Assembly (NCBI GenBank): GCA_027022365.1
Contig: JALVYU010000031.1
Coordinates: 32,001 to 96,000 of the forward strand
DNA length: 64,000 nt
Source of the DNA: Desulfurococcales archaeon
Lineage (GTDB): Archaea; Thermoproteota; Thermoprotei_A; Sulfolobales; Desulfurococcaceae
Direction of reading: 5' to 3'
Positions 1-64,000 of this stretch are shown here, one piece after another. A program made the position numbers and the translations under genes. Under the pieces are notes generated by a model, which was not told where the DNA came from, ran no database searches, and worked only from the letters and a program-made list of their open reading frames with translations. The stretch's first letter is position 1. Each line of letters opens with the position of its first letter.

Positions 1-196
1 GGAGCTTCCCGGTTATCACCATTGAGACACCTATACTTGTAGAGATCATTGTCGGGTCCGGCATCATCAAGAATATACTGCTATACTTCAAGAGTTTTTC
101 GCCACGCTCATCAGGGCCTCCCTTAATAACTCTCACAGTCTTTTTTATCTCCTCGTACACTTCCTTAATCTCATCCTCTTCTATTCCTAGACTCAT
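1..196 (-). CDS. Hypothetical protein, N-terminal part (runs off the window start)
   Basis: Manual translation from ATG at 196: MSLGIEEDEIKEVYEEIKKTVRVIKGGPDERGEKLLKYSSIFLMMPDPTMISTSIGVSMVITGKL, open to base 1; not in the ORF track. Confidence 0.65.
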   Translation of the reverse strand, partial: MSLGIEEDEIKEVYEEIKKTVRVIKGGPDERGEKLLKYSSIFLMMPDPTMISTSIGVSMVITGKL

Positions 197-260
197 TCTT
201 ATACGCCCTAATTCAGAATAGTAGTAATTATACAGTTTTAATAAAGGGGGCATAACGGAT

Positions 261-728
261 TTGTACAATTTGTTTATGGAAAGGAACACTGTAAGGGGAG
301 TGTATCTCTTAATAATAGAAATCCAAAAACCATTAACCATAGTTATAGGGAACACGAGGTATAAGCTAGAGCCCGGATATTATATCTATGTCGGATCGGC
401 CTGGGGCCCTGGCGGCCTTAGGTCTAGGATAGCAAGGCATATCAGGAAGGACAAAAAGATACATTGGCACATAGACAGGATAACCTCCACGCCATTTACA
501 GCGGTTAAGACAATATGTTTACTGCCTGGAGCACCTCCATACTATGAGTCTAGGATAGCGGGTATACTATCAGCGAAACTGGATTTTATCCCGGGTTTTG
601 GCTCCACCGATAGACGCGGAGATACATCTCATCTATTCATATGTGGAACATATAGCAAATGCGTGGAAACAGTGAGATCTCTTGAGAAGACGATCAAGTA
701 CCCTGTAATATTCATAACATTGTATTAA
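261..728 (+). CDS. GIY-YIG (Uri) superfamily endonuclease, DUF123/COG1833 type
   Basis: GVYLLII...GYYIYVGSA, RIARH, HWHIDR and GFGSTD...SHLF motifs; real start may be ATG at 276. Confidence 0.85.
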   Translation: MYNLFMERNTVRGVYLLIIEIQKPLTIVIGNTRYKLEPGYYIYVGSAWGPGGLRSRIARHIRKDKKIHWHIDRITSTPFTAVKTICLLPGAPPYYESRIAGILSAKLDFIPGFGSTDRRGDTSHLFICGTYSKCVETVRSLEKTIKYPVIFITLY

Positions 729-830
729 AGAAATAATCGTACGTTTGAACGAGTATCGGATACAAGGATATATTAACCTCTCATGTAATAACTGGAATTA
801 ACCCATAACACGTAGGAGACGAAACCCGTA

Positions 831-1271
831 ATGTCCGGATCAGAAGAAAACACGTCCCAGAAAAAACGAATAATCGATCTCAAATCCGGAGAAGAAAACG
901 TCCACGTAACCGGAAGGGTTCTCGAGACAACCCCTCCTAGGGTAATACAGACGAAAAGAGGACCTAGAACAATCAGCAACGCCATTATCGGTGACGAATC
1001 AGGCAGAGTCCAAGTAACCCTCTGGGGAAGCAAGGCCGGTAGCCTTGAAGAAGGAAAAGTCGTTGACATCAAGGGTGCATGGACGACCAGCTTCAGAGGC
1101 AAAGTCCAACTAAATATAGGTAGGTCAACAAACGTGGAAGAAGTACCCGACGAGGAAGCACCGCAGCCCGAGGAAATCCCCGAAGACCAGCCAACAGCAC
1201 CATACACACCGTCCAGGAGACAAGGCTTCGGACGTGGCAGGAGAAGATACTATCGCCAAGGAGGATTCTAA
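831..1271 (+). CDS. ssb: Crenarchaeal single-stranded DNA-binding protein (single OB fold)
   Basis: IGDESGRVQVTLWG, GAWTTSFRGKVQLNIG OB fold followed by Pro/acidic linker and Gly/Arg-rich tail. Confidence 0.92.
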   Translation: MSGSEENTSQKKRIIDLKSGEENVHVTGRVLETTPPRVIQTKRGPRTISNAIIGDESGRVQVTLWGSKAGSLEEGKVVDIKGAWTTSFRGKVQLNIGRSTNVEEVPDEEAPQPEEIPEDQPTAPYTPSRRQGFGRGRRRYYRQGGF

Positions 1272-1281
1272 GGTGTCCAAT

Positions 1282-1629
1282 ATGGAGAGCGGGGAAATGT
1301 CCGTCCCAAACAATAGCAATGAGAACAAGATATCCGAGAAAGCCAGGAAAATATATGATCAATTAAAGGAGAAGAAGCCAAAAAGAAACGGTGCATTCCT
1401 AGGCGAGGAACAAGACAAGTTCTACGTGGCGAAGTCCGAGGAGGAGATCTACGAGCTCTCAGCGCTCGCTTATTACGTATGGCTCCTCTGTGACGGCGAA
1501 CACACAGTCGAGGAAATAGCCAACAAGATAAGCGAGGACGTGCAGGTCTCGGTGGAGGAGGTCATAGAACCCCTCGCTCTAGCTATTAATAGTCTCAACG
1601 AGGCAGGACTAGTAGAGATCGCGAACTAA
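1282..1629 (+). CDS. PqqD-family (RRE-like winged-helix) protein
   Basis: YELSALAYYVWLLCDGEHTVEEIANKIS...LNEAGLV is the PqqD signature; start moved to ATG 1282 after AGGTG. Confidence 0.8.
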   Translation: MESGEMSVPNNSNENKISEKARKIYDQLKEKKPKRNGAFLGEEQDKFYVAKSEEEIYELSALAYYVWLLCDGEHTVEEIANKISEDVQVSVEEVIEPLALAINSLNEAGLVEIAN

Positions 1630-1731
1630 AACTACAAGTCCTCACATATAATACGTAACACGTAGCGTTTTTTCTTAGAAAATCTGTTTAGTCTTTTCCA
1701 AGAATAATCTTATCCCTAGGAATAAAGACTG

Positions 1732-3072
1732 GTGACTATTGACGTGACTAAACAGGCAGAAAGAGATCTTTTGCCTCGGCACTATTGTCTTGACTTGGCG
1801 TTATACGCCATAAAAATGTCGGATCCATACATTAGTGTCCGTAAGAACCTCACATACACCCATAAGGAACTTATTATCAAGAATAAACGGGTAGGTGTAG
1901 AAGGGAAAATATACGTTGCTGGTATAGGTAAGGCATCCTGTAGAATGGCAAGGGCAGTAGAGGAGATCGTAGGAGACGATATAGAGTATGGCGTAGTGTC
2001 CACTAAGTACGGCTACGGCGAAAAACTCGAAAAGTTAAAGGTTATTGAGGCAGGTCACCCCGTTCCTGACGAGAACAGCCTCAGAGCAGCCGACGAGATA
2101 ATCGGAATAGCCAAGCGGATGAAGCCCGAGGACATCCTGATATTCCTGATCTCAGGCGGCGGCTCAGCATTATTCACGAAGCCTTATCCGCCGATAACGC
2201 TCGATGAACTGATAAGGACACATGATCTACTCGTGAAATCGGGAGCACGAATACAAGAGATCAATACTGTTAGGAAACACATATCCCTTGTCAAAGGCGG
2301 CAGATTCGCTGAAATAGTTCCCGGAAAAATAATATCGCTAATAGTGAGCGACGTTGTCGGAGATGATCTCTCGACCATAGCTTCTGGCCCAACAGCGCCT
2401 GATCCAACAACATATGCTGATGCCAAAAGGATACTCGTCAATTATGACCTATGGGACAAGATTCCTGAGAATGTGCGAAAAGTCATAGACAAGGGGTTAA
2501 GGGGCGAGATACCCGAGACCCCCAAGAAGCTGGAGAATGTTGTCAACAATATTATAGCGAGCGCTAATATCGCCGCCGAACACTCAGCGAGACGCGCATT
2601 AGAGCTAGGGCTAAAACCAATAATCATGACAACTACAATAGAAGGAGAGGCACGACATGTAGGCACAGCCATAGCATCAATAATAGAAGAAATAGCCAAG
2701 AACCATCGTCCATTCAAACCACCAGTATGCCTGATCTTCGCCGGCGAGACCGTGGTTACTATTAGGGACGAATCGGGAATAGGCGGGCCAAACCAAGAAC
2801 TAGCACTCAGCGCATCCATGAAAATAAGAGGCTATAGAGGAGTAGCTCTGATAGCTTTGGATACTGATGGAACAGATGGCCCCACAGATGCAGCAGGAGG
2901 TCTAGTTGATTCAAAGACATATGATATCCTCATTGATAGGGGTATTGATCCTGTGAAAAGCCTGATGAAACACGATGCATACAATGCATTGAAAATCTCA
3001 GGAGACCTGATCAAAACAGGCCCTACTGGCACGAACGTCAATTCAATAATGATAGCCGTCATACTGAGATGA
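1732..3072 (+). CDS. gck: Glycerate 2-kinase (MOFRL family)
   Basis: GKAS, AGHPVPD, LISGGGSAL, VKGG, SDVVGDD, SGPT, DTDGTDG, TGTNVN motifs. Confidence 0.92.
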   Translation: MTIDVTKQAERDLLPRHYCLDLALYAIKMSDPYISVRKNLTYTHKELIIKNKRVGVEGKIYVAGIGKASCRMARAVEEIVGDDIEYGVVSTKYGYGEKLEKLKVIEAGHPVPDENSLRAADEIIGIAKRMKPEDILIFLISGGGSALFTKPYPPITLDELIRTHDLLVKSGARIQEINTVRKHISLVKGGRFAEIVPGKIISLIVSDVVGDDLSTIASGPTAPDPTTYADAKRILVNYDLWDKIPENVRKVIDKGLRGEIPETPKKLENVVNNIIASANIAAEHSARRALELGLKPIIMTTTIEGEARHVGTAIASIIEEIAKNHRPFKPPVCLIFAGETVVTIRDESGIGGPNQELALSASMKIRGYRGVALIALDTDGTDGPTDAAGGLVDSKTYDILIDRGIDPVKSLMKHDAYNALKISGDLIKTGPTGTNVNSIMIAVILR

Positions 3073-3079
3073 TGAGGAT

Positions 3080-4153
3080 ATGAAAACTCTTCGAACTATA
3101 CTCCTACTAATTCTATTGACTCTATCATTGGCCCCGATAATGGTGAGCGTAAATGCTACGGCACAGTCTAGTAATCCTTTGGACTGGTTTAATCTCACAA
3201 TAATAATTAATGGCTCGATAACCAATCTAGGAGACAAGCCACTCCCTATAAACCAGACAGACCTCCTCGTATTTGATTATCCTATTAACATGTCTACACA
3301 GAAAGTCATAGGAGTAAAGACGTATGTAAACGGCACACCTTATCCCTATAAAATACGGGGACCATGGTATAATCCGAGCCTAGTGATACAGGCACCGAAG
3401 TACGAAAAAATGAGCTTGATGCCAGGCCAGACAGTGACTAGCATGGCGGTATATAACGTCTCGGTCAATGTGGCTCAGCGCCTATTACAAGCAACAAGTA
3501 TAAAGCCTGAACTGGCAGAGGGCTGGAAGTACATACCAGCTAAGATAAAGTCTAACTATACACAGGCAACACCGCTCTGGAACTACTCTAACCCGCTAAT
3601 TAATCTATTCATAACATATATCCGGTCACAGGAGCGTACAAAAACCCCATTAGGAGCCGTAGAGGAGGTTCTAAAATGGTTTGATAAGAACGTCAAATAC
3701 AAGACAAGAATACCTGCCAGACAGCCATGGGAAACTCTGATGTATATGGAGGGCGATTGTGACGATCAGTCGAACTTGCTCATAACCGTTCTCCGCGGAA
3801 TAGGTGTGCCAGCCTACCTAGAGATAGGAATAGTCTATATCATGGGGCTAAACATAACAAGCAAAGCCGCTGACGGTCTCCTCGAGTATAGGTTTGTGAA
3901 CGGGGGAACTCATGCATGGACAACCGCCTATGTTCCGCCATGGGGCTGGATAAGAATCGATCTAACGGCTAGTCTAGGGATAGGGATTAATCACATTAGG
4001 GGAGCAGCCTACTACATCTACCCTACAGTTGTAATATCAAAAGTCTATGGACAGAACTATGCTGCAAGCTCGGCCAAATTCACGGAAGAGCTAGTATCCA
4101 AGAAGATAGCTTATAGGGTAACGATAGAATTAATCACTCCCGAGAAATCATAG
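3080..4153 (+). CDS. Secreted transglutaminase-like protein
   Basis: N-terminal signal peptide; GDCDDQS, HAW and WIRID give a Cys-His-Asp triad. Confidence 0.85.
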   Translation: MKTLRTILLLILLTLSLAPIMVSVNATAQSSNPLDWFNLTIIINGSITNLGDKPLPINQTDLLVFDYPINMSTQKVIGVKTYVNGTPYPYKIRGPWYNPSLVIQAPKYEKMSLMPGQTVTSMAVYNVSVNVAQRLLQATSIKPELAEGWKYIPAKIKSNYTQATPLWNYSNPLINLFITYIRSQERTKTPLGAVEEVLKWFDKNVKYKTRIPARQPWETLMYMEGDCDDQSNLLITVLRGIGVPAYLEIGIVYIMGLNITSKAADGLLEYRFVNGGTHAWTTAYVPPWGWIRIDLTASLGIGINHIRGAAYYIYPTVVISKVYGQNYAASSAKFTEELVSKKIAYRVTIELITPEKS

Positions 4154-4155
4154 TT

Positions 4156-4240
4156 CTAGATAGGAACCGGATGACCGAAGACTCCAATACTGAGACCATA
4201 TGTCTATGAGGAAACTCCACCCCTCGGGACGGCTATCTAG
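4156..4240 (+). ncRNA. Box C/D sRNA, probable double guide for 16S rRNA
   Basis: C-like CGGATGA 4168-4174, D' CTGA 4190-4193, C' ATGAGGA 4206-4212, degenerate D GGGA 4226-4229; terminal stem CTAGATAG/CTATCTAG; guides GACTCCAAT and CTCCACCCCT complement adjacent crenarchaeal 16S motifs AUUGGAGUC and AGGGGUGGAG (recalled, not searched). Confidence 0.72.
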
Positions 4241-4569
4241 TATTTTGGTGGTACATAGCGTTTAGCAAGATCCTCATAGTTCTCAGTGATCATGGATATG
4301 ATCTCGTTACGATGAACTCTCGTTAAGTGAAGGTAGAAACCTCTCCTCGTAAACGGTCCCTTACCACATATACCGCACCTGATGAGTCCCTTCTGTATGA
4401 CTACTATGTCGGATGCAACGATGTTTACAACCTTCCTCATAATAGGGTATCTTGACGAGCCAGTAATTCTATGTAAATCAATGTCGTCAACAGGTAGGCC
4501 GGAAGCCTTCCTTGCAATATATTCAACTAACCTGTTAGCAATAGCCTCAACACTAACCACTCTAGGCAC
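4237..4569 (-). CDS. C2H2 zinc-finger protein
   Basis: CGICGKGPFTRRGFYLHLTRVH motif. Confidence 0.75.
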   Translation of the reverse strand: MPRVVSVEAIANRLVEYIARKASGLPVDDIDLHRITGSSRYPIMRKVVNIVASDIVVIQKGLIRCGICGKGPFTRRGFYLHLTRVHRNEIISMITENYEDLAKRYVPPKY

Positions 4570-4683
4570 CTTTTAATATATCATGCGCAAATTAGATTTA
4601 AGATGTATGGCCCTTACAACTATCATATGGTAGGCCGGATTTTAAGACGATTATTTTACGTAGTAACAGGGGCTTGATATATT

Positions 4684-5340
4684 GTGAGACACAAAATAAG
4701 AGAGCAGTTCGTTGAGGATCTAGTATCCTCGGCCAAAAAGTTGATCAAAGGATGTATTGATGGAGAATTCAAATGTATAGATCCGCCGATAACGATCACT
4801 CGCTTACTTGAAGAGATGAACCTTGGCGAGTATAGGCTTAGAAGATTCTGGGCCGATGCACAGAAGATCGCTGGTACAACTGTAAAGCTTTACAGTAGGA
4901 TGGGATCAGAATTCCTAATATCTGTTGAGGTTAGGCAAGGCTCAGTTTATTTTAATGAGGAATTCGACATACCTGTTGATTTCATTGATTGTAAAATGCA
5001 TCCTGAATCATGTATAGTTATCCCAAGGACGTATTCGCTGTACGTATACCTGGACGGTAATATTGAGAACACAAAATATCACATTAACGTCATAAGACTG
5101 CTTGTCCTCCTCGAAAGAAGTATGCCTGGCACCTCATACAAGATACTTGATGCTATTCTAAGACTAGCTAGGAATGATAAGAGGGGTTACTTAGAACTGG
5201 TAAATGTTCTCTTAGTGATATTTAAGAACATAAGCGTGCTCAAGTATATCTTGCCGTTTATGCCGATGAGCGTGAAGGATATATTGAATATGTCTCCTGT
5301 TCTAAGAATCTTGAACACTTTATTTGGCAATAATAAATAG
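4684..5340 (+). CDS. Hypothetical protein
   Basis: 218-aa ORF filling the gap, no recognised motif. Confidence 0.65.
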   Translation: MRHKIREQFVEDLVSSAKKLIKGCIDGEFKCIDPPITITRLLEEMNLGEYRLRRFWADAQKIAGTTVKLYSRMGSEFLISVEVRQGSVYFNEEFDIPVDFIDCKMHPESCIVIPRTYSLYVYLDGNIENTKYHINVIRLLVLLERSMPGTSYKILDAILRLARNDKRGYLELVNVLLVIFKNISVLKYILPFMPMSVKDILNMSPVLRILNTLFGNNK

Positions 5341-5454
5341 TTGATGTCCTAAATTATAATTACATATACATATTTCAATGAGTATTCTTCTTCGGTAATC
5401 TACAGACTACCTTATACAGAATTATTAGCAATAATAAAGAATCGGTGAGAGGAG

Positions 5455-6942
5455 ATGCCAGAGAAGAAGAAAAGGGGAGGAGTAGGAGCATTCTTAGCAG
5501 GCATAAGACTGCTGTTCAACAATCCAGTGACGAGAAGAGCGTTGTTGCTGGCATCAAAAGAATATGTCTGCAAATACGGTGAAAAAGATGTCAAAGCACC
5601 CGTGATCTACCATAGCTTATCCAGTATCGCGGGCGAACCCGTAGAATGCCCATTGGCAGCCGGAATACTCATGGGCATCATAAAGAAGATAATAATGTTC
5701 GGCGTTCATGTACTGAAAGGCGATGAAGAAGAAGTAAAGAAGGCGCTTAGCGACCCGGCTATAAGGAGAGGTATAACGCTGGTTATGAAGGGCCTTGGAT
5801 TATACGGCGTAACCGTACCGCAGAAGATGCCGGCGCCATTCCTTATAGTCTGGAATTTCACCAACATGTGCAACTTTAGGTGCAAACACTGTTACCAGAG
5901 AGCGGATAGGCCTCTTCCCGACGAGCTAAGCCTCGAGGAGAAGATAATGCTTGTCGACCAGCTGGATAAAGCGGGCGTTGCAGCTGTCGCTCTTAGTGGC
6001 GGTGAGCCAACGATACATCCCCACTTCCTCCGGATAGTCCGGGAGATAGCTAGCAGGGGAATGTACGTGGCTGTGGCAACAAATGGATGGGTGTTTGCAG
6101 ACATTGAGAGGCTTAAGAAGGCCAAGGAGGCGGGAGTACGCTACGTAGAAATAAGCGTGGACAGTGCCGATCCGAAGAAACATGATGCATTCAGGGGCAC
6201 GCCCGGTGCCTGGGAGCATGCAGTTAAAGCCCTAGAAAACGCGGTGAAGCTAGGAATAAACCATGCCATGGCCGTGACGATCACGAAGGCTAACCTGGAC
6301 GAGGTTGACGAGATACTGGATCTAGCGGAGAGCATAGGCGTGAAGAGAGTGATATTCTTCAACTTCATACCTGTTGGAAGAGGTATCGAGATAAGCCACT
6401 TGGATCTCACGCCGGAGGAGAGGGAGAGGTTTCTGCGGAAGCTCTATATTGAAATGAAGAAGCGGAAAGGCATGGAGATCATAAGTACCGCGCCCCAGTA
6501 CAGCCGTGTAACACTTCAGATGAGCAGCGGGGAGGAGATAGCACCTACACACTTCTATGTGGGTGATGACCCCATAGTAAAAGCCCTGGCTGAATTCATA
6601 GGTGGATGCGGAGCTGGGAGAATATATGCGGCCGTACAACCAAACGGTGATGTAACCCCGTGTGTGTTCATGCCATTAAAGGTCGGCAATATAAGAGAGA
6701 CACCATTCTGGGAGATATGGACAAAATCACCAGTGCTATTGAGCCTGAGGGATCGCGAAAAACTGAAAGGAGGGTGCGCAAGATGCCCCTACAAGTACAT
6801 ATGTGGAGGATGTCGTGCAAGAGGATATGCATACTTCAATGACCCGTTAGCCCCGGATCCTGGATGCATTATAAATCTGAAGCACTGGAAAGAGCTAATG
6901 GAGATGAAAAAAGTAAAGATAACTGTCGCCCATAATCAATAG
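5455..6942 (+). CDS. Radical SAM/SPASM protein with N-terminal extension (candidate GMGT synthase-like)
   Basis: CNFRCKHC, SGGEP, GCGAG...VTPC, CARC...CGGCRAR...C SPASM cysteines; ~130-aa amphipathic N-terminal region. Confidence 0.9.
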   Translation: MPEKKKRGGVGAFLAGIRLLFNNPVTRRALLLASKEYVCKYGEKDVKAPVIYHSLSSIAGEPVECPLAAGILMGIIKKIIMFGVHVLKGDEEEVKKALSDPAIRRGITLVMKGLGLYGVTVPQKMPAPFLIVWNFTNMCNFRCKHCYQRADRPLPDELSLEEKIMLVDQLDKAGVAAVALSGGEPTIHPHFLRIVREIASRGMYVAVATNGWVFADIERLKKAKEAGVRYVEISVDSADPKKHDAFRGTPGAWEHAVKALENAVKLGINHAMAVTITKANLDEVDEILDLAESIGVKRVIFFNFIPVGRGIEISHLDLTPEERERFLRKLYIEMKKRKGMEIISTAPQYSRVTLQMSSGEEIAPTHFYVGDDPIVKALAEFIGGCGAGRIYAAVQPNGDVTPCVFMPLKVGNIRETPFWEIWTKSPVLLSLRDREKLKGGCARCPYKYICGGCRARGYAYFNDPLAPDPGCIINLKHWKELMEMKKVKITVAHNQ

Positions 6943-7134
6943 ATTTTAACTTTGATTAATATCCTGTCCTAACATGATTTATTATCTCTTCTCTACTCCT
7001 AATATTCACCCGGTTTATAATTGTCTCCTCATATTGGATAGAGGATATCATTATGTGTGAAACAAAATATTAATTGTTACAATGCCTATAACATAGGATT
7101 GAATACTCTCCCGTGATTCTCCGGATAATGGTGC

Positions 7135-8319
7135 GTGAATATGGCGGACAAGATCTATATTATAGGTGTTGGGATGACCAAGATAGGCCGATGGTATAAT
7201 CGGAGCGCCAAGGACTTGTTCTACGAGGCTATAAGCAAGGCAATAGAAGACGCCGGAGGAGTAAAGCCCCAGGCGCTTGTCATAGGGAATATGACCTCCA
7301 GTGTCCTGATGGAGCAGGATAGCCTCGCTGCACTGCTCGCGGATCACTCGGGCTTGAGGGGAATACCTGCTTTCAAAGTAGAGGCAGCCTGCGGTAGTGG
7401 AGGAGCGGCTTTCTATGCAGGCTATAGTCTCGTGAAGAGCGGATTGGCAGATATTGTTGCCGCGGGAGGCGTGGAAAAACTAACGGAGGGTATATCGAGC
7501 GAGGTGACAAAGGCGCTGGCGCAGGCAGCGGATGCAGAGTATGAGGTGTTCTATGGTGTGAGCTTCACCGGGCTGAACGCTCTCGTCGCCAGATACTATA
7601 TGGGTAAGTATGGCTATACTAGGGAAGACATGGCGTACTGGCCTCTCAGAATGCATGAATATGCTGTGAGCAATCCCTATGCGCAGTTGCCGAAGAAGAC
7701 AAGTCTGGAGGCGATACTCAAGAGCCCCGTTGTAGCGGAGCCTCTCCATCTTTTCGACTGCTCACCAATAGGCGACGGGGCGGCCGCTGTGATCCTGGTT
7801 AGAGGTGAGGATAGAGCACGAGAGATATCTAGAAAGATAGGTAGAGATGTTCTCGTAGAAGTTAGGGGCGTAGCATTATCGACCGATAGCGTAGACCTCG
7901 GCAGTAGAACCGACCTTCTAACACTCACAAGCACCGTAAACGCCAGCAGGCAAGCCTACAGGATGGCAGGCATAACAGCTAAGGACGTCGATTACCTCGA
8001 GGTACATGATGCTTTCCACATAACGGGATACCTAGCACTAGAAGACATGGGGTTCGCCGCTAAAGGCGAAGCACCAAAACTCTGGAAGGAAGGAAGATTC
8101 GCCAAGGGTGACAAGCCCGAGGTAAACCTTAGTGGAGGCCTAAAGGCAAGGGGACACCCTGTCGGTGCAACAGGTATATACCAGATAGCTGAGTGCGCAT
8201 TACAGCTTAGAGGAGAATTCCCAGGAGTAAAAGCATCGGACCCAACTATAGCAGTCGCACAGAACATAGGCGGTGTAGCGACCTATTCGGCTGTAACAGT
8301 GCTTGGCCGTGCCCGGTAG
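7135..8319 (+). CDS. Archaeal acetyl-CoA C-acetyltransferase (thiolase)
   Basis: EAACGSGG, NPYAQ, DGAAA, EVHDAF, GHPVGATG, QNIGG. Confidence 0.92.
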   Translation: MNMADKIYIIGVGMTKIGRWYNRSAKDLFYEAISKAIEDAGGVKPQALVIGNMTSSVLMEQDSLAALLADHSGLRGIPAFKVEAACGSGGAAFYAGYSLVKSGLADIVAAGGVEKLTEGISSEVTKALAQAADAEYEVFYGVSFTGLNALVARYYMGKYGYTREDMAYWPLRMHEYAVSNPYAQLPKKTSLEAILKSPVVAEPLHLFDCSPIGDGAAAVILVRGEDRAREISRKIGRDVLVEVRGVALSTDSVDLGSRTDLLTLTSTVNASRQAYRMAGITAKDVDYLEVHDAFHITGYLALEDMGFAAKGEAPKLWKEGRFAKGDKPEVNLSGGLKARGHPVGATGIYQIAECALQLRGEFPGVKASDPTIAVAQNIGGVATYSAVTVLGRAR

Positions 8320-8429
8320 CAGGGGATAATTGTTTTTATTCATTACATTATTATTCATTGGCTTGTTAGATATTCGAAACACATATTACTTTATTTGCGA
8401 GAAATAGGCTCTCCAGCAGGTGTATCGAA

Positions 8430-9995
8430 TTGGTTGAAAAGACGATCAAGGATCTCCTGGAAGAGGTAAATGAATTAAGAAAGAAATCAACGATGGGTGG
8501 CGGAGAACAGAGAATAGAGGCGCAGCGAAAGAAGGGAAAGTTATGGGTTTGGGATAGGATCAATAGGCTACTGGATCCTGATACGTTCCAGCCCCTTCAA
8601 TGGATGCGGACAACGAGGTCAACATATTTCGGCCTAGATAAACTAAAGTATCTTGGAGACGGTGTCGTAGTAGGTTATGGCAAGATCGATGGAAGGCCTG
8701 TATTCGTTTATGCCCAGGATTTCACGGTAATGGGTGGAAGCATAGGCGAGGCCCACGCGGACAAGATAGTCTCTGTTATAGAGAAAGCGATAGAGGTCGG
8801 TGCACCAGTTATTGGGATCTATGATTCCGGTGGCGCGAGGATACAAGAGGGAGTAGCATCTCTACATGGATGCGGCAGGATATTCGCAGCAAACGTTAAG
8901 GCTAGTGGTGTTATACCACAGATAAGTCTGATCATGGGTCCATGTGCTGGTGCGGCTGCCTATAGCCCTGCTCTAACAGATTTTGTCATAATGGTTAAGA
9001 AGAGCTTTATGTTCATAACAGGCCCCGAAGTAGTAAAGGCTGCTACAGGCATAGAGACATCCTTCGAAGAACTTGGTGGAGCAGATGTTCATGCATCTGA
9101 ATCAGGTGTAGCTCATTTTGTGACGGAAGATGAGGATACTGCTTTCCAGCTTGTACGCGAGCTATTATCATATCTGCCAAGTAGTTTCGATGAAGATCCC
9201 CCCAGGGTCAAAACAGATGATCCTGTTGATAGGAAAGCCGAGGATCTAAGGGATATAGTTCCGCTTGATCCCTCAAAGCCATTTGATATGCACGAGATAA
9301 TATATAGGATCATTGATGACGGGCGGTTCCTTGAGGTACACCAGAACTACGCCAGATCAGCCATCGTGGGCTTCGGCCGGATAGGCGGGTACAGCGTGGG
9401 TATAGTAGCCAATAACCCCTCGGTAAACGCGGGCGTGATAGATATTGATGCGAGCCTCAAGATAGCTCGTTTCGTAAGGTTCTGTGACAGCTTCAACATA
9501 CCTATTATAACGTTTGTCGATACGCCCGGCTTCATGCCTGGACTGGACCAGGAGCATGGTGGGATAATAAAACATGGCGCAAAGATCCTCTATGCATATG
9601 CCGAGTCAACAGTACCCAAAATAACCGTGATCGTGAGAAAAGCCTATGGGGGAGCCTATATAGCTATGGGGAGTAAGAGCCTCGGTGCAGACGTAACTTA
9701 TGCGTGGCCAACAGCAGAAATAGCGGTGATGGGGCCCGAGGGAGCCGTGAGAATACTCTACAGGAAAGAAGCCATGAAGAAAGAAGACCCCGACGCCTTC
9801 CTCCGAGAAAAACTCGCGGAGTACAGGAGGGTCTTCGCTAACCCGTATAGAGCTGCGGAGCTCGGATATGTCGATGATATCATTGATCCCGCTGATACCA
9901 GGTACAAGATATACCTTGCCCTCGACATGCTGAAAGAGAAGAAAGAGGAAATGATGCATATACTACCCAGGAAGCACGGTAATATGCCATTGTAA
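8430..9995 (+). CDS. pccB: Acyl-CoA carboxylase/decarboxylase carboxyltransferase subunit (PccB/MmdA family)
   Basis: QDFTVMGGS, DSGGARIQEG, GPCAGAAAYSPALTD, DTPGFMPG, RKAYGGAY, RKHGNMPL. Confidence 0.9.
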   Translation: MVEKTIKDLLEEVNELRKKSTMGGGEQRIEAQRKKGKLWVWDRINRLLDPDTFQPLQWMRTTRSTYFGLDKLKYLGDGVVVGYGKIDGRPVFVYAQDFTVMGGSIGEAHADKIVSVIEKAIEVGAPVIGIYDSGGARIQEGVASLHGCGRIFAANVKASGVIPQISLIMGPCAGAAAYSPALTDFVIMVKKSFMFITGPEVVKAATGIETSFEELGGADVHASESGVAHFVTEDEDTAFQLVRELLSYLPSSFDEDPPRVKTDDPVDRKAEDLRDIVPLDPSKPFDMHEIIYRIIDDGRFLEVHQNYARSAIVGFGRIGGYSVGIVANNPSVNAGVIDIDASLKIARFVRFCDSFNIPIITFVDTPGFMPGLDQEHGGIIKHGAKILYAYAESTVPKITVIVRKAYGGAYIAMGSKSLGADVTYAWPTAEIAVMGPEGAVRILYRKEAMKKEDPDAFLREKLAEYRRVFANPYRAAELGYVDDIIDPADTRYKIYLALDMLKEKKEEMMHILPRKHGNMPL

Positions 9996-10011
9996 GAGGA
10001 TAAGGGCTCCC

Positions 10012-10560
10012 TTATTTCTCCTTCTTCTTCGCCTCGAACGGCTTTATACGGATCAATAATGTATTCTTTGTCACGGCTTTGCCAGGTTCAACTCTGATCT
10101 CCTCAACTATTCCATCGACATCACTCCTTATCATAGTGACCATTTTCATAGACTCTATTAATGCTACTACATCACCGGCTGTGACCTTGTCACCCGGCTT
10201 CACTTTAATATCTATGACTTTTCCGCTAAGCGGTGCTCTGATCTCTCCTGGTCTGCTGATGACCTTACCGGTCGTTTTACTTGTTCCCGATGCACCAGCC
10301 AATGGTATAAGCTCAACGATCTTGCTCACCAGCGCGTTTTCATCGTTAATGAAGATACCGGTATCATCGGCTCTGACCTTATAGGTTTCACCGTTGATCT
10401 CGACCAAGAGGGTATTATCGTCAACCTTCTTCTTGAAGATAATCTCAAGCTCCTCGTTACCACCAATGAGCCTCACAGCCACCTTGTTCTTGCCGGTATC
10501 TTTTACCTCGACATCAACTATGTCTCCGCTGAACGTTTCCACTCGGTAGCGTCTCGGCAT
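10012..10560 (-). CDS. accB: Biotin carboxyl carrier protein, Sulfolobales AccB-like two-domain form
   Basis: IRAPLSGKV...GD.V..GD...IESMKM biotinyl domain plus ~100-aa beta-rich N-terminal domain. Confidence 0.88.
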   Translation of the reverse strand: MPRRYRVETFSGDIVDVEVKDTGKNKVAVRLIGGNEELEIIFKKKVDDNTLLVEINGETYKVRADDTGIFINDENALVSKIVELIPLAGASGTSKTTGKVISRPGEIRAPLSGKVIDIKVKPGDKVTAGDVVALIESMKMVTMIRSDVDGIVEEIRVEPGKAVTKNTLLIRIKPFEAKKKEK

Positions 10561-10657
10561 TAATGCAACACCCTTGGCCGTGCTAGCTATAATGAATTAT
10601 CGTTTCACCTATATTAAATCCTGTTAAACAAATTATGATATCAAACGGTGTAGTGAC

Positions 10658-11995
10658 TTGGCGAAACTTCTGCTCGAAAAAGAAATGATATACGCGTTGA
10701 TAGAGGCTGTACGGTTCGCAGAAGAGATTAAGCCTAGCCAGGACGCTAAGCGAAGAGCGTTCAGAAAATACGGGTTGTTAGGTGGTAAGAGAGACCCGCT
10801 CGTGACAGCCGTTTTCTACGGTATAATGAAGCATCTGGGAATACTTGATAGGATTATCGAGAAGGTAATCGGGGTCGAACCACTAATACTGGACCCGTGG
10901 CTCAGAGCAGCGCTCCGGGCAGTCCTAGAGATCATAGTTTTTAGGGATCCTTCCCAGAAAACACTAAAACTACTCGATAAACCAGTAGCTGAACTAATCT
11001 CGCATAAAACCCATCCCTACACCGGCATGTATTACCACAGGCTTTTCGAAACAAAACTAAAGAACTACAAGTATGAGCCGAGCAGTGAGGACGAAAAAAT
11101 AGAGTATAAGTACTTCCTGCCATCATGGTATGTGAGAAAGATAAGAGAACTCCTAGGCGACGAAACCGATGAGCTCATAAGAAGTCTTGACACACCACTA
11201 CCAATAAGCATCAGGGTCAATACCCTCAAGACCAGTGTCGACGCAATAGTAAAGCAGCTTAAGAAGGAGGGAAAACAGCCAGAAGTCTCAAAAATAGTCC
11301 CTACAGTCATAAGGTTTAAGGGCCCATACAACTTCGAGAAATCTCCTATTTGGCGTAAAGGAATGATCATAATGCAGGAGGAAGCCAGCGCTCTGGCATC
11401 CCTTATCCTCGCACCCGAGCCCGGCATGACCGTTGTAGACATAGCGGCAGCGCCGGGCGGCAAGACCGAGCACATGGGAGAACTAATGAAGAATCAAGGA
11501 ACAATATATGCCTTCGACATCAACAAGCTCAGAATGCAGAGGCTTAAACAAATCATTAGGCGGGCTGGCATAAATATAGTCAAGACTTACCTCAGGGACG
11601 GACGAGAAGCCCCGAGAATACTGGGCGAGGAGATAGCTGATAGAGTACTCGTCGACGCACCATGCAGTAGTGATGGAACCCTAATGAAAAACCCTGATCT
11701 TAGGTGGAGACTACGTCCAGAGAAAGTAGAGGAGCTGAGCAAACTACAGTATGAGTTGCTCGAGGCCGGCTGGAAGCTACTACGAAGAGGGGGAAGGCTA
11801 CTCTACTGTACATGTAGTTTGTTGAGAGAAGAGAACGAGGACGTGGTAGCAAGGTTCCTAAAGAAACACGGCAATGCAAGACTCGTCGAGCTGAACGGAC
11901 CATACAGCCCCGGTTTTATACCCGGCACCATGAGGGCATGGCCACATAAACATAGAACAATAGGCTTCTTCTACGCTTTGCTAGAGAAGAAATAA
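10658..11995 (+). CDS. RsmB/NOP (Fmu/Sun) RNA m5C methyltransferase with NusB-like N-terminus
   Basis: RVNTLK, QEEAS, DIAAAPGGKT, VDAPCS, YCTCSL, ENE motifs. Confidence 0.92.
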   Translation: MAKLLLEKEMIYALIEAVRFAEEIKPSQDAKRRAFRKYGLLGGKRDPLVTAVFYGIMKHLGILDRIIEKVIGVEPLILDPWLRAALRAVLEIIVFRDPSQKTLKLLDKPVAELISHKTHPYTGMYYHRLFETKLKNYKYEPSSEDEKIEYKYFLPSWYVRKIRELLGDETDELIRSLDTPLPISIRVNTLKTSVDAIVKQLKKEGKQPEVSKIVPTVIRFKGPYNFEKSPIWRKGMIIMQEEASALASLILAPEPGMTVVDIAAAPGGKTEHMGELMKNQGTIYAFDINKLRMQRLKQIIRRAGINIVKTYLRDGREAPRILGEEIADRVLVDAPCSSDGTLMKNPDLRWRLRPEKVEELSKLQYELLEAGWKLLRRGGRLLYCTCSLLREENEDVVARFLKKHGNARLVELNGPYSPGFIPGTMRAWPHKHRTIGFFYALLEKK

Positions 11996-12060
11996 TTAGG
12001 TTTATCATGGATACCTTTAAACATGTATGATCAAGGTATCGTAGGAAGCAGTGATGGGCC

Positions 12061-13458
12061 TTGAAGCTATTCGGTACCGCTGGGATCAGGAAAAAATACC
12101 CCGACGTCTTGGATCCAGTGCTCGCATATAAACTGGGACTAGTCCTGAGACGGACAATTCGTGCCCGTGAAGCCTATATCGTATATGATTCCAGGACCAC
12201 GGGCCACTTATTCACGGCATCAATATCAGCGGGCCTCATGGCCTCAGGATTCAATGTGAACATCATAGGCCTAGCCCCTACGCCCGTCGCAGCCTATGCG
12301 GCGAAAAAACACGGGGCACTCGGAATATCGGTTACCGCGAGCCACAACCCGCCAGAATACAATGGCTTTAAATTCTACGACAATGAAGGCTACGAGTACG
12401 TGCGTAGCCTCGAAAACGTAATAGAGGAGAACCTCGACAAAACAAAACCTCTACCATGGGACAAAGTAGGAAAGACGAGAATAATTCCTCGAGTACTCGA
12501 TGACTACATCCGTGACATGGCAAACATCATCGGTGAAACGAGACCTGTATGGAAGCCCAGAATAGTCATAGACTTAGCCAATGGTACGGCATATAATGTC
12601 ACACCAAACATTGTTCGTATCCTTGGAGCAGTACCAATAACGATCAATGCTAATCCTGACGGGTACTTCCCAGTCAGACCACCCGAGCCACGCAAAGATG
12701 TCCTTGAGTCGTATTTGAAGCTATATTCCTCTATAGAACCAGCCATGATCCTAGCCCATGACGGCGACGCTGATAGACTGGCCGTACTCGATCCTCATAC
12801 AGGCTTCATAAGGCAGGACAGGATCATAGCATTATACGCTAAGCTGGCATTACTCGAGAGAAAAGGACACGTAATAGTATCAATCGACACGGGCAAGGTA
12901 GTCGATAAAGTAGTCGAAGAACTAGGAGGTAAGCTAGAGCGATACCTCTTAGGGAAAACCCACGAGCGAGTAAAAGAGCTCGGCGCATCAAATGTAGCGA
13001 TAGCGGCAGAGCCCTGGAAACTAATAGATCCAAGGTGGGGTCCCTGGGTCGACGGCATATGGCAAGCGGCTATACTCACCAAGCTAGTCGTGGAGAGAGG
13101 TAAACCTCTCGCTAAAATCCTTGATGAAGAGGGTATCCCCGACTATCCATGGGATAGGAGAAGCTATTTATTCTCGCCGATAGAGGTGAGGGATAAAATA
13201 TACCTTGATCTTGTTGAAGAGCTGAAAACACTGCTAGGCGGGCCCGATAACATAATAACTATTGACGGATACAGGTACGAGTACAGAGATGGCTCATGGA
13301 TTCTAGTGCGGAAAAGCGGTACCGAGCCCAAGATCAGACTATACATGGAGGCACAACGACAGGATAGGCTCAAAGAAATGATTGAGAAGACCGAGAACAA
13401 GATAAAGGAACTATGCAGAAAACATGATGCAAAGATAATAGAAAAAACTATCGGATAA
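12061..13458 (+). CDS. Alpha-D-phosphohexomutase (PGM/PMM/GlmM family)
   Basis: LFGTAGIR, TASHNP, DGDADR, RKSGTEP. Confidence 0.9.
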   Translation: MKLFGTAGIRKKYPDVLDPVLAYKLGLVLRRTIRAREAYIVYDSRTTGHLFTASISAGLMASGFNVNIIGLAPTPVAAYAAKKHGALGISVTASHNPPEYNGFKFYDNEGYEYVRSLENVIEENLDKTKPLPWDKVGKTRIIPRVLDDYIRDMANIIGETRPVWKPRIVIDLANGTAYNVTPNIVRILGAVPITINANPDGYFPVRPPEPRKDVLESYLKLYSSIEPAMILAHDGDADRLAVLDPHTGFIRQDRIIALYAKLALLERKGHVIVSIDTGKVVDKVVEELGGKLERYLLGKTHERVKELGASNVAIAAEPWKLIDPRWGPWVDGIWQAAILTKLVVERGKPLAKILDEEGIPDYPWDRRSYLFSPIEVRDKIYLDLVEELKTLLGGPDNIITIDGYRYEYRDGSWILVRKSGTEPKIRLYMEAQRQDRLKEMIEKTENKIKELCRKHDAKIIEKTIG

Positions 13459-13462
13459 AAGA

Positions 13463-13639
13463 CTACTTGATAATCCTCCTTTTCCTAAGCATCGTTTTGA
13501 GCTCTTCGCGATCCATGAGCTCTAAACCCTTGATTTTTTCAAGTACTCGGCGAGCTTCTTCCCGAAGACTTGGCTCCAAATCCTTTAAAACATCTTCAAT
13601 GATCTCCTTCTTGCTGCGTTTATCTCTGTAGAGGGACAA
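13463..13639 (-). CDS. Small hypothetical protein (58 aa), below the ORF-track cutoff
   Basis: TTG start after GGGGTCGTGA; MSLYRDKRSKKEIIEDVLKDLEPSLREEARRVLEKIKGLELMDREELKTMLRKRRIIK; fills an otherwise empty gap. Confidence 0.7.
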   Translation of the reverse strand: MSLYRDKRSKKEIIEDVLKDLEPSLREEARRVLEKIKGLELMDREELKTMLRKRRIIK

Positions 13640-13712
13640 TCACGACCCCGAAACATGTTCTTAATTAATCCTTCGTATGTCCCAATATTTAATGTTTAAT
13701 AATACAGAACAA

Positions 13713-15236
13713 CTAGAAGATCAAATTATTGATGCTCACTGGGTAGACCTTAATACTTCTTATAAGCCCGATATTGATCATCAAGGGATCATTGTCAAAG
13801 CCGATAATGTCAGCATAGCATCCGGGCAGGAGAGCACCCAGAGAACTATCACGTAGGAGGAATGACGCTGTTCTCGTATAAAGGTGGAGGGCATCTACGA
13901 GTTCTAGTTTTTCATTAGGTGCGTATTTCTCGTAGGGGCTTCCAGGATCTCTAGTGACTGCATAATATAGTCCGTCACGAGGATCAATCGGCTCCACGGG
14001 ACAATCTGTCGAGAAGCTTACTGTTGTCCTCTCCATGAGCGAACGGAACCTATATGCCCATCTGACCCTATATCCTATCCTTTCCATTATCCACTTATCT
14101 GATGCTATGAATCTCGGCTGCACACTTATGAGTGGTTTTATCTCACGTATCATTTCTAGCTGGTCATCCCTGACGAGACTCGCATGCTCGATCCTGAGCA
14201 AATGACTGTGCTCTTTGAATAGATAATAGGCTTTTAGAACCTCATCCAGAGACGCATCGCCGATAGCATGGATAGCCACTTGTGCACCGGCCTTGACCGC
14301 CTCTTCGACGTATTTTATTATTTCATCATGCGTTAGAAGTAGTTTTCCGCGATTTCCAAGATCGTCATTGTAAGGTGTTGAGAGATATGCCGTCCTAGTA
14401 CCTAGAGCGCCGTCGGCGAGCAGTTTTATTCCAAGAACTCTAATGTTTCCTCTCGCCTTATCTCTCCACCGATAATATTCCTCGACCCAGTCCTCTTGTC
14501 CAGGATAAATGTAGACGTACACCCTTATTCTCAGTTCTCCGCTTCTTTCTGCCCCTAGCAGTGCCTTCATGCATTGCTCATCGCATCCCGTAACAGCTAC
14601 TGTGGTAACACCGTGTCTCAGAATATGGTTTTGAGCCTCCAGTATCATGTTAATGAAATCCTCTTTTTCGATCCTGCTCTTGATCCAGGAGTATGTCTTC
14701 CATAGCGCGTCTTCAACTAGAATGCCTTTCTCCAGATCAACTTGATCTTTTGGTAGAGTCTCTAGGAGTGTCTCCAACCCCTTAATACCAGCTGTGTTGA
14801 GGAAACCCATGTGGCCACTCTTATGTATTAGGAGTACAGGATGCTCAGGAATTAATGAGTCTAGTTTGTTTTTATCAATGATTTTATCATCGATGAACAA
14901 GTTGTGGTCGAATCCCCTCCCGACGATCCATTCTCCTACCTTGTTCTTTACAACAGATATTCGCTCTGAGAGTTCCTCCATACTAGTTATTTTGGATAAG
15001 TCTATTGTCCGTAACATGACCGCGAGAGTATCAATATGCATATGTGTGTCTATGAAGCCCGGCGCTAACACGTAATTATAGTTCCTCTTCTCGGCCCCGA
15101 CGGCCGAGGCTTTTTTCTCGGCGTTGAGACCATAAGCTATAACCCTCCCTCTGCATACGAGTAGCTTATCAGTAGCGATGAGCGGCTTGTAAGAGAGTAT
15201 GATCCTAGGTGATGAGAAAAGAACGCATTCACTCAC
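13713..15236 (-). CDS. Amidohydrolase 3 family (YtcJ-like) metallohydrolase
   Basis: PGFIDTHMH, SGH, KLLADGALG.RTA, HAIGD, RIEHAS, STDCPV. Confidence 0.88.
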   Translation of the reverse strand: MSECVLFSSPRIILSYKPLIATDKLLVCRGRVIAYGLNAEKKASAVGAEKRNYNYVLAPGFIDTHMHIDTLAVMLRTIDLSKITSMEELSERISVVKNKVGEWIVGRGFDHNLFIDDKIIDKNKLDSLIPEHPVLLIHKSGHMGFLNTAGIKGLETLLETLPKDQVDLEKGILVEDALWKTYSWIKSRIEKEDFINMILEAQNHILRHGVTTVAVTGCDEQCMKALLGAERSGELRIRVYVYIYPGQEDWVEEYYRWRDKARGNIRVLGIKLLADGALGTRTAYLSTPYNDDLGNRGKLLLTHDEIIKYVEEAVKAGAQVAIHAIGDASLDEVLKAYYLFKEHSHLLRIEHASLVRDDQLEMIREIKPLISVQPRFIASDKWIMERIGYRVRWAYRFRSLMERTTVSFSTDCPVEPIDPRDGLYYAVTRDPGSPYEKYAPNEKLELVDALHLYTRTASFLLRDSSLGALLPGCYADIIGFDNDPLMINIGLIRSIKVYPVSINNLIF

Positions 15237-15243
15237 AGCCTAT

Positions 15244-16596
15244 CTACCAGTTCCTCAATAGTATTCTTCCGGCGATTACAAGCGCGTCCCATACCGTGTT
15301 GACGGGTGGCGCGTAGCCGAGGTCTGTGAAGAATAGGTCCTCTACAACGCCTCTTCTATGAAGGAGTGCGGCGACAACATTAATCCTCCAATAGGCGTCT
15401 TCACCACCAATGGCCTGGGCCCCTAGGAGGAGCCCTGATTTCTTATCAGCAATTACTTTCAGCAAGACTTTCCCGGAGCCGGGCATGTAGCTAGGTTTAG
15501 TTCTTGCCTCGACTAGGGCCGCAATAGGATCGAATCCGTGCCTAACAGCCTCTTTCATTGTTAGCCCTGTCCCGGCGACAACTACTCCCTTAATGCTGGT
15601 CACGCTCGTGCCTGCGACGCCGGGGAACAATATTGTTTTACCTGCAATGTTTGAGCCCGCCACGTATCCCTCCTTATTGGCTTCCTGTGCGAAAGGAGCC
15701 CAGGTATACTTGTCTGTAACAACGTGTTTAACTTCGACGTTGTCGCCTGCTGCGTATATGTCCGGATTACTTGTCCTCATCATGCTGTCAACGATGATTG
15801 CCCCGCTCTTCCCTGTTCTAAGACCTAGTTGTTCGGCGATCGATGTGTTAGGCTCTATCCCTGTAGCCACTACTACGGCGTCGGCCTCGTAGGTGTTCTT
15901 GGAGGTTATGACTTCTAGGCGTCCGTTCTTCCTCCTTATCTCCTTAAGGCTCTCGCCATAATTGATTAGTATCCCCTTGTCTCGCAAGATACTTGCGAGC
16001 TTCCCACCCATATCGGGGTCCAAGAGCCTTGACAACGGGTACTCGGACCGCGTCGATATTATGACGTTTTTACCGATCCTTTGAAGGTTTTCGGCGAGCT
16101 CTAAGCCTATGTAGCCGCTACCGATTATAACGATGTCCCTGACGGAATCTCTGCTGATCTCTTCTCTGAGAACGACCGCATCATCTATGTGGTGAAGCTT
16201 ATAGACGCCGGACTGGTCGATTCCAGGTATGTCTGGGAGGTCGGCCTTTGCACCGCTGGCTATGAGCAGTATATCCCACTCATATTTTCCTCTCCCATCC
16301 GGCCCCTCGTATTCTAGGGTTTTCTTATCGGGATCAATACTAGTGACCCGGTGATTCAGCCTTAGATCAATACCCCTCTTCTCAATGAAGAATCTGGGAG
16401 GATAATGCATTAGTTTCTCCGGCTTATCGATAAGACCTCCGACATAGTACGGTGTCCCACATAGCGCGAAGCTCGCCCATCGAGTCTTCTCAAATACTGT
16501 TACGTGGTAATCGGGTCTAAGTTTCTTGATACGGGATGCAGCCGCTAATCCCGCGGGTCCGGCACCAATAATAGCGACCCTGATGCTCATAATCAT
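15244..16596 (-). CDS. cdr: CoA-disulfide reductase / CoA-dependent NAD(P)H sulfur oxidoreductase family
   Basis: GAGPAG, SFALCGTPY single redox Cys, GSGYIGLE, YAAGD, YAPP. Confidence 0.85.
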   Translation of the reverse strand: MIMSIRVAIIGAGPAGLAAASRIKKLRPDYHVTVFEKTRWASFALCGTPYYVGGLIDKPEKLMHYPPRFFIEKRGIDLRLNHRVTSIDPDKKTLEYEGPDGRGKYEWDILLIASGAKADLPDIPGIDQSGVYKLHHIDDAVVLREEISRDSVRDIVIIGSGYIGLELAENLQRIGKNVIISTRSEYPLSRLLDPDMGGKLASILRDKGILINYGESLKEIRRKNGRLEVITSKNTYEADAVVVATGIEPNTSIAEQLGLRTGKSGAIIVDSMMRTSNPDIYAAGDNVEVKHVVTDKYTWAPFAQEANKEGYVAGSNIAGKTILFPGVAGTSVTSIKGVVVAGTGLTMKEAVRHGFDPIAALVEARTKPSYMPGSGKVLLKVIADKKSGLLLGAQAIGGEDAYWRINVVAALLHRRGVVEDLFFTDLGYAPPVNTVWDALVIAGRILLRNW

Positions 16597-16680
16597 ATCG
16601 CCTAGAACAGTTTTGTTTCCGTGCTCTAGTTTTTGGATTAGGTCTTTTTAATAAGTAGCGTAGACGTATATCATGATTGA

Positions 16681-17268
16681 ATGGGGGTATCTATTATGCC
16701 GAAATACATAGCAATGGCTCATGGGAGAATATTAGGAGTTTATAATAGTTTTGCTGAGGCGCTTAGAGCTCTTGTAGAGGTTGGTGAGGGCGAAATATAC
16801 AGGGGTGAGCTGATCCTACGCCTAGGCCCTGAAGAAGCAGAAGATCTGAGGGGCTACCTTCCGGGTGTACCCCTAGAGCCTGTGGAAGCACCTAGAACAC
16901 CGGGACCACGTAGAGGCGTGGCAGTTGTACTAGACCAGATGTTCAGAGGGTTCTTCGTAGAGGTGTTGTCTAGGGAGTTCAGAGACATTGAGATACACGA
17001 GATAGTAGGTAAGGGCTTGGAGAAGACAATCCGTGTCGGGAATATTTTCAGACACCCAGCCGCTAACGACTATGATGTGGCGAGACTCGTGGAAACCCTT
17101 GCCGAGAAGGGCAAGAAAGTCATATTCTTCACCGGAGACAAGAAACTCTATAATCACATTGCAGGCTATGAAGGTGTCGCAGCATATTATGCACCGCCCA
17201 ACGAGTTCCCGAGTAAAGAGGCTCTTGCAAAGTTTATGGTAGAGAAGATAAAGGAGAATCTTGGCTGA
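16681..17268 (+). CDS. Hypothetical protein: DUF5678-like N-terminus plus PIN-like C-terminal domain
   Basis: VVLDQMF...NDYDV...FFTGDKKL PIN-like acidic residues; KYIAMAHGRILGVYNSFAEA N-terminal motif. Confidence 0.55.
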   Translation: MGVSIMPKYIAMAHGRILGVYNSFAEALRALVEVGEGEIYRGELILRLGPEEAEDLRGYLPGVPLEPVEAPRTPGPRRGVAVVLDQMFRGFFVEVLSREFRDIEIHEIVGKGLEKTIRVGNIFRHPAANDYDVARLVETLAEKGKKVIFFTGDKKLYNHIAGYEGVAAYYAPPNEFPSKEALAKFMVEKIKENLG

Positions 17269-17407
17269 GCAGCTGACAAGGATTTCTTTTTCCCGCAAAT
17301 ATTTTAGTTTTGGGGACAGAACCGTTAGTGTGGACGATGACTGTCTTATTCTATGTTTGGGGTGCCAGTACGTATTGACTAGCGGTGGTGAACAGAACAG
17401 TAAGGCG

Positions 17408-17917
17408 TTGTCTCTCGACGAGATACTTGAGATGAGTGTAGGAGAATTCATGAGAAAATACAGGCCTCCATCAACAACATACATTATAGCTAGGCCGGGA
17501 ACTAAGCTCTATAACATATTAAAGGCGGTTGCCACGGGTCATCCACAGATAGTGATCGTGATAGATGAGAGCAGGAGACCCGTAGGCTTTATAACAGATA
17601 CTCATCTACTTAAAAGCCTCCAACTAAGGCACGGTCATAGGAGCATATTGTCATCGTTCACAGTATCTCGATTTATACTCCCACTGGATAAGAGCCTAAA
17701 TGTCCCCGTTGAGAGCATTATGGATAGGAGACCCCCTGTTGTGAAAATAGATCAGAAACTCATTGACGTTATTAGACAGATGATACATCTTGATGTTTCT
17801 GCCGTCATCGTGACTGATGAAAAAGAGAGAGTTATAGGAGTCCTCACTCGTCGTCATATCATCAGGGCTGTTCTTAACATCTTATTGGGTGAACCAATGA
17901 TTATTGATCTTGAATAA
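17408..17917 (+). CDS. CBS-domain pair protein
   Basis: VGEFM...VIDESRRPVGFIT and VESIM...VTDEKERVIGVLT; start likely TTG 17408 or ATG 17432 rather than 17261. Confidence 0.85.
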   Translation: MSLDEILEMSVGEFMRKYRPPSTTYIIARPGTKLYNILKAVATGHPQIVIVIDESRRPVGFITDTHLLKSLQLRHGHRSILSSFTVSRFILPLDKSLNVPVESIMDRRPPVVKIDQKLIDVIRQMIHLDVSAVIVTDEKERVIGVLTRRHIIRAVLNILLGEPMIIDLE

Positions 17918-18037
17918 AAACTCCGGCATGTTCTTGGGAAATATTTAAATATTCGTTCAATACCTAAGATAATGGTTTGCCCAGAAAAGTTCCACCAATA
18001 TAATTTTGTGAAAATATCATATATAGGTGTAAGGGAA

Positions 18038-19567
18038 ATGGGTATCCATCTAGAGACCCGTCATTTTCAGATTGAACCCATAGATGTAGATATCGGCAGA
18101 TCAATCGTGATCATGCACGAGTCTGACGCCCACGAGCTGGGTTTAGGTCCAACGTCGAGGGTAAGGCTCGCCAAAGGCGATAGGATAAGGAACGCTGTGG
18201 TGGCCCTGACAAGAACAATGGTTAGTCCGGGAAAAATACTAGTCAGCCGAGACATAATCGATGCGCTCAAGCTGACCAAGCACGACACCGTCGGGGTACG
18301 CCCTATACCGGTTCCGCCGAGCTTCTATATCCTGCAGAGAAGGCTCAAGGGGGAAAGGATCAGCCAGGACGAGATGTTCAAATTAATAAAAGATATAGTT
18401 GACGGAGCATACGGCGAGGCAGAAATCGCTGCTTTCCTGACCAGCCAGCTATACTATGAGCTCAGCGAGGACGAGCTACACTCCCTAATAAGAGCAATGG
18501 TAGAGACCGGGAGCAAGATAGTGTTCGAAGACACGGTCTTCGACGAGCACAGCATAGGTGGTGTGCCCGGCAACAGTAAAGTAGCTCTAATAGCTGTCCC
18601 AACAGTAGCTGCGGCAGGCCTACTAATACCTAAGACGAGTAGCCGTGCGATAACGAGTCCGGCCGGGACAGCAGACACCATGGAGACGCTTGCAAGGGTG
18701 GATTTCACTGCCGAGGAGATAAAGGAGATAGCAAGGAAGGTCAGGGCAACACTTGCCTGGGGTGGACGGCTCAATCTAGCCCCTGCAGACGATATCTTCG
18801 TGAATATAGAGCGTAAACTAAGCATTGATCCATGGCACCAGATGGTTGCAAGCATACTGGCGAAGAAAGCCGCTATGGGTGTGGACAACCTCGTAATAGA
18901 TATTCCGGTCGGGCGTAAAGCCAAGGTCAAAAGCCTTGAGGAAGCCGACCAGCTTGCAGGGATATTTATAAGGCAGGCCGCCAGGCTCGGGATGAGGATC
19001 AAGATAGCGCTGACGTTTGGAGGCCAGCCAATAGGGGCGACCGCTGGCCCCGCTCTTGAGGCTATGGAGGCGCTGAAGACTATGATTGAGAGAAAAGGTA
19101 AGAAGAGCCTGCTGGACAAGGCATTAACGATCGCCGGCATGGTGTTGGAGCTCAGTGGAAAAGTACCGCCAGGACAGGGCTTCGAGGCGGCACGCGAGAT
19201 ATTCATGTCGGGCAAGACCTACGAGAAGTTCAAGGAGATCGTTGAAGCACAGGGCGGGGACCCGAACGTAAAGCCCGAAGACCTCCCTGTCGGAAAACAC
19301 TCCTACACAATAACATCGCCTATAGCCGGGGCTGTAACATATATCGATAATGCGGCCATAACAACAATAGCACGTGCAGCGGGGGCACCGTTTGATAAAG
19401 GAGCTGGCGTCTACCTCCACGCCAAAGTAGGATACAGGGTAAACAAGGGAGACCCACTAATAACAATCTACAGTAGCAGCTCGACCCGTCTACAAGAAGC
19501 AGTTAATCTAGCGACAAGATATTCTCCATTGATTGTAGAGGGTATGTTGCTCAAAGTATTACCGTAA
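18038..19567 (+). CDS. deoA: AMP phosphorylase (pentose bisphosphate pathway)
   Basis: N-terminal double-psi barrel; DEHSIGGVPGNSK, PKTSSRAITSPAGTAD, WGG.LNLAPADD, GAPFDKGAG. Confidence 0.93.
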   Translation: MGIHLETRHFQIEPIDVDIGRSIVIMHESDAHELGLGPTSRVRLAKGDRIRNAVVALTRTMVSPGKILVSRDIIDALKLTKHDTVGVRPIPVPPSFYILQRRLKGERISQDEMFKLIKDIVDGAYGEAEIAAFLTSQLYYELSEDELHSLIRAMVETGSKIVFEDTVFDEHSIGGVPGNSKVALIAVPTVAAAGLLIPKTSSRAITSPAGTADTMETLARVDFTAEEIKEIARKVRATLAWGGRLNLAPADDIFVNIERKLSIDPWHQMVASILAKKAAMGVDNLVIDIPVGRKAKVKSLEEADQLAGIFIRQAARLGMRIKIALTFGGQPIGATAGPALEAMEALKTMIERKGKKSLLDKALTIAGMVLELSGKVPPGQGFEAAREIFMSGKTYEKFKEIVEAQGGDPNVKPEDLPVGKHSYTITSPIAGAVTYIDNAAITTIARAAGAPFDKGAGVYLHAKVGYRVNKGDPLITIYSSSSTRLQEAVNLATRYSPLIVEGMLLKVLP

Positions 19568-19595
19568 AATTATCCTCGCCGGTTAAAACGCCTTT

Positions 19596-20396
19596 TTACT
19601 CTTGCTTCAACTCTATCCTGATGTTTTTAGGTTTGATCGAAGCTGGTAGAACGTTGGATAAGAATCCCTCAATAACACCTATCAATGCATTTGCCAGCTT
19701 ATCATCTAGTATAATAGGCTTATTGTTAACAATGATACTTACGCCTCTCGTCTCAATACACTGTGAGGGAGTTATGAATCCCTTCAACAATTTTTCCGCT
19801 ACCTCGTGCTTTGAAGCCATTCCGCAGAGAGAAGGATCAATGTTTATGGCGGAAGAGATCTGTGTGATAGCGTCATTGTAGATTTCTCTCGCCAGCTTCT
19901 CCGCCTCGTCTATAAGGAGAGCATTGAAGCCTTGCTGAAGCGCGGTTTCAACTACCTCTAGATCGTTACTGACTATATACCATAACCCCGGCTCACCCGA
20001 GATCAGCTCTATCTCCCTAGGCTCCTCGACAATGGCTATTGCTCTCCCGATGTTTGCCCCTTTAAAGCCCTCGGCAAGTACTAATGGCGTATAGTAGCTG
20101 AGATTCTCGATGATTTCTTCGAGGCTCTCCATAGGCTCGGTTATCATGATTAGTTCTTCAGGATTAGAGACCACAATATTGGATGCCCCTGCATTCCTAT
20201 ATCTGAACGCGTCATTGAATTTTTCGAGCACTGATGAGCTTGTTTGGAGGATCACAGTAGGCTTAACACCTATCCTGTTAAGCTCCCTTGTAAGGAGAGC
20301 GCCAAGACTTGTCTTTCCCGCACCTGGTCTCGTCGATATGATCCTATAGACGCTTGTCAGTCCTTCCAGCAACTTATAGGGTTTTTTCGATGACAT
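19596..20396 (-). CDS. mobB: Molybdopterin-guanine dinucleotide biosynthesis protein B-like
   Basis: GAGKTSL P-loop, D..RY..AGA, VLAEGFK, degenerate Cys region and VNNKPI C-terminal domain. Confidence 0.7.
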   Translation of the reverse strand: MSSKKPYKLLEGLTSVYRIISTRPGAGKTSLGALLTRELNRIGVKPTVILQTSSSVLEKFNDAFRYRNAGASNIVVSNPEELIMITEPMESLEEIIENLSYYTPLVLAEGFKGANIGRAIAIVEEPREIELISGEPGLWYIVSNDLEVVETALQQGFNALLIDEAEKLAREIYNDAITQISSAINIDPSLCGMASKHEVAEKLLKGFITPSQCIETRGVSIIVNNKPIILDDKLANALIGVIEGFLSNVLPASIKPKNIRIELKQE

Positions 20397-20595
20397 GAAT
20401 ATACTCCACCATACATGATTGTCGTAAATACGGTACTAATAATTAACATCTAGTTGTCTAGGTTTAATTTAACTATCCGCAAATCAGTGCTGTCGAAGCT
20501 AAAGGCGATAATATCTTATTTAATTCATGGTTGTCCTTATAAGTCATAGTAGAATATAACCTTAGACTAGTAAACTGTTTTTCGAAGGTGTAAAC

Positions 20596-21975
20596 ATGGC
20601 CGAGAAATATGATGTAGCAATTATTGGAGCTGGAGTCGCAGGATTAACCGCTGCTTATGATCTCGTCGCCCGGGGCTTCAAAGTAGCGGTTATCGAGAGC
20701 AAGCCCCGGGATCGAATAGGAGATAAGACCTGCGGCGATGCAATAGGTACCCACCATTTCTCCGAGCTCGGCTGGAAACCCCCGTCCAGCATTATTGATC
20801 ACAAATACTCGGGCGTCAAGATCTACAGTCCCAGCGAGAAATACGGATTAGTTGTTCCGGGAGAAGGCGTAAGTGTTAACCGTGTTAAGTTCGGCCAATG
20901 GCTTCTCGCCAGAGTCCTTGATCACGGTGGCATACTTTATGATAGCCATGTCCTCGTCGATGTTGCTTTGAAGAATAACAGGGTAGAGAAGATAATAGTC
21001 AAGAAAGTTGGCGAGCCCGGCCTCAGAGAAATATATGCCGAGGCATTCATTGATGCGAGCGGCGCCAAGCCAAGCCTCAGGCCTAAACTACCCAGTGAAT
21101 GGCCCCTGGCCGAGAGGCCCTACATGACGGATTTCAATATAGCGTATAGAGAGGTCATAGAGCTCGAGAAACCGCTAGAGTCGGACATAGAATACGCGAT
21201 CATATATCTGAATACCGAGGTAGCCCCCGGAGGCTACTGGTGGCTCTTCCCTAAAGACCCCGAGGGGAGGAACATCAATGTAGGACTGGGCGTTGTATGG
21301 GGGCCCCAAGGCTACAACCCTAGGCACAACTATAACAAGTACTTAAAGCCAAGGTTCAAGGGCAAACTACTACACGCTGGGGGCGGTATAGTCCCGACGA
21401 GAAGACCTATGCCGACACTCGTATGGAGCAACGTGGGAGTAGTGGGGGATGCAGCCTATACCGTCAACCCTGTCCACGGAGGCGGAATAGGCTCCTCAAT
21501 GCTGTCAGCCAGCATAGTGGCGAGAAATATGGCCAACGCGCTTGAAGCCGGAAGAGTTGATGAGACAACCATGTGGAAAGCCAACAAAGAATACATGGCC
21601 GTGTATGGTGCAAAACAAGCATCACTGGATATCCTGAGAATGTATCTACAGAAACTAACAAACGACGACTTCGAATGGATACTTAAGAACAAGATCGTTG
21701 ATGGTGCCTCAATATATGATCTGGGGACAAAAGGAAGCCTTGTGGAGGAGATAATTCGGGGTGTAGGAAAACTTATCAGGCTTCTGGGAAAGCCATCCCT
21801 ATTGAACCAGTTAAGAATAGTTAGAAGCTATATGAACAAGGTTAAAACATTGTATCTAAACGAGTACCCCGAGACACCGGATAAGCTACACGAATGGATA
21901 TTGAAGACAGAGTCGGTCTTCAATGAGTACAGGGTAGAAATAGGATATGATCCCGGGCCAAGGGTCAGATGGTGA
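20596..21975 (+). CDS. Digeranylgeranylglycerophospholipid reductase (GGR)
   Basis: GAGVAG, KTCGDA, PGGYWWLFP, GDAA..VNPVHGGGI. Confidence 0.92.
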   Translation: MAEKYDVAIIGAGVAGLTAAYDLVARGFKVAVIESKPRDRIGDKTCGDAIGTHHFSELGWKPPSSIIDHKYSGVKIYSPSEKYGLVVPGEGVSVNRVKFGQWLLARVLDHGGILYDSHVLVDVALKNNRVEKIIVKKVGEPGLREIYAEAFIDASGAKPSLRPKLPSEWPLAERPYMTDFNIAYREVIELEKPLESDIEYAIIYLNTEVAPGGYWWLFPKDPEGRNINVGLGVVWGPQGYNPRHNYNKYLKPRFKGKLLHAGGGIVPTRRPMPTLVWSNVGVVGDAAYTVNPVHGGGIGSSMLSASIVARNMANALEAGRVDETTMWKANKEYMAVYGAKQASLDILRMYLQKLTNDDFEWILKNKIVDGASIYDLGTKGSLVEEIIRGVGKLIRLLGKPSLLNQLRIVRSYMNKVKTLYLNEYPETPDKLHEWILKTESVFNEYRVEIGYDPGPRVRW

Positions 21976-22508
21976 AGGTGGCAGGTCTCGATCTCAGAGC
22001 TAGACAGGATAGGCCTTCAGGGATAGCGTTTCTCCAGAAGAGAAGACTCATTTTTATATCAAAAGTTTACGGAGATGAAGAAATCCTTTCATTACTTGAT
22101 AAATACAAGCCCAAAATAGTAGCGATAGATTCTCCTCTGTCTCATTCCAGAGGATTTAGGAGAGTTGACAGGAAAATGATCAAGATGGGCTACAAGGTGT
22201 TACCGCCGGGATGGCCCGCAATGAGGAAGCTTGTTTCGAGGGCCATTAGGCTCAGAGAAATACTAGAAAGAAGAGGTGTTTTAGTTATTGAAACACATCC
22301 GAGGAGCTCGCTTTTATCATCTGGATGTAGTATATGGGAATTAATGGTACGCGAAGGGCTTGAACAGTCCTTGATCAGAGATCTTTCGAAAGATGAGATT
22401 GACGCACTCATAGCCGCGCTAACGGCTTACCATTACATGATCGGTGACTATGTTTCCGTCAAAGATGTTGATGGAGAAATAATCTTGTTACCACGTATAT
22501 GCAGTTGA
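21969..22508 (+). CDS. DUF429 family RNase H-like predicted nuclease
   Basis: AGLDL, VAIDSPLS, R..DR, VIETHP, DEIDALIAA. Confidence 0.85.
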   Translation: MVKVAGLDLRARQDRPSGIAFLQKRRLIFISKVYGDEEILSLLDKYKPKIVAIDSPLSHSRGFRRVDRKMIKMGYKVLPPGWPAMRKLVSRAIRLREILERRGVLVIETHPRSSLLSSGCSIWELMVREGLEQSLIRDLSKDEIDALIAALTAYHYMIGDYVSVKDVDGEIILLPRICS

Positions 22509-23474
22509 TTTTTTCTGAGGCAGGTACTGGGGAGCAATACTGATTATTTTATTCATAATATAGTCTAAGACAGCGGTTTCACTGAACAATTTCTTGATTC
22601 TAACTATGATCGGTATTTTCACTGCGAAACCGCTGGCGTGGGGATGTCCGCCTCCCCCTAGGGCTTTGGCGATCTCCCTTATATTGATCTCTTTGCTTCG
22701 CAGGCTTACCTTTCCCTTATCCGAGATAACCGCTACAACCTCGGCGTTCTTGCGCGCCATGATGTAGGCGGCGGCGAAGCTGTTCTCGATATACTTGTTG
22801 GCTTTTACAAAGGCAAAGAGTATTCCATTGATTCTCTTGAGCTTTACCAGTCTCTCCAGTTCCCCGTACGCATTGATTTCTTTCTCGACTCTATCGATCA
22901 GTATGTCATCGAAGCTCTTATCCCATAGCTTCTCTTCGAGAATAGTGTTCAGTACTTTTTCTCGCCACGAATCCGGGTCGTCTCTCCTTATGAGTCTGAG
23001 ATACCATGGGCCTAACCAGTGATCGAATCTCCACAGGTCTCCCGAGCAAACACCTTTTACGAGTTCTTCGATAAACTCTTTATTAATACTGCTTCGACGA
23101 GGCGCGTACTTGGCGACAACCCCCGTTGCACAGATGGAATTATCTACATTGATTCTAACACCGACCTCTTTGAGGCTGTCAAGCCATTCTTTATCCCATA
23201 TATGGTGGTCGTACCACTCTATCTCGATTCCCTCGGCGATCTTTTTCTCCAGTATGGGTCTGATGTACTCGTAAGTCTTCTGGTTCATCCCTAAGTCCAT
23301 GAAGGCTATGGTGTGGACATTCCGAATCTTGGAGATCTTCTTGAAGGCCTTTATGAGTAGATAAGGCTCAGTAAACATGATCTTGGAAGGCCTATACCCC
23401 CTATAATGTATGTAGACGGCGGCTGACCCCACTCCATCCATATCAGTATGTGTTACGACCATATAGTCATCCAT
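22488..23474 (-). CDS. DHH/DHHA1 family phosphoesterase (NrnA/NrnB-like)
   Basis: THTDMDG, YDHH, SLRS, GGGGHPHASG; start moved to ATG 23474. Confidence 0.88.
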   Translation of the reverse strand: MDDYMVVTHTDMDGVGSAAVYIHYRGYRPSKIMFTEPYLLIKAFKKISKIRNVHTIAFMDLGMNQKTYEYIRPILEKKIAEGIEIEWYDHHIWDKEWLDSLKEVGVRINVDNSICATGVVAKYAPRRSSINKEFIEELVKGVCSGDLWRFDHWLGPWYLRLIRRDDPDSWREKVLNTILEEKLWDKSFDDILIDRVEKEINAYGELERLVKLKRINGILFAFVKANKYIENSFAAAYIMARKNAEVVAVISDKGKVSLRSKEINIREIAKALGGGGHPHASGFAVKIPIIVRIKKLFSETAVLDYIMNKIISIAPQYLPQKKSTAYTW

Positions 23475-23572
23475 ATCAACCGTTCCCCAATCATTGTTGT
23501 GTCGTCGAATCATTTTATCTAGCTTAATAAGGAATTATAAAGTAAGTGATAACCTGATAATAGGTCAGTGGC

Positions 23573-24814
23573 GTGAAGACAGAGTTGCCAGGCAAACCAA
23601 GGGACCTATGTCTAAGATGCAAGGGATACCGTAATCTCTGCGGGCTTGGATATTGTCCACTCCTACGCGGATTCCGCGGCAAGGTCAAAATGATATCGAG
23701 GATTAATAACACACGAGTCAACGGAGCTACACCGCCTTCTGCCCTGGTAGGCGAGTACGGGTATCCATACGTCAACGTGTACATAGGCCTCCCGCCTTGC
23801 ATACATGGTGATGAGGCCAAGAAATACGATGATCCTTCTTCATGGTTCCTAAGACTAGGATTAGGAGACATAATAGAGCTAAGATCACAGCTAGTGTACG
23901 CTAAGAAGAAAGCGAAAGTGAACGATCCATTGATGTTGTACGAGAAAGAAATAGGATTAGCGGCTTTGTCGAGAAAACCAGTTGACGCAGAGGCAGAACT
24001 ATCAGGTATACCGAAGCCCAGGCTAAGACTTGATCCTCTTCTTCCGCCAATAGGCCCCACGATATCGGCCAGAAGAATAAGAGTATCAGGTAATCCGTCT
24101 CTTCACCCAGCTCTCGAGAAGCTGATATGGGATGATGTTAGGGCCGAAGAAGCTGTTTGGATCCTTCACCGTGAAGGCCTCGACCACTACGAAATAGTAA
24201 GAGCCCTATCTCTCGGTTTCATCGGAACTATTAGGCGGAGGAAGCTTGTTCCCACGAGATGGAGCATAACAGCGGTTGACAGTATTGTAGCCAAAATGTA
24301 TCTAAGAACAATACACTTGTCGAGACCTATAAGCGATGTACTGGTCTACCATGCCGAGTATCTCTACAACAAGTACACCATAATACTTTACCCGGGAAGA
24401 TATAGTTCCGAGTGGATAGAGGTATGGATGCCCAACAGCCTTTGGAACCCACACGCTGAGCCGTCAATACTCATCATACGTGACGACTACCGTGGTCGCC
24501 CGGAGAAGATGGATGGAGGATTCCTTGCGGCAAGAACACCTATTCTCGGGCACCTTGCAAGCACTAGGAGGCAGGCCAAGGTAATAATTTTGAGGGAGGT
24601 CGCGCCACAATATATCTACCCCGTGGGCAACTGGCAGATCAGAATGACCGTTGCAGAAGCACTTCGTAGGGGCCCCGTGCTGAGAAACCCTACGAAAAAA
24701 GAGCTCCTCTTATATCTTAGGAGAACACATAGTGTTCCAACGCACATATATGATCATATTGTCGAGAAAATATACAGTGAGAGGCAGATGACCATCGATG
24801 ATTTCAAGAAATAA
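23573..24814 (+). CDS. nreA: Archaeal DNA repair protein NreA
   Basis: CLRCKG..NLCG...CP zinc motif, LVPTRWSITAVD, PVGNWQIR, C-terminal PIP box QMTIDDF. Confidence 0.9.
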   Translation: MKTELPGKPRDLCLRCKGYRNLCGLGYCPLLRGFRGKVKMISRINNTRVNGATPPSALVGEYGYPYVNVYIGLPPCIHGDEAKKYDDPSSWFLRLGLGDIIELRSQLVYAKKKAKVNDPLMLYEKEIGLAALSRKPVDAEAELSGIPKPRLRLDPLLPPIGPTISARRIRVSGNPSLHPALEKLIWDDVRAEEAVWILHREGLDHYEIVRALSLGFIGTIRRRKLVPTRWSITAVDSIVAKMYLRTIHLSRPISDVLVYHAEYLYNKYTIILYPGRYSSEWIEVWMPNSLWNPHAEPSILIIRDDYRGRPEKMDGGFLAARTPILGHLASTRRQAKVIILREVAPQYIYPVGNWQIRMTVAEALRRGPVLRNPTKKELLLYLRRTHSVPTHIYDHIVEKIYSERQMTIDDFKK

Positions 24815-24830
24815 TAATATAGACACGCGC

Positions 24831-26114
24831 ATGGAAGCCTCAGCAGGAATAATTGTATTATCACTATTTGTTTATATAGCCATTATAGCCTCAATTACCC
24901 TGGCAACCTATATGTTCTGGAACACATACTTTTTGGCACCAAGCCTCATCGTTAAGCTCAGCACATACTTTGTACTAATATTATTCACGTATATTGTTTT
25001 GACGGAGATGTATGACTTAGCGAACAACTTATCAAAAATAAAGTTATTCTCGGAGAACCTCTACATGAACCTGGAATACCTACTGATTCCTTTGAGCATT
25101 ATCTTGTCAATTGATCTACTAACTGATATAACAGCAAATATTTACAGAGAATATGAAATCGTAATGATATTAATTGATATAACTTTGATACTAGTAGAAT
25201 CTATTCTCCTCTATCTTCTTGGGAGAAGAATATTCTTAGGCCTCGAACTTAGAAAACTAATAAGAATACTTTACGGAAACACCCAAGGCCTATTACGTAG
25301 TTTTTGGAGAAAATTAAAGAATAGAGAATTATTCACCAATGCAGCATACTTTATCTCCTTCGTACTCCTTTACAACTATGGAATCCTTGCTTTCCAAGCT
25401 ATAAGAGTGATAACTGTAGCAACCGAACACATAACAATTAATTCTATTCTCAACTGCTTAGTCCTAATAATGATGATTAAACTAGTGCTATACTCATCAA
25501 CAATATCATATATGATGTACACAGGAATTATCCTATCGCCTGAACAAAAAATAGATTTGAGAAAAGTACTTGTTACACTGGATAGGCGCCAATCACTAAT
25601 TACGGCCATATATTATAGGTCCGTTAAGGAGCTGAAGATGTATATACATGAGGTTCTTCTTAATCCACTAAATGATGTTATTATCATATTACCGTATAAC
25701 ATAGATACAGAGTGTACACGTTTTATTAGAGAAGTTAAGAATAACAATACCGCCGTTATAATATATCTGAGAAGACAAACAACCGCTCTCCAGAAACTCC
25801 CCATTTCATCGGAAAAAAAGATATTTTATATTAGTTCTCTGCAGTATATGCAGATAAACTATATTATACGTGGCGTGAGATTTACCGCTCCTATACTAAG
25901 AATAATTATTTGTTTAATGCAAGATGAAAGCTTTATCGAAAAAATGGGCACTACGTTCTATAGATTCGTGAGAGGCATTATAGATTACTTCTGCGGGGCC
26001 AAGTTTACCCGTGTCTTTATAGAGTTTATAGCGCCTTATAATCGGTTCGATAATATTTCCGAATTATTGTCACTAATTGTTCATGATGAATATACATTAT
26101 CAAAACAACAATAG
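24831..26114 (+). CDS. Multi-pass membrane protein (~6 TM) with soluble C-terminal alpha/beta domain, possibly degenerate RecA/DUF835-like
   Basis: Six hydrophobic segments, then alternating strands/helices ending ISELLSLIVHDEYTL; AT-rich; likely ATG 24831. Confidence 0.6.
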   Translation: MEASAGIIVLSLFVYIAIIASITLATYMFWNTYFLAPSLIVKLSTYFVLILFTYIVLTEMYDLANNLSKIKLFSENLYMNLEYLLIPLSIILSIDLLTDITANIYREYEIVMILIDITLILVESILLYLLGRRIFLGLELRKLIRILYGNTQGLLRSFWRKLKNRELFTNAAYFISFVLLYNYGILAFQAIRVITVATEHITINSILNCLVLIMMIKLVLYSSTISYMMYTGIILSPEQKIDLRKVLVTLDRRQSLITAIYYRSVKELKMYIHEVLLNPLNDVIIILPYNIDTECTRFIREVKNNNTAVIIYLRRQTTALQKLPISSEKKIFYISSLQYMQINYIIRGVRFTAPILRIIICLMQDESFIEKMGTTFYRFVRGIIDYFCGAKFTRVFIEFIAPYNRFDNISELLSLIVHDEYTLSKQQ

Positions 26115-26306
26115 ATGTTTTCCAATAATACAACACTGTTATAATTAGTTGAAATCATTTATTGGTTAAAATAAAAAACTTGTTTTATGATATAAATCAA
26201 TATTTAGTCTTAGTGACATAGAAGTAATGTAGGTGTATTATTGGAAAGGAAACCATTACGTATGGGTGCATCTACTCATTTACACAGAATAGAGGAGGGA
26301 ATAAAT

Positions 26307-27047
26307 ATGGTCGTGATCGAAAAAGTGCCCACAGGGATTAAAGGGTTTGATGATATTGTCGAGGGAGGCCTGCCAAGGCCTGGTATAACATACATAATTG
26401 GGCACCCAGGCGTCGGGAAAACTACATTGGCTCTACAGATACTTTATAATCGTGCCCTTCAGGGAGAAAAAGGCATGTATGTATCGTTAACAGAGAAAAA
26501 AGAATCGGTTATAACTAGATATAAGGACTTCCCAGCGTTTAATAGGCTCGAGGAGTTCCTCCAAAAGAAACAACTAATGTTTTTCGAAGCCATACCCACC
26601 TATGGCCTCGGCAAAGACATGGTGATAAGCCTTATAGATGATGCATTCAACATAGCTCAGGAAAACAGTGTCAAAAACATAATATTCGATACTGTCACAA
26701 GCCTTACCATGTATCTGAGGAGAGACGAGGTTAGAACGATACTATCCTATATCAATGACAAAATCTATAACTCGAAGACAATGGGGATAATGATTGCCGA
26801 GCTACCCCTCTACAGCGAAGTAATCAACCCGCCGAATGAAGAATTCCTGTGTGACGTATTGATCGTGATGGATTATGTATGGATATATGCTGGCGCGCCA
26901 AAACTCGACGTGAGACTAATTCCCGTGAAAAGCAGAGTTGGACGAGTCGACAGGAGATCCTATATCGCGGTAATATCCCCGGAGACAGGTGTTGAAATAA
27001 TAGGTACCATTGAGACAGAGCACTTCACCCCATTCAGACAGGGATAA
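26307..27047 (+). CDS. KaiC/GvpD/RAD55 family single-domain RecA-like ATPase (intact motifs)
   Basis: PTGIKGFD...GG, Walker A GHPGVGKT, Walker B IIFD, CDVLI, KSR finger; GAGGAGG SD before ATG 26307. Confidence 0.9.
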   Translation: MVVIEKVPTGIKGFDDIVEGGLPRPGITYIIGHPGVGKTTLALQILYNRALQGEKGMYVSLTEKKESVITRYKDFPAFNRLEEFLQKKQLMFFEAIPTYGLGKDMVISLIDDAFNIAQENSVKNIIFDTVTSLTMYLRRDEVRTILSYINDKIYNSKTMGIMIAELPLYSEVINPPNEEFLCDVLIVMDYVWIYAGAPKLDVRLIPVKSRVGRVDRRSYIAVISPETGVEIIGTIETEHFTPFRQG

Positions 27048-27052
27048 CATAA

Positions 27053-28597
27053 TTGACCAATAGATTTTCAACCTGTATCCGCAGATCTATAAAACACACA
27101 GCCTTCATACCGCTCTATTTATTTATACTTATCATCTTCATCGCAATACTCTCCATTATGACCGAGAGAGGCAAAACAATTAGTGTTTCCCCGGTATTTT
27201 TGTTCTTATCTATGATAATGTATACACTCTACATTGCATTGCTCATAAGGATATACATGTATGCTAGGACTATTTTAGATATAGAAACATCGTGTGGAAT
27301 AATATCCCTAGGTATACTTACTTTTCTTTATCCTCTAGTCATTTTGCTGCCGTTTTTTTATCAAGCTAATAAAAGTTTTTCATACATAATAGATGTCTTT
27401 ATTATAGTAAATGCCTTGTTGATCGAATTACACTACGCTAATGTGCTATCTAGAGTTTTTAGTCTAATAAGTAATATTAGTGGAGCGAATGAGGGCGAGC
27501 CTTCAAGCCTCGTATCCTATAGATTTAAGAATATGTGGCTTCTAAGGGGCTTCGCTATCCTTGGTTCAATCCTCGTTTTAGTTCTTTTTATACTAATGAA
27601 GCTGTTTGTATCAAGTGTGAGCCATGAGTATCTGTTTTTTATCGTTGGCTTGACTATAGTGTTTCTTGTTTTGTCAGGAGTAATAACAGTGAGGTATAAG
27701 ATTACAAACGTCTTGTATCAAGGCCTCAGATTCGCATCTCTTTATAGGTTGTTTACATTAATGAATATTCTCGCCATACTGGTCTTTTTCGGCGTAGCGG
27801 CTGCAAATACAATGATAGAATACAAGGGTTTTATTGATCCATACGCTGTGTCTTTTCTCGTCGAGATAGTCATTGCTATGTTTGTTCTTGCTTTCCTAAA
27901 ATATTCTCTTGACGATCTTGTCGGACTTATTATTGTGTCGAAAGTCCCGGGCATTGCTATGAAGGTAGGCCTACTCCCCATCTATATGATCGTGCACGAT
28001 ATCCCCGTTATGAATAGTGTATCTAAGGTTACCCGTGTTTTTGGTGACATCCTTCGCTCGGTATGGATGGCCGGGTTCCCGATAAATACCATAATATATA
28101 TATCGAAGCCTCACAGTCTTATTAGGGCTTTACTTCTCTTCAACTTTTATGAAACCTACGACGAAGTAAAAACAGAGATTACGTCTCTAGGAAGAAACAT
28201 GGATAAACTACTCGGCAATCCTATAGCTCATATATTCAATATAAACATATCTTATCCGACATCAGAAACTTTGCCTAGACAACCTAGACAGTATTTCGGC
28301 ATAGAGGTTCATGAGAGGAGCATTACCTTCGAGCGCATCTACTTGATACGCTCTATCATGGGTATCATAAGAAGGTCTAAGGGCGTTCTCTTGGTTATAG
28401 AGGATCTATCAGATCTGATCAATATATCGAGCTTTACAACAGTATATTCCCTTATAAGAACACTTATATCGTTATTGAGGCCTAATGTGGATGCGATGGT
28501 CATCATAACACCCAAATATAGACCGCATGAAGAATACATAAATGTTTTTAAGAGTATAGCTAATAGCGTGGTGGACGTAACAAGATTATTAATCTAA
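27053..28597 (+). CDS. Multi-pass membrane protein (~8 TM) with C-terminal DUF835/inactive KaiC-like domain
   Basis: Eight hydrophobic segments; tail VLLVIEDLSDLINISSFTTVYSLIRTL...MVIIT...VFKSIANSVV resembles DUF835; no Walker A. Confidence 0.65.
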   Translation: MTNRFSTCIRRSIKHTAFIPLYLFILIIFIAILSIMTERGKTISVSPVFLFLSMIMYTLYIALLIRIYMYARTILDIETSCGIISLGILTFLYPLVILLPFFYQANKSFSYIIDVFIIVNALLIELHYANVLSRVFSLISNISGANEGEPSSLVSYRFKNMWLLRGFAILGSILVLVLFILMKLFVSSVSHEYLFFIVGLTIVFLVLSGVITVRYKITNVLYQGLRFASLYRLFTLMNILAILVFFGVAAANTMIEYKGFIDPYAVSFLVEIVIAMFVLAFLKYSLDDLVGLIIVSKVPGIAMKVGLLPIYMIVHDIPVMNSVSKVTRVFGDILRSVWMAGFPINTIIYISKPHSLIRALLLFNFYETYDEVKTEITSLGRNMDKLLGNPIAHIFNINISYPTSETLPRQPRQYFGIEVHERSITFERIYLIRSIMGIIRRSKGVLLVIEDLSDLINISSFTTVYSLIRTLISLLRPNVDAMVIITPKYRPHEEYINVFKSIANSVVDVTRLLI

Positions 28598-28669
28598 AGA
28601 GTTATTTAACAAGATATAGGTTGTACTCTATCATGTTTTTCGGTCGGGTTTTGTAGGGGAGGATTATCA

Positions 28670-29476
28670 TTGGCCGAGAATGCCGATGAGAGAGAGATAT
28701 ATGATATCATTGCGGGTATGCCTATAGAGACGGAAAAGCTCAATATACTGTCTGATATAACATTTGAGGCGCAGCTCCTCCTGAGAAGCAAGTTCATCAA
28801 GAAGATCAAGCTCAGCTTCGATGATTTCAAAAATCTCCCTAAGCTGGCCGAAGACAAGGAGGTTCTCCTCACAACAACTCTAGATGGAAAGAGATTTATA
28901 GTATATTTGAGCCACGGGAAAATCGTTTCTTCAGCCATGGTAGATACAAGAAAAGGAACCAGACAAGTAGGCCTAAAGCCGCTCGCAACATTAATCGCAG
29001 CTTCAAAGATAGCTCCCATAGTGTTTAAACTGTATGAGATCCAACCAATGGTCTCAGAAGATAGAACACGGGAAGCAAGTATTAGGCCCCGGTCACTAGA
29101 AGTTGGTTTCAAAAGACGTACTAGGCCTGTCAGGGTAATGGCTAAACCCGAGATCAGGCATGGTGGAATCGAAGAAAAAGAGAGTGGAGAACCAATAATA
29201 CTCGAGTTCACTAAACGCATAAAAGAGTTCATGGAAAAAATGAAGGAAGATGTTGCAGATCTAGCCGGTTATTACGGCTGTAAATTCATTGATCTCAAGA
29301 TCGAGATAAGCAGAGGGATACTTAAGATAAAGATCTATGTAAAAAAGAAAGGATTGTTCACAAAATGCCGTGCTGAGGACTTGAAGAAAGCTGTTGAAAA
29401 CGATGCAGACATACTGCTCACCATGCTTGACCTAGATACTCCTTGCGAGGTACATGTGATCGAGCGCAGAAAATAG
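28670..29476 (+). CDS. Hypothetical protein with PATAN/DUF2226-like N-terminal domain
   Basis: LLTTTLDGKRFIVYLSHGKIVSSAMVD...GL..L..L...FKLYEI pattern; GGAGG SD. Confidence 0.55.
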   Translation: MAENADEREIYDIIAGMPIETEKLNILSDITFEAQLLLRSKFIKKIKLSFDDFKNLPKLAEDKEVLLTTTLDGKRFIVYLSHGKIVSSAMVDTRKGTRQVGLKPLATLIAASKIAPIVFKLYEIQPMVSEDRTREASIRPRSLEVGFKRRTRPVRVMAKPEIRHGGIEEKESGEPIILEFTKRIKEFMEKMKEDVADLAGYYGCKFIDLKIEISRGILKIKIYVKKKGLFTKCRAEDLKKAVENDADILLTMLDLDTPCEVHVIERRK

Positions 29477-29619
29477 GGTTTGCCGTGAATCGGAGAGTAT
29501 TTAAAGCCCATTCTTGCTTGTACGAACGGGTATTTAACTATTATTTATATTTGATAGACCTTATAGATAGATTATGTAATCAATTAGTTGTTTGAGATTT
29601 TAGCGTTAAGGAAACTATA

Positions 29620-30510
29620 ATGAATAGTGGTGGATCGTGCTTGATACTGAGATTTGTACGTGTCAGAGAGAGGCCTGCCGGAAGAATACCTGATCTCTAC
29701 ATCGACACTATCTATGAGCTTGGGAAATACTCGTATTCAGCGGTAGTACTGCGTGTGAGAGATCAGCCAGGAGTTCTAGCCAAGATATTGGATGTTATGG
29801 CTAAACATGGAATTGATATTGCTAAGGTGAATGTCCCTGAGATCCCACATGGAGGAGAGGCATTCATATCAATAATAATGCGTAACTGTGATGAAGCATG
29901 TCTTGACGAAATAGAGAAGCAATTGCGAGGACTCGATGTTGTCCTTGGAATCAAGAAATTTGTGCCGCAGACGGGATTCTTGTTTATCAAATATAATTCT
30001 ATAAAAATACTTGATCAGCCCAGCATAATACTAACACGCAATATGATACGTAGCATTATTGATATGTTCATTAAGCATGGAGGCTATGCTGATCTTGGAA
30101 CTAGGAACACTCTCAGAACGATCGGTCATGGAATAGGGAGGCAGCTCTATGAGTGCATATCCAAGATAGAGACTGAAGTTGGGGAGGGAATAGAAGAGTA
30201 TAAGGTCGCGTTAGACTTGTTAAGAGATATCTATGAGTCCTTGGGATTCGGAACAATGGACATCATTGAAGTAACTCCAATGATGAGGTATACCATAAGG
30301 ATAAAGAACAATATGGAGTGTGCCGCTGCACGTGATCTCCACATAATCGATTTCACGGGATATATCACGAGAGGAATACTAGAGCAGTTCTTTGCCGATC
30401 TTTTCGGACGACGTGCAGTAGCCAAAGAAACAAGATGCATAAACCATGGCGATGAAATAGATGAATTCAAAGTTGACGTGTACGAGTCCACAACAATATT
30501 CTTAAGATAA
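29620..30510 (+). CDS. ACT + V4R (4-vinyl reductase) ligand-binding protein
   Basis: DQPGVLAKILDVMAKHGIDI (ACT); G..IG, GFG, NMEC, RGIL, ETRCINHGD...EF (V4R). Confidence 0.85.
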   Translation: MNSGGSCLILRFVRVRERPAGRIPDLYIDTIYELGKYSYSAVVLRVRDQPGVLAKILDVMAKHGIDIAKVNVPEIPHGGEAFISIIMRNCDEACLDEIEKQLRGLDVVLGIKKFVPQTGFLFIKYNSIKILDQPSIILTRNMIRSIIDMFIKHGGYADLGTRNTLRTIGHGIGRQLYECISKIETEVGEGIEEYKVALDLLRDIYESLGFGTMDIIEVTPMMRYTIRIKNNMECAAARDLHIIDFTGYITRGILEQFFADLFGRRAVAKETRCINHGDEIDEFKVDVYESTTIFLR

Positions 30511-30664
30511 AACTTTATCGCTAACAGACAGAGAAACGGGGTTGTTTTTATCAGTTCTATATCCTTTAATGGAGGATGTTGCGGTATAAATAACCTATTA
30601 ATTTACAATTAATTCCTTTGACGAATACAATAGCGAGATACAATAGAGAAAAGAGAATGATGAA

Positions 30665-32461
30665 TTACATGCCGAGCTCTCTTGTGCGTTCGAATAACTC
30701 CTTTGTAGCTTCACCAACTTCTTTTGTGCCTGAAACCAGTTCTGCTGTTTCTGCAGCTTCTGTTTCAGGCGCCATTGGAAGTACTTCAACCTCTGTCCCT
30801 GTCTCTTTTAGCTCTTCTACCGCACGCTTATAGACCGCTGCGGGGTCGTAGTAGTAGTTGAATATTATTCTCGAGACATCCCATACATTAGTTACCCCCT
30901 TGTACAACATCCAGTTCAATATAGTTGCCTTCCTGTAGATCTCGTCAATAATGTCCTCGAGGTCGAGGCCGCGCTTCATAGCGATATCTCTCAAGTGTAT
31001 GCTCTTCTCAAGATCTACTCTGAACGCGTCCTCCTTAGGATCCCATTGCGCCACTGTTATGTAGCGGTTATAGTCCTCAACCTCCTGCACGATAGTGACT
31101 CTTCTCTGCACCTTCACAACTCCTTTCTCAATACGCGTGATCACACGCCGCAAGTGTATGAACACGTTCATTAGCTTCATATAGGTAGGCGGGATATTCA
31201 TTGGCGGGCTCGTCAGCCTCTTGATAGCATAATCAAGCGTCTCGGCGTGAATGGTCGATAAACCTCCGTGTCCCGTGGCTAGTGATTGGAAGAGCACGAA
31301 TGCCTCCTCGCCACGGACCTCGCCGACGACGATGTAGTCTGGACGGTAACGTAGGCTGAGCTTCACGAGATCGAAGAGCCTGATGCTTGTACCGCCGGAT
31401 GAGCCTACTAGGTAGCTCTCACGGCTCGTAAGCTGTACCCAGTTGGGGTGGGGGAGGTTGATCTCAGGGGTGTCCTCAACCGTTACTATCTTCATACCGG
31501 GCTTGATGAACATCGAGATAACGTTTAGCAAAGTGGTCTTGCCGGTACCAGTACCGCCTGCGATCATCGCTGTCTTGGCGTGCTCGATCAGTTCCCATAG
31601 ATAAGCCGCTACGAGAGTGTTGAGCTCTCCCGACTGTATTATCTCTGTCACGCTGAATGGTCTCTCGCGGAACTTACGTATTGTGAATGTTGGTCCTTTA
31701 ACCGATACTTCTCTGCCGAAAGTTGCCGCTAGCCTGTGCTTCTCGGGTAGCATCGCGTCTAGGATTGGGAACGCAATACTGATGTGTTTACCCGCCATGT
31801 GTGCCATTTTCATGATGAACTCGTTCAGGTAGTCTTCGTCGAGGAAGGTAATGTTTGTAGGTATGCTCTCATACTTTTTGTGCCATACATAGATCGGTAT
31901 ATTTACGCCGTTACAGCTTATATCCTCGATATTCGGATCCTTCATGAGCGGGTCTATCGGTCCGTAGCCCAGCAGGTTTCTCTCGATATAGTAGAGCAAT
32001 TTGATACGTCTAGCACCTACTAGGCCTAGCTTCTGCTTATACTTGTCGGCTATACGCTCTGCTTCCCTGAAAACATATCCCTTTAGATCCTTGATGTCCT
32101 CGGGCCTTGTGGGTGGCTTGATCTCGTCCATAAGGATCTCTGTCAGCTTCTCGAGAACGGCCCTGTCCGTGGGTGTTAACCCGTACTCCTCGACAAAGTA
32201 CATAGGTCCTTGGGGTGTTTCAGCGATAACCACCTTGACGAATGGCTTATAGACATAGTAGCTCTCCATTATCCTCCAGCTAGGATCGCGGCGTGCGACC
32301 TGTATCGGCTCGGTAGGCATGATGACGTGACGTATTGCCTCCATCTCCCTCTGGCCAGCGCGGAGCCCCCTGGGCTTTTTCTTCTTTCCTTTCCCCAGCG
32401 CTACTCTTCTCTGTAAAATCTCCTTAAGCGAAGGCAATAGTAGACGCCCCACTCCAAACAC
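30665..32461 (-). CDS. Type IV pilus assembly ATPase (FlaI/AapE/VirB11 family)
   Basis: GYGPIDPLMKDPNIEDISCNG, FTIRKF, GGTGTGKTT, EDTPE, LRYRPDYIVVGEVRGEEA, TGH..STIHA. Confidence 0.95.
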   Translation of the reverse strand: MFGVGRLLLPSLKEILQRRVALGKGKKKKPRGLRAGQREMEAIRHVIMPTEPIQVARRDPSWRIMESYYVYKPFVKVVIAETPQGPMYFVEEYGLTPTDRAVLEKLTEILMDEIKPPTRPEDIKDLKGYVFREAERIADKYKQKLGLVGARRIKLLYYIERNLLGYGPIDPLMKDPNIEDISCNGVNIPIYVWHKKYESIPTNITFLDEDYLNEFIMKMAHMAGKHISIAFPILDAMLPEKHRLAATFGREVSVKGPTFTIRKFRERPFSVTEIIQSGELNTLVAAYLWELIEHAKTAMIAGGTGTGKTTLLNVISMFIKPGMKIVTVEDTPEINLPHPNWVQLTSRESYLVGSSGGTSIRLFDLVKLSLRYRPDYIVVGEVRGEEAFVLFQSLATGHGGLSTIHAETLDYAIKRLTSPPMNIPPTYMKLMNVFIHLRRVITRIEKGVVKVQRRVTIVQEVEDYNRYITVAQWDPKEDAFRVDLEKSIHLRDIAMKRGLDLEDIIDEIYRKATILNWMLYKGVTNVWDVSRIIFNYYYDPAAVYKRAVEELKETGTEVEVLPMAPETEAAETAELVSGTKEVGEATKELFERTRELGM

Positions 32462-32628
32462 GTAAATGGGCTAAACTCATAATACTACCTTATAGGTTAT
32501 AGGTCTTAAACATATAGCTAAATAAGGCTATTGCCTTTGCGGGTTCTTTTAATAATACTTGAATAGGGGGTATGCTAAAATATATGTTGGCACGACAATA
32601 ATAACCTAAAGATACACGGACGGATGCG

Positions 32629-34425
32629 GTGTTTGCGTTGGGTTTCTGGGACTGGGTTTATATGGTTTTTGAAAAGCCCGGCAAGAAGATCTTAGAGATA
32701 TATCCGCATCTCCCAGAACAGATAAGAAAAAGCGGTATGCACATGTATCCAGAAGTCTACGCGTCATTTGTAGCCTTTATGACATTGGTTCTTACTGGTT
32801 TTTCCGCGGTTCTTGCCGCTATTTTTATCGTGGTTAGACTACAATATCTCATATTTATACCGATCTTATTACCTGTTTTCGGCTTTGTTTTTCTTGTTTA
32901 CTTCCCATCAATGCTGGCCAGTAGCCGTGCGGGAGGAATAGAGGGTGAATTTCCATATACTGTGGCTTACCTTAGCATGATGGTAATGAGCGGCCTCTCA
33001 CCATATAGTGCCTTTGAGAGAATCACGAGAAGCAAAAGAGTCTTCATTAAAAGTAGCGAGCTAAGTCAGCGCTTCATACTCCTAGTTAGGGTTCTGGGCC
33101 GCGACCCCTTATCGGCTTTCGCAATGCTAAGTGCCCGTACCCCCAGCGCGACTGTACGTGATCTATTGATGGGCTATGTTACCACCGTACGTGCCGGTGG
33201 TGATGTAGCGGATTATTTGACGAAAAAAGCTAGGCTCCTGTTTTCAGAGATAATAGTTAAGATGAAGATTATCGCTGATAAGCTGGCCAGTATATTGGAG
33301 GCATATCTTGCCTTAGCCTTATTATCAATGATAAGCCTTACAGTCATGTACTTTGTAACGGTATCATTCGTATCAGTTGTTCCATTCGGCCTAAGTCCGG
33401 GCGGGATGTTCCTGTTCCTCTACGTGATGATGCCGATGATGTCCGCTATGATAATCTATCTCGCCGACCTCATACAGTACAAGGAGCCGTGGGTCGACTA
33501 CCGCCCATACATGGTTTTCGCGGGGCTATCACTACCCATTGCCGCTTACCTCTCGGTTTTCGGTATCTTCCTGCCAGGAGTGCTTCCACCTGGGAATAAG
33601 CTCAGGGAAAGTTTTCTTGTAAAGGGACTACACGATCTCTTGGCGCTCCCCGCCTCTATAACTCATGCACCAGGCTATGTTGTATCAAGTATACAGTTCG
33701 CCCTCGTCCTCCTTATCGCGACTTTCCCAGCAATGATTTATTACGAGTATGTTTCACGGGAGTACAAGGTGGTTAACGGGATAACGCTCTTCCTAAGAGA
33801 CCTCGTAGAGGTTAGAAAAACCGGTTTGTCGCCGGAGAGATCGATTATTGAGTTGTCCCGCAGAAACTATGGTGCCTTCACGAAGTATTTGAGGAAAATG
33901 GCGCTCCAGCTCAGCCTAGGAGTGCCGTTATCCAAGATAATAGATGATCTCTTCAAGAAGATCATTGTTTGGAGGGCAAAGGTACTGCTGTATGTCCTAA
34001 CCGATGCTATCGAGGTGGGAGGAGGGACGATCGAGGTCATGGAGAACCTGGCGTGGTTCGCCGAGAGCATAGACGCTATAGAGGATGAGCGTAAAAAGAA
34101 CCTCCGCACACTACTCATAGTACCCTACATGGGAGGCATACTAACAGCAGCAACAGTAGTAATGCTAACGGCATACTTAGGAAGTCTCCCGCTAAGCTTC
34201 GGGGCTTTTTCTACGGCCGCCGCAATGACCCTGCCGTCGATTATACTTAACACGTACTTCATGGGGCTAGTGGCAGGGAAAGTATCGGCGGGAAGCGTGG
34301 CTGCAGGATTCAAGCACGCGTTCCTGCTGACACTGATATCTCTGTTTCTCTTACTGGCGTCCGGAATAATAGGTTCTCACCTAATGATCATGCCTTCGAG
34401 TCACGCAGTAGTGCCTGGAGGATGA
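32629..34425 (+). CDS. Type IV pilus membrane platform protein (TadC/FlaJ/AapF, two T2SSF domains)
   Basis: Two T2SSF repeats (SGLSPYSAF...GGDV; TGLSPERS...GGG) with multiple TM helices; divergent from the ATPase. Confidence 0.92.
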   Translation: MFALGFWDWVYMVFEKPGKKILEIYPHLPEQIRKSGMHMYPEVYASFVAFMTLVLTGFSAVLAAIFIVVRLQYLIFIPILLPVFGFVFLVYFPSMLASSRAGGIEGEFPYTVAYLSMMVMSGLSPYSAFERITRSKRVFIKSSELSQRFILLVRVLGRDPLSAFAMLSARTPSATVRDLLMGYVTTVRAGGDVADYLTKKARLLFSEIIVKMKIIADKLASILEAYLALALLSMISLTVMYFVTVSFVSVVPFGLSPGGMFLFLYVMMPMMSAMIIYLADLIQYKEPWVDYRPYMVFAGLSLPIAAYLSVFGIFLPGVLPPGNKLRESFLVKGLHDLLALPASITHAPGYVVSSIQFALVLLIATFPAMIYYEYVSREYKVVNGITLFLRDLVEVRKTGLSPERSIIELSRRNYGAFTKYLRKMALQLSLGVPLSKIIDDLFKKIIVWRAKVLLYVLTDAIEVGGGTIEVMENLAWFAESIDAIEDERKKNLRTLLIVPYMGGILTAATVVMLTAYLGSLPLSFGAFSTAAAMTLPSIILNTYFMGLVAGKVSAGSVAAGFKHAFLLTLISLFLLLASGIIGSHLMIMPSSHAVVPGG

Positions 34426-34432
34426 CAGTCCT

Positions 34433-36289
34433 ATGAGGAAGAGATCTATGAGAACATGTAAGGGTGTGAGCGAAGTCATATCAACAGTTATACTCGCCGC
34501 CACCATAATCATGATATCACTAGTGGTATTCTACTATGCTATGTACGCGTTCCAGACAAGCAGTCTCGCAACACAGTTCGGCTACACAAAATCGGTTCTA
34601 CTAGATCTCGCCTCGAACCTCAACTATGTGATCTCCGGTAACCAGTACTACGCCAACATACCGTCAAAAACAGTGGGTGTAGGATACAATGAGTCCAGTA
34701 CATACACCATATCGATAGGAGTGCCAGCCTACAACATAACGATAACTATAAACAACCCGCTAACAACCCCCCTCACCAACTACCAGGTAATGGTATGGCT
34801 CAACCAGACAAACTTCGCGGGCTGGAACTACCTGAACATGACAGGTAACACCACGGACTTCATATTTGTAGACCCCTACTACCACATACTCAGCTTCTAC
34901 GTACAGGAGTTTGACCCACTCAACAAGGTTGCCAAGATATGGGTAAAGGTACCATATATTCCCGGCGGCGGCTCAACAAAGATAATAATGTTCTATGGAA
35001 CCCCGCTCCTCAAGGGCCATAGCGACTTCTACTCAGTATTCGACAGGTTCTACGACGACTTCACAACCAGCCCATATAATAATGGGAAATGGATCATATA
35101 CAAGGCGGCGGGAACAAATTACACCGCAGAATTCGTCTGGGATCCCAAGCAGGGGGTAGTTAACCTGACCCTACCATACCCGGATCTCGGGGTAATGGCC
35201 TTCGCCGCGGAAAACGGCAGGCCTATCCAGGGCCTCCCTGTACTCGCGATCATAAGGTACAAGGGCGGTAATCCGAGCGCCACACCAGCCGATGGCTTCG
35301 CTTTCGCTTTCAATAAAGACATATCGGTGTATGAGCGGTACGCGGGTACTTTTGGTGGTACGGGAGGCTCTCTCGACCTAGAGTTGCTCAGCCCCTCGGG
35401 CACGATCATATCAGATGGATACGCGTTCGTCATGGATGCGTACCAGGACACAGGCACGTACCCCGATCCTGCTCCAAACTATACAGCTATAGAACGTACA
35501 AACGTTACATACCCCTACCCAAAAATAGATAACAAGTACTACCTTACAGACGCCGTATCCGATCTTACATGGCATGTTCTGACATTATCAATAGAGCCCG
35601 ATTACTCTTATGCAAACATAAGCATAGATGGCTCTCAGGTATTGACAAACGTTGCTCTCCCAACGAAGCTACCGTATACAGGGTTCGGCATCTCGGCGTC
35701 CACCCATAGTCTATCAGCATACTACACGGTAGATTATATCGAGGTGTATTATAGGAAGTACTACGGGCTCGACCCAACAGTATATATTAACCCAGTCAAC
35801 GGCACAGGGTTCGCGCCAATCTACACTATGAACTATGTCGGAATATATACGGCGGCATACGCTGCTTTCACGACGACAAGGCAGATCATCTATGGAACCA
35901 GCAACTATACAGTCGACGACATACGGTTGATCCCCAGAGTCACACAGTTCTACCTGAACGGCTTCACTTATGCCGAACTAGATACTTTCAGATTCTTGGT
36001 TAATCCCTATGAAGTAGTCACAGCCAGTGGAATAACATACACAATAAGTATCACGGGTGCCGAACTGCATCCACAGGTAATATCGTCGTCCCCCTCTCAA
36101 CTCATAGCCTCGTATGCGGGGATAACGTATTCGAATACGTTCAATACGACAAGGGTAGCGATCATAGTATCGTTGAATGGATACCTGCAAGTGATCGATA
36201 TAACGTCATCGCTGACAGGATACAATCCAGCGACATCCCATGTACAAGTATTCATTACGATTAAGAAGGTTAATTTGGTGTTTATCTAA
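34433..36289 (+). CDS. Pilin-like adhesin: class III signal peptide, DUF2341 domain, legume-lectin-like domain
   Basis: KG|VSEVISTVIL; NYQV...DFIF...IWVKVP.IP...IIMFYG (DUF2341); ADGFAFAF...WHVLT...GFGISAST (L-type lectin); 13 N-X-S/T sequons. Confidence 0.82.
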   Translation: MRKRSMRTCKGVSEVISTVILAATIIMISLVVFYYAMYAFQTSSLATQFGYTKSVLLDLASNLNYVISGNQYYANIPSKTVGVGYNESSTYTISIGVPAYNITITINNPLTTPLTNYQVMVWLNQTNFAGWNYLNMTGNTTDFIFVDPYYHILSFYVQEFDPLNKVAKIWVKVPYIPGGGSTKIIMFYGTPLLKGHSDFYSVFDRFYDDFTTSPYNNGKWIIYKAAGTNYTAEFVWDPKQGVVNLTLPYPDLGVMAFAAENGRPIQGLPVLAIIRYKGGNPSATPADGFAFAFNKDISVYERYAGTFGGTGGSLDLELLSPSGTIISDGYAFVMDAYQDTGTYPDPAPNYTAIERTNVTYPYPKIDNKYYLTDAVSDLTWHVLTLSIEPDYSYANISIDGSQVLTNVALPTKLPYTGFGISASTHSLSAYYTVDYIEVYYRKYYGLDPTVYINPVNGTGFAPIYTMNYVGIYTAAYAAFTTTRQIIYGTSNYTVDDIRLIPRVTQFYLNGFTYAELDTFRFLVNPYEVVTASGITYTISITGAELHPQVISSSPSQLIASYAGITYSNTFNTTRVAIIVSLNGYLQVIDITSSLTGYNPATSHVQVFITIKKVNLVFI

Positions 36290-36801
36290 TGGTAGCCCCG
36301 ATCATAACCCACGTTATAGGAATTACTGCCCTCATAGCTATTATGGTGATCATAATTATATATGTCGGCTTCATGACGCAGGCGATGATGTATGAGAATG
36401 TCCAGAGAAACCTAGAGTATGTCTCTCAATCGATATCAATGCAACTGCTGTATGCGATAACATCTGACACCAACATGACGATCCAGCTAAACTATCCAAT
36501 AGTGGTTGGGAAAAACACTTTCTACAACATCTACATAGGTAACACATCGTATGTTTTACAGGTGGCCCCCTTCCTCAATGACAAGTTATCGCCGTCCACC
36601 CTCTATGTTTTAACAATGACGCCCGACAAAACCGTCTACGCGTACACCCCCGTATGCAATATAACGTATAACGGTAAGCTTATCCTCGTGGAGAACAACC
36701 TGCTGGTTATTGGTAGCGGTACAGTTACAACATTAGCGATAAACATAAACACCACTAATATTTACATATCAATATATAAGATGGAGGTCAGATATCCTTG
36801 A
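36289..36801 (+). CDS. Minor pilin-like membrane-anchored protein
   Basis: N-terminal hydrophobic helix, beta-rich body, TAATG coupling inside the pilus operon. Confidence 0.7.
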   Translation: MVAPIITHVIGITALIAIMVIIIIYVGFMTQAMMYENVQRNLEYVSQSISMQLLYAITSDTNMTIQLNYPIVVGKNTFYNIYIGNTSYVLQVAPFLNDKLSPSTLYVLTMTPDKTVYAYTPVCNITYNGKLILVENNLLVIGSGTVTTLAININTTNIYISIYKMEVRYP

Positions 36802-38129
36802 AGGAAATCATAGAATACATTTTAGCCGCTTTAATAATAATTTCGATAATACCAGTCATAACATACGTAGAGAACACTGTCTACGCACCTAGGCCAAGGA
36901 GCGTTGAGCCGATAGTTCAAGTTCTATTTGCAAATAAAATATTTGATGAAATAAACAAGATATTTACGGCAGGTAATCTCACTTTATTTCAATCCAATAT
37001 ATTTAATACAATAATCGCTCAAGAACTATCACCATATAACAATTACGGCTACAACATAACTATTAGACCATACGCTATCAAGATCGATAGTGTTGGATGG
37101 ACGATCAACGTCACATCAATGTATAACGGAACCATTTCCCTCCTTGTAGTATCCACGGGCCTAGCTGTAAGGACGATAAACACTCCGCGCTACACGTTCC
37201 TCCTGCAGAACGGCACATACAAGTATGTATTCGCCAACCCGTTTAGCCCGACATATACGATGATGGTTATAGCGATCCTGGACATCGGTACTGCGAAATT
37301 TATTGATTATAAAATAACACAGAGCAGCGTCAACAAACTCACCCTAGTTAATATAAACGGAAAAGTATATCTTCTAGCACCGACATCCCTCAGCACGCCG
37401 CTGACATCATCTCCGGGCCAGGCGATAGTATGCTATTATGATCCTGCGACGAATAACTACTATTATTACGGCAGTATAAATTACAACTACATAAAAAGCA
37501 TAAGCTATTACAGGGCACCAAACTATTTCTTCGGGACATTATACAATAGTACAACAAGATACACTGAATACAGCAAGATAAGATACGATGTATCTTATGC
37601 AGGAGTTATAACGCTTTATGGAAATACATACAATATGTTCGGACTCTACTCCTACACAAACCAGTCCACCGGGTACTTTCACGGCAACTATTATTTCACA
37701 GGAACAGTCGTTACCAATACTGTTTCAACATCTACAACCACCGTTATCAACACAATAACCTATACTTCTCGTTGGTGGTGGTGGATAACAATAACAGGCA
37801 CATATACGACGACGCTGCCCGTAGAAGCGAACATCACCGCTACATACCCCAAAATAACAAGCACTACCCTCACAGCGAGCTCGACGACCTCGTACATAAC
37901 ATCCTCGGCAACGGCAACATATCCAATATACTATCCACTATTAAATGTCGTTGCGATAATTGTCGTGGATTCTAGCGGTAACATATATGTGGCGCTACCC
38001 TACTTCAACTATCTGACCGCTGGCTCCACTATACCTGCGAACTGGCCCGTCAGCCATGAAGCCTACTGGTTCAGGATAGGAATGTTCACTTATTATGTAC
38101 AGATAACTATTTGGAGGAAATCGATATGA
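36798..38129 (+). CDS. Minor pilin-like surface protein, Thr/Tyr-rich
   Basis: MKEIIEYILAALIII anchor, Thr/Ser-rich segment with WWWW, overlapping stop/start. Confidence 0.7.
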   Translation: MKEIIEYILAALIIISIIPVITYVENTVYAPRPRSVEPIVQVLFANKIFDEINKIFTAGNLTLFQSNIFNTIIAQELSPYNNYGYNITIRPYAIKIDSVGWTINVTSMYNGTISLLVVSTGLAVRTINTPRYTFLLQNGTYKYVFANPFSPTYTMMVIAILDIGTAKFIDYKITQSSVNKLTLVNINGKVYLLAPTSLSTPLTSSPGQAIVCYYDPATNNYYYYGSINYNYIKSISYYRAPNYFFGTLYNSTTRYTEYSKIRYDVSYAGVITLYGNTYNMFGLYSYTNQSTGYFHGNYYFTGTVVTNTVSTSTTTVINTITYTSRWWWWITITGTYTTTLPVEANITATYPKITSTTLTASSTTSYITSSATATYPIYYPLLNVVAIIVVDSSGNIYVALPYFNYLTAGSTIPANWPVSHEAYWFRIGMFTYYVQITIWRKSI

Positions 38130-38509
38130 GGTCACAGTCGGTTATCATCTCGGCGTACATGGCTGTAGCGTTGCTGGTAATTGCTATGGCGACCATTTAT
38201 GTATATGTGTTGCCACATACACAATCGTACTTATCCTCATATTCGTCACTGGATGTGAGAAGCATTGTTTATAGCAGGTACTCGTGGACCGCGAAAATCC
38301 TTGCAAACGAGCTTTACAGAGAGCTCAACCTGAAATACGTCTATGTGAACATAACGACATACAATATCACCACGGGCAGAATAATCAGTACCGACTACTA
38401 TATAATACGTCCCGCCAGAAACACTAGCCTCATCTATATCACATATAACCTCACCAGCTTCAATCCCGACGGGATTATGTATATCTACAACATAAAGGTG
38501 GGAAGATGA
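38126..38509 (+). CDS. Minor pilin
   Basis: MRS|QSVIISAYMAVALLV class III-like N-terminus; GGAGG SD and ATGA coupling. Confidence 0.72.
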   Translation: MRSQSVIISAYMAVALLVIAMATIYVYVLPHTQSYLSSYSSLDVRSIVYSRYSWTAKILANELYRELNLKYVYVNITTYNITTGRIISTDYYIIRPARNTSLIYITYNLTSFNPDGIMYIYNIKVGR

Positions 38510-39858
38510 AGGGACAGCTACCGATAATTATTGCCTTCACAATAATAATGGCTATTGTAATCTCCACTGCAATATATATTTCAACAATCCCTGTAAACGT
38601 GAAGTTCAGCTATACCGGCAAACAATATAGTGACTGGGAAATATATGATCAGGAACTGACCCAGCTAATACTCTACATGCTTAAACAAGGGGTCACGGCC
38701 GCAACCCCTCTCATCGAAAATTACATTAAATCGAACATATTTACCCAGAGCATCACCTACACGCGTGTCTACGCACCCCTAACAGCCTATCTCACCTATG
38801 GATTCTGGTATTCCGAGTACTTCAACGTATATGTGCCGACGGGAAGAGAATATGTTTCGATCACACCATCATACTATACAGGAACCGTTCTTTCAGAAGT
38901 GAGTGTCTTAGCGACAAAAACACTGAACTCCACGGCATACAAGATCCTGACGAGCTGGATAAACAGCATGAAGAAGCTAGGTCTAAGAATAATTATAGAC
39001 AATTTCATAACAGCCTATAATCTAAGCCTAACATCAACGGGAACAACAGCCATTGGCATGGCTAACGCCTCGGTAAACTTCACCATAACTATATTCAACT
39101 CTCTAGGCGAATACAGGGTTTACACGAAGACATCACTGTTGCACTGCCAAGTCAATTTCACACACGGATACTACTCGGGCGCAGACTCAATCAGTGGAGG
39201 ATTTGTCCTACCCCTCGTCATACAGACATATATAATGATCGACGGGACACGCTACTATTATGTCCTCTCGCCCAGAGACGTGACCACGTACTACTACTCA
39301 CAATTATTCTCCACACTACCATCCTTTGCCGCGAAATACGGTGGCTCACCCCTCGCCAAAGCCTACGTGATAAACAATGGGCAGGCGGCGTTCTACAGGG
39401 GAAACGGATTAACGAATGTAACATTGATTATAAGGTACAATACTTACGACGAATTCCTCGTCGACTGGATCAAATACGTTCATTTCTCCTCTATAATAGG
39501 GCTCATAAAATCAACAGACCTAGACTGGAACAACGTATTCTATGTATTCAACTATATGACATGGGATCTAAGCTACTGGGGCACCACAAATGTTACGACC
39601 TTAGTGTCAGAAGATAGCATTAACCTGACAGACATAACAGGCAATAACGTCGAAGTATCGTATTACACCCAGTCTATATCACCATACGTTAACTACACGA
39701 AAGTTCTCACCTTCTATGTACCGGGATATTCGAGAATAGATGTTAACGGAGTACCGGTTATCGTGCCGACACAGTTCTACATCTACTACTCCGGAGAATA
39801 TCTAGCATACTCCTTCCTATATGCATACTCCTTCGACATTAATATTAGGGGTAGATAA
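38506..39858 (+). CDS. Large minor pilin / surface protein
   Basis: MKG|QLPIIIAFTII class III signal peptide; Tyr/Thr-rich; ATGA coupling. Confidence 0.75.
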   Translation: MKGQLPIIIAFTIIMAIVISTAIYISTIPVNVKFSYTGKQYSDWEIYDQELTQLILYMLKQGVTAATPLIENYIKSNIFTQSITYTRVYAPLTAYLTYGFWYSEYFNVYVPTGREYVSITPSYYTGTVLSEVSVLATKTLNSTAYKILTSWINSMKKLGLRIIIDNFITAYNLSLTSTGTTAIGMANASVNFTITIFNSLGEYRVYTKTSLLHCQVNFTHGYYSGADSISGGFVLPLVIQTYIMIDGTRYYYVLSPRDVTTYYYSQLFSTLPSFAAKYGGSPLAKAYVINNGQAAFYRGNGLTNVTLIIRYNTYDEFLVDWIKYVHFSSIIGLIKSTDLDWNNVFYVFNYMTWDLSYWGTTNVTTLVSEDSINLTDITGNNVEVSYYTQSISPYVNYTKVLTFYVPGYSRIDVNGVPVIVPTQFYIYYSGEYLAYSFLYAYSFDINIRGR

Positions 39859-39955
39859 GCCAGCACATAATCCACTGATCATTGGCATGAGCTTCCCTCA
39901 GTAAATATAGGGCGTTTTTCCCTTATTTTTATACCTAAAAACTCGATCATAAAAT

Positions 39956-40055
39956 GCAACCAATGATTATACGTTGAGCAACGCAGATAAAATGTTGCCT
40001 ATATCAAGACATAAGCTTTTAATTTCCTATGTCACTATCATATTGTAAGAGGTGA
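39956..40055 (+). promoter_or_regulatory. Major pilin promoter with tandem GCAAC-N11/12-GTTG inverted repeats
   Basis: Sites at 39956-39976 and 39978-39998, TATA-like TTTTAATT 40017-40024, SD GAGGTGA 40049-40055. Confidence 0.45.
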
Positions 40056-40061
40056 ACAAGT

Positions 40062-40493
40062 ATGCGTGCAATATCCCCAGTAATAGCAACAGTAATAATA
40101 GTATCAGTCGCTATTGCCATTAGCATCGCAGTAGCCCTATGGCTGACTGGTGTTACCAGCGGATTTACTCAGACTGAGAATCTGCAAATAGTATCAAGTT
40201 ACGCCACAGCTGTTGATACCCCGGTTAAGGGATGGAACATTACTATAGTGTTAAAGAATACAGGTACTGTTGCAGCGACCATTGATAACATATTCATAAA
40301 CGGCATTCCTGCTCAGAACAATACTAACGGTGTCTACTGGCTCAATGGTACCGGTACAACAATCGAACCCGGCAAGAGTATAAGGATAATAATAGTGTTA
40401 AAACAAGGACAATTCTCATCAGGCCAGATGGTGAATATCAAGATACATACTGCTAGCGGTAGGGACTACCCGACAACAGTTACTCTGCCATAA
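40062..40493 (+). CDS. Major type IV pilin (archaeal, AapA/B-like)
   Basis: MRA|ISPVIATVIIVSVAIAISIAV class III signal; LKNTG, IDNIFING Ig-like body; own promoter. Confidence 0.92.
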   Translation: MRAISPVIATVIIVSVAIAISIAVALWLTGVTSGFTQTENLQIVSSYATAVDTPVKGWNITIVLKNTGTVAATIDNIFINGIPAQNNTNGVYWLNGTGTTIEPGKSIRIIIVLKQGQFSSGQMVNIKIHTASGRDYPTTVTLP

Positions 40494-41517
40494 GGTTTTG
40501 CTTTCTTGCTTTAACTATAACTATTTTTTCTCCTTTCTCGGCTTTTCTCTGGGGCGGTGGTAATATCGTTATTGCGGTTTTTGTTTTTACTGCGATGATC
40601 TTGTATGTGTGGTTCGGATCTTGCTTGTTTAGTTCATGTTCTATTTCTGCTAGGGTTTTCTCTGCCAGGTTCTCTGTTATTGTTTCTTCTATGAGGTCTG
40701 CTTGTCCTTGGCGTGTTGTTAGTTCTTTGATTACTTCTAGGACTGCGGGCTCGAACACTGAGCTTGCTATTGTTCTTCCTAGGAGGCGCGTTGATAGGGT
40801 GTAGTGTGCTCCTGCTTGCCTTAGTAGTTCTTCTGTCTCGGCGTTCTTTGCTATTGCTGAGATCCTTGTCTCGGGGTTTATTTTGCGTACTAGTAGTGTT
40901 AGGTGTATTGCTTGGCTGTCTTCACGGGTGCATATTATTACGTGTTGGGCGCCCCCTACTCCTGCTTTGCGGAGTGTTTCCTCGTCGGCTAGTTCTCCCA
41001 CCATGTAGTCTATCCCGGGGTCTCTCTTGGGCTGTGATGCCGTGATCCATCCCGTCTCCTTGTCTAGCTCGTTCAGACGTAGCTCGTCTATTATCTCGTA
41101 GCAGGACTCATCATCACCTATAACCAGGATCTTCTTTTTCTTCAAGGGTGCCAGCCCCAGTAGTTTCTTCATGCTTGCTTGTAGGAAGGCATCAGCTATA
41201 ACTGATACTGTGAGGGTGTAGGCCAGGATACCCATTACTGCGGTGAATCCCGCGACGAGCCATCCCGCCCCTCTCGTCGGGACTATGTCGCCGTAACCTA
41301 TTGTTGCCATAGTTATGATGCTCCAGTAGAGGCTGGCCCAGATGTCTATGTCTCTCCTCCCGGCGACGACGTGCTCGGAGTAATAGAATAGCAGTGCGCA
41401 CACTACCCACATGGTGAGGAAGAAGCCCGCTACAAAAAACAGCCTGGATCTCATGATCTTCTTTGCCCGTCTACGCATCAGCTTCCTCAGTAACCTATGG
41501 ATAATGCTTATCGCCAA
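40480..41517 (-). CDS. MthK-like potassium channel (pore + RCK/TrkA domains)
   Basis: TMATIGYGD selectivity filter, two TM helices, TrkA-N/TrkA-C region. Confidence 0.92.
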   Translation of the reverse strand: MAISIIHRLLRKLMRRRAKKIMRSRLFFVAGFFLTMWVVCALLFYYSEHVVAGRRDIDIWASLYWSIITMATIGYGDIVPTRGAGWLVAGFTAVMGILAYTLTVSVIADAFLQASMKKLLGLAPLKKKKILVIGDDESCYEIIDELRLNELDKETGWITASQPKRDPGIDYMVGELADEETLRKAGVGGAQHVIICTREDSQAIHLTLLVRKINPETRISAIAKNAETEELLRQAGAHYTLSTRLLGRTIASSVFEPAVLEVIKELTTRQGQADLIEETITENLAEKTLAEIEHELNKQDPNHTYKIIAVKTKTAITILPPPQRKAEKGEKIVIVKARKQNLMAE

Positions 41518-41680
41518 TTATCAGTCACCGTTCTAGCCTATTACCTGGGAGAAGGAGACAAGCCTTTCTATTCATGGTAAGGGTGTTGGGTGGCGTATTT
41601 CAACTTGTCGGATCAAATTTAATAACCCATAACGGATCATCATATTATTTGGATCAGAGTAGTCGGGTAGGTGGATAAGT

Positions 41681-41878
41681 ATGAGCAGCAAGAAAACAGC
41701 CAAGGAGATAATCCTTGAGGTACTCAAGAAGGAGAAAAGACCCCTCACCCCCAAGGAGATACAGAAGCTTACCGGGCTAAACTACAACACCATACGCGGC
41801 AGACTACAGGATCTCAAGAACGCAGGGCTAGTGGTGCGAACAGAGCAGGGCTGGATATACAAGGAGTACGCCAAGTAA
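41681..41878 (+). CDS. Small basic winged-helix DNA-binding protein
   Basis: ILEVLKKEKRPLTPKEIQKLTGLNYNTIRGRLQDLKNAGLV wHTH. Confidence 0.85.
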   Translation: MSSKKTAKEIILEVLKKEKRPLTPKEIQKLTGLNYNTIRGRLQDLKNAGLVVRTEQGWIYKEYAK

Positions 41879-41967
41879 ACACTAGCCGTTTGTTTTTACA
41901 AACAGGGCCCGTAGAGGCAATGGGGGTAAACCACATATCTTTTTCACCTAAAAACAATTGCTTTATG

Positions 41968-42330
41968 CTATCCTAGTACCAGAGAAGATAACGCAATAAT
42001 GGCTACAGTATAAGCGGTGCTCACAACAACGTCTATAACCAGGGTCTTCCTACTCGGAGGCTTAACGCTGAAATGCATCATGATCATCCCGAGGAAATTC
42101 GTGGCGAGATATGCTCCGCCGAAAAGCCATGGAAAACTAGTTGTTGGAAATAAGCGTGAGGCAATCCACGCGATCAAGTATGCGAGGGGGATATTGACAA
42201 ATGCATCATTCCACCACGAAGCCGGGCTCAAAATATAGCCTAGTACGAAGACAATTGAGCGGGCCACCCCACGGGGGGTTGTCAATACTGACAATATCCT
42301 TGAAAACCTTGTAGAACCGCGTAGAGCCAA
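41968..42330 (-). CDS. Small membrane protein
   Basis: GYILSPASWWNDAFVNIPLAY motif, about 4 hydrophobic segments. Confidence 0.7.
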   Translation of the reverse strand: MALRGSTRFSRILSVLTTPRGVARSIVFVLGYILSPASWWNDAFVNIPLAYLIAWIASRLFPTTSFPWLFGGAYLATNFLGMIMMHFSVKPPSRKTLVIDVVVSTAYTVAIIALSSLVLG

Positions 42331-42427
42331 GAAGTACTACACCGGCTAACCGTATCAACACGGTATTACCTTAAAAAGTATGGGGCCCAATAAATCCTCT
42401 AAGAAGGAACACAGCCAATATATTATC

Positions 42428-42491
42428 TGGTGGATGAGGGGGACGGCAGTCTCACTGAAGACCGTGATGATTTGGCCCCCTCCCCGACACC
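42428..42491 (+). ncRNA. Box C/D sRNA, probable double guide for 16S rRNA
   Basis: C TGGATGA 42431-42437, D' CTGA 42455-42458, C' GTGATGA 42464-42470, D CCGA 42484-42487, GGTG/CACC ends; guides CGGCAGTCTC and TGGCCCCCTCC complement adjacent crenarchaeal 16S motifs GGGACUGCCG and GGAGGGGGCCA (recalled). Confidence 0.78.
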
Positions 42492-42579
42492 GCTCTTCTG
42501 ATCGATAACGGTTCTGTTTAAATAGTAATACTAATAAGGGAGGAGGAGATCAACTTTTACATAGTCGATTAAAAGGTGT

Positions 42580-44154
42580 ATGGGAATGACAGAAGCAGTA
42601 GAGACGACGATGCGGTACAGGAACAAGTTCACATGGAAAGAAATAAGTGACCCCATCTACGGCTACGCCTACTTCAACAAGGAGATAGAGGAGGAGATAA
42701 TCAACAGCCTCCTCATACAGAGGCTACGCTATATCCTCCAGCTCCAAACAGCTCATCTAGTCTATCCAGGAGCAGTGCATACCAGGTTCCAGCACAGCAT
42801 AGGCACGATGCACCTGGCAGGCCTAATGGCCGAGGATACCATACTAAAGCTTAAGAGCTTCTACGACGACAACGTGTTCCAGGGCTACAAGCCGGAGACA
42901 CTGATACAGGCGGTTAGGCTGGCGGGCCTACTACACGATGCCGGGCACGCCGCGTTCGGCCACGCGTTCGAGGAATCCCTCCTGTGGACTAGGAACGATA
43001 TACCCGATCCCGTCGCCAACCATGAGAAGATAGGCTCTATGCTGGTCGAGATACTGTTGGAGGACAAGATAAGGAGCTACGAGGCACACTATGGGCTGGA
43101 CGGCCTATATGATGTGCTAAAAGCAATCCTGGGCCCCGAAACCCCTAAGGAGCCGATCCTACAGGTCATGAGGTGGCTCGTCAAGGACAGCCTCTATCCC
43201 AGCGACATACTGGACTTCCTCAGACGGGACAGCTACTACACTGGGACAAGCGAATACGGCTACATCAATCACGAGCGGCTCGTGAGGAACACATACCCCT
43301 ACTTCGAGGACGGGAAAGCACTACTGCTCCTAGACAGGAATAGCTGGGGGGAATTCAGGCGATACCTCTACGCAAAAGCCAGCATGTTCGAACACGTGTA
43401 CTATCACAGCGTAAACCGGGCGTTTGACCGACTCCTCAAAGAAATACTCGGGCTACTCGACGAGGAACTAGGCCTAGTAGATGCTGTGAAGAAGGTAGCG
43501 GAGCTAGACCCCTACCCATACCTCATGATAACAGATGTGAAACTATATAATGCAATGCTAGAGCACGCGGTCGCCAAGAAGGATAGGCTGGGGAGGCTAT
43601 GCCACAAACTCCTGGTTGAGCGTAAGCCCGAGTGGAAGCGTGTTGGGCGCGAATACATACTGACAAGCTACAAGGGACCACAAGTACTCAAGCCAATGCT
43701 CCGCCTAATCTTCGACCAGGAGGAGAGGAAGAGAATAGCGTCAATCCTCGAGGAAAGCCTCTACGAGAGACTATCACCGAAAGGCGTGTCGAGAAACGAT
43801 GTATGGGTGGATGTCCTAACCATAAGCCCCATACCCAAGAGCACACTCATACCTGGCAAGGAGACAAGGGGGCGGGGACTACTCACGCTCTTCATGGGTA
43901 AGAGGACGCGCCACGGAATAGTGAAGGATAGGGACATAAACCTTATCGAAGAAGGGATACCGTTAATGGTTATCTTCAGAGCCTACATCAGGAGAGGACT
44001 ACATAGGCCGGGATACGAAGGACTAGTCACCGAGATCCTCAAAGAAACAATCGAGGCAGAACTAGACATTAAGGACGAGTTCACGGAGACGGCGAGGAAA
44101 ATATACGAGACAATAAAGTCCGAGGAACTCGAAAAACAGAGAATAACAATGTAG
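42580..44154 (+). CDS. HD-domain phosphohydrolase (COG1078, dNTP triphosphohydrolase/SAMHD1-like)
   Basis: DPIYG, QRLRYILQL, YPGAVHTRFQHSIG, LLHDAGH..FGH, DILDFLRRDS, VYYH. Confidence 0.9.
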   Translation: MGMTEAVETTMRYRNKFTWKEISDPIYGYAYFNKEIEEEIINSLLIQRLRYILQLQTAHLVYPGAVHTRFQHSIGTMHLAGLMAEDTILKLKSFYDDNVFQGYKPETLIQAVRLAGLLHDAGHAAFGHAFEESLLWTRNDIPDPVANHEKIGSMLVEILLEDKIRSYEAHYGLDGLYDVLKAILGPETPKEPILQVMRWLVKDSLYPSDILDFLRRDSYYTGTSEYGYINHERLVRNTYPYFEDGKALLLLDRNSWGEFRRYLYAKASMFEHVYYHSVNRAFDRLLKEILGLLDEELGLVDAVKKVAELDPYPYLMITDVKLYNAMLEHAVAKKDRLGRLCHKLLVERKPEWKRVGREYILTSYKGPQVLKPMLRLIFDQEERKRIASILEESLYERLSPKGVSRNDVWVDVLTISPIPKSTLIPGKETRGRGLLTLFMGKRTRHGIVKDRDINLIEEGIPLMVIFRAYIRRGLHRPGYEGLVTEILKETIEAELDIKDEFTETARKIYETIKSEELEKQRITM

Positions 44155-44330
44155 ACACCGCTTCTCCCCGCCACATACATAGTCCTCTTTCCTTACACAG
44201 GCATCCCCTATCATGGCACCGTACACGGTTCTAGATCAGTATTTATGTTTACCCGGTACATACATTAGCTACATGGGAGGAAAACTCTCTGTAAATACCC
44301 GGCAATCCACGGCCTAGGGGATGAAAAGTC

Positions 44331-44873
44331 TTGGAGAATGTTCCCTCGTGGTGGTACAAGCTCTTGCATCCTAGGCCCGTCTATATTATTGCCGCCGCAC
44401 ACGGGGATAAGCGATCCGTCATGGCGGCCTCATGGGTTATGCCTGTCTCCGAGGAGCCGCCGAGGCTGGCTCTAGCTATAGACACGGAGTCCTACACGTA
44501 TGGTTTGATCAGGGAGAGCAGGTATTTCAGCGTAAACATATTGTTTGCCGACGCGCTCGACATGATATGGCGGGCGGGAACAATATCAGGACATGATGTC
44601 GAGGATAAACCCAGCGCTGTAGGCCTCGATCTCATCATGAGTGATTATGCCCCAATAGTAAGAGGGGCTGCAGCCGCAATAGTATCGAGGGTCTGGAAGA
44701 CAATAAGTCTTGGTGACACGGACCTAGTCATAGGAGATGTTCTAAAAGCGGAGCTTTTCAGGGAAGACGTGTTCGATAAACGATATGGTTGGAGGCCCGG
44801 CAAAGCAACTATACCGATGCATTTAGCGGCGAAAGGATTCGTGCTACCCGGTAAACTAGTCATAGCGAAGTAG
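44331..44873 (+). CDS. Flavin reductase family protein
   Basis: PRPVYII, MAASW..PVS.EPP, FSVNIL, G..SG...DK, GD..LVIGDV. Confidence 0.88.
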   Translation: MENVPSWWYKLLHPRPVYIIAAAHGDKRSVMAASWVMPVSEEPPRLALAIDTESYTYGLIRESRYFSVNILFADALDMIWRAGTISGHDVEDKPSAVGLDLIMSDYAPIVRGAAAAIVSRVWKTISLGDTDLVIGDVLKAELFREDVFDKRYGWRPGKATIPMHLAAKGFVLPGKLVIAK

Positions 44874-45123
44874 AGCCTCTGGCCGGGACTACGAGTTCGC
44901 CCCTAACAACAACCTTACCCATCAACGATAAAAGACCCAGAGCAGCATCAACCTCGGGGCTACGGGGATACTCGCCGAGCCATACCCATGAATGACGGGG
45001 CAACACCCCTTTTTTCTCCAGCTCATAGACCTTTCTATGGAGGCTCCAAATATTTGCCGGTGCGCAATCACTGATAAGCCTCAATATATATGCAAGCCAT
45101 TCGTCGTCAAAAACCTCCACCAC
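44860..45123 (-). CDS. Small winged-helix-like hypothetical protein
   Basis: GGGGTGGTGA SD; LHRKVYEL...W...YPRSPEVDAAL..L...G pattern. Confidence 0.6.
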   Translation of the reverse strand: MVEVFDDEWLAYILRLISDCAPANIWSLHRKVYELEKKGVLPRHSWVWLGEYPRSPEVDAALGLLSLMGKVVVRGELVVPARGSTSL

Positions 45124-45244
45124 AGTTCACCACCCCACATATTTATTGAAAATAGGGATTTAAGCCGCACCCCCGATCCTGTGGAGGACCATTTATTATT
45201 AGTCTCGCCCATACATGAAATGGGCAGTGGAGTAGAGGGTGCGG

Positions 45245-45493
45245 ATGAAATTGAAGATCTTTGTAAGCCTAAAGCATAAGCCGGAAGAATATATTGTCAA
45301 GCTGAGGATATACGACGATCAGGGCAAACTAGTGAATTCCAGAGAGTATGAAGGCGTGAAACAGCTCGTCATAAGGGCCCGGGAGACAAGGATATCCAGA
45401 CAACTAGCCCCCGAACCATATACTTTGGTCATAGATGTTGAGGAGCCGAGGATAGAGCTGAAGGAAAACACCCTCCTATATATAGAGGGATGA
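45245..45493 (+). CDS. Hypothetical protein
   Basis: Beta-rich ~82-aa ORF, ATGA-coupled to the next gene. Confidence 0.65.
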   Translation: MKLKIFVSLKHKPEEYIVKLRIYDDQGKLVNSREYEGVKQLVIRARETRISRQLAPEPYTLVIDVEEPRIELKENTLLYIEG

Positions 45494-45933
45494 GCTTGCC
45501 AGAGATCATAAGCGGCCTCAGGATAGAGTCCTCGAAGAGCAGGACAGGCAAGCATGTCCTCAAAAGCACAGTCCTAATCTACAAGAAGGACAAGGGGTTA
45601 CTAAGCATCAATAAGCACCAGGAAGCAGTCGTTGGCGAGGAACAGGTGAAACCAACATATAGGAGGGGCTGGTCAAAGAAAATAGATGTAAAGCTAGATC
45701 ACGGCGACTACTTAATCCATATCTGGTTCGTCAAAAACCTATGGGGGAAGGTCAAGGGATACATATCAATATACAACCACAGAGGAGAACTCGTATACCG
45801 CGCAAAATACGTTGACGGCGACCTAAGGAGGAGTACAGGAGACCCCATATATGCATGGCTAGTAAGACTCGTCGCCCAACAGCTCAAAATCCCGGTTAAA
45901 AGGACAAGGCTAGGGGATGAGAAGAATGAGTGA
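45490..45933 (+). CDS. Hypothetical basic protein
   Basis: 147-aa ORF with SKSRTGKH motif, in a coupled operon. Confidence 0.7.
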   Translation: MSLPEIISGLRIESSKSRTGKHVLKSTVLIYKKDKGLLSINKHQEAVVGEEQVKPTYRRGWSKKIDVKLDHGDYLIHIWFVKNLWGKVKGYISIYNHRGELVYRAKYVDGDLRRSTGDPIYAWLVRLVAQQLKIPVKRTRLGDEKNE

Positions 45934-46351
45934 GGAGGAAAAGATCACGGAGTACATAGAGAGAATGATCAAGGCCCTGAAGCACTTCGATTGTTACGTG
46001 TTCGAGAAAGAAGACCTTGAAATAGTGAGCAAGATAGCCGAGCTCGCCGGGATAAGGAGGATGGTCACTATCAGGAGAGCCGATCCGAGATACGAGTACA
46101 TATATGTCCTTGCTCCGCGGAACATAGACCTAGAGGACGAATGCAGGTTAAAGGCACGGCAATTGCTGGCTGAAGGCAAGATAGACAGGCTCCAGTACAA
46201 GAAGTACTTCGATTACTTCGTAGTACAGTGCATAAGACATAAAGAGAGGGAACGTGTAAAGGAAATAATATCAAGACTGGAGCATTACATACGTGGTGTA
46301 AAGGGTGGAGCACCGTCCAGAATTGAAAGAATTTCCTTCGGCTTTACGTAA
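45926..46351 (+). CDS. Hypothetical protein
   Basis: ~141-aa helical ORF overlapping both neighbours. Confidence 0.7.
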   Translation: MSEEEKITEYIERMIKALKHFDCYVFEKEDLEIVSKIAELAGIRRMVTIRRADPRYEYIYVLAPRNIDLEDECRLKARQLLAEGKIDRLQYKKYFDYFVVQCIRHKERERVKEIISRLEHYIRGVKGGAPSRIERISFGFT

Positions 46352-47135
46352 GGTATTCATGCTCGGATACATCATCAGAATAATACCTCTCGTACAATTC
46401 ATTGGTGCCTTCCTGACAGGGATGTCATGGTATCTCCTAGGGAAGAAATGGGGAAAGAACAAGGCGTACATTGTAGCAGCGGTGGGCAGCTTCATAGTAT
46501 TCGCAGGCTTCATACTCTCTATAGTCCAGGGCTTGATATCGCCTAAAATAGTTGCTCCCTGGCAAGAGCTCTTAGCAAACACCACCAGTCCAAGTATGAA
46601 TGCAACGCTCAGTGGATCTGCCCTAGCCTCCTATCTCGAGAAAATAGCCGAGCAGGATGGCTCTCCCCTTAATTATCTCTCGCCACTACTTATAGCCGTG
46701 GGGTTATTCATAGAATCAATAGGGTTCAAGAGGCTCAGCATAGACACTGATCAGGCGATGCCGAGATATCTCTACATGCTGTTCATAGTGCTGGGGATTT
46801 TCAGTATACTCCAGCTACCCGCGATATGGTTTACCGTTGCCAGCTTGAAACATTACGCGGCTATATTTAGTACAAAGACTTCTATCACGTTGAAGGAAAT
46901 ATTCACAACGCTCATAACTATCTCGGCGCCTTTAACGATTGTCGGACTACTAGTATTTGTGATGGGGCTGATCATATACATTATAGCGGTCTATAAGTTC
47001 TATAAACTCGGCAAGATAATCGAGGAGGAGATAATCCTGGAAGAAGCACAGGAGGTTAAAGGAACAGGTACTGAGGGAGAAGAAAAGGAGCTAGATATAG
47101 AGTTCGAGGAGGAAAACGGGGAAGAAGAAATATAG
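46305..47135 (+). CDS. Multi-pass membrane protein with acidic C-terminal tail
   Basis: About 5 hydrophobic segments; Glu-rich tail EEEIILEEAQE...EEENGEEEI. Confidence 0.7.
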   Translation: MEHRPELKEFPSALRKVFMLGYIIRIIPLVQFIGAFLTGMSWYLLGKKWGKNKAYIVAAVGSFIVFAGFILSIVQGLISPKIVAPWQELLANTTSPSMNATLSGSALASYLEKIAEQDGSPLNYLSPLLIAVGLFIESIGFKRLSIDTDQAMPRYLYMLFIVLGIFSILQLPAIWFTVASLKHYAAIFSTKTSITLKEIFTTLITISAPLTIVGLLVFVMGLIIYIIAVYKFYKLGKIIEEEIILEEAQEVKGTGTEGEEKELDIEFEEENGEEEI

Positions 47136-47542
47136 CCTGTATTAAAACGGCAAGCATATGAGAACAAAACATGATATCTGCGTCCATTGACAACTACGGA
47201 TATATAACCGATGCCGGGATCACAGGTCTTGTTTAAGGGTACATAAATAACCATAGACTCCCCGGAGAGAAGGGTCTTATTCACATACACCCTATTCTCC
47301 TTATTCTCCCCGGTCTCGACAAACTCGATCAAGATTGTTCTATTCATAAGATTAGTTATGTTTAAGACAAGACCACGACCGTTATGATTTGCCGAGACAT
47401 ACACATCAGGAAATACTACGGGAGTAATTACACCGCCCGGCACAGGATGGATGATCCCCGGGAGGTTAACGGCTAGAAAGAAGAATAATGCCATTACAGA
47501 GAGGATAACATAAGGTTTAGCTAGTACATCCTTGCCGGCCAA
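47000..47542 (-). CDS. Membrane-anchored hypothetical protein (3' end uncertain)
   Basis: Signal anchor plus Ig-like body (LVLNITN, TLLSGESMVIYV); last ~45 codons overlap the opposite gene. Confidence 0.55.
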   Translation of the reverse strand: MAGKDVLAKPYVILSVMALFFFLAVNLPGIIHPVPGGVITPVVFPDVYVSANHNGRGLVLNITNLMNRTILIEFVETGENKENRVYVNKTLLSGESMVIYVPLNKTCDPGIGYISVVVNGRRYHVLFSYACRFNTGYISSSPFSSSNSISSSFSSPSVPVPLTSCASSRIISSSIILPSL

Positions 47543-47570
47543 TCCATGACCCCATAACTATAGGGGAGGT

Positions 47571-48221
47571 TTAAAACATGTGGAATGCCCCAATATAGAG
47601 GATTATGCCCGCTGCAACTATCATTATGATCCAAATAAGGGGTTTCCACGCTATTATTTTGCTGCCATCTAGAGGCGGTATCGGGAGTAGATTGAATATC
47701 GCTACCCAGCCATTGATCTGGGTATTAACTACCAAGAACCACGCAAGCACGATTATCCAGTAGGATAGGCCATCCATATGGATAAGCCATGGTATTAGGA
47801 AATGATAAGCCAAAATACTGGCAACACCGAGAACAATATTGACTAGAGGACCCGCATAGCTCACTATACCGTTAACTCTCTTATTTATAACGGGGTCATA
47901 GTACGGGCTCGAGACAACAACGTAGCCTGGCATGAGAAATCTTATGGGTAGGTATGGTATGGCTGAAACAAGCGTTATCAATAGACCAACGGGTGACAAG
48001 ATATATCTTGCATAGCATCCCAGCCGTACAGCGCTATACTTATGTGCCAGCTCATGGGGGATACTAGCAAGGAAAGCGGCGATCCCAACTATAGCGAATA
48101 CCTCAATCTCACCTCGTATGAGATACGATGATCCAAATGCAAGCATAATGGCCGCCCCACCTATAAGGAGGCTTACTGGCTCGCTGATCTTGAATACATC
48201 CAATGCCCACACCTTTCCCAA
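47571..48221 (-). CDS. Site-2 protease (peptidase M50)
   Basis: HELAH, AGPLVN, FNLLPIPPLDG. Confidence 0.92.
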   Translation of the reverse strand: MGKVWALDVFKISEPVSLLIGGAAIMLAFGSSYLIRGEIEVFAIVGIAAFLASIPHELAHKYSAVRLGCYARYILSPVGLLITLVSAIPYLPIRFLMPGYVVVSSPYYDPVINKRVNGIVSYAGPLVNIVLGVASILAYHFLIPWLIHMDGLSYWIIVLAWFLVVNTQINGWVAIFNLLPIPPLDGSKIIAWKPLIWIIMIVAAGIILYIGAFHMF

Positions 48222-48293
48222 ACAATATTATATTCTCTATAAAGCATAGATTCAAGACAAGAATAGGGCTTCAAGCCCTAAATTAATTGTTGG

Positions 48294-48857
48294 GTGCAGG
48301 GATTGCTTGGCCCTGATGACCGGTGTATGATGATCGCGAGGTTCCAGCCACTACACTACGGTCACTTCAACGCGATCAAGTACTGCTACAAGCGCTTCGA
48401 AGAAGTAATAGTAGTCATAGGTATGGCGAGCCAGAGCCATACACCGGAAAACCCGTTCACTGCTGGCGAGAGATTATTGATGATCAGGGAGACGCTTAGA
48501 TGGGCTGGCCTACCACTGGACAAGCTTGTCACAGTAACACTGCCTACCATGGAGGTCAGCAAAGTAGCTGTCCACTACGTCAAATTATATTCTCCGCCAT
48601 TCACACACGTCATAACACTGAACCCGATTATCCAGAGAATATTCATGGAGGAAGGATATAACGTAATAACACCCGAGGTACTTCAAAGAGACAACTATAG
48701 GGGCTCCGTTGTTAGGAGGCTCATGGCCGAAGGAAACGATGATTGGAGAAAACTGGTTCCTCCACCTGTCGAGAAGATTATCGATGAGATAGACGGTGTA
48801 CGGAGAGTACAGATGCTGTACCGCGAGAAGATACCGGGATACTATGTGACGGCCTAA
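48294..48857 (+). CDS. nadM: Nicotinamide-nucleotide adenylyltransferase
   Basis: RFQPLHYGH, SHTPENPFTAGER, W..LVP. Confidence 0.9.
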   Translation: MQGLLGPDDRCMMIARFQPLHYGHFNAIKYCYKRFEEVIVVIGMASQSHTPENPFTAGERLLMIRETLRWAGLPLDKLVTVTLPTMEVSKVAVHYVKLYSPPFTHVITLNPIIQRIFMEEGYNVITPEVLQRDNYRGSVVRRLMAEGNDDWRKLVPPPVEKIIDEIDGVRRVQMLYREKIPGYYVTA

Positions 48858-48880
48858 ACATTGATCCGGTAGGCGGTAGC

Positions 48881-49543
48881 GTGTTGAAGACGTTCCAGTG
48901 CACGCTGTGTGGTCTGTGCTGCAGGTCATCGCCCATATCGATCCTCCCACACGAAGACTATATTCTCCGTATTCTTGCCAGACATCTAGGCGTAAAGTAC
49001 AGGTCAAGGCCTGGATACAGGGTCTTCGATAAGAGGACAGGCAGAGATATAGCGTTGTCTTATGTGATGGAGCTCGTTGATGGGAGGTGCCCCTTCCTAC
49101 GGCAAGACGATCTCTGTATGATCCAGGACGTATATAAGCCGCTGATCTGTCGGAGCTTCCCCTACGTACCAAAACAAGTAAGGTATATCATCAGCAATGA
49201 GCTGAAACTAGTATTCACCAAGGTAGAATACGGCATCAGCAGTGCCTGCCCAGTTATCAGGCAGGACAAGGATATAATAATGGGGCTCATGGCCGCCACG
49301 CCGTTGTGGCATAGACTCTATTTTCCACGAGAATATGTAGCGGCTATGGAGATGGAGGAAAAGAGGACATTAATGCTTCGATTGCTATCGAAGCTATGGT
49401 CGTCAGGAATAGTTGAAATCGACTCCGATCATGGAGGAAAACATAACATTATCAATTTATATGAGCTCCTCAGAACATATTTCCCGAACCTACCATATAT
49501 TATGGGGCTGGGTGAAACCATAAATAAGATCAGGGGAAGGTGA
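48881..49543 (+). CDS. YkgJ family cysteine-cluster (CxxCxxCC) protein
   Basis: FQCTLCGLCC, CPFL, C.I...KPLICRSFP, CP. Confidence 0.88.
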   Translation: MLKTFQCTLCGLCCRSSPISILPHEDYILRILARHLGVKYRSRPGYRVFDKRTGRDIALSYVMELVDGRCPFLRQDDLCMIQDVYKPLICRSFPYVPKQVRYIISNELKLVFTKVEYGISSACPVIRQDKDIIMGLMAATPLWHRLYFPREYVAAMEMEEKRTLMLRLLSKLWSSGIVEIDSDHGGKHNIINLYELLRTYFPNLPYIMGLGETINKIRGR

Positions 49544-49550
49544 GTATGGA

Positions 49551-50450
49551 GTGATCGATTTAAAGACTGCGGTCAAGATCCTAGCCCTATATAAGCTCAT
49601 CAAGAACAATGACTGGTTGATAAGGGATCTTGCATGGGAGATAGGAGTTAAGGAGAAAATACTTGTTGAGGCGGTGGAAGAGCTCTCTAAGAACTACTTG
49701 ATAACAATCGATGAATCCCACATTATCTGGAACCCTGCAGATATCCCCTCAATGCTTAAACCATGGGGATGGGAACTAGTACACGAGCCCATCCTAGGCT
49801 CCACGCAGGAGGCGGCCAGAGGCCTGGGTCCTTGGAGCATAGTGGTTGCTGAGTACATGCTGATGGGGAGAGGTAGGCACGGAAAAACATGGAAGACGGG
49901 GCTCGGGGGCCTATGGGTAACGTTTAAGATAAGCACGAACCCTGAGACCGCGGCACTTATGCCGATTATTGTCCCCGTTATTCTGACGAGGATCTTGAGG
50001 ACGAGCCTGGACATCAATGCTCGGATAAAGTGGCCCAACGACATAGTGGTAAACGGCAGGAAATTAGCTGGAATACTTATCGAGGCCGAAGCATTCAGGA
50101 ACAAAATGATCATCTACATCGGCATAGGCTTGAACGTCAATAACGAGCCACCGATCGAGAAAGCAGTATCCATCAAGCAGATAAGAGGGATGACCCCGAG
50201 GAACAAGATCCTATCCATGATGATAGGATGGATATCAAGAGCCAAGAAACTCGCAGAGGAGCCCGAGAAACTCAGGGAGCAGTACCTAGAGTACCTGGAT
50301 ACTCTCGATAAGATTGTGACTGCGAAGACGAGGGAAGGAATAGTTCAGGGCTTAGCTGTGGATGTCAATGATTTAGGGTATCTCGTGTTGGAGACCGAGA
50401 ATGGGAGAAAAATACTTGACCCAACAATCACCTACGAGGTACGATACTAG
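49551..50450 (+). CDS. birA: Biotin-protein ligase with N-terminal wHTH
   Basis: STQ, GRGRHGKTW, IKWPNDI, KLAGILIE, GIGLNV. Confidence 0.9.
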   Translation: MIDLKTAVKILALYKLIKNNDWLIRDLAWEIGVKEKILVEAVEELSKNYLITIDESHIIWNPADIPSMLKPWGWELVHEPILGSTQEAARGLGPWSIVVAEYMLMGRGRHGKTWKTGLGGLWVTFKISTNPETAALMPIIVPVILTRILRTSLDINARIKWPNDIVVNGRKLAGILIEAEAFRNKMIIYIGIGLNVNNEPPIEKAVSIKQIRGMTPRNKILSMMIGWISRAKKLAEEPEKLREQYLEYLDTLDKIVTAKTREGIVQGLAVDVNDLGYLVLETENGRKILDPTITYEVRY

Positions 50451-50454
50451 CTCT

Positions 50455-51831
50455 TCATCTTCCCGCAACATCTACGTTTCTTATAAGCACGGCTGGAGCA
50501 TGCACATCGCCCAGCGGAACCACTTTATCCCCTACACCTATTAGATCCCTCCCCAACCACTCATAGATATTGCCTCCTATGACGACGCCTTTTATGGGGC
50601 CCTTGACTTCGCCGTCTTCTACTAGTAAGCCGTGGGTTACGGTTGCCTGCGTACCCCCGTTCACGAAGTTGCTTGTCCAATAGCCTATGACGCCATACAC
50701 TATGATGCCCTTCTTTATCTCGCCTATCAGTTCCTCCCACTCCATCGTGTTCCTGCCCGCTACATACATGTTCGTGAAGCCGGGAGACGGTGGGCTAGAC
50801 ACAGACCTTCTGAATCCATTGCCTGTAGAGTACCTGTTTTCGCGTCTGGCAGTATAGTGGTCGTAGAGATATGTCTCCAGTACTCCACGGCTCACAACAT
50901 ATTTTCTCGAGGTAGGTATTCCTTCATCGTCAAAACTACACGAACCAACAGCCCAATTTATGGATGGATCATCAAGAATATCGATGTTCTCGCTCAGAAC
51001 CTGTTTATCGATCTTATCCTTCAAGGGGCTCCTACCACGCTGGACGTGAAGCGCTGAGAACGCCGGAGCGAGAACAGTCGCCAAGAACTTGGCTGTCACA
51101 TGCGGGTGGAGGAGTACCTCGTACTTGCCTGACTCGACGGGTTTCCCTCCCACGAAGCGTGTCGACAGCTTTGCAGCCTCGACTGTTTCTCTCAGAATCT
51201 CGTCCTCATCGAGCCGCCTAGAGCCATACTCCAGATAGAATGTTGATTCACTGCCGTCTCTCCTACTCTTTATCTCCAGCCATGCCGACATCATCGTGTT
51301 CTCTTCATAAAGATGTTCACCAAAGCTATTAACGACTAGTTTTCCACCATCAATTACCTCTAGTCCTCCCTGCGTCACTATTGTTTCGTCAGCACCAGCT
51401 CCTCTTCCCGCATCCCCCGCTGTATCGACCACGTTTTTCAAAAGACCAGCAATACCCTCGGGATCTAGCTCGGCTATTTTTTCATCATATGTGCTGGATA
51501 GCACTCCACGGGAATAGTTTGTGGCGAACCCTGGAAAGTCCCTGTCTTCAGGTGCGTTCCGCGCGATCTTGACAAGGGTCTCCGCCAACTTATCAATATC
51601 CGGCGATAGATCGCTCAAGCCTATGCTGGCCAATCGCTTACCAACAGCTACTCTGATCCCATACTTACCAGCGTCAGATACACTTATTCTCTTGATCCTA
51701 CCGTCGGATATCTCGGCAGCCCTTACCCTGGCCCATGAGCCAAAGAACTCTGCTTCGCTAGCTCCTTTTTCAAGTAGTTTATCAATGAAGCGCTTAGCCA
51801 GGTCTAGAAGAACATCTCTCACGGTGATCAC
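50455..51831 (-). CDS. tldE: TldE/PmbA family protein
   Basis: FDDEG, STGNG, no HExxH; coupled to tldD. Confidence 0.9.
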   Translation of the reverse strand: MITVRDVLLDLAKRFIDKLLEKGASEAEFFGSWARVRAAEISDGRIKRISVSDAGKYGIRVAVGKRLASIGLSDLSPDIDKLAETLVKIARNAPEDRDFPGFATNYSRGVLSSTYDEKIAELDPEGIAGLLKNVVDTAGDAGRGAGADETIVTQGGLEVIDGGKLVVNSFGEHLYEENTMMSAWLEIKSRRDGSESTFYLEYGSRRLDEDEILRETVEAAKLSTRFVGGKPVESGKYEVLLHPHVTAKFLATVLAPAFSALHVQRGRSPLKDKIDKQVLSENIDILDDPSINWAVGSCSFDDEGIPTSRKYVVSRGVLETYLYDHYTARRENRYSTGNGFRRSVSSPPSPGFTNMYVAGRNTMEWEELIGEIKKGIIVYGVIGYWTSNFVNGGTQATVTHGLLVEDGEVKGPIKGVVIGGNIYEWLGRDLIGVGDKVVPLGDVHAPAVLIRNVDVAGR

Positions 51832-53246
51832 CTCCCGCCTCCAATCGTTATCCTGGATACACGGACATGTGGGCCCCCATCTCCTACCCGCACCATCTGG
51901 CCTCCTTTGCCACAGCCTCCGAAAACGGATGTCTTGACTTTGAGATCGTTCGCCACCATGTCGACGTTCTTTAGCGTCTCGAGAATCATTCCTGAGAGCA
52001 TTACTCCTCTGACCATGTTCTTGATCTCGCCGTCCTCAATGATATAGCTTGGACCAGCTATGAAGGTGAAGGTACCCATGGCAGGGTTGACTTCTCCGCC
52101 AAGGGCCCCCCTACCCCTAATGTATACTCCGTGCTTGACATCCTCGAACAACTCTTCAGGCTTAGCCTCACCAGGAAGCATGAAAGTGTTGGTCTGTCTG
52201 ACGAGGACAGGGTAGCTATAAGACATTGCGCGCGCATTGCCTGTTGGTTCCCCGCCGACACTCTTGGCCGTCGTGAGGCTGTGGAGGAATCCCTTGAGGA
52301 CTCCCTTCTCCACGGTTGCCACCCGCTTCTTCGGTGTCCCCTCGTCATCATATGGTATCCAGAAGCCTCTCTCGACCAGTCCATCATCAACTATTGTTAC
52401 GAGGGAGCTTGCCACCTGCTGGCCTATCCTCCCCTTCAATATGCTTCCATTAGCTTCTACCTCGTCTGCCTCGGTTGCATGGCCGAACGCCTCGTGCAGC
52501 ATGAGGCCGACCATCTCGTTGTCGAGGATAGCCGTGTATACGCCGGGCTTTATCGCCGGGGCTTTACTGGCCTCTGAAGCTAGCTTCCCTACTTCTTCGG
52601 CGAAGATCCCCCAGTCTCTAGACTCTATGAATTCCCAGCCAGCCACGGCTGAGTCGGCATCGTATACTCGCTCCATGACCTCTCCATGTCTCCCTATGGC
52701 GAGTACACCTATACCGATCAGCCTCGTCTCCACTCGGACATCGTCGCCCCAGCTCGAGACATAGTGTCTCTTGTCGTGCTCATAGCCATACCTGATCAGG
52801 GCAGATACTATGCCTTCAACGCTCCTGCACCTCTTATAGGCTTCCACGACAATGTTTATCTTCATCGACGGGTCCACGTTTTCGGCTGAGATCTTATACG
52901 CACTTGTCCTAGAGTCCTTGTTGGTCTTCCTCTCATACAGCTCCTGCTTCTTTCCGGTGAGACGCATGGCTTTAGCAGCGCGTAGCGCATCCTCTACGGT
53001 CTTCTTAACTGATTCCCAGTCTGGCTTATTAGTTGAGGCGAACCCCATGTATCCGTCAAGATAAATTCTTACACCAACACCGTAAGTCTTATCAATACTG
53101 TATTCTCTGAGAACACCATTGTCCAAGTGTATTGTCTCGTAGAGCCTGCGTTGAACCCTTACATCAGCGAAGTCCACGCCTAGTTTCTCCGCGTAAGAGA
53201 GTATAGCGTAGGGGTCGAAGGGGTCAGGCATAATCTTGTACACCAC
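51828..53246 (-). CDS. tldD: TldD metalloprotease
   Basis: HEAFGHATEAD, YDDEG, TGNARA, RQTNT, GCGKGGQ. Confidence 0.93.
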   Translation of the reverse strand: MVYKIMPDPFDPYAILSYAEKLGVDFADVRVQRRLYETIHLDNGVLREYSIDKTYGVGVRIYLDGYMGFASTNKPDWESVKKTVEDALRAAKAMRLTGKKQELYERKTNKDSRTSAYKISAENVDPSMKINIVVEAYKRCRSVEGIVSALIRYGYEHDKRHYVSSWGDDVRVETRLIGIGVLAIGRHGEVMERVYDADSAVAGWEFIESRDWGIFAEEVGKLASEASKAPAIKPGVYTAILDNEMVGLMLHEAFGHATEADEVEANGSILKGRIGQQVASSLVTIVDDGLVERGFWIPYDDEGTPKKRVATVEKGVLKGFLHSLTTAKSVGGEPTGNARAMSYSYPVLVRQTNTFMLPGEAKPEELFEDVKHGVYIRGRGALGGEVNPAMGTFTFIAGPSYIIEDGEIKNMVRGVMLSGMILETLKNVDMVANDLKVKTSVFGGCGKGGQMVRVGDGGPHVRVSRITIGGGR

Positions 53247-53377
53247 GCAATATTATCCACTATAGGTTATAGTATTGACCCGGAATAACAATCTTCTCCT
53301 ACGAGACAGGCCAGCATAAGCCTTGGTGGTGAACATATTATTGATACGGCCACATAGTATATTCTGGGTGTACAAGA

Positions 53378-53608
53378 TTGGCCGAGAAAACCTGTAGTGT
53401 TGAGGGCTGTGGGAAAACGGCCGCTCGAGAACTAAGTTATCCTGACGCCAAGGTATTAGAGGAGAAGGCTGGAATCAAGCTCAAAGTATATCATGCAAGG
53501 CCCCCGCGCAGGCCGGGAGTAGTCTATCTCTGCGAGGAACACTATAAGCTATGGAAGAGACTGAGCAGAGAAGAACGCAAGATCAGGGATATGGTTCTCA
53601 AGTCCTAG
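53378..53608 (+). CDS. Small zinc-binding protein
   Basis: CSVEGC...YLCEEHYK. Confidence 0.75.
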   Translation: MAEKTCSVEGCGKTAARELSYPDAKVLEEKAGIKLKVYHARPPRRPGVVYLCEEHYKLWKRLSREERKIRDMVLKS

Positions 53609-53620
53609 TCTCCTCCGGCT

Positions 53621-55912
53621 GTGTGGAGCAATATGTATGAACCGTTGCTGGAAGAACTATCAGTTCTCATCAGGAGGACATGGGGGCAGGCAGGAGCCGG
53701 TATACGTCATGTATATGTAGAAGAAACTAGTGAGCCCGAGCTAGGCCCGTATATAGAGGATATAGGGCTACCACAGCCAGTCGTTAATGCTCTGAAGAGC
53801 AGGGGCATAGAGAGACTATATAGGTTCCAGTACGAGGCAATAAAGAAGATCATGAATGGATATAACGTGGTCATAGTTGCGGGCACAGGCACGGGTAAAA
53901 CCGAGGCTTTCCTAATACCTCTGATCAAATTGGGCCTCGAGGAGAAGGCGAGGCCGGTATCACTCCTGCTTTATCCAACAAAAGCACTTGCCAGAGACCA
54001 GCTCGCAAGGATCCATGGAGTACTTGGCTTCGGCGGTGTAACTGCCGCAGTATATGATGGTGATACACCGGCTAGGGATAGGAGGAGGATAAGCGCTAGT
54101 CCTCCGCATATACTGGTGACGAACCCGGACATGATACATGTAGGCCTAGTACTGAGTCCCGCGATTAGATCATTTGTTCGTTCGGCCAAGATAATGGTTT
54201 TCGACGAGCTCCACGTATACGAGGGGGTACTCGGCGCTCATGTCAGAGCTATAGTTGAGAGGATTAGGAGGCATAGAAGAGGGAAGAGGCCCCAGTTCAT
54301 AGGGGTCTCGGCAACCATAGGTAATCCAAAGGAGCACGCCGAGACATTATTTGATGCCCCTGTTGAGGTTGTTGAGGGGCCGAGGAGGAGGAAGGGGACG
54401 GCCTACCATGTACTGGTTTCGGCGGGAAAGCTTAGCAGGTGGACAGTCGCGGCGGGCCTAGCATCCATGCTTATAGACTTGGGCTTAAGAGTGCTAGTCT
54501 TCACGGATTCTCAGCAGATGGCTGAGCTCGTATCTAGGATCGCTAGGAGCTATGGCAAGCAATTGCTTGTTCACCGAGCAGGCCTAAAGCCTGAAGATAG
54601 GAGAATGGTTGAGCAAAAGCTTAGGACGGGCGAAGCTCGGGGTGTGGTTGCAACCCCGACCCTTGAGCTAGGCATAGATATTGGTTATCTGGACGCCGTG
54701 ATAATGGTGGCGCCTCCTCCCAGCTACGCGAAATACCTGCAGAGAGCAGGTAGAGCTGGGAGGAGGGGGCGTAAAGGCTATGTTTTCACAATCCTCGGCG
54801 ACGATCCGATCGATGCCTATTATGAGCGTAACCCGGAGCGGTTCTATGGGCAAGAAATACCTCCTAGCTACTTGGAGCCCGACAACGAGGAAGTGCTCAA
54901 GATACATGCTCTTGCACTCCTCCTGCAGGAGAAGCGGGTATTGGCAAAATATCTTAGAGATCCTTGGAGAAGAGCTCTGGATAGCCTCGTCTACGAGAGG
55001 CTCGCCGTTAAAATTGTTGATAGGTACGTGGTGAACTGGAGGCCGGCCTTCAAGGTCTTCCGTGAAAACTATGTATCGATAAGGGGTGCAGGGCCGCAGG
55101 TCAGGATAATAGATAGAGATACTGGCGAAGTGATCGGATACCGTGAGCTCCCACAAGCGATTCTCGACCTCCACAAAGAGGCAATATACCTGTGCTCAGG
55201 CAAGATCTATGAGAGCCTGGAAATAGATCCTAAGAATAGAGTCGCGTATGTCCGGAGACTACCGGACGACACACCATATTATACGAGGCCCCTCTACAGC
55301 GTGGACGTCGTGGACTACGACACGATCATGGAGCGTACAACCGATAGGGGTATACCACTGGCCTATGCGAGGGCTGTATTAAAGATAATTGTCGAGGGAT
55401 ACGTACTGAGAAACTACTATGATACCGGGAAGAAAGGCTACAAGAACTGGCTAGACGAACCAGTATCCTACAGCTACGTGACAAGAGCCGTTTTCGCCAA
55501 GTACCCGGTCAACGGGGAATGGGACTGGATTAGCAATGCGGAGGCCTTCCATGCAATCGAGCATGCAGTGATCAGCGCTGCCCGGCCAGTCTGCGGCGCA
55601 GGACTGGGAGATATGGGCGGGATAAGCTATCCCAGCGGCGACATCGTCTTCTACGATGCAGCTCCAGGAGGCTCCGGTCTCGCCAGGCTATTGTATGATA
55701 GATACGAGAAGGCCGAGGACATAGCATACGAGATCATGGCTCGATGCGACTGCCTGGACGGGTGCCCAAGATGCATATACAGCCCTTACTGTGGCAACAA
55801 CAACCAGGTCCTCTCGAGAACAAAGGCTCTCCATGTACTGGGCCTTGTCAGGAAGAACAGGTATAAGCTTCCAGCTCCCCTCGTGGATAAGTATGGTAAG
55901 GGGATCGTGTAG
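53621..55912 (+). CDS. DEAD/DEAH helicase with DUF1998 (Hrq1/MrfA/SftH family)
   Basis: TGTGKT, YPTKALARDQ, DELH, SATIGN, LELGIDIG, QRAGRAGR, C-terminal CDCLDGCPRC. Confidence 0.93.
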   Translation: MWSNMYEPLLEELSVLIRRTWGQAGAGIRHVYVEETSEPELGPYIEDIGLPQPVVNALKSRGIERLYRFQYEAIKKIMNGYNVVIVAGTGTGKTEAFLIPLIKLGLEEKARPVSLLLYPTKALARDQLARIHGVLGFGGVTAAVYDGDTPARDRRRISASPPHILVTNPDMIHVGLVLSPAIRSFVRSAKIMVFDELHVYEGVLGAHVRAIVERIRRHRRGKRPQFIGVSATIGNPKEHAETLFDAPVEVVEGPRRRKGTAYHVLVSAGKLSRWTVAAGLASMLIDLGLRVLVFTDSQQMAELVSRIARSYGKQLLVHRAGLKPEDRRMVEQKLRTGEARGVVATPTLELGIDIGYLDAVIMVAPPPSYAKYLQRAGRAGRRGRKGYVFTILGDDPIDAYYERNPERFYGQEIPPSYLEPDNEEVLKIHALALLLQEKRVLAKYLRDPWRRALDSLVYERLAVKIVDRYVVNWRPAFKVFRENYVSIRGAGPQVRIIDRDTGEVIGYRELPQAILDLHKEAIYLCSGKIYESLEIDPKNRVAYVRRLPDDTPYYTRPLYSVDVVDYDTIMERTTDRGIPLAYARAVLKIIVEGYVLRNYYDTGKKGYKNWLDEPVSYSYVTRAVFAKYPVNGEWDWISNAEAFHAIEHAVISAARPVCGAGLGDMGGISYPSGDIVFYDAAPGGSGLARLLYDRYEKAEDIAYEIMARCDCLDGCPRCIYSPYCGNNNQVLSRTKALHVLGLVRKNRYKLPAPLVDKYGKGIV

Positions 55913-55966
55913 ATGATCCTGTAGGATTACGTTATATTATAGTGGAGCACAATATTTCTTCCATGC

Positions 55967-56027
55967 GGGATGACCGGGGCCTCTACTAGCTGAGCAATGA
56001 TGTATTCACGGACCGGGGGACCGTTGA
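55967..56027 (+). ncRNA. Possible box C/D sRNA
   Basis: GGGATGA 55967-55973, CTGA 55990-55993, ATGATGT 55997-56003, weak D (TTGA 56024-56027); TATA-like TTATATTATA ~30 nt upstream in a convergent gap; targets not confidently identified. Confidence 0.4.
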
Positions 56028-56032
56028 ATAAT

Positions 56033-56503
56033 TCATTTCTCGCCCTGATAGTAGCCATTATAGGTCTTCTTAGTCTCGCCCGTCATCCTGAACAGGACGA
56101 GCTGGGCTATCTGAGCCCCTTTATCAATGATTATGCCGTGGGGATTATGCACTACCAGGAGCCCGGATCCCCTTCCTCTATACCCTGGATCCCATACCGC
56201 GGTGTAGAGGGTTGCCCCCATCCTTATGAGGCTGGATCTCTGTATCGCCAAGCCCATATAGCCGTTCGGTATCTCGATCCACTCCTTGTACTTGACATAG
56301 TATGGGCCGGGATCGAGCTTGAACGAACCGTTATCCGGGGTGATTTCACGGTACTCTGGGAGAACACGTTCTTCCATTCCTAAACGACCATGTGTTTCTA
56401 GGACGTATACCCTGTCTAGATGTAGTTTAAGGCCCGCACAGTCGGTCTCCTCATAACTAGCTCCAAGAAGTTCAACTAGATCCTCGGGCCTCAGCACCAC
56501 CAT
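56033..56503 (-). CDS. dut: Archaeal trimeric dUTPase (dCTP deaminase/dUTPase family)
   Basis: RSSLIRMG, WDPGYRG, IAQLV, YNGYYQGE. Confidence 0.85.
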   Translation of the reverse strand: MVVLRPEDLVELLGASYEETDCAGLKLHLDRVYVLETHGRLGMEERVLPEYREITPDNGSFKLDPGPYYVKYKEWIEIPNGYMGLAIQRSSLIRMGATLYTAVWDPGYRGRGSGLLVVHNPHGIIIDKGAQIAQLVLFRMTGETKKTYNGYYQGEK

Positions 56504-56603
56504 TCTTTTCTCACCATTCCTATTGATTGGATGGGATTAGGTTTAATAGTATGGAACCAAATACTGTGCAATAGCACATAAAACAAAGAGAGGTGCATAG
56601 CGC

Positions 56604-57089
56604 ATGGCATGGAACGGTTACAGCCAGCCGAGAGGACAGGGAAGAGGAGGCTACGGCTACGGTAGAGGAGGCATGGGCAGAGGAGCCGGATGGAGAGGCC
56701 AGGGGGGAGGCCCGCCACTGATAAACCTTCCACCCATAAAGCCCCCGGCACCGGGAGCAATAAGGATAGCCGCAATGGTCAATACTCCCCACGGCCTAGA
56801 AGCAACACTAGCACCCCACTATAGGAGAGCACCATATATAGTACTGGTTGACATAGCAGGCGGAAAACCCGTCTGGGTAACCAGTATCCCGAACCCAGCC
56901 GCTACAACGCATGGTGGTGGAGGGATTCTTGCCCAGTGGCTCGCATCCATAGGGGTTAAGTATGTTGTCTCAGGCCATATAGGGCCATCAGCTGCAAGAA
57001 CACTGGTATCGCTAGGAGTGACTATAAGGGTACTACCGCCGGGGACGAGGCTAGTTGACGCACTTAGACAACTAGGATTGCTGGCCTAG
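56604..57089 (+). CDS. NifB/NifX (dinitrogenase FeMo-co) family protein with Gly/Arg-rich N-terminus
   Basis: HYRRAPY, NP....HGGG, GHIGPSA...L...GV; N-terminal GRGG repeats. Confidence 0.85.
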   Translation: MAWNGYSQPRGQGRGGYGYGRGGMGRGAGWRGQGGGPPLINLPPIKPPAPGAIRIAAMVNTPHGLEATLAPHYRRAPYIVLVDIAGGKPVWVTSIPNPAATTHGGGGILAQWLASIGVKYVVSGHIGPSAARTLVSLGVTIRVLPPGTRLVDALRQLGLLA

Positions 57090-57162
57090 TAGATCATCGG
57101 GTAATAGAATCAATAATTAATCATTGTTTTTCCAAATAATATTCCCTGGAGGTTATATAGAG

Positions 57163-57519
57163 ATGAACATGATGGGTCCTAGGAGATGGAGATGGGGCCG
57201 CCGAGGCCCGGGCAGACCGCCGAAGCCCAGGTGGATATGGGGATTTCCTGGGAGACTGAGCTTCATACCGTTCGATGAGACAGGCCAGCCCATCAATGCA
57301 GAACCAGTTATTCTCAGGCCGGACGAGGTAGAGGCTCTGAGGCTAGTCTACTATGAGGGCCTCAACCAGGAAGAAGCAGCAAAGAAAATGGGTGTCTCGA
57401 GGGGAACCCTCTGGCGTGCACTGGCGAGTGGTAGGAAGAAAGTCGTCCAGGCCCTTATTGAGAGAAGACCCCTGGTTATAGGCTACTGGGGGGACAGAAT
57501 AGAGCAACAGCCCGAATAG
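57163..57519 (+). CDS. DUF134 (UPF0251) DNA-binding protein
   Basis: GRPPKPR, DEVEALRL...GLNQEEAA..MGVSRGTLWR.L.SGRKKV. Confidence 0.9.
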   Translation: MNMMGPRRWRWGRRGPGRPPKPRWIWGFPGRLSFIPFDETGQPINAEPVILRPDEVEALRLVYYEGLNQEEAAKKMGVSRGTLWRALASGRKKVVQALIERRPLVIGYWGDRIEQQPE

Positions 57520-57602
57520 CATTATGAGTAAACACGAGTAATGTATTATTTTGTCAAAAATGAATTTACAGGTTATTTGATGTATAGGAAAACATGATTG
57601 TT

Positions 57603-58889
57603 TTATCGCTTATTTAGACCTACGAGGCTGAGTATTCTCGGCAGTAACAGCCATCCATGCTCTATGATCCCCAGCCTGCCCTTAACGCATTTCTTTTCAA
57701 CAAGCTGATCCACGTCGTCGGGCTCTATCCCTGGGGCATAGACCGCCACCGGCACAGGATCGTCCGTGTGCGCTCCAACGCTCGGCGGTGTGGCATGGTC
57801 TGCCGTTACTAGGATCGCCGTATCGCTGGGCATTCTCTCGAGGAATGGCCGGACGAAATACTCGTCTATCTCCTCTATCCTCTTCTTCTTCAGCTCCATA
57901 TCCTTATCGTGTCCCGGCTCGTCGGGGCCCTTTAGGTGAACGTAGACAATGTTGTATGTTTTTAGGAGCTCGAGTGTTTTCTCAAGCCTTATACTGTAGA
58001 TCTCCTTTGGATCCCCTATTGGTGGTTCGAGGGCGACAGTGTCCGCACCAAAGATCCTTCCTATACCGATCTCCACGGGCATTTCTGCTAAAACGGCGAA
58101 TTTGAGACCGTATTTCTCGGGTAAGGGTGTTGCACGCGGTATTTTTCCGCCAGCGTCCCTGAGAAGTATGGCATTTGCTGGTAGTAGCCCCTTCTTCCTC
58201 CTAGCCTCATTTACCGGATGTTTATCTAGTATCTGGATGGCTTTCTCAGTGAATATGTTTGCTAGCTCAGCAGTTATCCTAGCCTCAATCGTGTCTTCAA
58301 GAGGCTCGATCTTCTTTACGTATGGCTCGAACTCCTTTACTGCTACACTGAGAAGACCTTTACGGGTGTACGCCGGATCACTATTGCCTACATATGGGCT
58401 GAGCCTATGTGTCCTACTACCTATTATGACTACCGCACGATGCCCAACAGTAGCCTTCACTCTTGCGTAGCCATCATATTTTCCGAGCTCCATACCGTCC
58501 AGCGCTTTTGCAAGTTCTCGGGCTTCCTCCGTCTCAAGGTTTCTGCCTACACGCCTATCAATCAACTTCTTGGTACTCGGATCTATTGTCGCGAAATTAG
58601 CTCTGAAAGCTATCTCGTAGCCCTCCTTAATGGTCATTCCCGCACCAACAGCCTCGATCGGCCCTCTCCCGGTATAGACTTCATGAGGATTATATCCTAT
58701 TATCGATATAACCGCCTCATCGCTCTCCGGCGCGATCCCTTTCTCAACAGTATACATGGCTCCACAAACACCGTCCCTAGCGATCCTGTCAAGACCCGGT
58801 TTATAGGCCTTCTCAAGAGTCGTCACAGGATCAGATAATCTATCAGCCATGCCGTCCAGAACTAGGTACAGAAGCCTCTTAACAACCAT
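57603..58889 (-). CDS. apgM: 2,3-bisphosphoglycerate-independent phosphoglycerate mutase
   Basis: LDGMAD, PESD, GRGPIEA, HLKGPDEPGHD, TADHATP, HTDDPVP. Confidence 0.92.
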   Translation of the reverse strand: MVVKRLLYLVLDGMADRLSDPVTTLEKAYKPGLDRIARDGVCGAMYTVEKGIAPESDEAVISIIGYNPHEVYTGRGPIEAVGAGMTIKEGYEIAFRANFATIDPSTKKLIDRRVGRNLETEEARELAKALDGMELGKYDGYARVKATVGHRAVVIIGSRTHRLSPYVGNSDPAYTRKGLLSVAVKEFEPYVKKIEPLEDTIEARITAELANIFTEKAIQILDKHPVNEARRKKGLLPANAILLRDAGGKIPRATPLPEKYGLKFAVLAEMPVEIGIGRIFGADTVALEPPIGDPKEIYSIRLEKTLELLKTYNIVYVHLKGPDEPGHDKDMELKKKRIEEIDEYFVRPFLERMPSDTAILVTADHATPPSVGAHTDDPVPVAVYAPGIEPDDVDQLVEKKCVKGRLGIIEHGWLLLPRILSLVGLNKR

Positions 58890-58989
58890 AGCCGCAACAC
58901 CACATGATCATGTTTCTGGTCAAAGCTATATAGAATGGTGCTAATAACATTAATTCCTGTTTCCTAAAGAAAATATTGTAAGTAGTAAG

Positions 58990-59673
58990 CTAATCTAGAC
59001 ATCTCTGCATAATTTCGTGGAGAGGTCTAGACTGAGACACTATCATGTAATCATATCTTTTCTCGCCCGCAACCTCATAAATTATTGTTATCTCATCACA
59101 CGAGATCAGGATAGATGGTGTATCTATTATTTTCAAAGTCTTGATATGATCTTTGTAAAGGTCGAGGAAATCCCTTATTTCTGGATAATCTACGGCTTTT
59201 CTTGTATAATATATTGTGAAGTTATCTCTACCGGTCAAGAACCTCTTAAGATAGTTTAGAATGACGTGTCTTCCCCGTAGACAAATTGTTTTTTCACGGG
59301 GTACGAATCCCTTCTTATATTTCGATAATAGGTCCCGGATTCTCGCTATGTTTTCCTCTAGTTCTCTGAGTTTTGAGACAAGTTCTTCTCTTAGTTTGGC
59401 TATATAGTTTGAGAGCGCTATTCCTGGATCTAGGGCCTCGAATTTTAGGGGTCGACCCGGTATACTGGCTACGAAGCCCTTTTCCTCAAGCTGGTTCAGT
59501 ACATCGTATACCCTGGTATAAGGTATGCCGCTGAGATCGCTTATCTCGCTGGCCGTTGCGGTTCCTCTTATGAGTAATGTAAAGTATACTTTTGCCTCGT
59601 AGAGGGATAACCCTATTCTCTGTAATTCTTCTATAATAGTCTTTTCAGTACTCTTGACCAATCTCCGTGGCAC
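58990..59673 (-). CDS. TrmB family transcriptional regulator
   Basis: GLSLYEAKVY..L, SGIPYTRVYDVLNQLEEKGFV, GRP; coiled coil; short C-terminal domain. Confidence 0.92.
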   Translation of the reverse strand: MPRRLVKSTEKTIIEELQRIGLSLYEAKVYFTLLIRGTATASEISDLSGIPYTRVYDVLNQLEEKGFVASIPGRPLKFEALDPGIALSNYIAKLREELVSKLRELEENIARIRDLLSKYKKGFVPREKTICLRGRHVILNYLKRFLTGRDNFTIYYTRKAVDYPEIRDFLDLYKDHIKTLKIIDTPSILISCDEITIIYEVAGEKRYDYMIVSQSRPLHEIMQRCLD

Positions 59674-59685
59674 CCCCCTGCGTGT

Positions 59686-60429
59686 CTAGTATACGAGCTT
59701 CTCTGGCTTCTCGACGACGATACCGTTTCTTGTTAAGTGGTATTTGAACGGGTTCCTTGGATACCTTGTCTTGATACACCTTGTGATCTCGAAGTACCTA
59801 ATCGTCTGATCCAGATCTGATATCCTGTGGAGGGTGATGACCACGTCGGGCAACTGCTTCATAAAAGTCTCCGTATACTTGTCTTTGACTCCTTCTGTAT
59901 AGACCAGCATGTATATTCCATTGTATTTCCGGGCCTCAGCATGTAATCTCTCTATGAAGTATGGTATTTTCTCCTTCGGCGCCGTGAAGAATATAGTTGA
60001 AACATGGCTGAATACGAGCCGTGCTTTCTCTGCGTCCTCGAATACTTCTCTTTCCGCCATCACTATTGTCCTGATCACTTCGTCTAGGTCGAAGGGGTTT
60101 TCGAGAAGGTACTGGGCGCTGCTCTCAACACCCACTCTTGGAGAGAACCCATCTATAAATACTAGTTTATCCTCGTAGAAGAACTTCCGGGCATCCCATC
60201 CATACTTAGCCATGTTATCTAATAGGTCGTCGGGGAAAGCATCAACTGTAATGTATATTGCTTTCTCCCCGTGTTTTAGACCGTGATACATTATCTGTTG
60301 TGCGAACGTATTCTTATTAGTGCCTATGTCGCCTGTGATGAGCACAGAGGACGGTCTTGGGAACCCGCCTTCGAGGATCTCGTCTAGGGCGGGGATCCCT
60401 GTAGATGCACGATCTATGGTTTTGGCCAT
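59686..60429 (-). CDS. KaiC/RAD55 family protein with degenerate ATPase motifs
   Basis: STGIPALDEILEGGFP; Walker A GDIGTNKNT; Walker B position LVFSHVS; no KxR finger. Confidence 0.88.
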   Translation of the reverse strand: MAKTIDRASTGIPALDEILEGGFPRPSSVLITGDIGTNKNTFAQQIMYHGLKHGEKAIYITVDAFPDDLLDNMAKYGWDARKFFYEDKLVFIDGFSPRVGVESSAQYLLENPFDLDEVIRTIVMAEREVFEDAEKARLVFSHVSTIFFTAPKEKIPYFIERLHAEARKYNGIYMLVYTEGVKDKYTETFMKQLPDVVITLHRISDLDQTIRYFEITRCIKTRYPRNPFKYHLTRNGIVVEKPEKLVY

Positions 60430-60500
60430 GACCTACTACCATACCTTATATTTTAAATAATATTTTAAATATCCCTGTATTAATGCTGTGCTGTTTTTGT

Positions 60501-60583
60501 TTTTCACTCAATAGTGAAAATCTTATATATTGAAGGAATACAGATCATAATATAATAGAGCTATTTTCACTACAGGGTGAAAA
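60501..60583. promoter_or_regulatory. Two TTTTCAC-N6-GTGAAAA palindromes flanking a TATA box (candidate TrmB operators)
   Basis: TTTTCACtcaataGTGAAAA 60501-60520, TTATATAT 60523-60530, TTTTCACtacaggGTGAAAA 60564-60583. Confidence 0.75.
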
Positions 60584-62067
60584 GTGTCTTGTCGATAGCC
60601 AAGGACAAGCCTAAGAGCGAGAAAATCCTAAACATGATCGGGTTCCCGATAGCACTAATAGTGTTCGTCGCCATTCTTCTCATGCCAACGCCTGCAGGCC
60701 TCACGGCCCAGGGTCAACGAGCACTGGCGGTGTTCTGGCTGGCCTTCGTCCTATGGCTGACAACACCCATACCAGTCTGGCTTACATCGATGTTAGCAAT
60801 AGTTCTTCTAGCACTGACTGGTGGATGGGACTACAAGCAAGCATTCTACCAGTTCGGACAAGAAGTCATATGGCTAATGGTCGCCGCATTCATAATCGCG
60901 AGTGCTCTCGAGAGGAGCGGTATTGGTAAAAGAATCGCTTATAGCATGGCATTATGGTTCGGTCGTTCAGCAAAAATGACTCTATTGGGCTTCATAATAC
61001 TAAACATAGTCCTAGCATTCGTTGTCCCAAGCACTACAGCACGTGCAGCCATAGTTTTACCAATAGCTCTTCTCATGGCTCAGGCGTATGGCGCCAAGCC
61101 CGGTGAGAGCAAGTTCGGCAAACTCCTCATGCTACAGCAGCCGATAGCGAACAACCTAGCCACGGCGATGATATTAACAGCTACAGCTCCACAGATAATT
61201 GCATGGGGCTTCATATCGACTCTGGCCGGCGTAGAGGTCCCATGGATCACATGGCTCATTGCTCAGGCACCAATAGTATTGATAACATTATTCCTGATGT
61301 GGCTCGTCGGCCTCAAACTATGGAAGCCTGAGGTCGATAAGCCTCTAGGGGGAATCGATAAGATAAGGGAGGAGCTAAGAAAGCTTGGGCCTATGACCAG
61401 AGAAGAGAAGACAGCGCTAGCGATATTCGCCCTAGTAGTATTCCTATGGGCTACCGACAAGATACAGCCACTCATGTTCTGCGGCCTCAAGATACCTTAT
61501 AGCGTGGCAGCAGTGATAGGTGCGATACTATTGTTCATGCCGAAAATAGGGCCTCTCAAGAGTTGGAAAGACGCCAAGATACCGTGGGACCTAATGGTGT
61601 TCAGTGCCGGAGCATATGCTGTAGGCATGGCGTTAGAGGATACTGGCGCGGCCAAGTGGATGGCCACCGCTCTGATCAACGCCACAGGGCTCTCACAGGG
61701 CGTACACCCGTATGTCGCGTACGTTATCCTAGTAGGCATAATGATGTACAGCCACATAATATTCAGTAGCAAGACGGTTAGAACGGTAATATTTATACCG
61801 TTGTACATCATACTTGCCGAGAGCCTCGGCATACCTCCAGTAATGATAGCGCTGCCTGCTGCATTCACTATTGCCTGGACCATAAGCCTGCCGTTCAACT
61901 GTAAGCCTAACCTAATATACTATGGTACCGGATACTTCAATGTCACAGACGAGTTCCTATACGGTATCATAACGTGTACGATCGGCTATATACTGTACCT
62001 GACGATTGGCTGGGCATGGTTCAACTTCCTAGGAGGAATAGGAATGATACCTGGCTGGACAGGGTGA
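60577..62067 (+). CDS. DASS (SLC13) family divalent anion transporter
   Basis: PSTTARA, LTATAPQ, IPWD, ALEDTGAAKW, PNLIYYGTG; many TM helices. Confidence 0.9.
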   Translation: MKSVLSIAKDKPKSEKILNMIGFPIALIVFVAILLMPTPAGLTAQGQRALAVFWLAFVLWLTTPIPVWLTSMLAIVLLALTGGWDYKQAFYQFGQEVIWLMVAAFIIASALERSGIGKRIAYSMALWFGRSAKMTLLGFIILNIVLAFVVPSTTARAAIVLPIALLMAQAYGAKPGESKFGKLLMLQQPIANNLATAMILTATAPQIIAWGFISTLAGVEVPWITWLIAQAPIVLITLFLMWLVGLKLWKPEVDKPLGGIDKIREELRKLGPMTREEKTALAIFALVVFLWATDKIQPLMFCGLKIPYSVAAVIGAILLFMPKIGPLKSWKDAKIPWDLMVFSAGAYAVGMALEDTGAAKWMATALINATGLSQGVHPYVAYVILVGIMMYSHIIFSSKTVRTVIFIPLYIILAESLGIPPVMIALPAAFTIAWTISLPFNCKPNLIYYGTGYFNVTDEFLYGIITCTIGYILYLTIGWAWFNFLGGIGMIPGWTG

Positions 62068-62073
62068 TAAGCC

Positions 62074-62997
62074 ATGAGGAACCTGATAATAGCCTACATA
62101 CTCCTCGTCGCAGTAATATTCTCGATGATATTGCCCCTGGCATCATCGGGAACAGTGATAAGAGGAGTACTGTATAGGTTCGACGTACAAAAGATCGTTA
62201 AACTAACGCATAGTGGAAAGAGCTATGGAGGAATAGTCTTCTACCTCACCGTAACCTTCAGGATAGCGAACTATACTGATACAAACCTAGTAGTACCGCT
62301 AGGAATACCGTTCGTGACATCCTCCAAGTACAAAGGAGCAGTTGATCCGAAACTCGTGTCATACCAGGTGATCTATGAGGGCAAGAACATAGCGGAGTCA
62401 GCAACATTCATCTACAAACCACTCTCAAGAGTTGAGATTAAGCTATCCAAGCCTATAACAGGGCAGGACTACGCTATTGTAAACATAACAGTACTAGGAA
62501 CAGTAAAGTCGACCTCTAAGCTATATGTGACAAAGGATTATAAGTATTATAAAGACTACAAGCCAGCCTCCAACAAGATCATGGCCCTGGACATCATTAA
62601 CTTCTGGTACAGCACAACATGGTGCACAGACACGATCAATGGAGAGAAGGTCCCCGGTATAAGAGTAGTAGTTCTAGCACCCAAGGGTTGGCAGATACTC
62701 TACGCAAGAACATCATTATCTTCCAAGCTAAGATACATGGACATACACAAGATATATGAGAAGGACGATAGACAAGTAGTAGAGCTATGGTATCTCAGCT
62801 CAAAAACGATCAAGCCTACTAGCTTCAAGCCAGGTTCAGTATTCACTATCGAGATAGGCTTCACACCATTCTCAGACTACCGCAGCCCCGTAACACTAGC
62901 AGTATCAATAATCCTACTGATCCTAGCCGGGTTCTTCGCATGGTACTATAGAGACATATGGAAATACACGACACGCAAGACTAGTCTACAAAAATAA
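62074..62997 (+). CDS. Secreted protein with C-terminal membrane anchor
   Basis: Signal peptide, beta-rich body, C-terminal TM helix and basic tail. Confidence 0.75.
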   Translation: MRNLIIAYILLVAVIFSMILPLASSGTVIRGVLYRFDVQKIVKLTHSGKSYGGIVFYLTVTFRIANYTDTNLVVPLGIPFVTSSKYKGAVDPKLVSYQVIYEGKNIAESATFIYKPLSRVEIKLSKPITGQDYAIVNITVLGTVKSTSKLYVTKDYKYYKDYKPASNKIMALDIINFWYSTTWCTDTINGEKVPGIRVVVLAPKGWQILYARTSLSSKLRYMDIHKIYEKDDRQVVELWYLSSKTIKPTSFKPGSVFTIEIGFTPFSDYRSPVTLAVSIILLILAGFFAWYYRDIWKYTTRKTSLQK

Positions 62998-63046
62998 TTT
63001 TTTCCTTCATAGAGCACTTTATCACCGCGATGGAGGTGCCTGAGGC

Positions 63047-64000
63047 ACGGAGCTCACATTTCTCGGAGGATACCGTGAACAGGGGCGCTCCTCTCTCCTA
63101 ATATCTACCAGGAGGACAAACGTTCTCTTAGATGCTGGTATTAAGAAGGAGTATAGCGGTAATTACTACGGCGTCCCCCCGTACCTGGACATGGTTGATC
63201 CCGAGAATCTCGACGCGGTATTTGTGTCGCATCTACATGAAGACCATATGGCTATGATCCCCTACCTGGTTAGGAGAGGATATAGTGAACCAATATACAT
63301 GACAAGGCCAACCCGAGAACTAGGCGTCAAACAATGGGTTAAATGGGCAAGGATACTCGAGGAGGATGGACGCAGTCTATACAGCGTAACCGACGCCGTT
63401 AATGCTGAGAGGCTGATCAGGGAGGTAAGGTATGGCGATGTAATAGAAATAGGGGATCTAAGGATCACTATAGGCCTCGCAGGACATGCTCTAGGTTCAG
63501 CCCACTTCCTGGTAGAGGAAAAGAAGGGAAAGAAACTCCTATACCTCGCAGATGTGAATAAGGGATCCCATGTTCTCCGAGACTTTGAAGAACCCAAGAC
63601 CAGACCTGACGCAATGATCATTAATGCTTCTTATGGAGACAATATCATAGACATGGAGGCGACTAAGAGGAAGCTCGCCGAGATACTGGGTCATACTCTC
63701 CTTGAGGGCTCTGTCCTGTTCCCGGTAACTCCGACTGGTAGGGCCCAGGAAACACTTATGATCCTATATAGTATCAGAGATAAGATCAAGGACACAACGA
63801 TAATAGCTACAGAAAAGATCAGGAAAGCCACCGAAACCCTTAACAAATACCAGGGCGAGCTGAAGGAGACATATATGGAACAAATAAGAGAGGTTCTTGA
63901 AGACATTGTCTTTGCTAAGGAGGAGGAAATACTCGAAGCCGCTGGAAAGCCTGGCTACATTATCTTGGCGGAAGACCTCATGATGATGGGGTTCTCCCGC
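63047..64000 (+). CDS. MBL-fold beta-CASP hydrolase (partial; apparent ACG start)
   Basis: Manual translation (T/M)ELTFLGGYREQGRSSLL...LLDAG...SHLHEDH...AGHALGS...GRAQE; open to the window end; not in the ORF track. Confidence 0.85.

Follow-up and report, generated by a model that had tools for sequence, protein, structure and literature searches.

Does a KaiC-family ATPase gene that lies with membrane protein genes beside the genes of a type IV pilus (T4P), in a Desulfurococcales archaeon, belong to a system that controls this pilus? A sequence-only reading of the window (the whole stretch of DNA analysed, 64,000 nucleotides long) had proposed a KaiC-centred, kinase-free sensory system attached to a lectin-bearing pilus. 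The results suggested that the module with KaiC and X268, a two-domain soluble protein, beside adhesion pilus genes is a reasonable candidate for a new mode of pilus control.

Layout of the locus

The features of the locus are presented in Table 1. The five module genes are co-oriented on the plus strand from 24798 to 30510, as had been claimed and as the ORFs and translations showed, and the TadC-like gene, the five overlapping or abutting ORFs and the pilin gene expected downstream are present at 32629-40493 (ORF list and translations). Position 24831, which had been taken as the start of the module, is an internal ATG of the TM1 ORF, and the start of this ORF shares 17 nt with the Nre gene upstream of it. 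The five genes had also been described as running directly into the pilus ATPase gene. This gene is in fact read from the minus strand, facing the ACT-V4R gene tail to tail over a spacer of 154 bp and diverging from tadC over one of 167 bp, and thus has no shared transcript with the five module genes. Since the spacers inside the five-gene run (192, 72 and 143 bp) are all AT-rich, a single operon is not established for them; the only tightly coupled pair is KaiC and TM2, with the TM2 start 5 nt past the KaiC stop, and these two genes are translationally coupled in three genera. The mechanical ORF for KaiC is 26241-27047, and its start is probably 26307 because GGAGG is found upstream and this position agrees with the orthologue starts. 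Among the 16 ORFs scanned, none matched a histidine kinase, Che or archaellin family, in keeping with the kinase-free description, and no recognisable output domain was found in the module.

Table 1. Coordinates in the window of the module and pilus genes, with the evidence for each.
Feature	Position	Strand	Evidence
TM1 polytopic membrane protein, 438 aa	24798-26114	+	ORF and translation; orthologues
Single-domain KaiC-family ATPase, 246 aa from likely ATG	26307-27047	+	PF06745; conserved motifs
TM2 polytopic membrane protein, 514 aa	27053-28597	+	AF2 model, Foldseek, profile search
X268, two-domain soluble protein, 268 aa	28670-29476	+	AF2 model; DUF2226 matches of orthologues
ACT-V4R protein, 296 aa	29620-30510	+	ACT, V4R and MsvR model matches
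Type IV pilus assembly ATPase, 598 aa	30665-32461	-	T2SSE; FlaI model
TadC/UpsF-like polytopic platform protein, 598 aa	32629-34425	+	T2SSF in two stretches
Large pilin-like surface protein, 618 aa	34433-36289	+	DUF2341; N-terminal class III-type signal
Four minor-pilin-like ORFs	36289-36801, 36798-38129, 38111-38509, 38506-39858	+	N-terminal hydrophobic helix in each
Major pilin candidate, 143 aa, PilA/UpsA-like	40062-40493	+	UpsA model; archaeal-pilin-type N-terminus

Proteins of the module

The KaiC-family protein matched PF06745 with 113.7 bits and an E-value of 1.1e-32 (cut-off 26.6), and it is the intact single-domain ATPase that had been described, the Walker A and Walker B motifs and the catalytic Glu being kept in 14 of 14 orthologues. 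Its best solved relative is KaiC CI (2.7e-22) and other solved relatives are PH0186, PH0284 and SSO2452 (1e-10 to 1e-12), while FlaH was reached at 4.7e-4 only and the ArlH model gave 42.4 bits, under its cut-off of 215. Full-length orthologues, 35-96% identical, are carried by 15 genomes from 7 genera. A second KaiC-like gene in the window adjoins a TrmB regulator, and there are 7 KaiC-type matches in the source genome.

TM2 matched no Pfam family, and the DUF835 model had no match to it at E<=10. The DUF835-like tail proposed for this protein was recovered from the other side, through a profile of the tail that retrieves DUF835 proteins. The profile search gave 37 proteins in 1.84e9 representatives, and among the 28 weakest of these 37 matches DUF835 was found in 7 (2 over the cut-off), and DUF835, DUF7504, DUF7090 or MEDS in 13, while the best non-self matches of a widened HMM of the tail were the neighbouring KaiC orthologues. 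When the fold was checked with the AF2 model of the tail (pLDDT 76, pTM 0.79), all 8 of the Foldseek matches at E<=1e-3 were RecA-superfamily chains, and VIA-align ranked Rossmann methyltransferases (Z 11.3-9.8) over KaiC-like chains (Z 9.4-8.2). The tail has no P-loop, and an acidic residue is conserved in its Walker-B-like strand. The profile matches and the predicted structure support the assignment of TM2 residues about 297-514 as a divergent DUF835/inactivated-KaiC-like alpha/beta domain.

For TM1, there was no Pfam match at E<=10 and no usable Atlas match, and a search of 5.8 billion proteins returned close relatives only; orthologues are found upstream of KaiC in 10 loci. The soluble part that ends TM1, ~195 aa long (residues about 242-438), and the TM2 tail are probably paralogues, judging from an hhalign comparison of the two (E 5.3e-4, probability 31%, 71 columns, TM1 347-415 against TM2-tail 114-192).

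X268 has an N-domain (residues 4-125) and a C-terminal alpha/beta sandwich (176-268), joined by a disordered linker (129-175); the pLDDT of its AF2 model is 79. The C-domain resembles RimP_N, KH and MamM-CTD folds at Z 9.2-8, but a model that matches nothing clearly will typically still reach Z 8-9 at best, and the KH-like likeness is thus generic; an Atlas search gave leads only. The protein had been called PATAN/DUF2226-like, and the DUF2226 part of this name can be kept in a qualified form: DUF2226 matched 2 of 27 members, both orthologues being over the cut-off, while X268 of the window matched neither DUF2226 nor PatA_N and no other Pfam family. PatA_N matched 2 of 27 orthologues with a best E-value of 0.076, which does not amount to membership. 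These matches support X268 as a divergent DUF2226-like protein whose N-domain is putatively DUF2226/PATAN-like.

The identity of the ACT-V4R protein was borne out for ACT (36.9 bits against a cut-off of 27, 3e-9), whereas V4R remained under its cut-off (23.9 against 31, 4.3e-5). The NCBIfam MsvR model matched residues 162-284 only, and no DNA-binding domain was detected in the protein. From its domain matches it is putatively a small-molecule-binding protein, and its orthologues come after X268 in 17 related loci.

Pilus genes

The pilus ATPase, which is without an intein, matched T2SSE at 5.4e-34 and the FlaI model with 370.5 bits, under the cut-off of 550, and its orthologues are 64-95% identical across the Desulfurococcaceae. 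The TadC-like protein matched T2SSF at 3.6e-20 and the UpsF model with 77.3 bits against 400. In the large surface protein DUF2341 is solid (59.6 bits against a cut-off of 23.4), while the lectin of the earlier description is a weak L-type-lectin-like stretch under the cut-off (32.3 bits against 78.3). The middle part of this protein is conserved within the genus only, and the protein is a candidate tip adhesin. The four minor-pilin-like ORFs matched no Pfam family, and relatives keep the orthologues of these ORFs in the same order; for Desulfurococcales subclade 4A, 3 to 4 additional components that could not be traced were described (PMC4858521). The major pilin candidate matched the UpsA model at 2.8e-13 (50.2 bits against a cut-off of 130).

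Distribution and linkage in the Desulfurococcaceae

The synteny check showed KaiC, X268 and the pilus ATPase on one contig in 12 of the 15 KaiC-bearing genomes, and never elsewhere; contig ends intervene in the remaining three (G004, G015, G016). X268 occurs in 34 of 53 Desulfurococcaceae genomes and in none of 247 genomes from the rest of the class. An orthologue of the pilus ATPase (at least 64% identity, a line placed once the gap from 53% to 64% was apparent) was present in 34 of 35 X268-positive genomes of the family in comparison to 1 of 19 X268-negative ones, a contrast drawn from one family of non-independent kin, which comes down to a few clades (g8, g17 and g4 without both). In genus g8, a 64% ATPase occurs solely in G105, where it adjoins an X268 remnant that no other member of the genus has. 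The X268 gene touches or overlaps the ATPase gene at its 3' end in 7 fetched KaiC-less loci of 3 genera and, by coordinates, in 4 further genomes; in 11 genomes of 3 genera it abuts the ATPase gene while KaiC, the membrane partner and ACT-V4R are all absent. The constant partner of the pilus in the Desulfurococcaceae is therefore X268 and not KaiC, and 7 genera have the KaiC/membrane pair as an add-on. The KaiC-centred view is thus supported in part: KaiC is linked to the pilus locus in those 12 genomes, but X268 tracks the pilus, KaiC-less loci exist and there is no co-transcription with the ATPase gene.

The order of the genes recurs in several genera of one family, which is more than chance; conserved tail-to-tail adjacency is weaker functional evidence than an operon. 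An alternative which we consider rather unlikely is that these genes are neighbours only, with KaiC-TM2 (and TM1) forming a self-contained KaiC/inactivated-KaiC unit whose targets are elsewhere, X268 and ACT-V4R being unrelated small proteins and the adjacency to the pilus locus being gene order passed down within one family. In line with this, the ATPase gene is convergent with the module, separate promoters are possible in the AT-rich spacers of the module, the gene overlapped by TM1 is Nre and not a pilus gene, and KaiC paralogues are common in the genome, given the gene next to TrmB and the 7 matches. In addition, X268 is an equally constant neighbour of a DHH phosphoesterase gene. It keeps this neighbour even in the 6 genomes whose pilus locus is separate from X268, which belong to 6 genera and fall in three or more places on the X268 tree, so that the adjacency of X268 and pilus may be inherited gene order. 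In contrast, KaiC is missing from 6 of 6 of these genomes with a relocated pilus locus and is found with X268 and the pilus in 12 of 12 genomes having contig context, and both the co-occurrence of X268 with the ATPase and the joint presence of remnant and ATPase in the single g8 member argue against this alternative.

Comparison with known systems and possible mode of action

The order of subclade 4A loci, printed for three named Desulfurococcus genomes, is DHH (arCOG00423), arCOG08835, FlaI-type ATPase, TadC, PilA-family pilins, DUF2341-type surface protein and further secreted proteins (PMC4858521; Makarova, Koonin and Albers 2016). The position of X268 is labelled arCOG08835, 'Uncharacterized protein', in the supplementary table of this 2016 T4P census, and carries no T4P-specific flag in the supplementary rows concerned. 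This order matches the KaiC-less pattern, with X268 abutting the ATPase gene, among the relatives compared, whereas the window and 6 further genera carry an insertion of KaiC, TM1/TM2 and ACT-V4R that separates DHH from the ATPase gene. KaiC-family ATPases were predicted as T4P regulators and found near archaeal T4P loci in the same census, the relevant sections of which report no KaiC association for Desulfurococcales subclade 4A.

Signalling hubs of KaiC-like ATPases and inactivated KaiC domains (DUF835, MEDS) were predicted for archaea by Makarova, Galperin and Koonin (2017, mBio), as cited in PMC5847659 and PMC10983859, and DUF835 is labelled iKaiC in PMC5847659. As in these hubs, an active KaiC-family ATPase here adjoins inactivated-KaiC-like domains without a histidine kinase; unlike in them, these domains are beyond the reach of the DUF835 model and end two polytopic membrane proteins with very few detectable relatives (the 37 noted above). 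Similarly, the PATAN domain of cyanobacterial regulators binds PilB1 and PilC and is an output domain (bioRxiv 10.1101/2021.06.11.447907), and X268 shares with these regulators the small soluble form, the link to a T4P extension ATPase and weak DUF2226 and PatA_N signals, but is archaeal and has no REC domain.

Our preferred reading, held tentatively, is that the module may be a Desulfurococcaceae-specific accessory sensory or regulatory layer on a subclade-4A-type pilus, one of the T4P systems of the genome. From the observed gene content, domain assignments, conserved linkage and co-occurrence we infer the protein-protein contacts, signalling direction and output as follows. X268, whose gene abuts the 3' end of the ATPase gene, would be the constant element, to which two layers may have been added in part of the family, namely the putatively ligand-binding ACT-V4R protein, and the active KaiC coupled with TM2 and usually with TM1 upstream. 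The membrane domains of TM1 and TM2 would sense a membrane or envelope cue, and their catalytically dead RecA-like tails could bind the KaiC ring or assemble together with it, altering its ATPase activity or oligomeric state. This state would be passed on to X268, with a metabolite input through ACT-V4R, and X268 might act post-translationally on the ATPase/TadC motor, by analogy with PATAN on PilB1/PilC in Synechocystis.

Control at the transcript level, in which the state of KaiC, set by the membrane sensors and ACT-V4R, alters the divergent ATPase and tadC-pilin promoters through a putative DNA-binding partner, is in our judgement improbable. Its precedent is CirA of Haloferax volcanii, a KaiC-like protein whose gene lies next to the arl genes and on the other strand. 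CirA represses archaellum gene expression and lowers arlA1, arlI and arlJ transcripts (PMC10983859). As with CirA and arlI/arlJ, the KaiC-like gene here lies beside T4P-type motor genes on the opposite strand; the regulator MsvR contains V4R and its model matches the ACT-V4R protein, and the alpha/beta fold of the X268 C-domain is KH/RimP_N-like. However, none of the five module proteins matched a HTH or any other DNA-binding family, and the KH-like resemblance is of the generic kind noted above. CirA differs further from the module in affecting the archaellum and cell shape, at the transcript level, and its account in PMC10983859, as far as the relevant passages go, is without membrane iKaiC partners, X268 or ACT-V4R.

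Least probable, and in our view very much so, is a structural role in which KaiC acts as ArlH does for ArlI and TM1/TM2 form an ArlX-like, membrane-anchored ring of dead RecA-like domains round the pilus ATPase, the module then belonging to the machine and not being a sensor: although KaiC, like ArlH (FlaH), is a single-domain RecA/KaiC-like protein of similar size encoded near a T4P-type ATPase, and the RecA-like tails on membrane proteins and the KaiC-TM2 coupling would fit, its scores place it far under the ArlH cut-off with FlaH a distant solved relative in comparison to KaiC CI, the locus is without the archaellin, ArlX, ArlF and ArlG genes of the archaellum, and the module is dispensable for the machine given that three genera have the same pilus locus without these genes.

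It also weighs against the preferred reading that, besides the pilus ATPase gene of this locus, at least three other T4P-type ATPase genes are present in the source genome, and that the module has no recognisable output domain.

Gene order and pilus genes

The gene neighbourhood of the KaiC-like ATPase is conserved and real, and its parts are largely those guessed by an earlier sequence-only reading of this DNA, whose gene inventory was borne out by the open reading frames (ORFs) and by family scans. The same reading had five genes running directly into the pilus ATPase gene, and this part has to be given up, since the ATPase gene lies on the minus strand, convergent with the five-gene run (154-bp spacer) and divergent from tadC (167 bp). 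This orientation makes co-transcription of the module with the ATPase gene impossible, and one operon from TM1 to the ATPase gene was thus ruled out. Tight coupling inside the run was seen only between KaiC and TM2 (5-nt spacer); the remaining spacers are AT-rich and measure 192 bp (from the likely KaiC start), 72 bp and 143 bp. Upstream, the end of the Nre gene and the start of TM1 overlap by 17 nt.

Genes of the module, the pilus and their surroundings in the window
Feature	Coordinates	Strand	Remarks
DHH/DHHA1 phosphoesterase	22488-23513	-	
Nre (NreA-like)	23573-24814	+	
Antisense ORF inside Nre	23524-24060	-	178 aa
TM1, polytopic membrane protein with soluble C-terminal tail	24798-26114	+	438 aa
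KaiC-like	26241-27047	+	268-aa ORF; likely start 26307 (246 aa)
TM2, polytopic membrane protein with C-terminal tail	27053-28597	+	514 aa
Antisense ORF inside X268	28606-29232	-	208 aa
X268, two-domain soluble protein	28670-29476	+	268 aa
ACT-V4R	29620-30510	+	296 aa
T4P ATPase	30665-32461	-	598 aa
TadC-like	32629-34425	+	598 aa
Five ORFs, overlapping/abutting	34433-39858	+	618, 170, 443, 132, 450 aa
Pilin	40062-40493	+	143 aa
K+ channel (Ion_trans_2 + TrkA_N)	40480-41517	-	
TrmB-type regulator	58990-59673	-	
Second single-domain KaiC-family protein	59686-60429	-	PF06745 1.5e-33

Several minor features of the region were also recorded. The Nre gene is divergent from the DHH gene with 59 bp between them, and throughout the family X268 also has DHH as a constant neighbour, even where the pilus locus is elsewhere. 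The G+C content is 0.38-0.40 across TM1-KaiC-TM2-X268 (positions 24001-30000) vs 0.45-0.51 on either side, and within the window's genus TM1 and TM2 diverge faster than their neighbours (58-86% identity vs about 78-96%). The two antisense ORFs are most likely not genes, because their translations are of low complexity.

The pilus genes are those of an archaeal type IV pilus (T4P): T2SSE scored 117.9 against a cut-off of 24.9 in the ATPase and T2SSF 72.6 against 25.2 in the TadC-like protein, and all six proteins downstream of TadC begin with a hydrophobic helix, as read from their translations. The ATPase reached 370.5 bits with NCBIfam FlaI (cut-off 550). An Ups pilus was rejected (UpsF 77.3 vs 400 for the TadC-like protein, UpsA 50.2 vs 130 for the pilin), as was an archaellum, whose models fell far below their cut-offs, and the 16 ORFs scanned yielded no member of the archaellin or other arl families. 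The 618-aa protein carries DUF2341 (59.6 bits vs 23.4). For the lectin of the proposed lectin-bearing pilus, the L-type lectin model PF18483 stayed below its cut-off, with 32.3 bits vs 78.3 (E 1.1e-7) over residues 279-432 of the same protein.

Distribution and arrangement in related genomes

Of the 53 genomes searched in the window's own family, 34 have X268; a further 247 genomes, from 17 other families of the class, gave none. In pattern A, the gene order is DHH, (Nre), TM1, KaiC, TM2, X268, ACT-V4R, convergent ATPase, and divergent TadC with pilins; this was observed in the genera g1 (the window's own), g2, g12, g18, g19 and g36, and the KaiC orthologue of g11 lies on a short separate contig. 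The loci of g19 and the g36 locus (L056) are without TM1. In g19, the position upstream of KaiC is occupied by a soluble 153-aa ORF instead (L014:16661-17122 (-), L052:7016-7477 (+)), which did not match the TM2-tail HMM significantly (E 0.2 and 0.65). KaiC orthologues were present in 15 genomes, in 12 of which X268 and the ATPase gene are on the same contig as KaiC, the other 3 being interrupted by contig ends; none was located elsewhere.

In pattern B, DHH is followed by X268, which abuts or overlaps the 3' end of the ATPase gene, and by TadC and pilins, with no KaiC, TM or ACT-V4R gene; it was observed in seven fetched loci of g7, g10 and g13, and in four further genomes by coordinates. This order is printed for three named Desulfurococcus genomes in the supplementary table of Makarova et al. 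2016 (PMC4858521), where the slot of X268 is held by arCOG08835, 'Uncharacterized protein', and those table rows carry no pilus-specific flag for it. The conserved core is thus X268 rather than KaiC, which the sequence-only reading had placed at the centre, as pattern B keeps X268 and the ATPase without KaiC. In pattern C, which comprises 6 genomes of 6 genera, X268 lies by DHH, ACT-V4R is present in 3 genomes and absent in 3, and the pilus locus lies at a distance of 95 kb or on a different contig. All six are without a KaiC orthologue, the best KaiC-type match having E 1e-14 to 1e-19. The locus L053 of g35 stops just past X268 and is left without a pattern.

For the co-occurrence count, 54 genomes of the family were examined for both X268 and the ATPase, the latter counted as a match of at least 64% identity, a line drawn after the gap in identities was seen. 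By this count, 34 of 35 X268-positive genomes possess the ATPase, the sole miss being G004, whose contig ends inside ACT-V4R, in comparison to 1 of 19 X268-negative genomes (G253, 81% complete); of the remaining negatives, 10 carry only a 46-53% paralogue and 8 gave nothing at E<=1e-100. Since g8, g17 and g4 lack both X268 and the ATPase, the co-occurrence signal reduces to few clades. On the other side stands G105, the single g8 genome in which a remnant of X268 was found; it is also alone in that genus in having a 64% ATPase, encoded next to the remnant, and this joint presence looks like an independent event. X268 is a family-specific protein, putatively DUF2226-like, tracking one pilus system.

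An X268 tree (27 rows, one split g2 row left out, midpoint root only) placed the KaiC-bearing loci in two separated, well-supported clades with patterns B and C between them. The KaiC label needs 3 changes on this tree, at least 2 of which are forced by starred branches. This distribution would fit a single early gain of KaiC that was undone several times, among others in every lineage with a moved pilus locus.

Domain identity of the module proteins

The KaiC-like protein belongs to the family PF06745 (113.7 bits, cut-off 26.6, residues 29-254 of the ORF). All 14 aligned orthologues retain the G[HQ]PGxGKT Walker A motif, the Glu that follows strand 2 and the Asp of the hhhhD Walker B motif, which we take to be the catalytic residues by analogy with KaiC CI, and on these motifs the protein is active-looking. 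Among solved structures it is nearest to KaiC CI domains (2.7e-22), followed by the single-domain archaeal PH0186, PH0284 and SSO2452, and FlaH is a distant relative (4.7e-4). Clock KaiC consists of two tandem KaiC domains (about 500 aa) and has KaiB/KaiA partners; a cyanobacterial-type clock KaiC was rejected, as the protein here has a single domain in 246-268 aa and scored 76 and 46 bits with the circadian models vs 408 and 546. ArlH/FlaH was likewise rejected (NCBIfam ArlH equivalog 42.4 bits, cut-off 215), and we regard a structural role like that of ArlH/ArlX as very unlikely.

TM1, TM2 and X268 had no Pfam match up to an E of 10, so that TM2 gave no direct match to DUF835 (PF05763) at that level, and across the whole genome the DUF835 model touches the KaiC gene only (E 0.038). 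The DUF835-like tail proposed for TM2 was nevertheless recovered through intermediate sequences. A profile of 13 TM2 tails (residues 297-514) retrieved just 37 proteins at E<=1e-3 in 1.84e9 representatives, among them P0030 (E 4e-5) and P0042 (E 9e-4), with the matches inside their DUF835 domains (160 and 170 bits). Among the 28 weakest of the 37 matches, DUF835 was found in 7 (2 far above the cut-off, 5 sub-threshold), and DUF835, DUF7504, DUF7090 or MEDS in 13. When an HMM of the widened TM2-tail matches was used, the neighbouring KaiC orthologues were the best non-self ORFs, colinear and with E 0.012-0.16. A search for sequence relatives of the tail returned 7 close relatives only, none with Pfam domains.

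The AF2 model of the TM2 tail (13-row alignment; pLDDT 76, pTM 0.79) has strands alternating with helices. With Foldseek, all 8 matches at E<=1e-3 were to the RecA superfamily, namely Elp4/5/6, DnaB-type helicase, KaiC, PH0250 and FlaH (TM 0.36-0.48). VIA-align placed Rossmann methyltransferases first (Z 11.3-9.8), ahead of PH0250 (Z 9.4, rmsd 3.5, 155 aligned) and KaiC (Z 8.4); as methyltransferases rank above KaiC-like chains, the fold alone is not decisive and the sequence evidence is better. The GxxxxGK[ST] P-loop is absent from the translated tail, an Asp in a Walker-B-like strand is invariant (8-row alignment), and the helix after this strand keeps an invariant Tyr (8-row and 13-row alignments). 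The TM2 tail is thus predicted to be a dead DUF835-like domain.

The TM1 tail aligned with the same part of the TM2 tail in hhalign (E 5.3e-4, probability 31%, 71 columns) and has a Tyr equivalent to the invariant one. Weaker comparisons were given by an earlier hhalign run (E 0.21) and by the widened TM2-tail HMM (E 9.2). The language-model Atlas held no usable match to the TM1 tail, and the search for sequence relatives of TM1 returned 10 close relatives only, without Pfam domains. The TM1 tail is probably a paralogue of the TM2 tail. The ACT-V4R protein matched ACT with 36.9 bits (cut-off 27), which points to a ligand-binding-type ACT protein; V4R scored 23.9 bits, below its cut-off of 31, and there was a partial match to the MsvR model at residues 162-284.

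X268 had been read as a PATAN/DUF2226-like protein. For its N-terminal domain, two g7 orthologues passed the DUF2226 (PF09987) cut-off of 22 with 23 and 24.2 bits, but the window copy matches neither DUF2226 nor PatA_N. At E<=1, DUF2226 was found in 2 of 27 X268 members (best E 0.0024), and PatA_N (PF14332) matched 2 of 27 orthologues (best E 0.076) and nothing in the window's own genome. Canonical DUF2226 members at E<=1e-5 were found in 0 of 301 Thermoproteota genomes. The Atlas linked X268 to a DUF2226 cluster (0.87) and a PatA_N cluster (0.85, rank 9, 14% share), both of which serve as leads only. The X268 profile gave nothing below E 1.6 among sequences of solved structures; the search for sequence relatives returned 24 close relatives only, without Pfam domains, and the named homologues are 'hypothetical protein' entries of Desulfurococcus species. 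In the X268 model (27-row alignment, pLDDT 79), an N-domain (4-125, mostly at a pLDDT of about 90 or higher) is joined by a disordered linker (129-175) to a C-terminal alpha/beta sandwich. When the complete model was searched with Foldseek and VIA-align, the matches covered the C-domain only, which resembles RimP_N, KH and MamM-CTD (Z 9.2-8), within the range of generic matches.

Possible route from the module to the pilus

Signal transduction in Crenarchaeota is poorly understood, and two-component systems are scarce there. Archaeal signalling systems of this general kind have been predicted, and the module is a variant of them; it offers a compact, conserved and testable set, with an active-looking KaiC, two membrane proteins whose tails are predicted to be dead KaiC-like domains, the ligand-binding-type ACT-V4R protein and the family-specific, adaptor-like X268, all of whose genes lie beside a defined output machine. 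We tentatively propose, as a possibility somewhat short of even, that the module is functionally linked to the pilus. The tails of TM1 and TM2 would bind or co-assemble with KaiC, the state of KaiC and the ligand state of ACT-V4R would reach X268, and X268 would act on the ATPase/TadC motor. The tails-KaiC step leans on the proposal of KaiC and its inactivated relatives (iKaiC) as signalling hubs, an idea based on comparative genomics (as cited in PMC5847659 and PMC10983859). The X268-motor step leans on the cyanobacterial PATAN domain, which binds PilB1 and PilC (bioRxiv 10.1101/2021.06.11.447907). A predicted complex of the ATPase (residues 40-565, 12-row alignment) with X268 (27 rows) scored 0.02 against a mark of 0.32, which counts neither for nor against binding.

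A stricter form of this link is a kinase-free relay, in which the dead RecA-like tails of the polytopic sensors and the active KaiC form a membrane-anchored mixed ring, and PATAN-like X268/arCOG08835 reads its nucleotide state and binds the ATPase/TadC directly. We find this form improbable as a whole; if true, archaea would have an equivalent of the cyanobacterial PATAN-PilB1 switch in which KaiC takes over from the CheA/CheY phosphorelay. Among the rivals, we consider a neighbourhood inherited by chance somewhat unlikely. The module could also control transcription in the manner of CirA of a haloarchaeon, the only experimental case of a KaiC hub in the literature searched (PMC10983859); such control seems a rather poor prospect. 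Full-text searches found nothing on DUF2226, arCOG08835 or this Desulfurococcaceae KaiC-pilus module, and Makarova et al. 2017 may tabulate the neighbourhood. The functional link to the pilus would give a first lead for arCOG08835, uncharacterised in the 2016 archaeal T4P census, and if its contacts hold, it would show how cues from the membrane and from metabolites can govern surface adhesion in an archaeon with no kinase involved.

Other observations on ATPase and KaiC-family genes

In many relatives the pilus ATPase gene is interrupted in frame, once or twice, by insertions of intein size close to residues 309 and 396 (numbering of the window protein), with open frames of 1054-1547 aa in the fetched loci (L015, L017, L021, L052, L053, L057 and L060) and of up to 1996 aa among the family genomes searched for the ATPase; the window's copy is without insertion. 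The window's own genome (contigs C26, C11 and C38) has at least 3 further T4P-type ATPase genes, 37-45% identical to that of the window. C38 also gave a weak, partial match, and the ATPase of C11 is in two pieces in a 953-aa frame, which suggests an intein. The K+ channel gene converges on the pilin gene, and their 3' ends overlap by 14 nt. The second KaiC-family gene lies directly upstream of the TrmB-type regulator gene on the same strand, and the two may form another KaiC-based regulatory pair.
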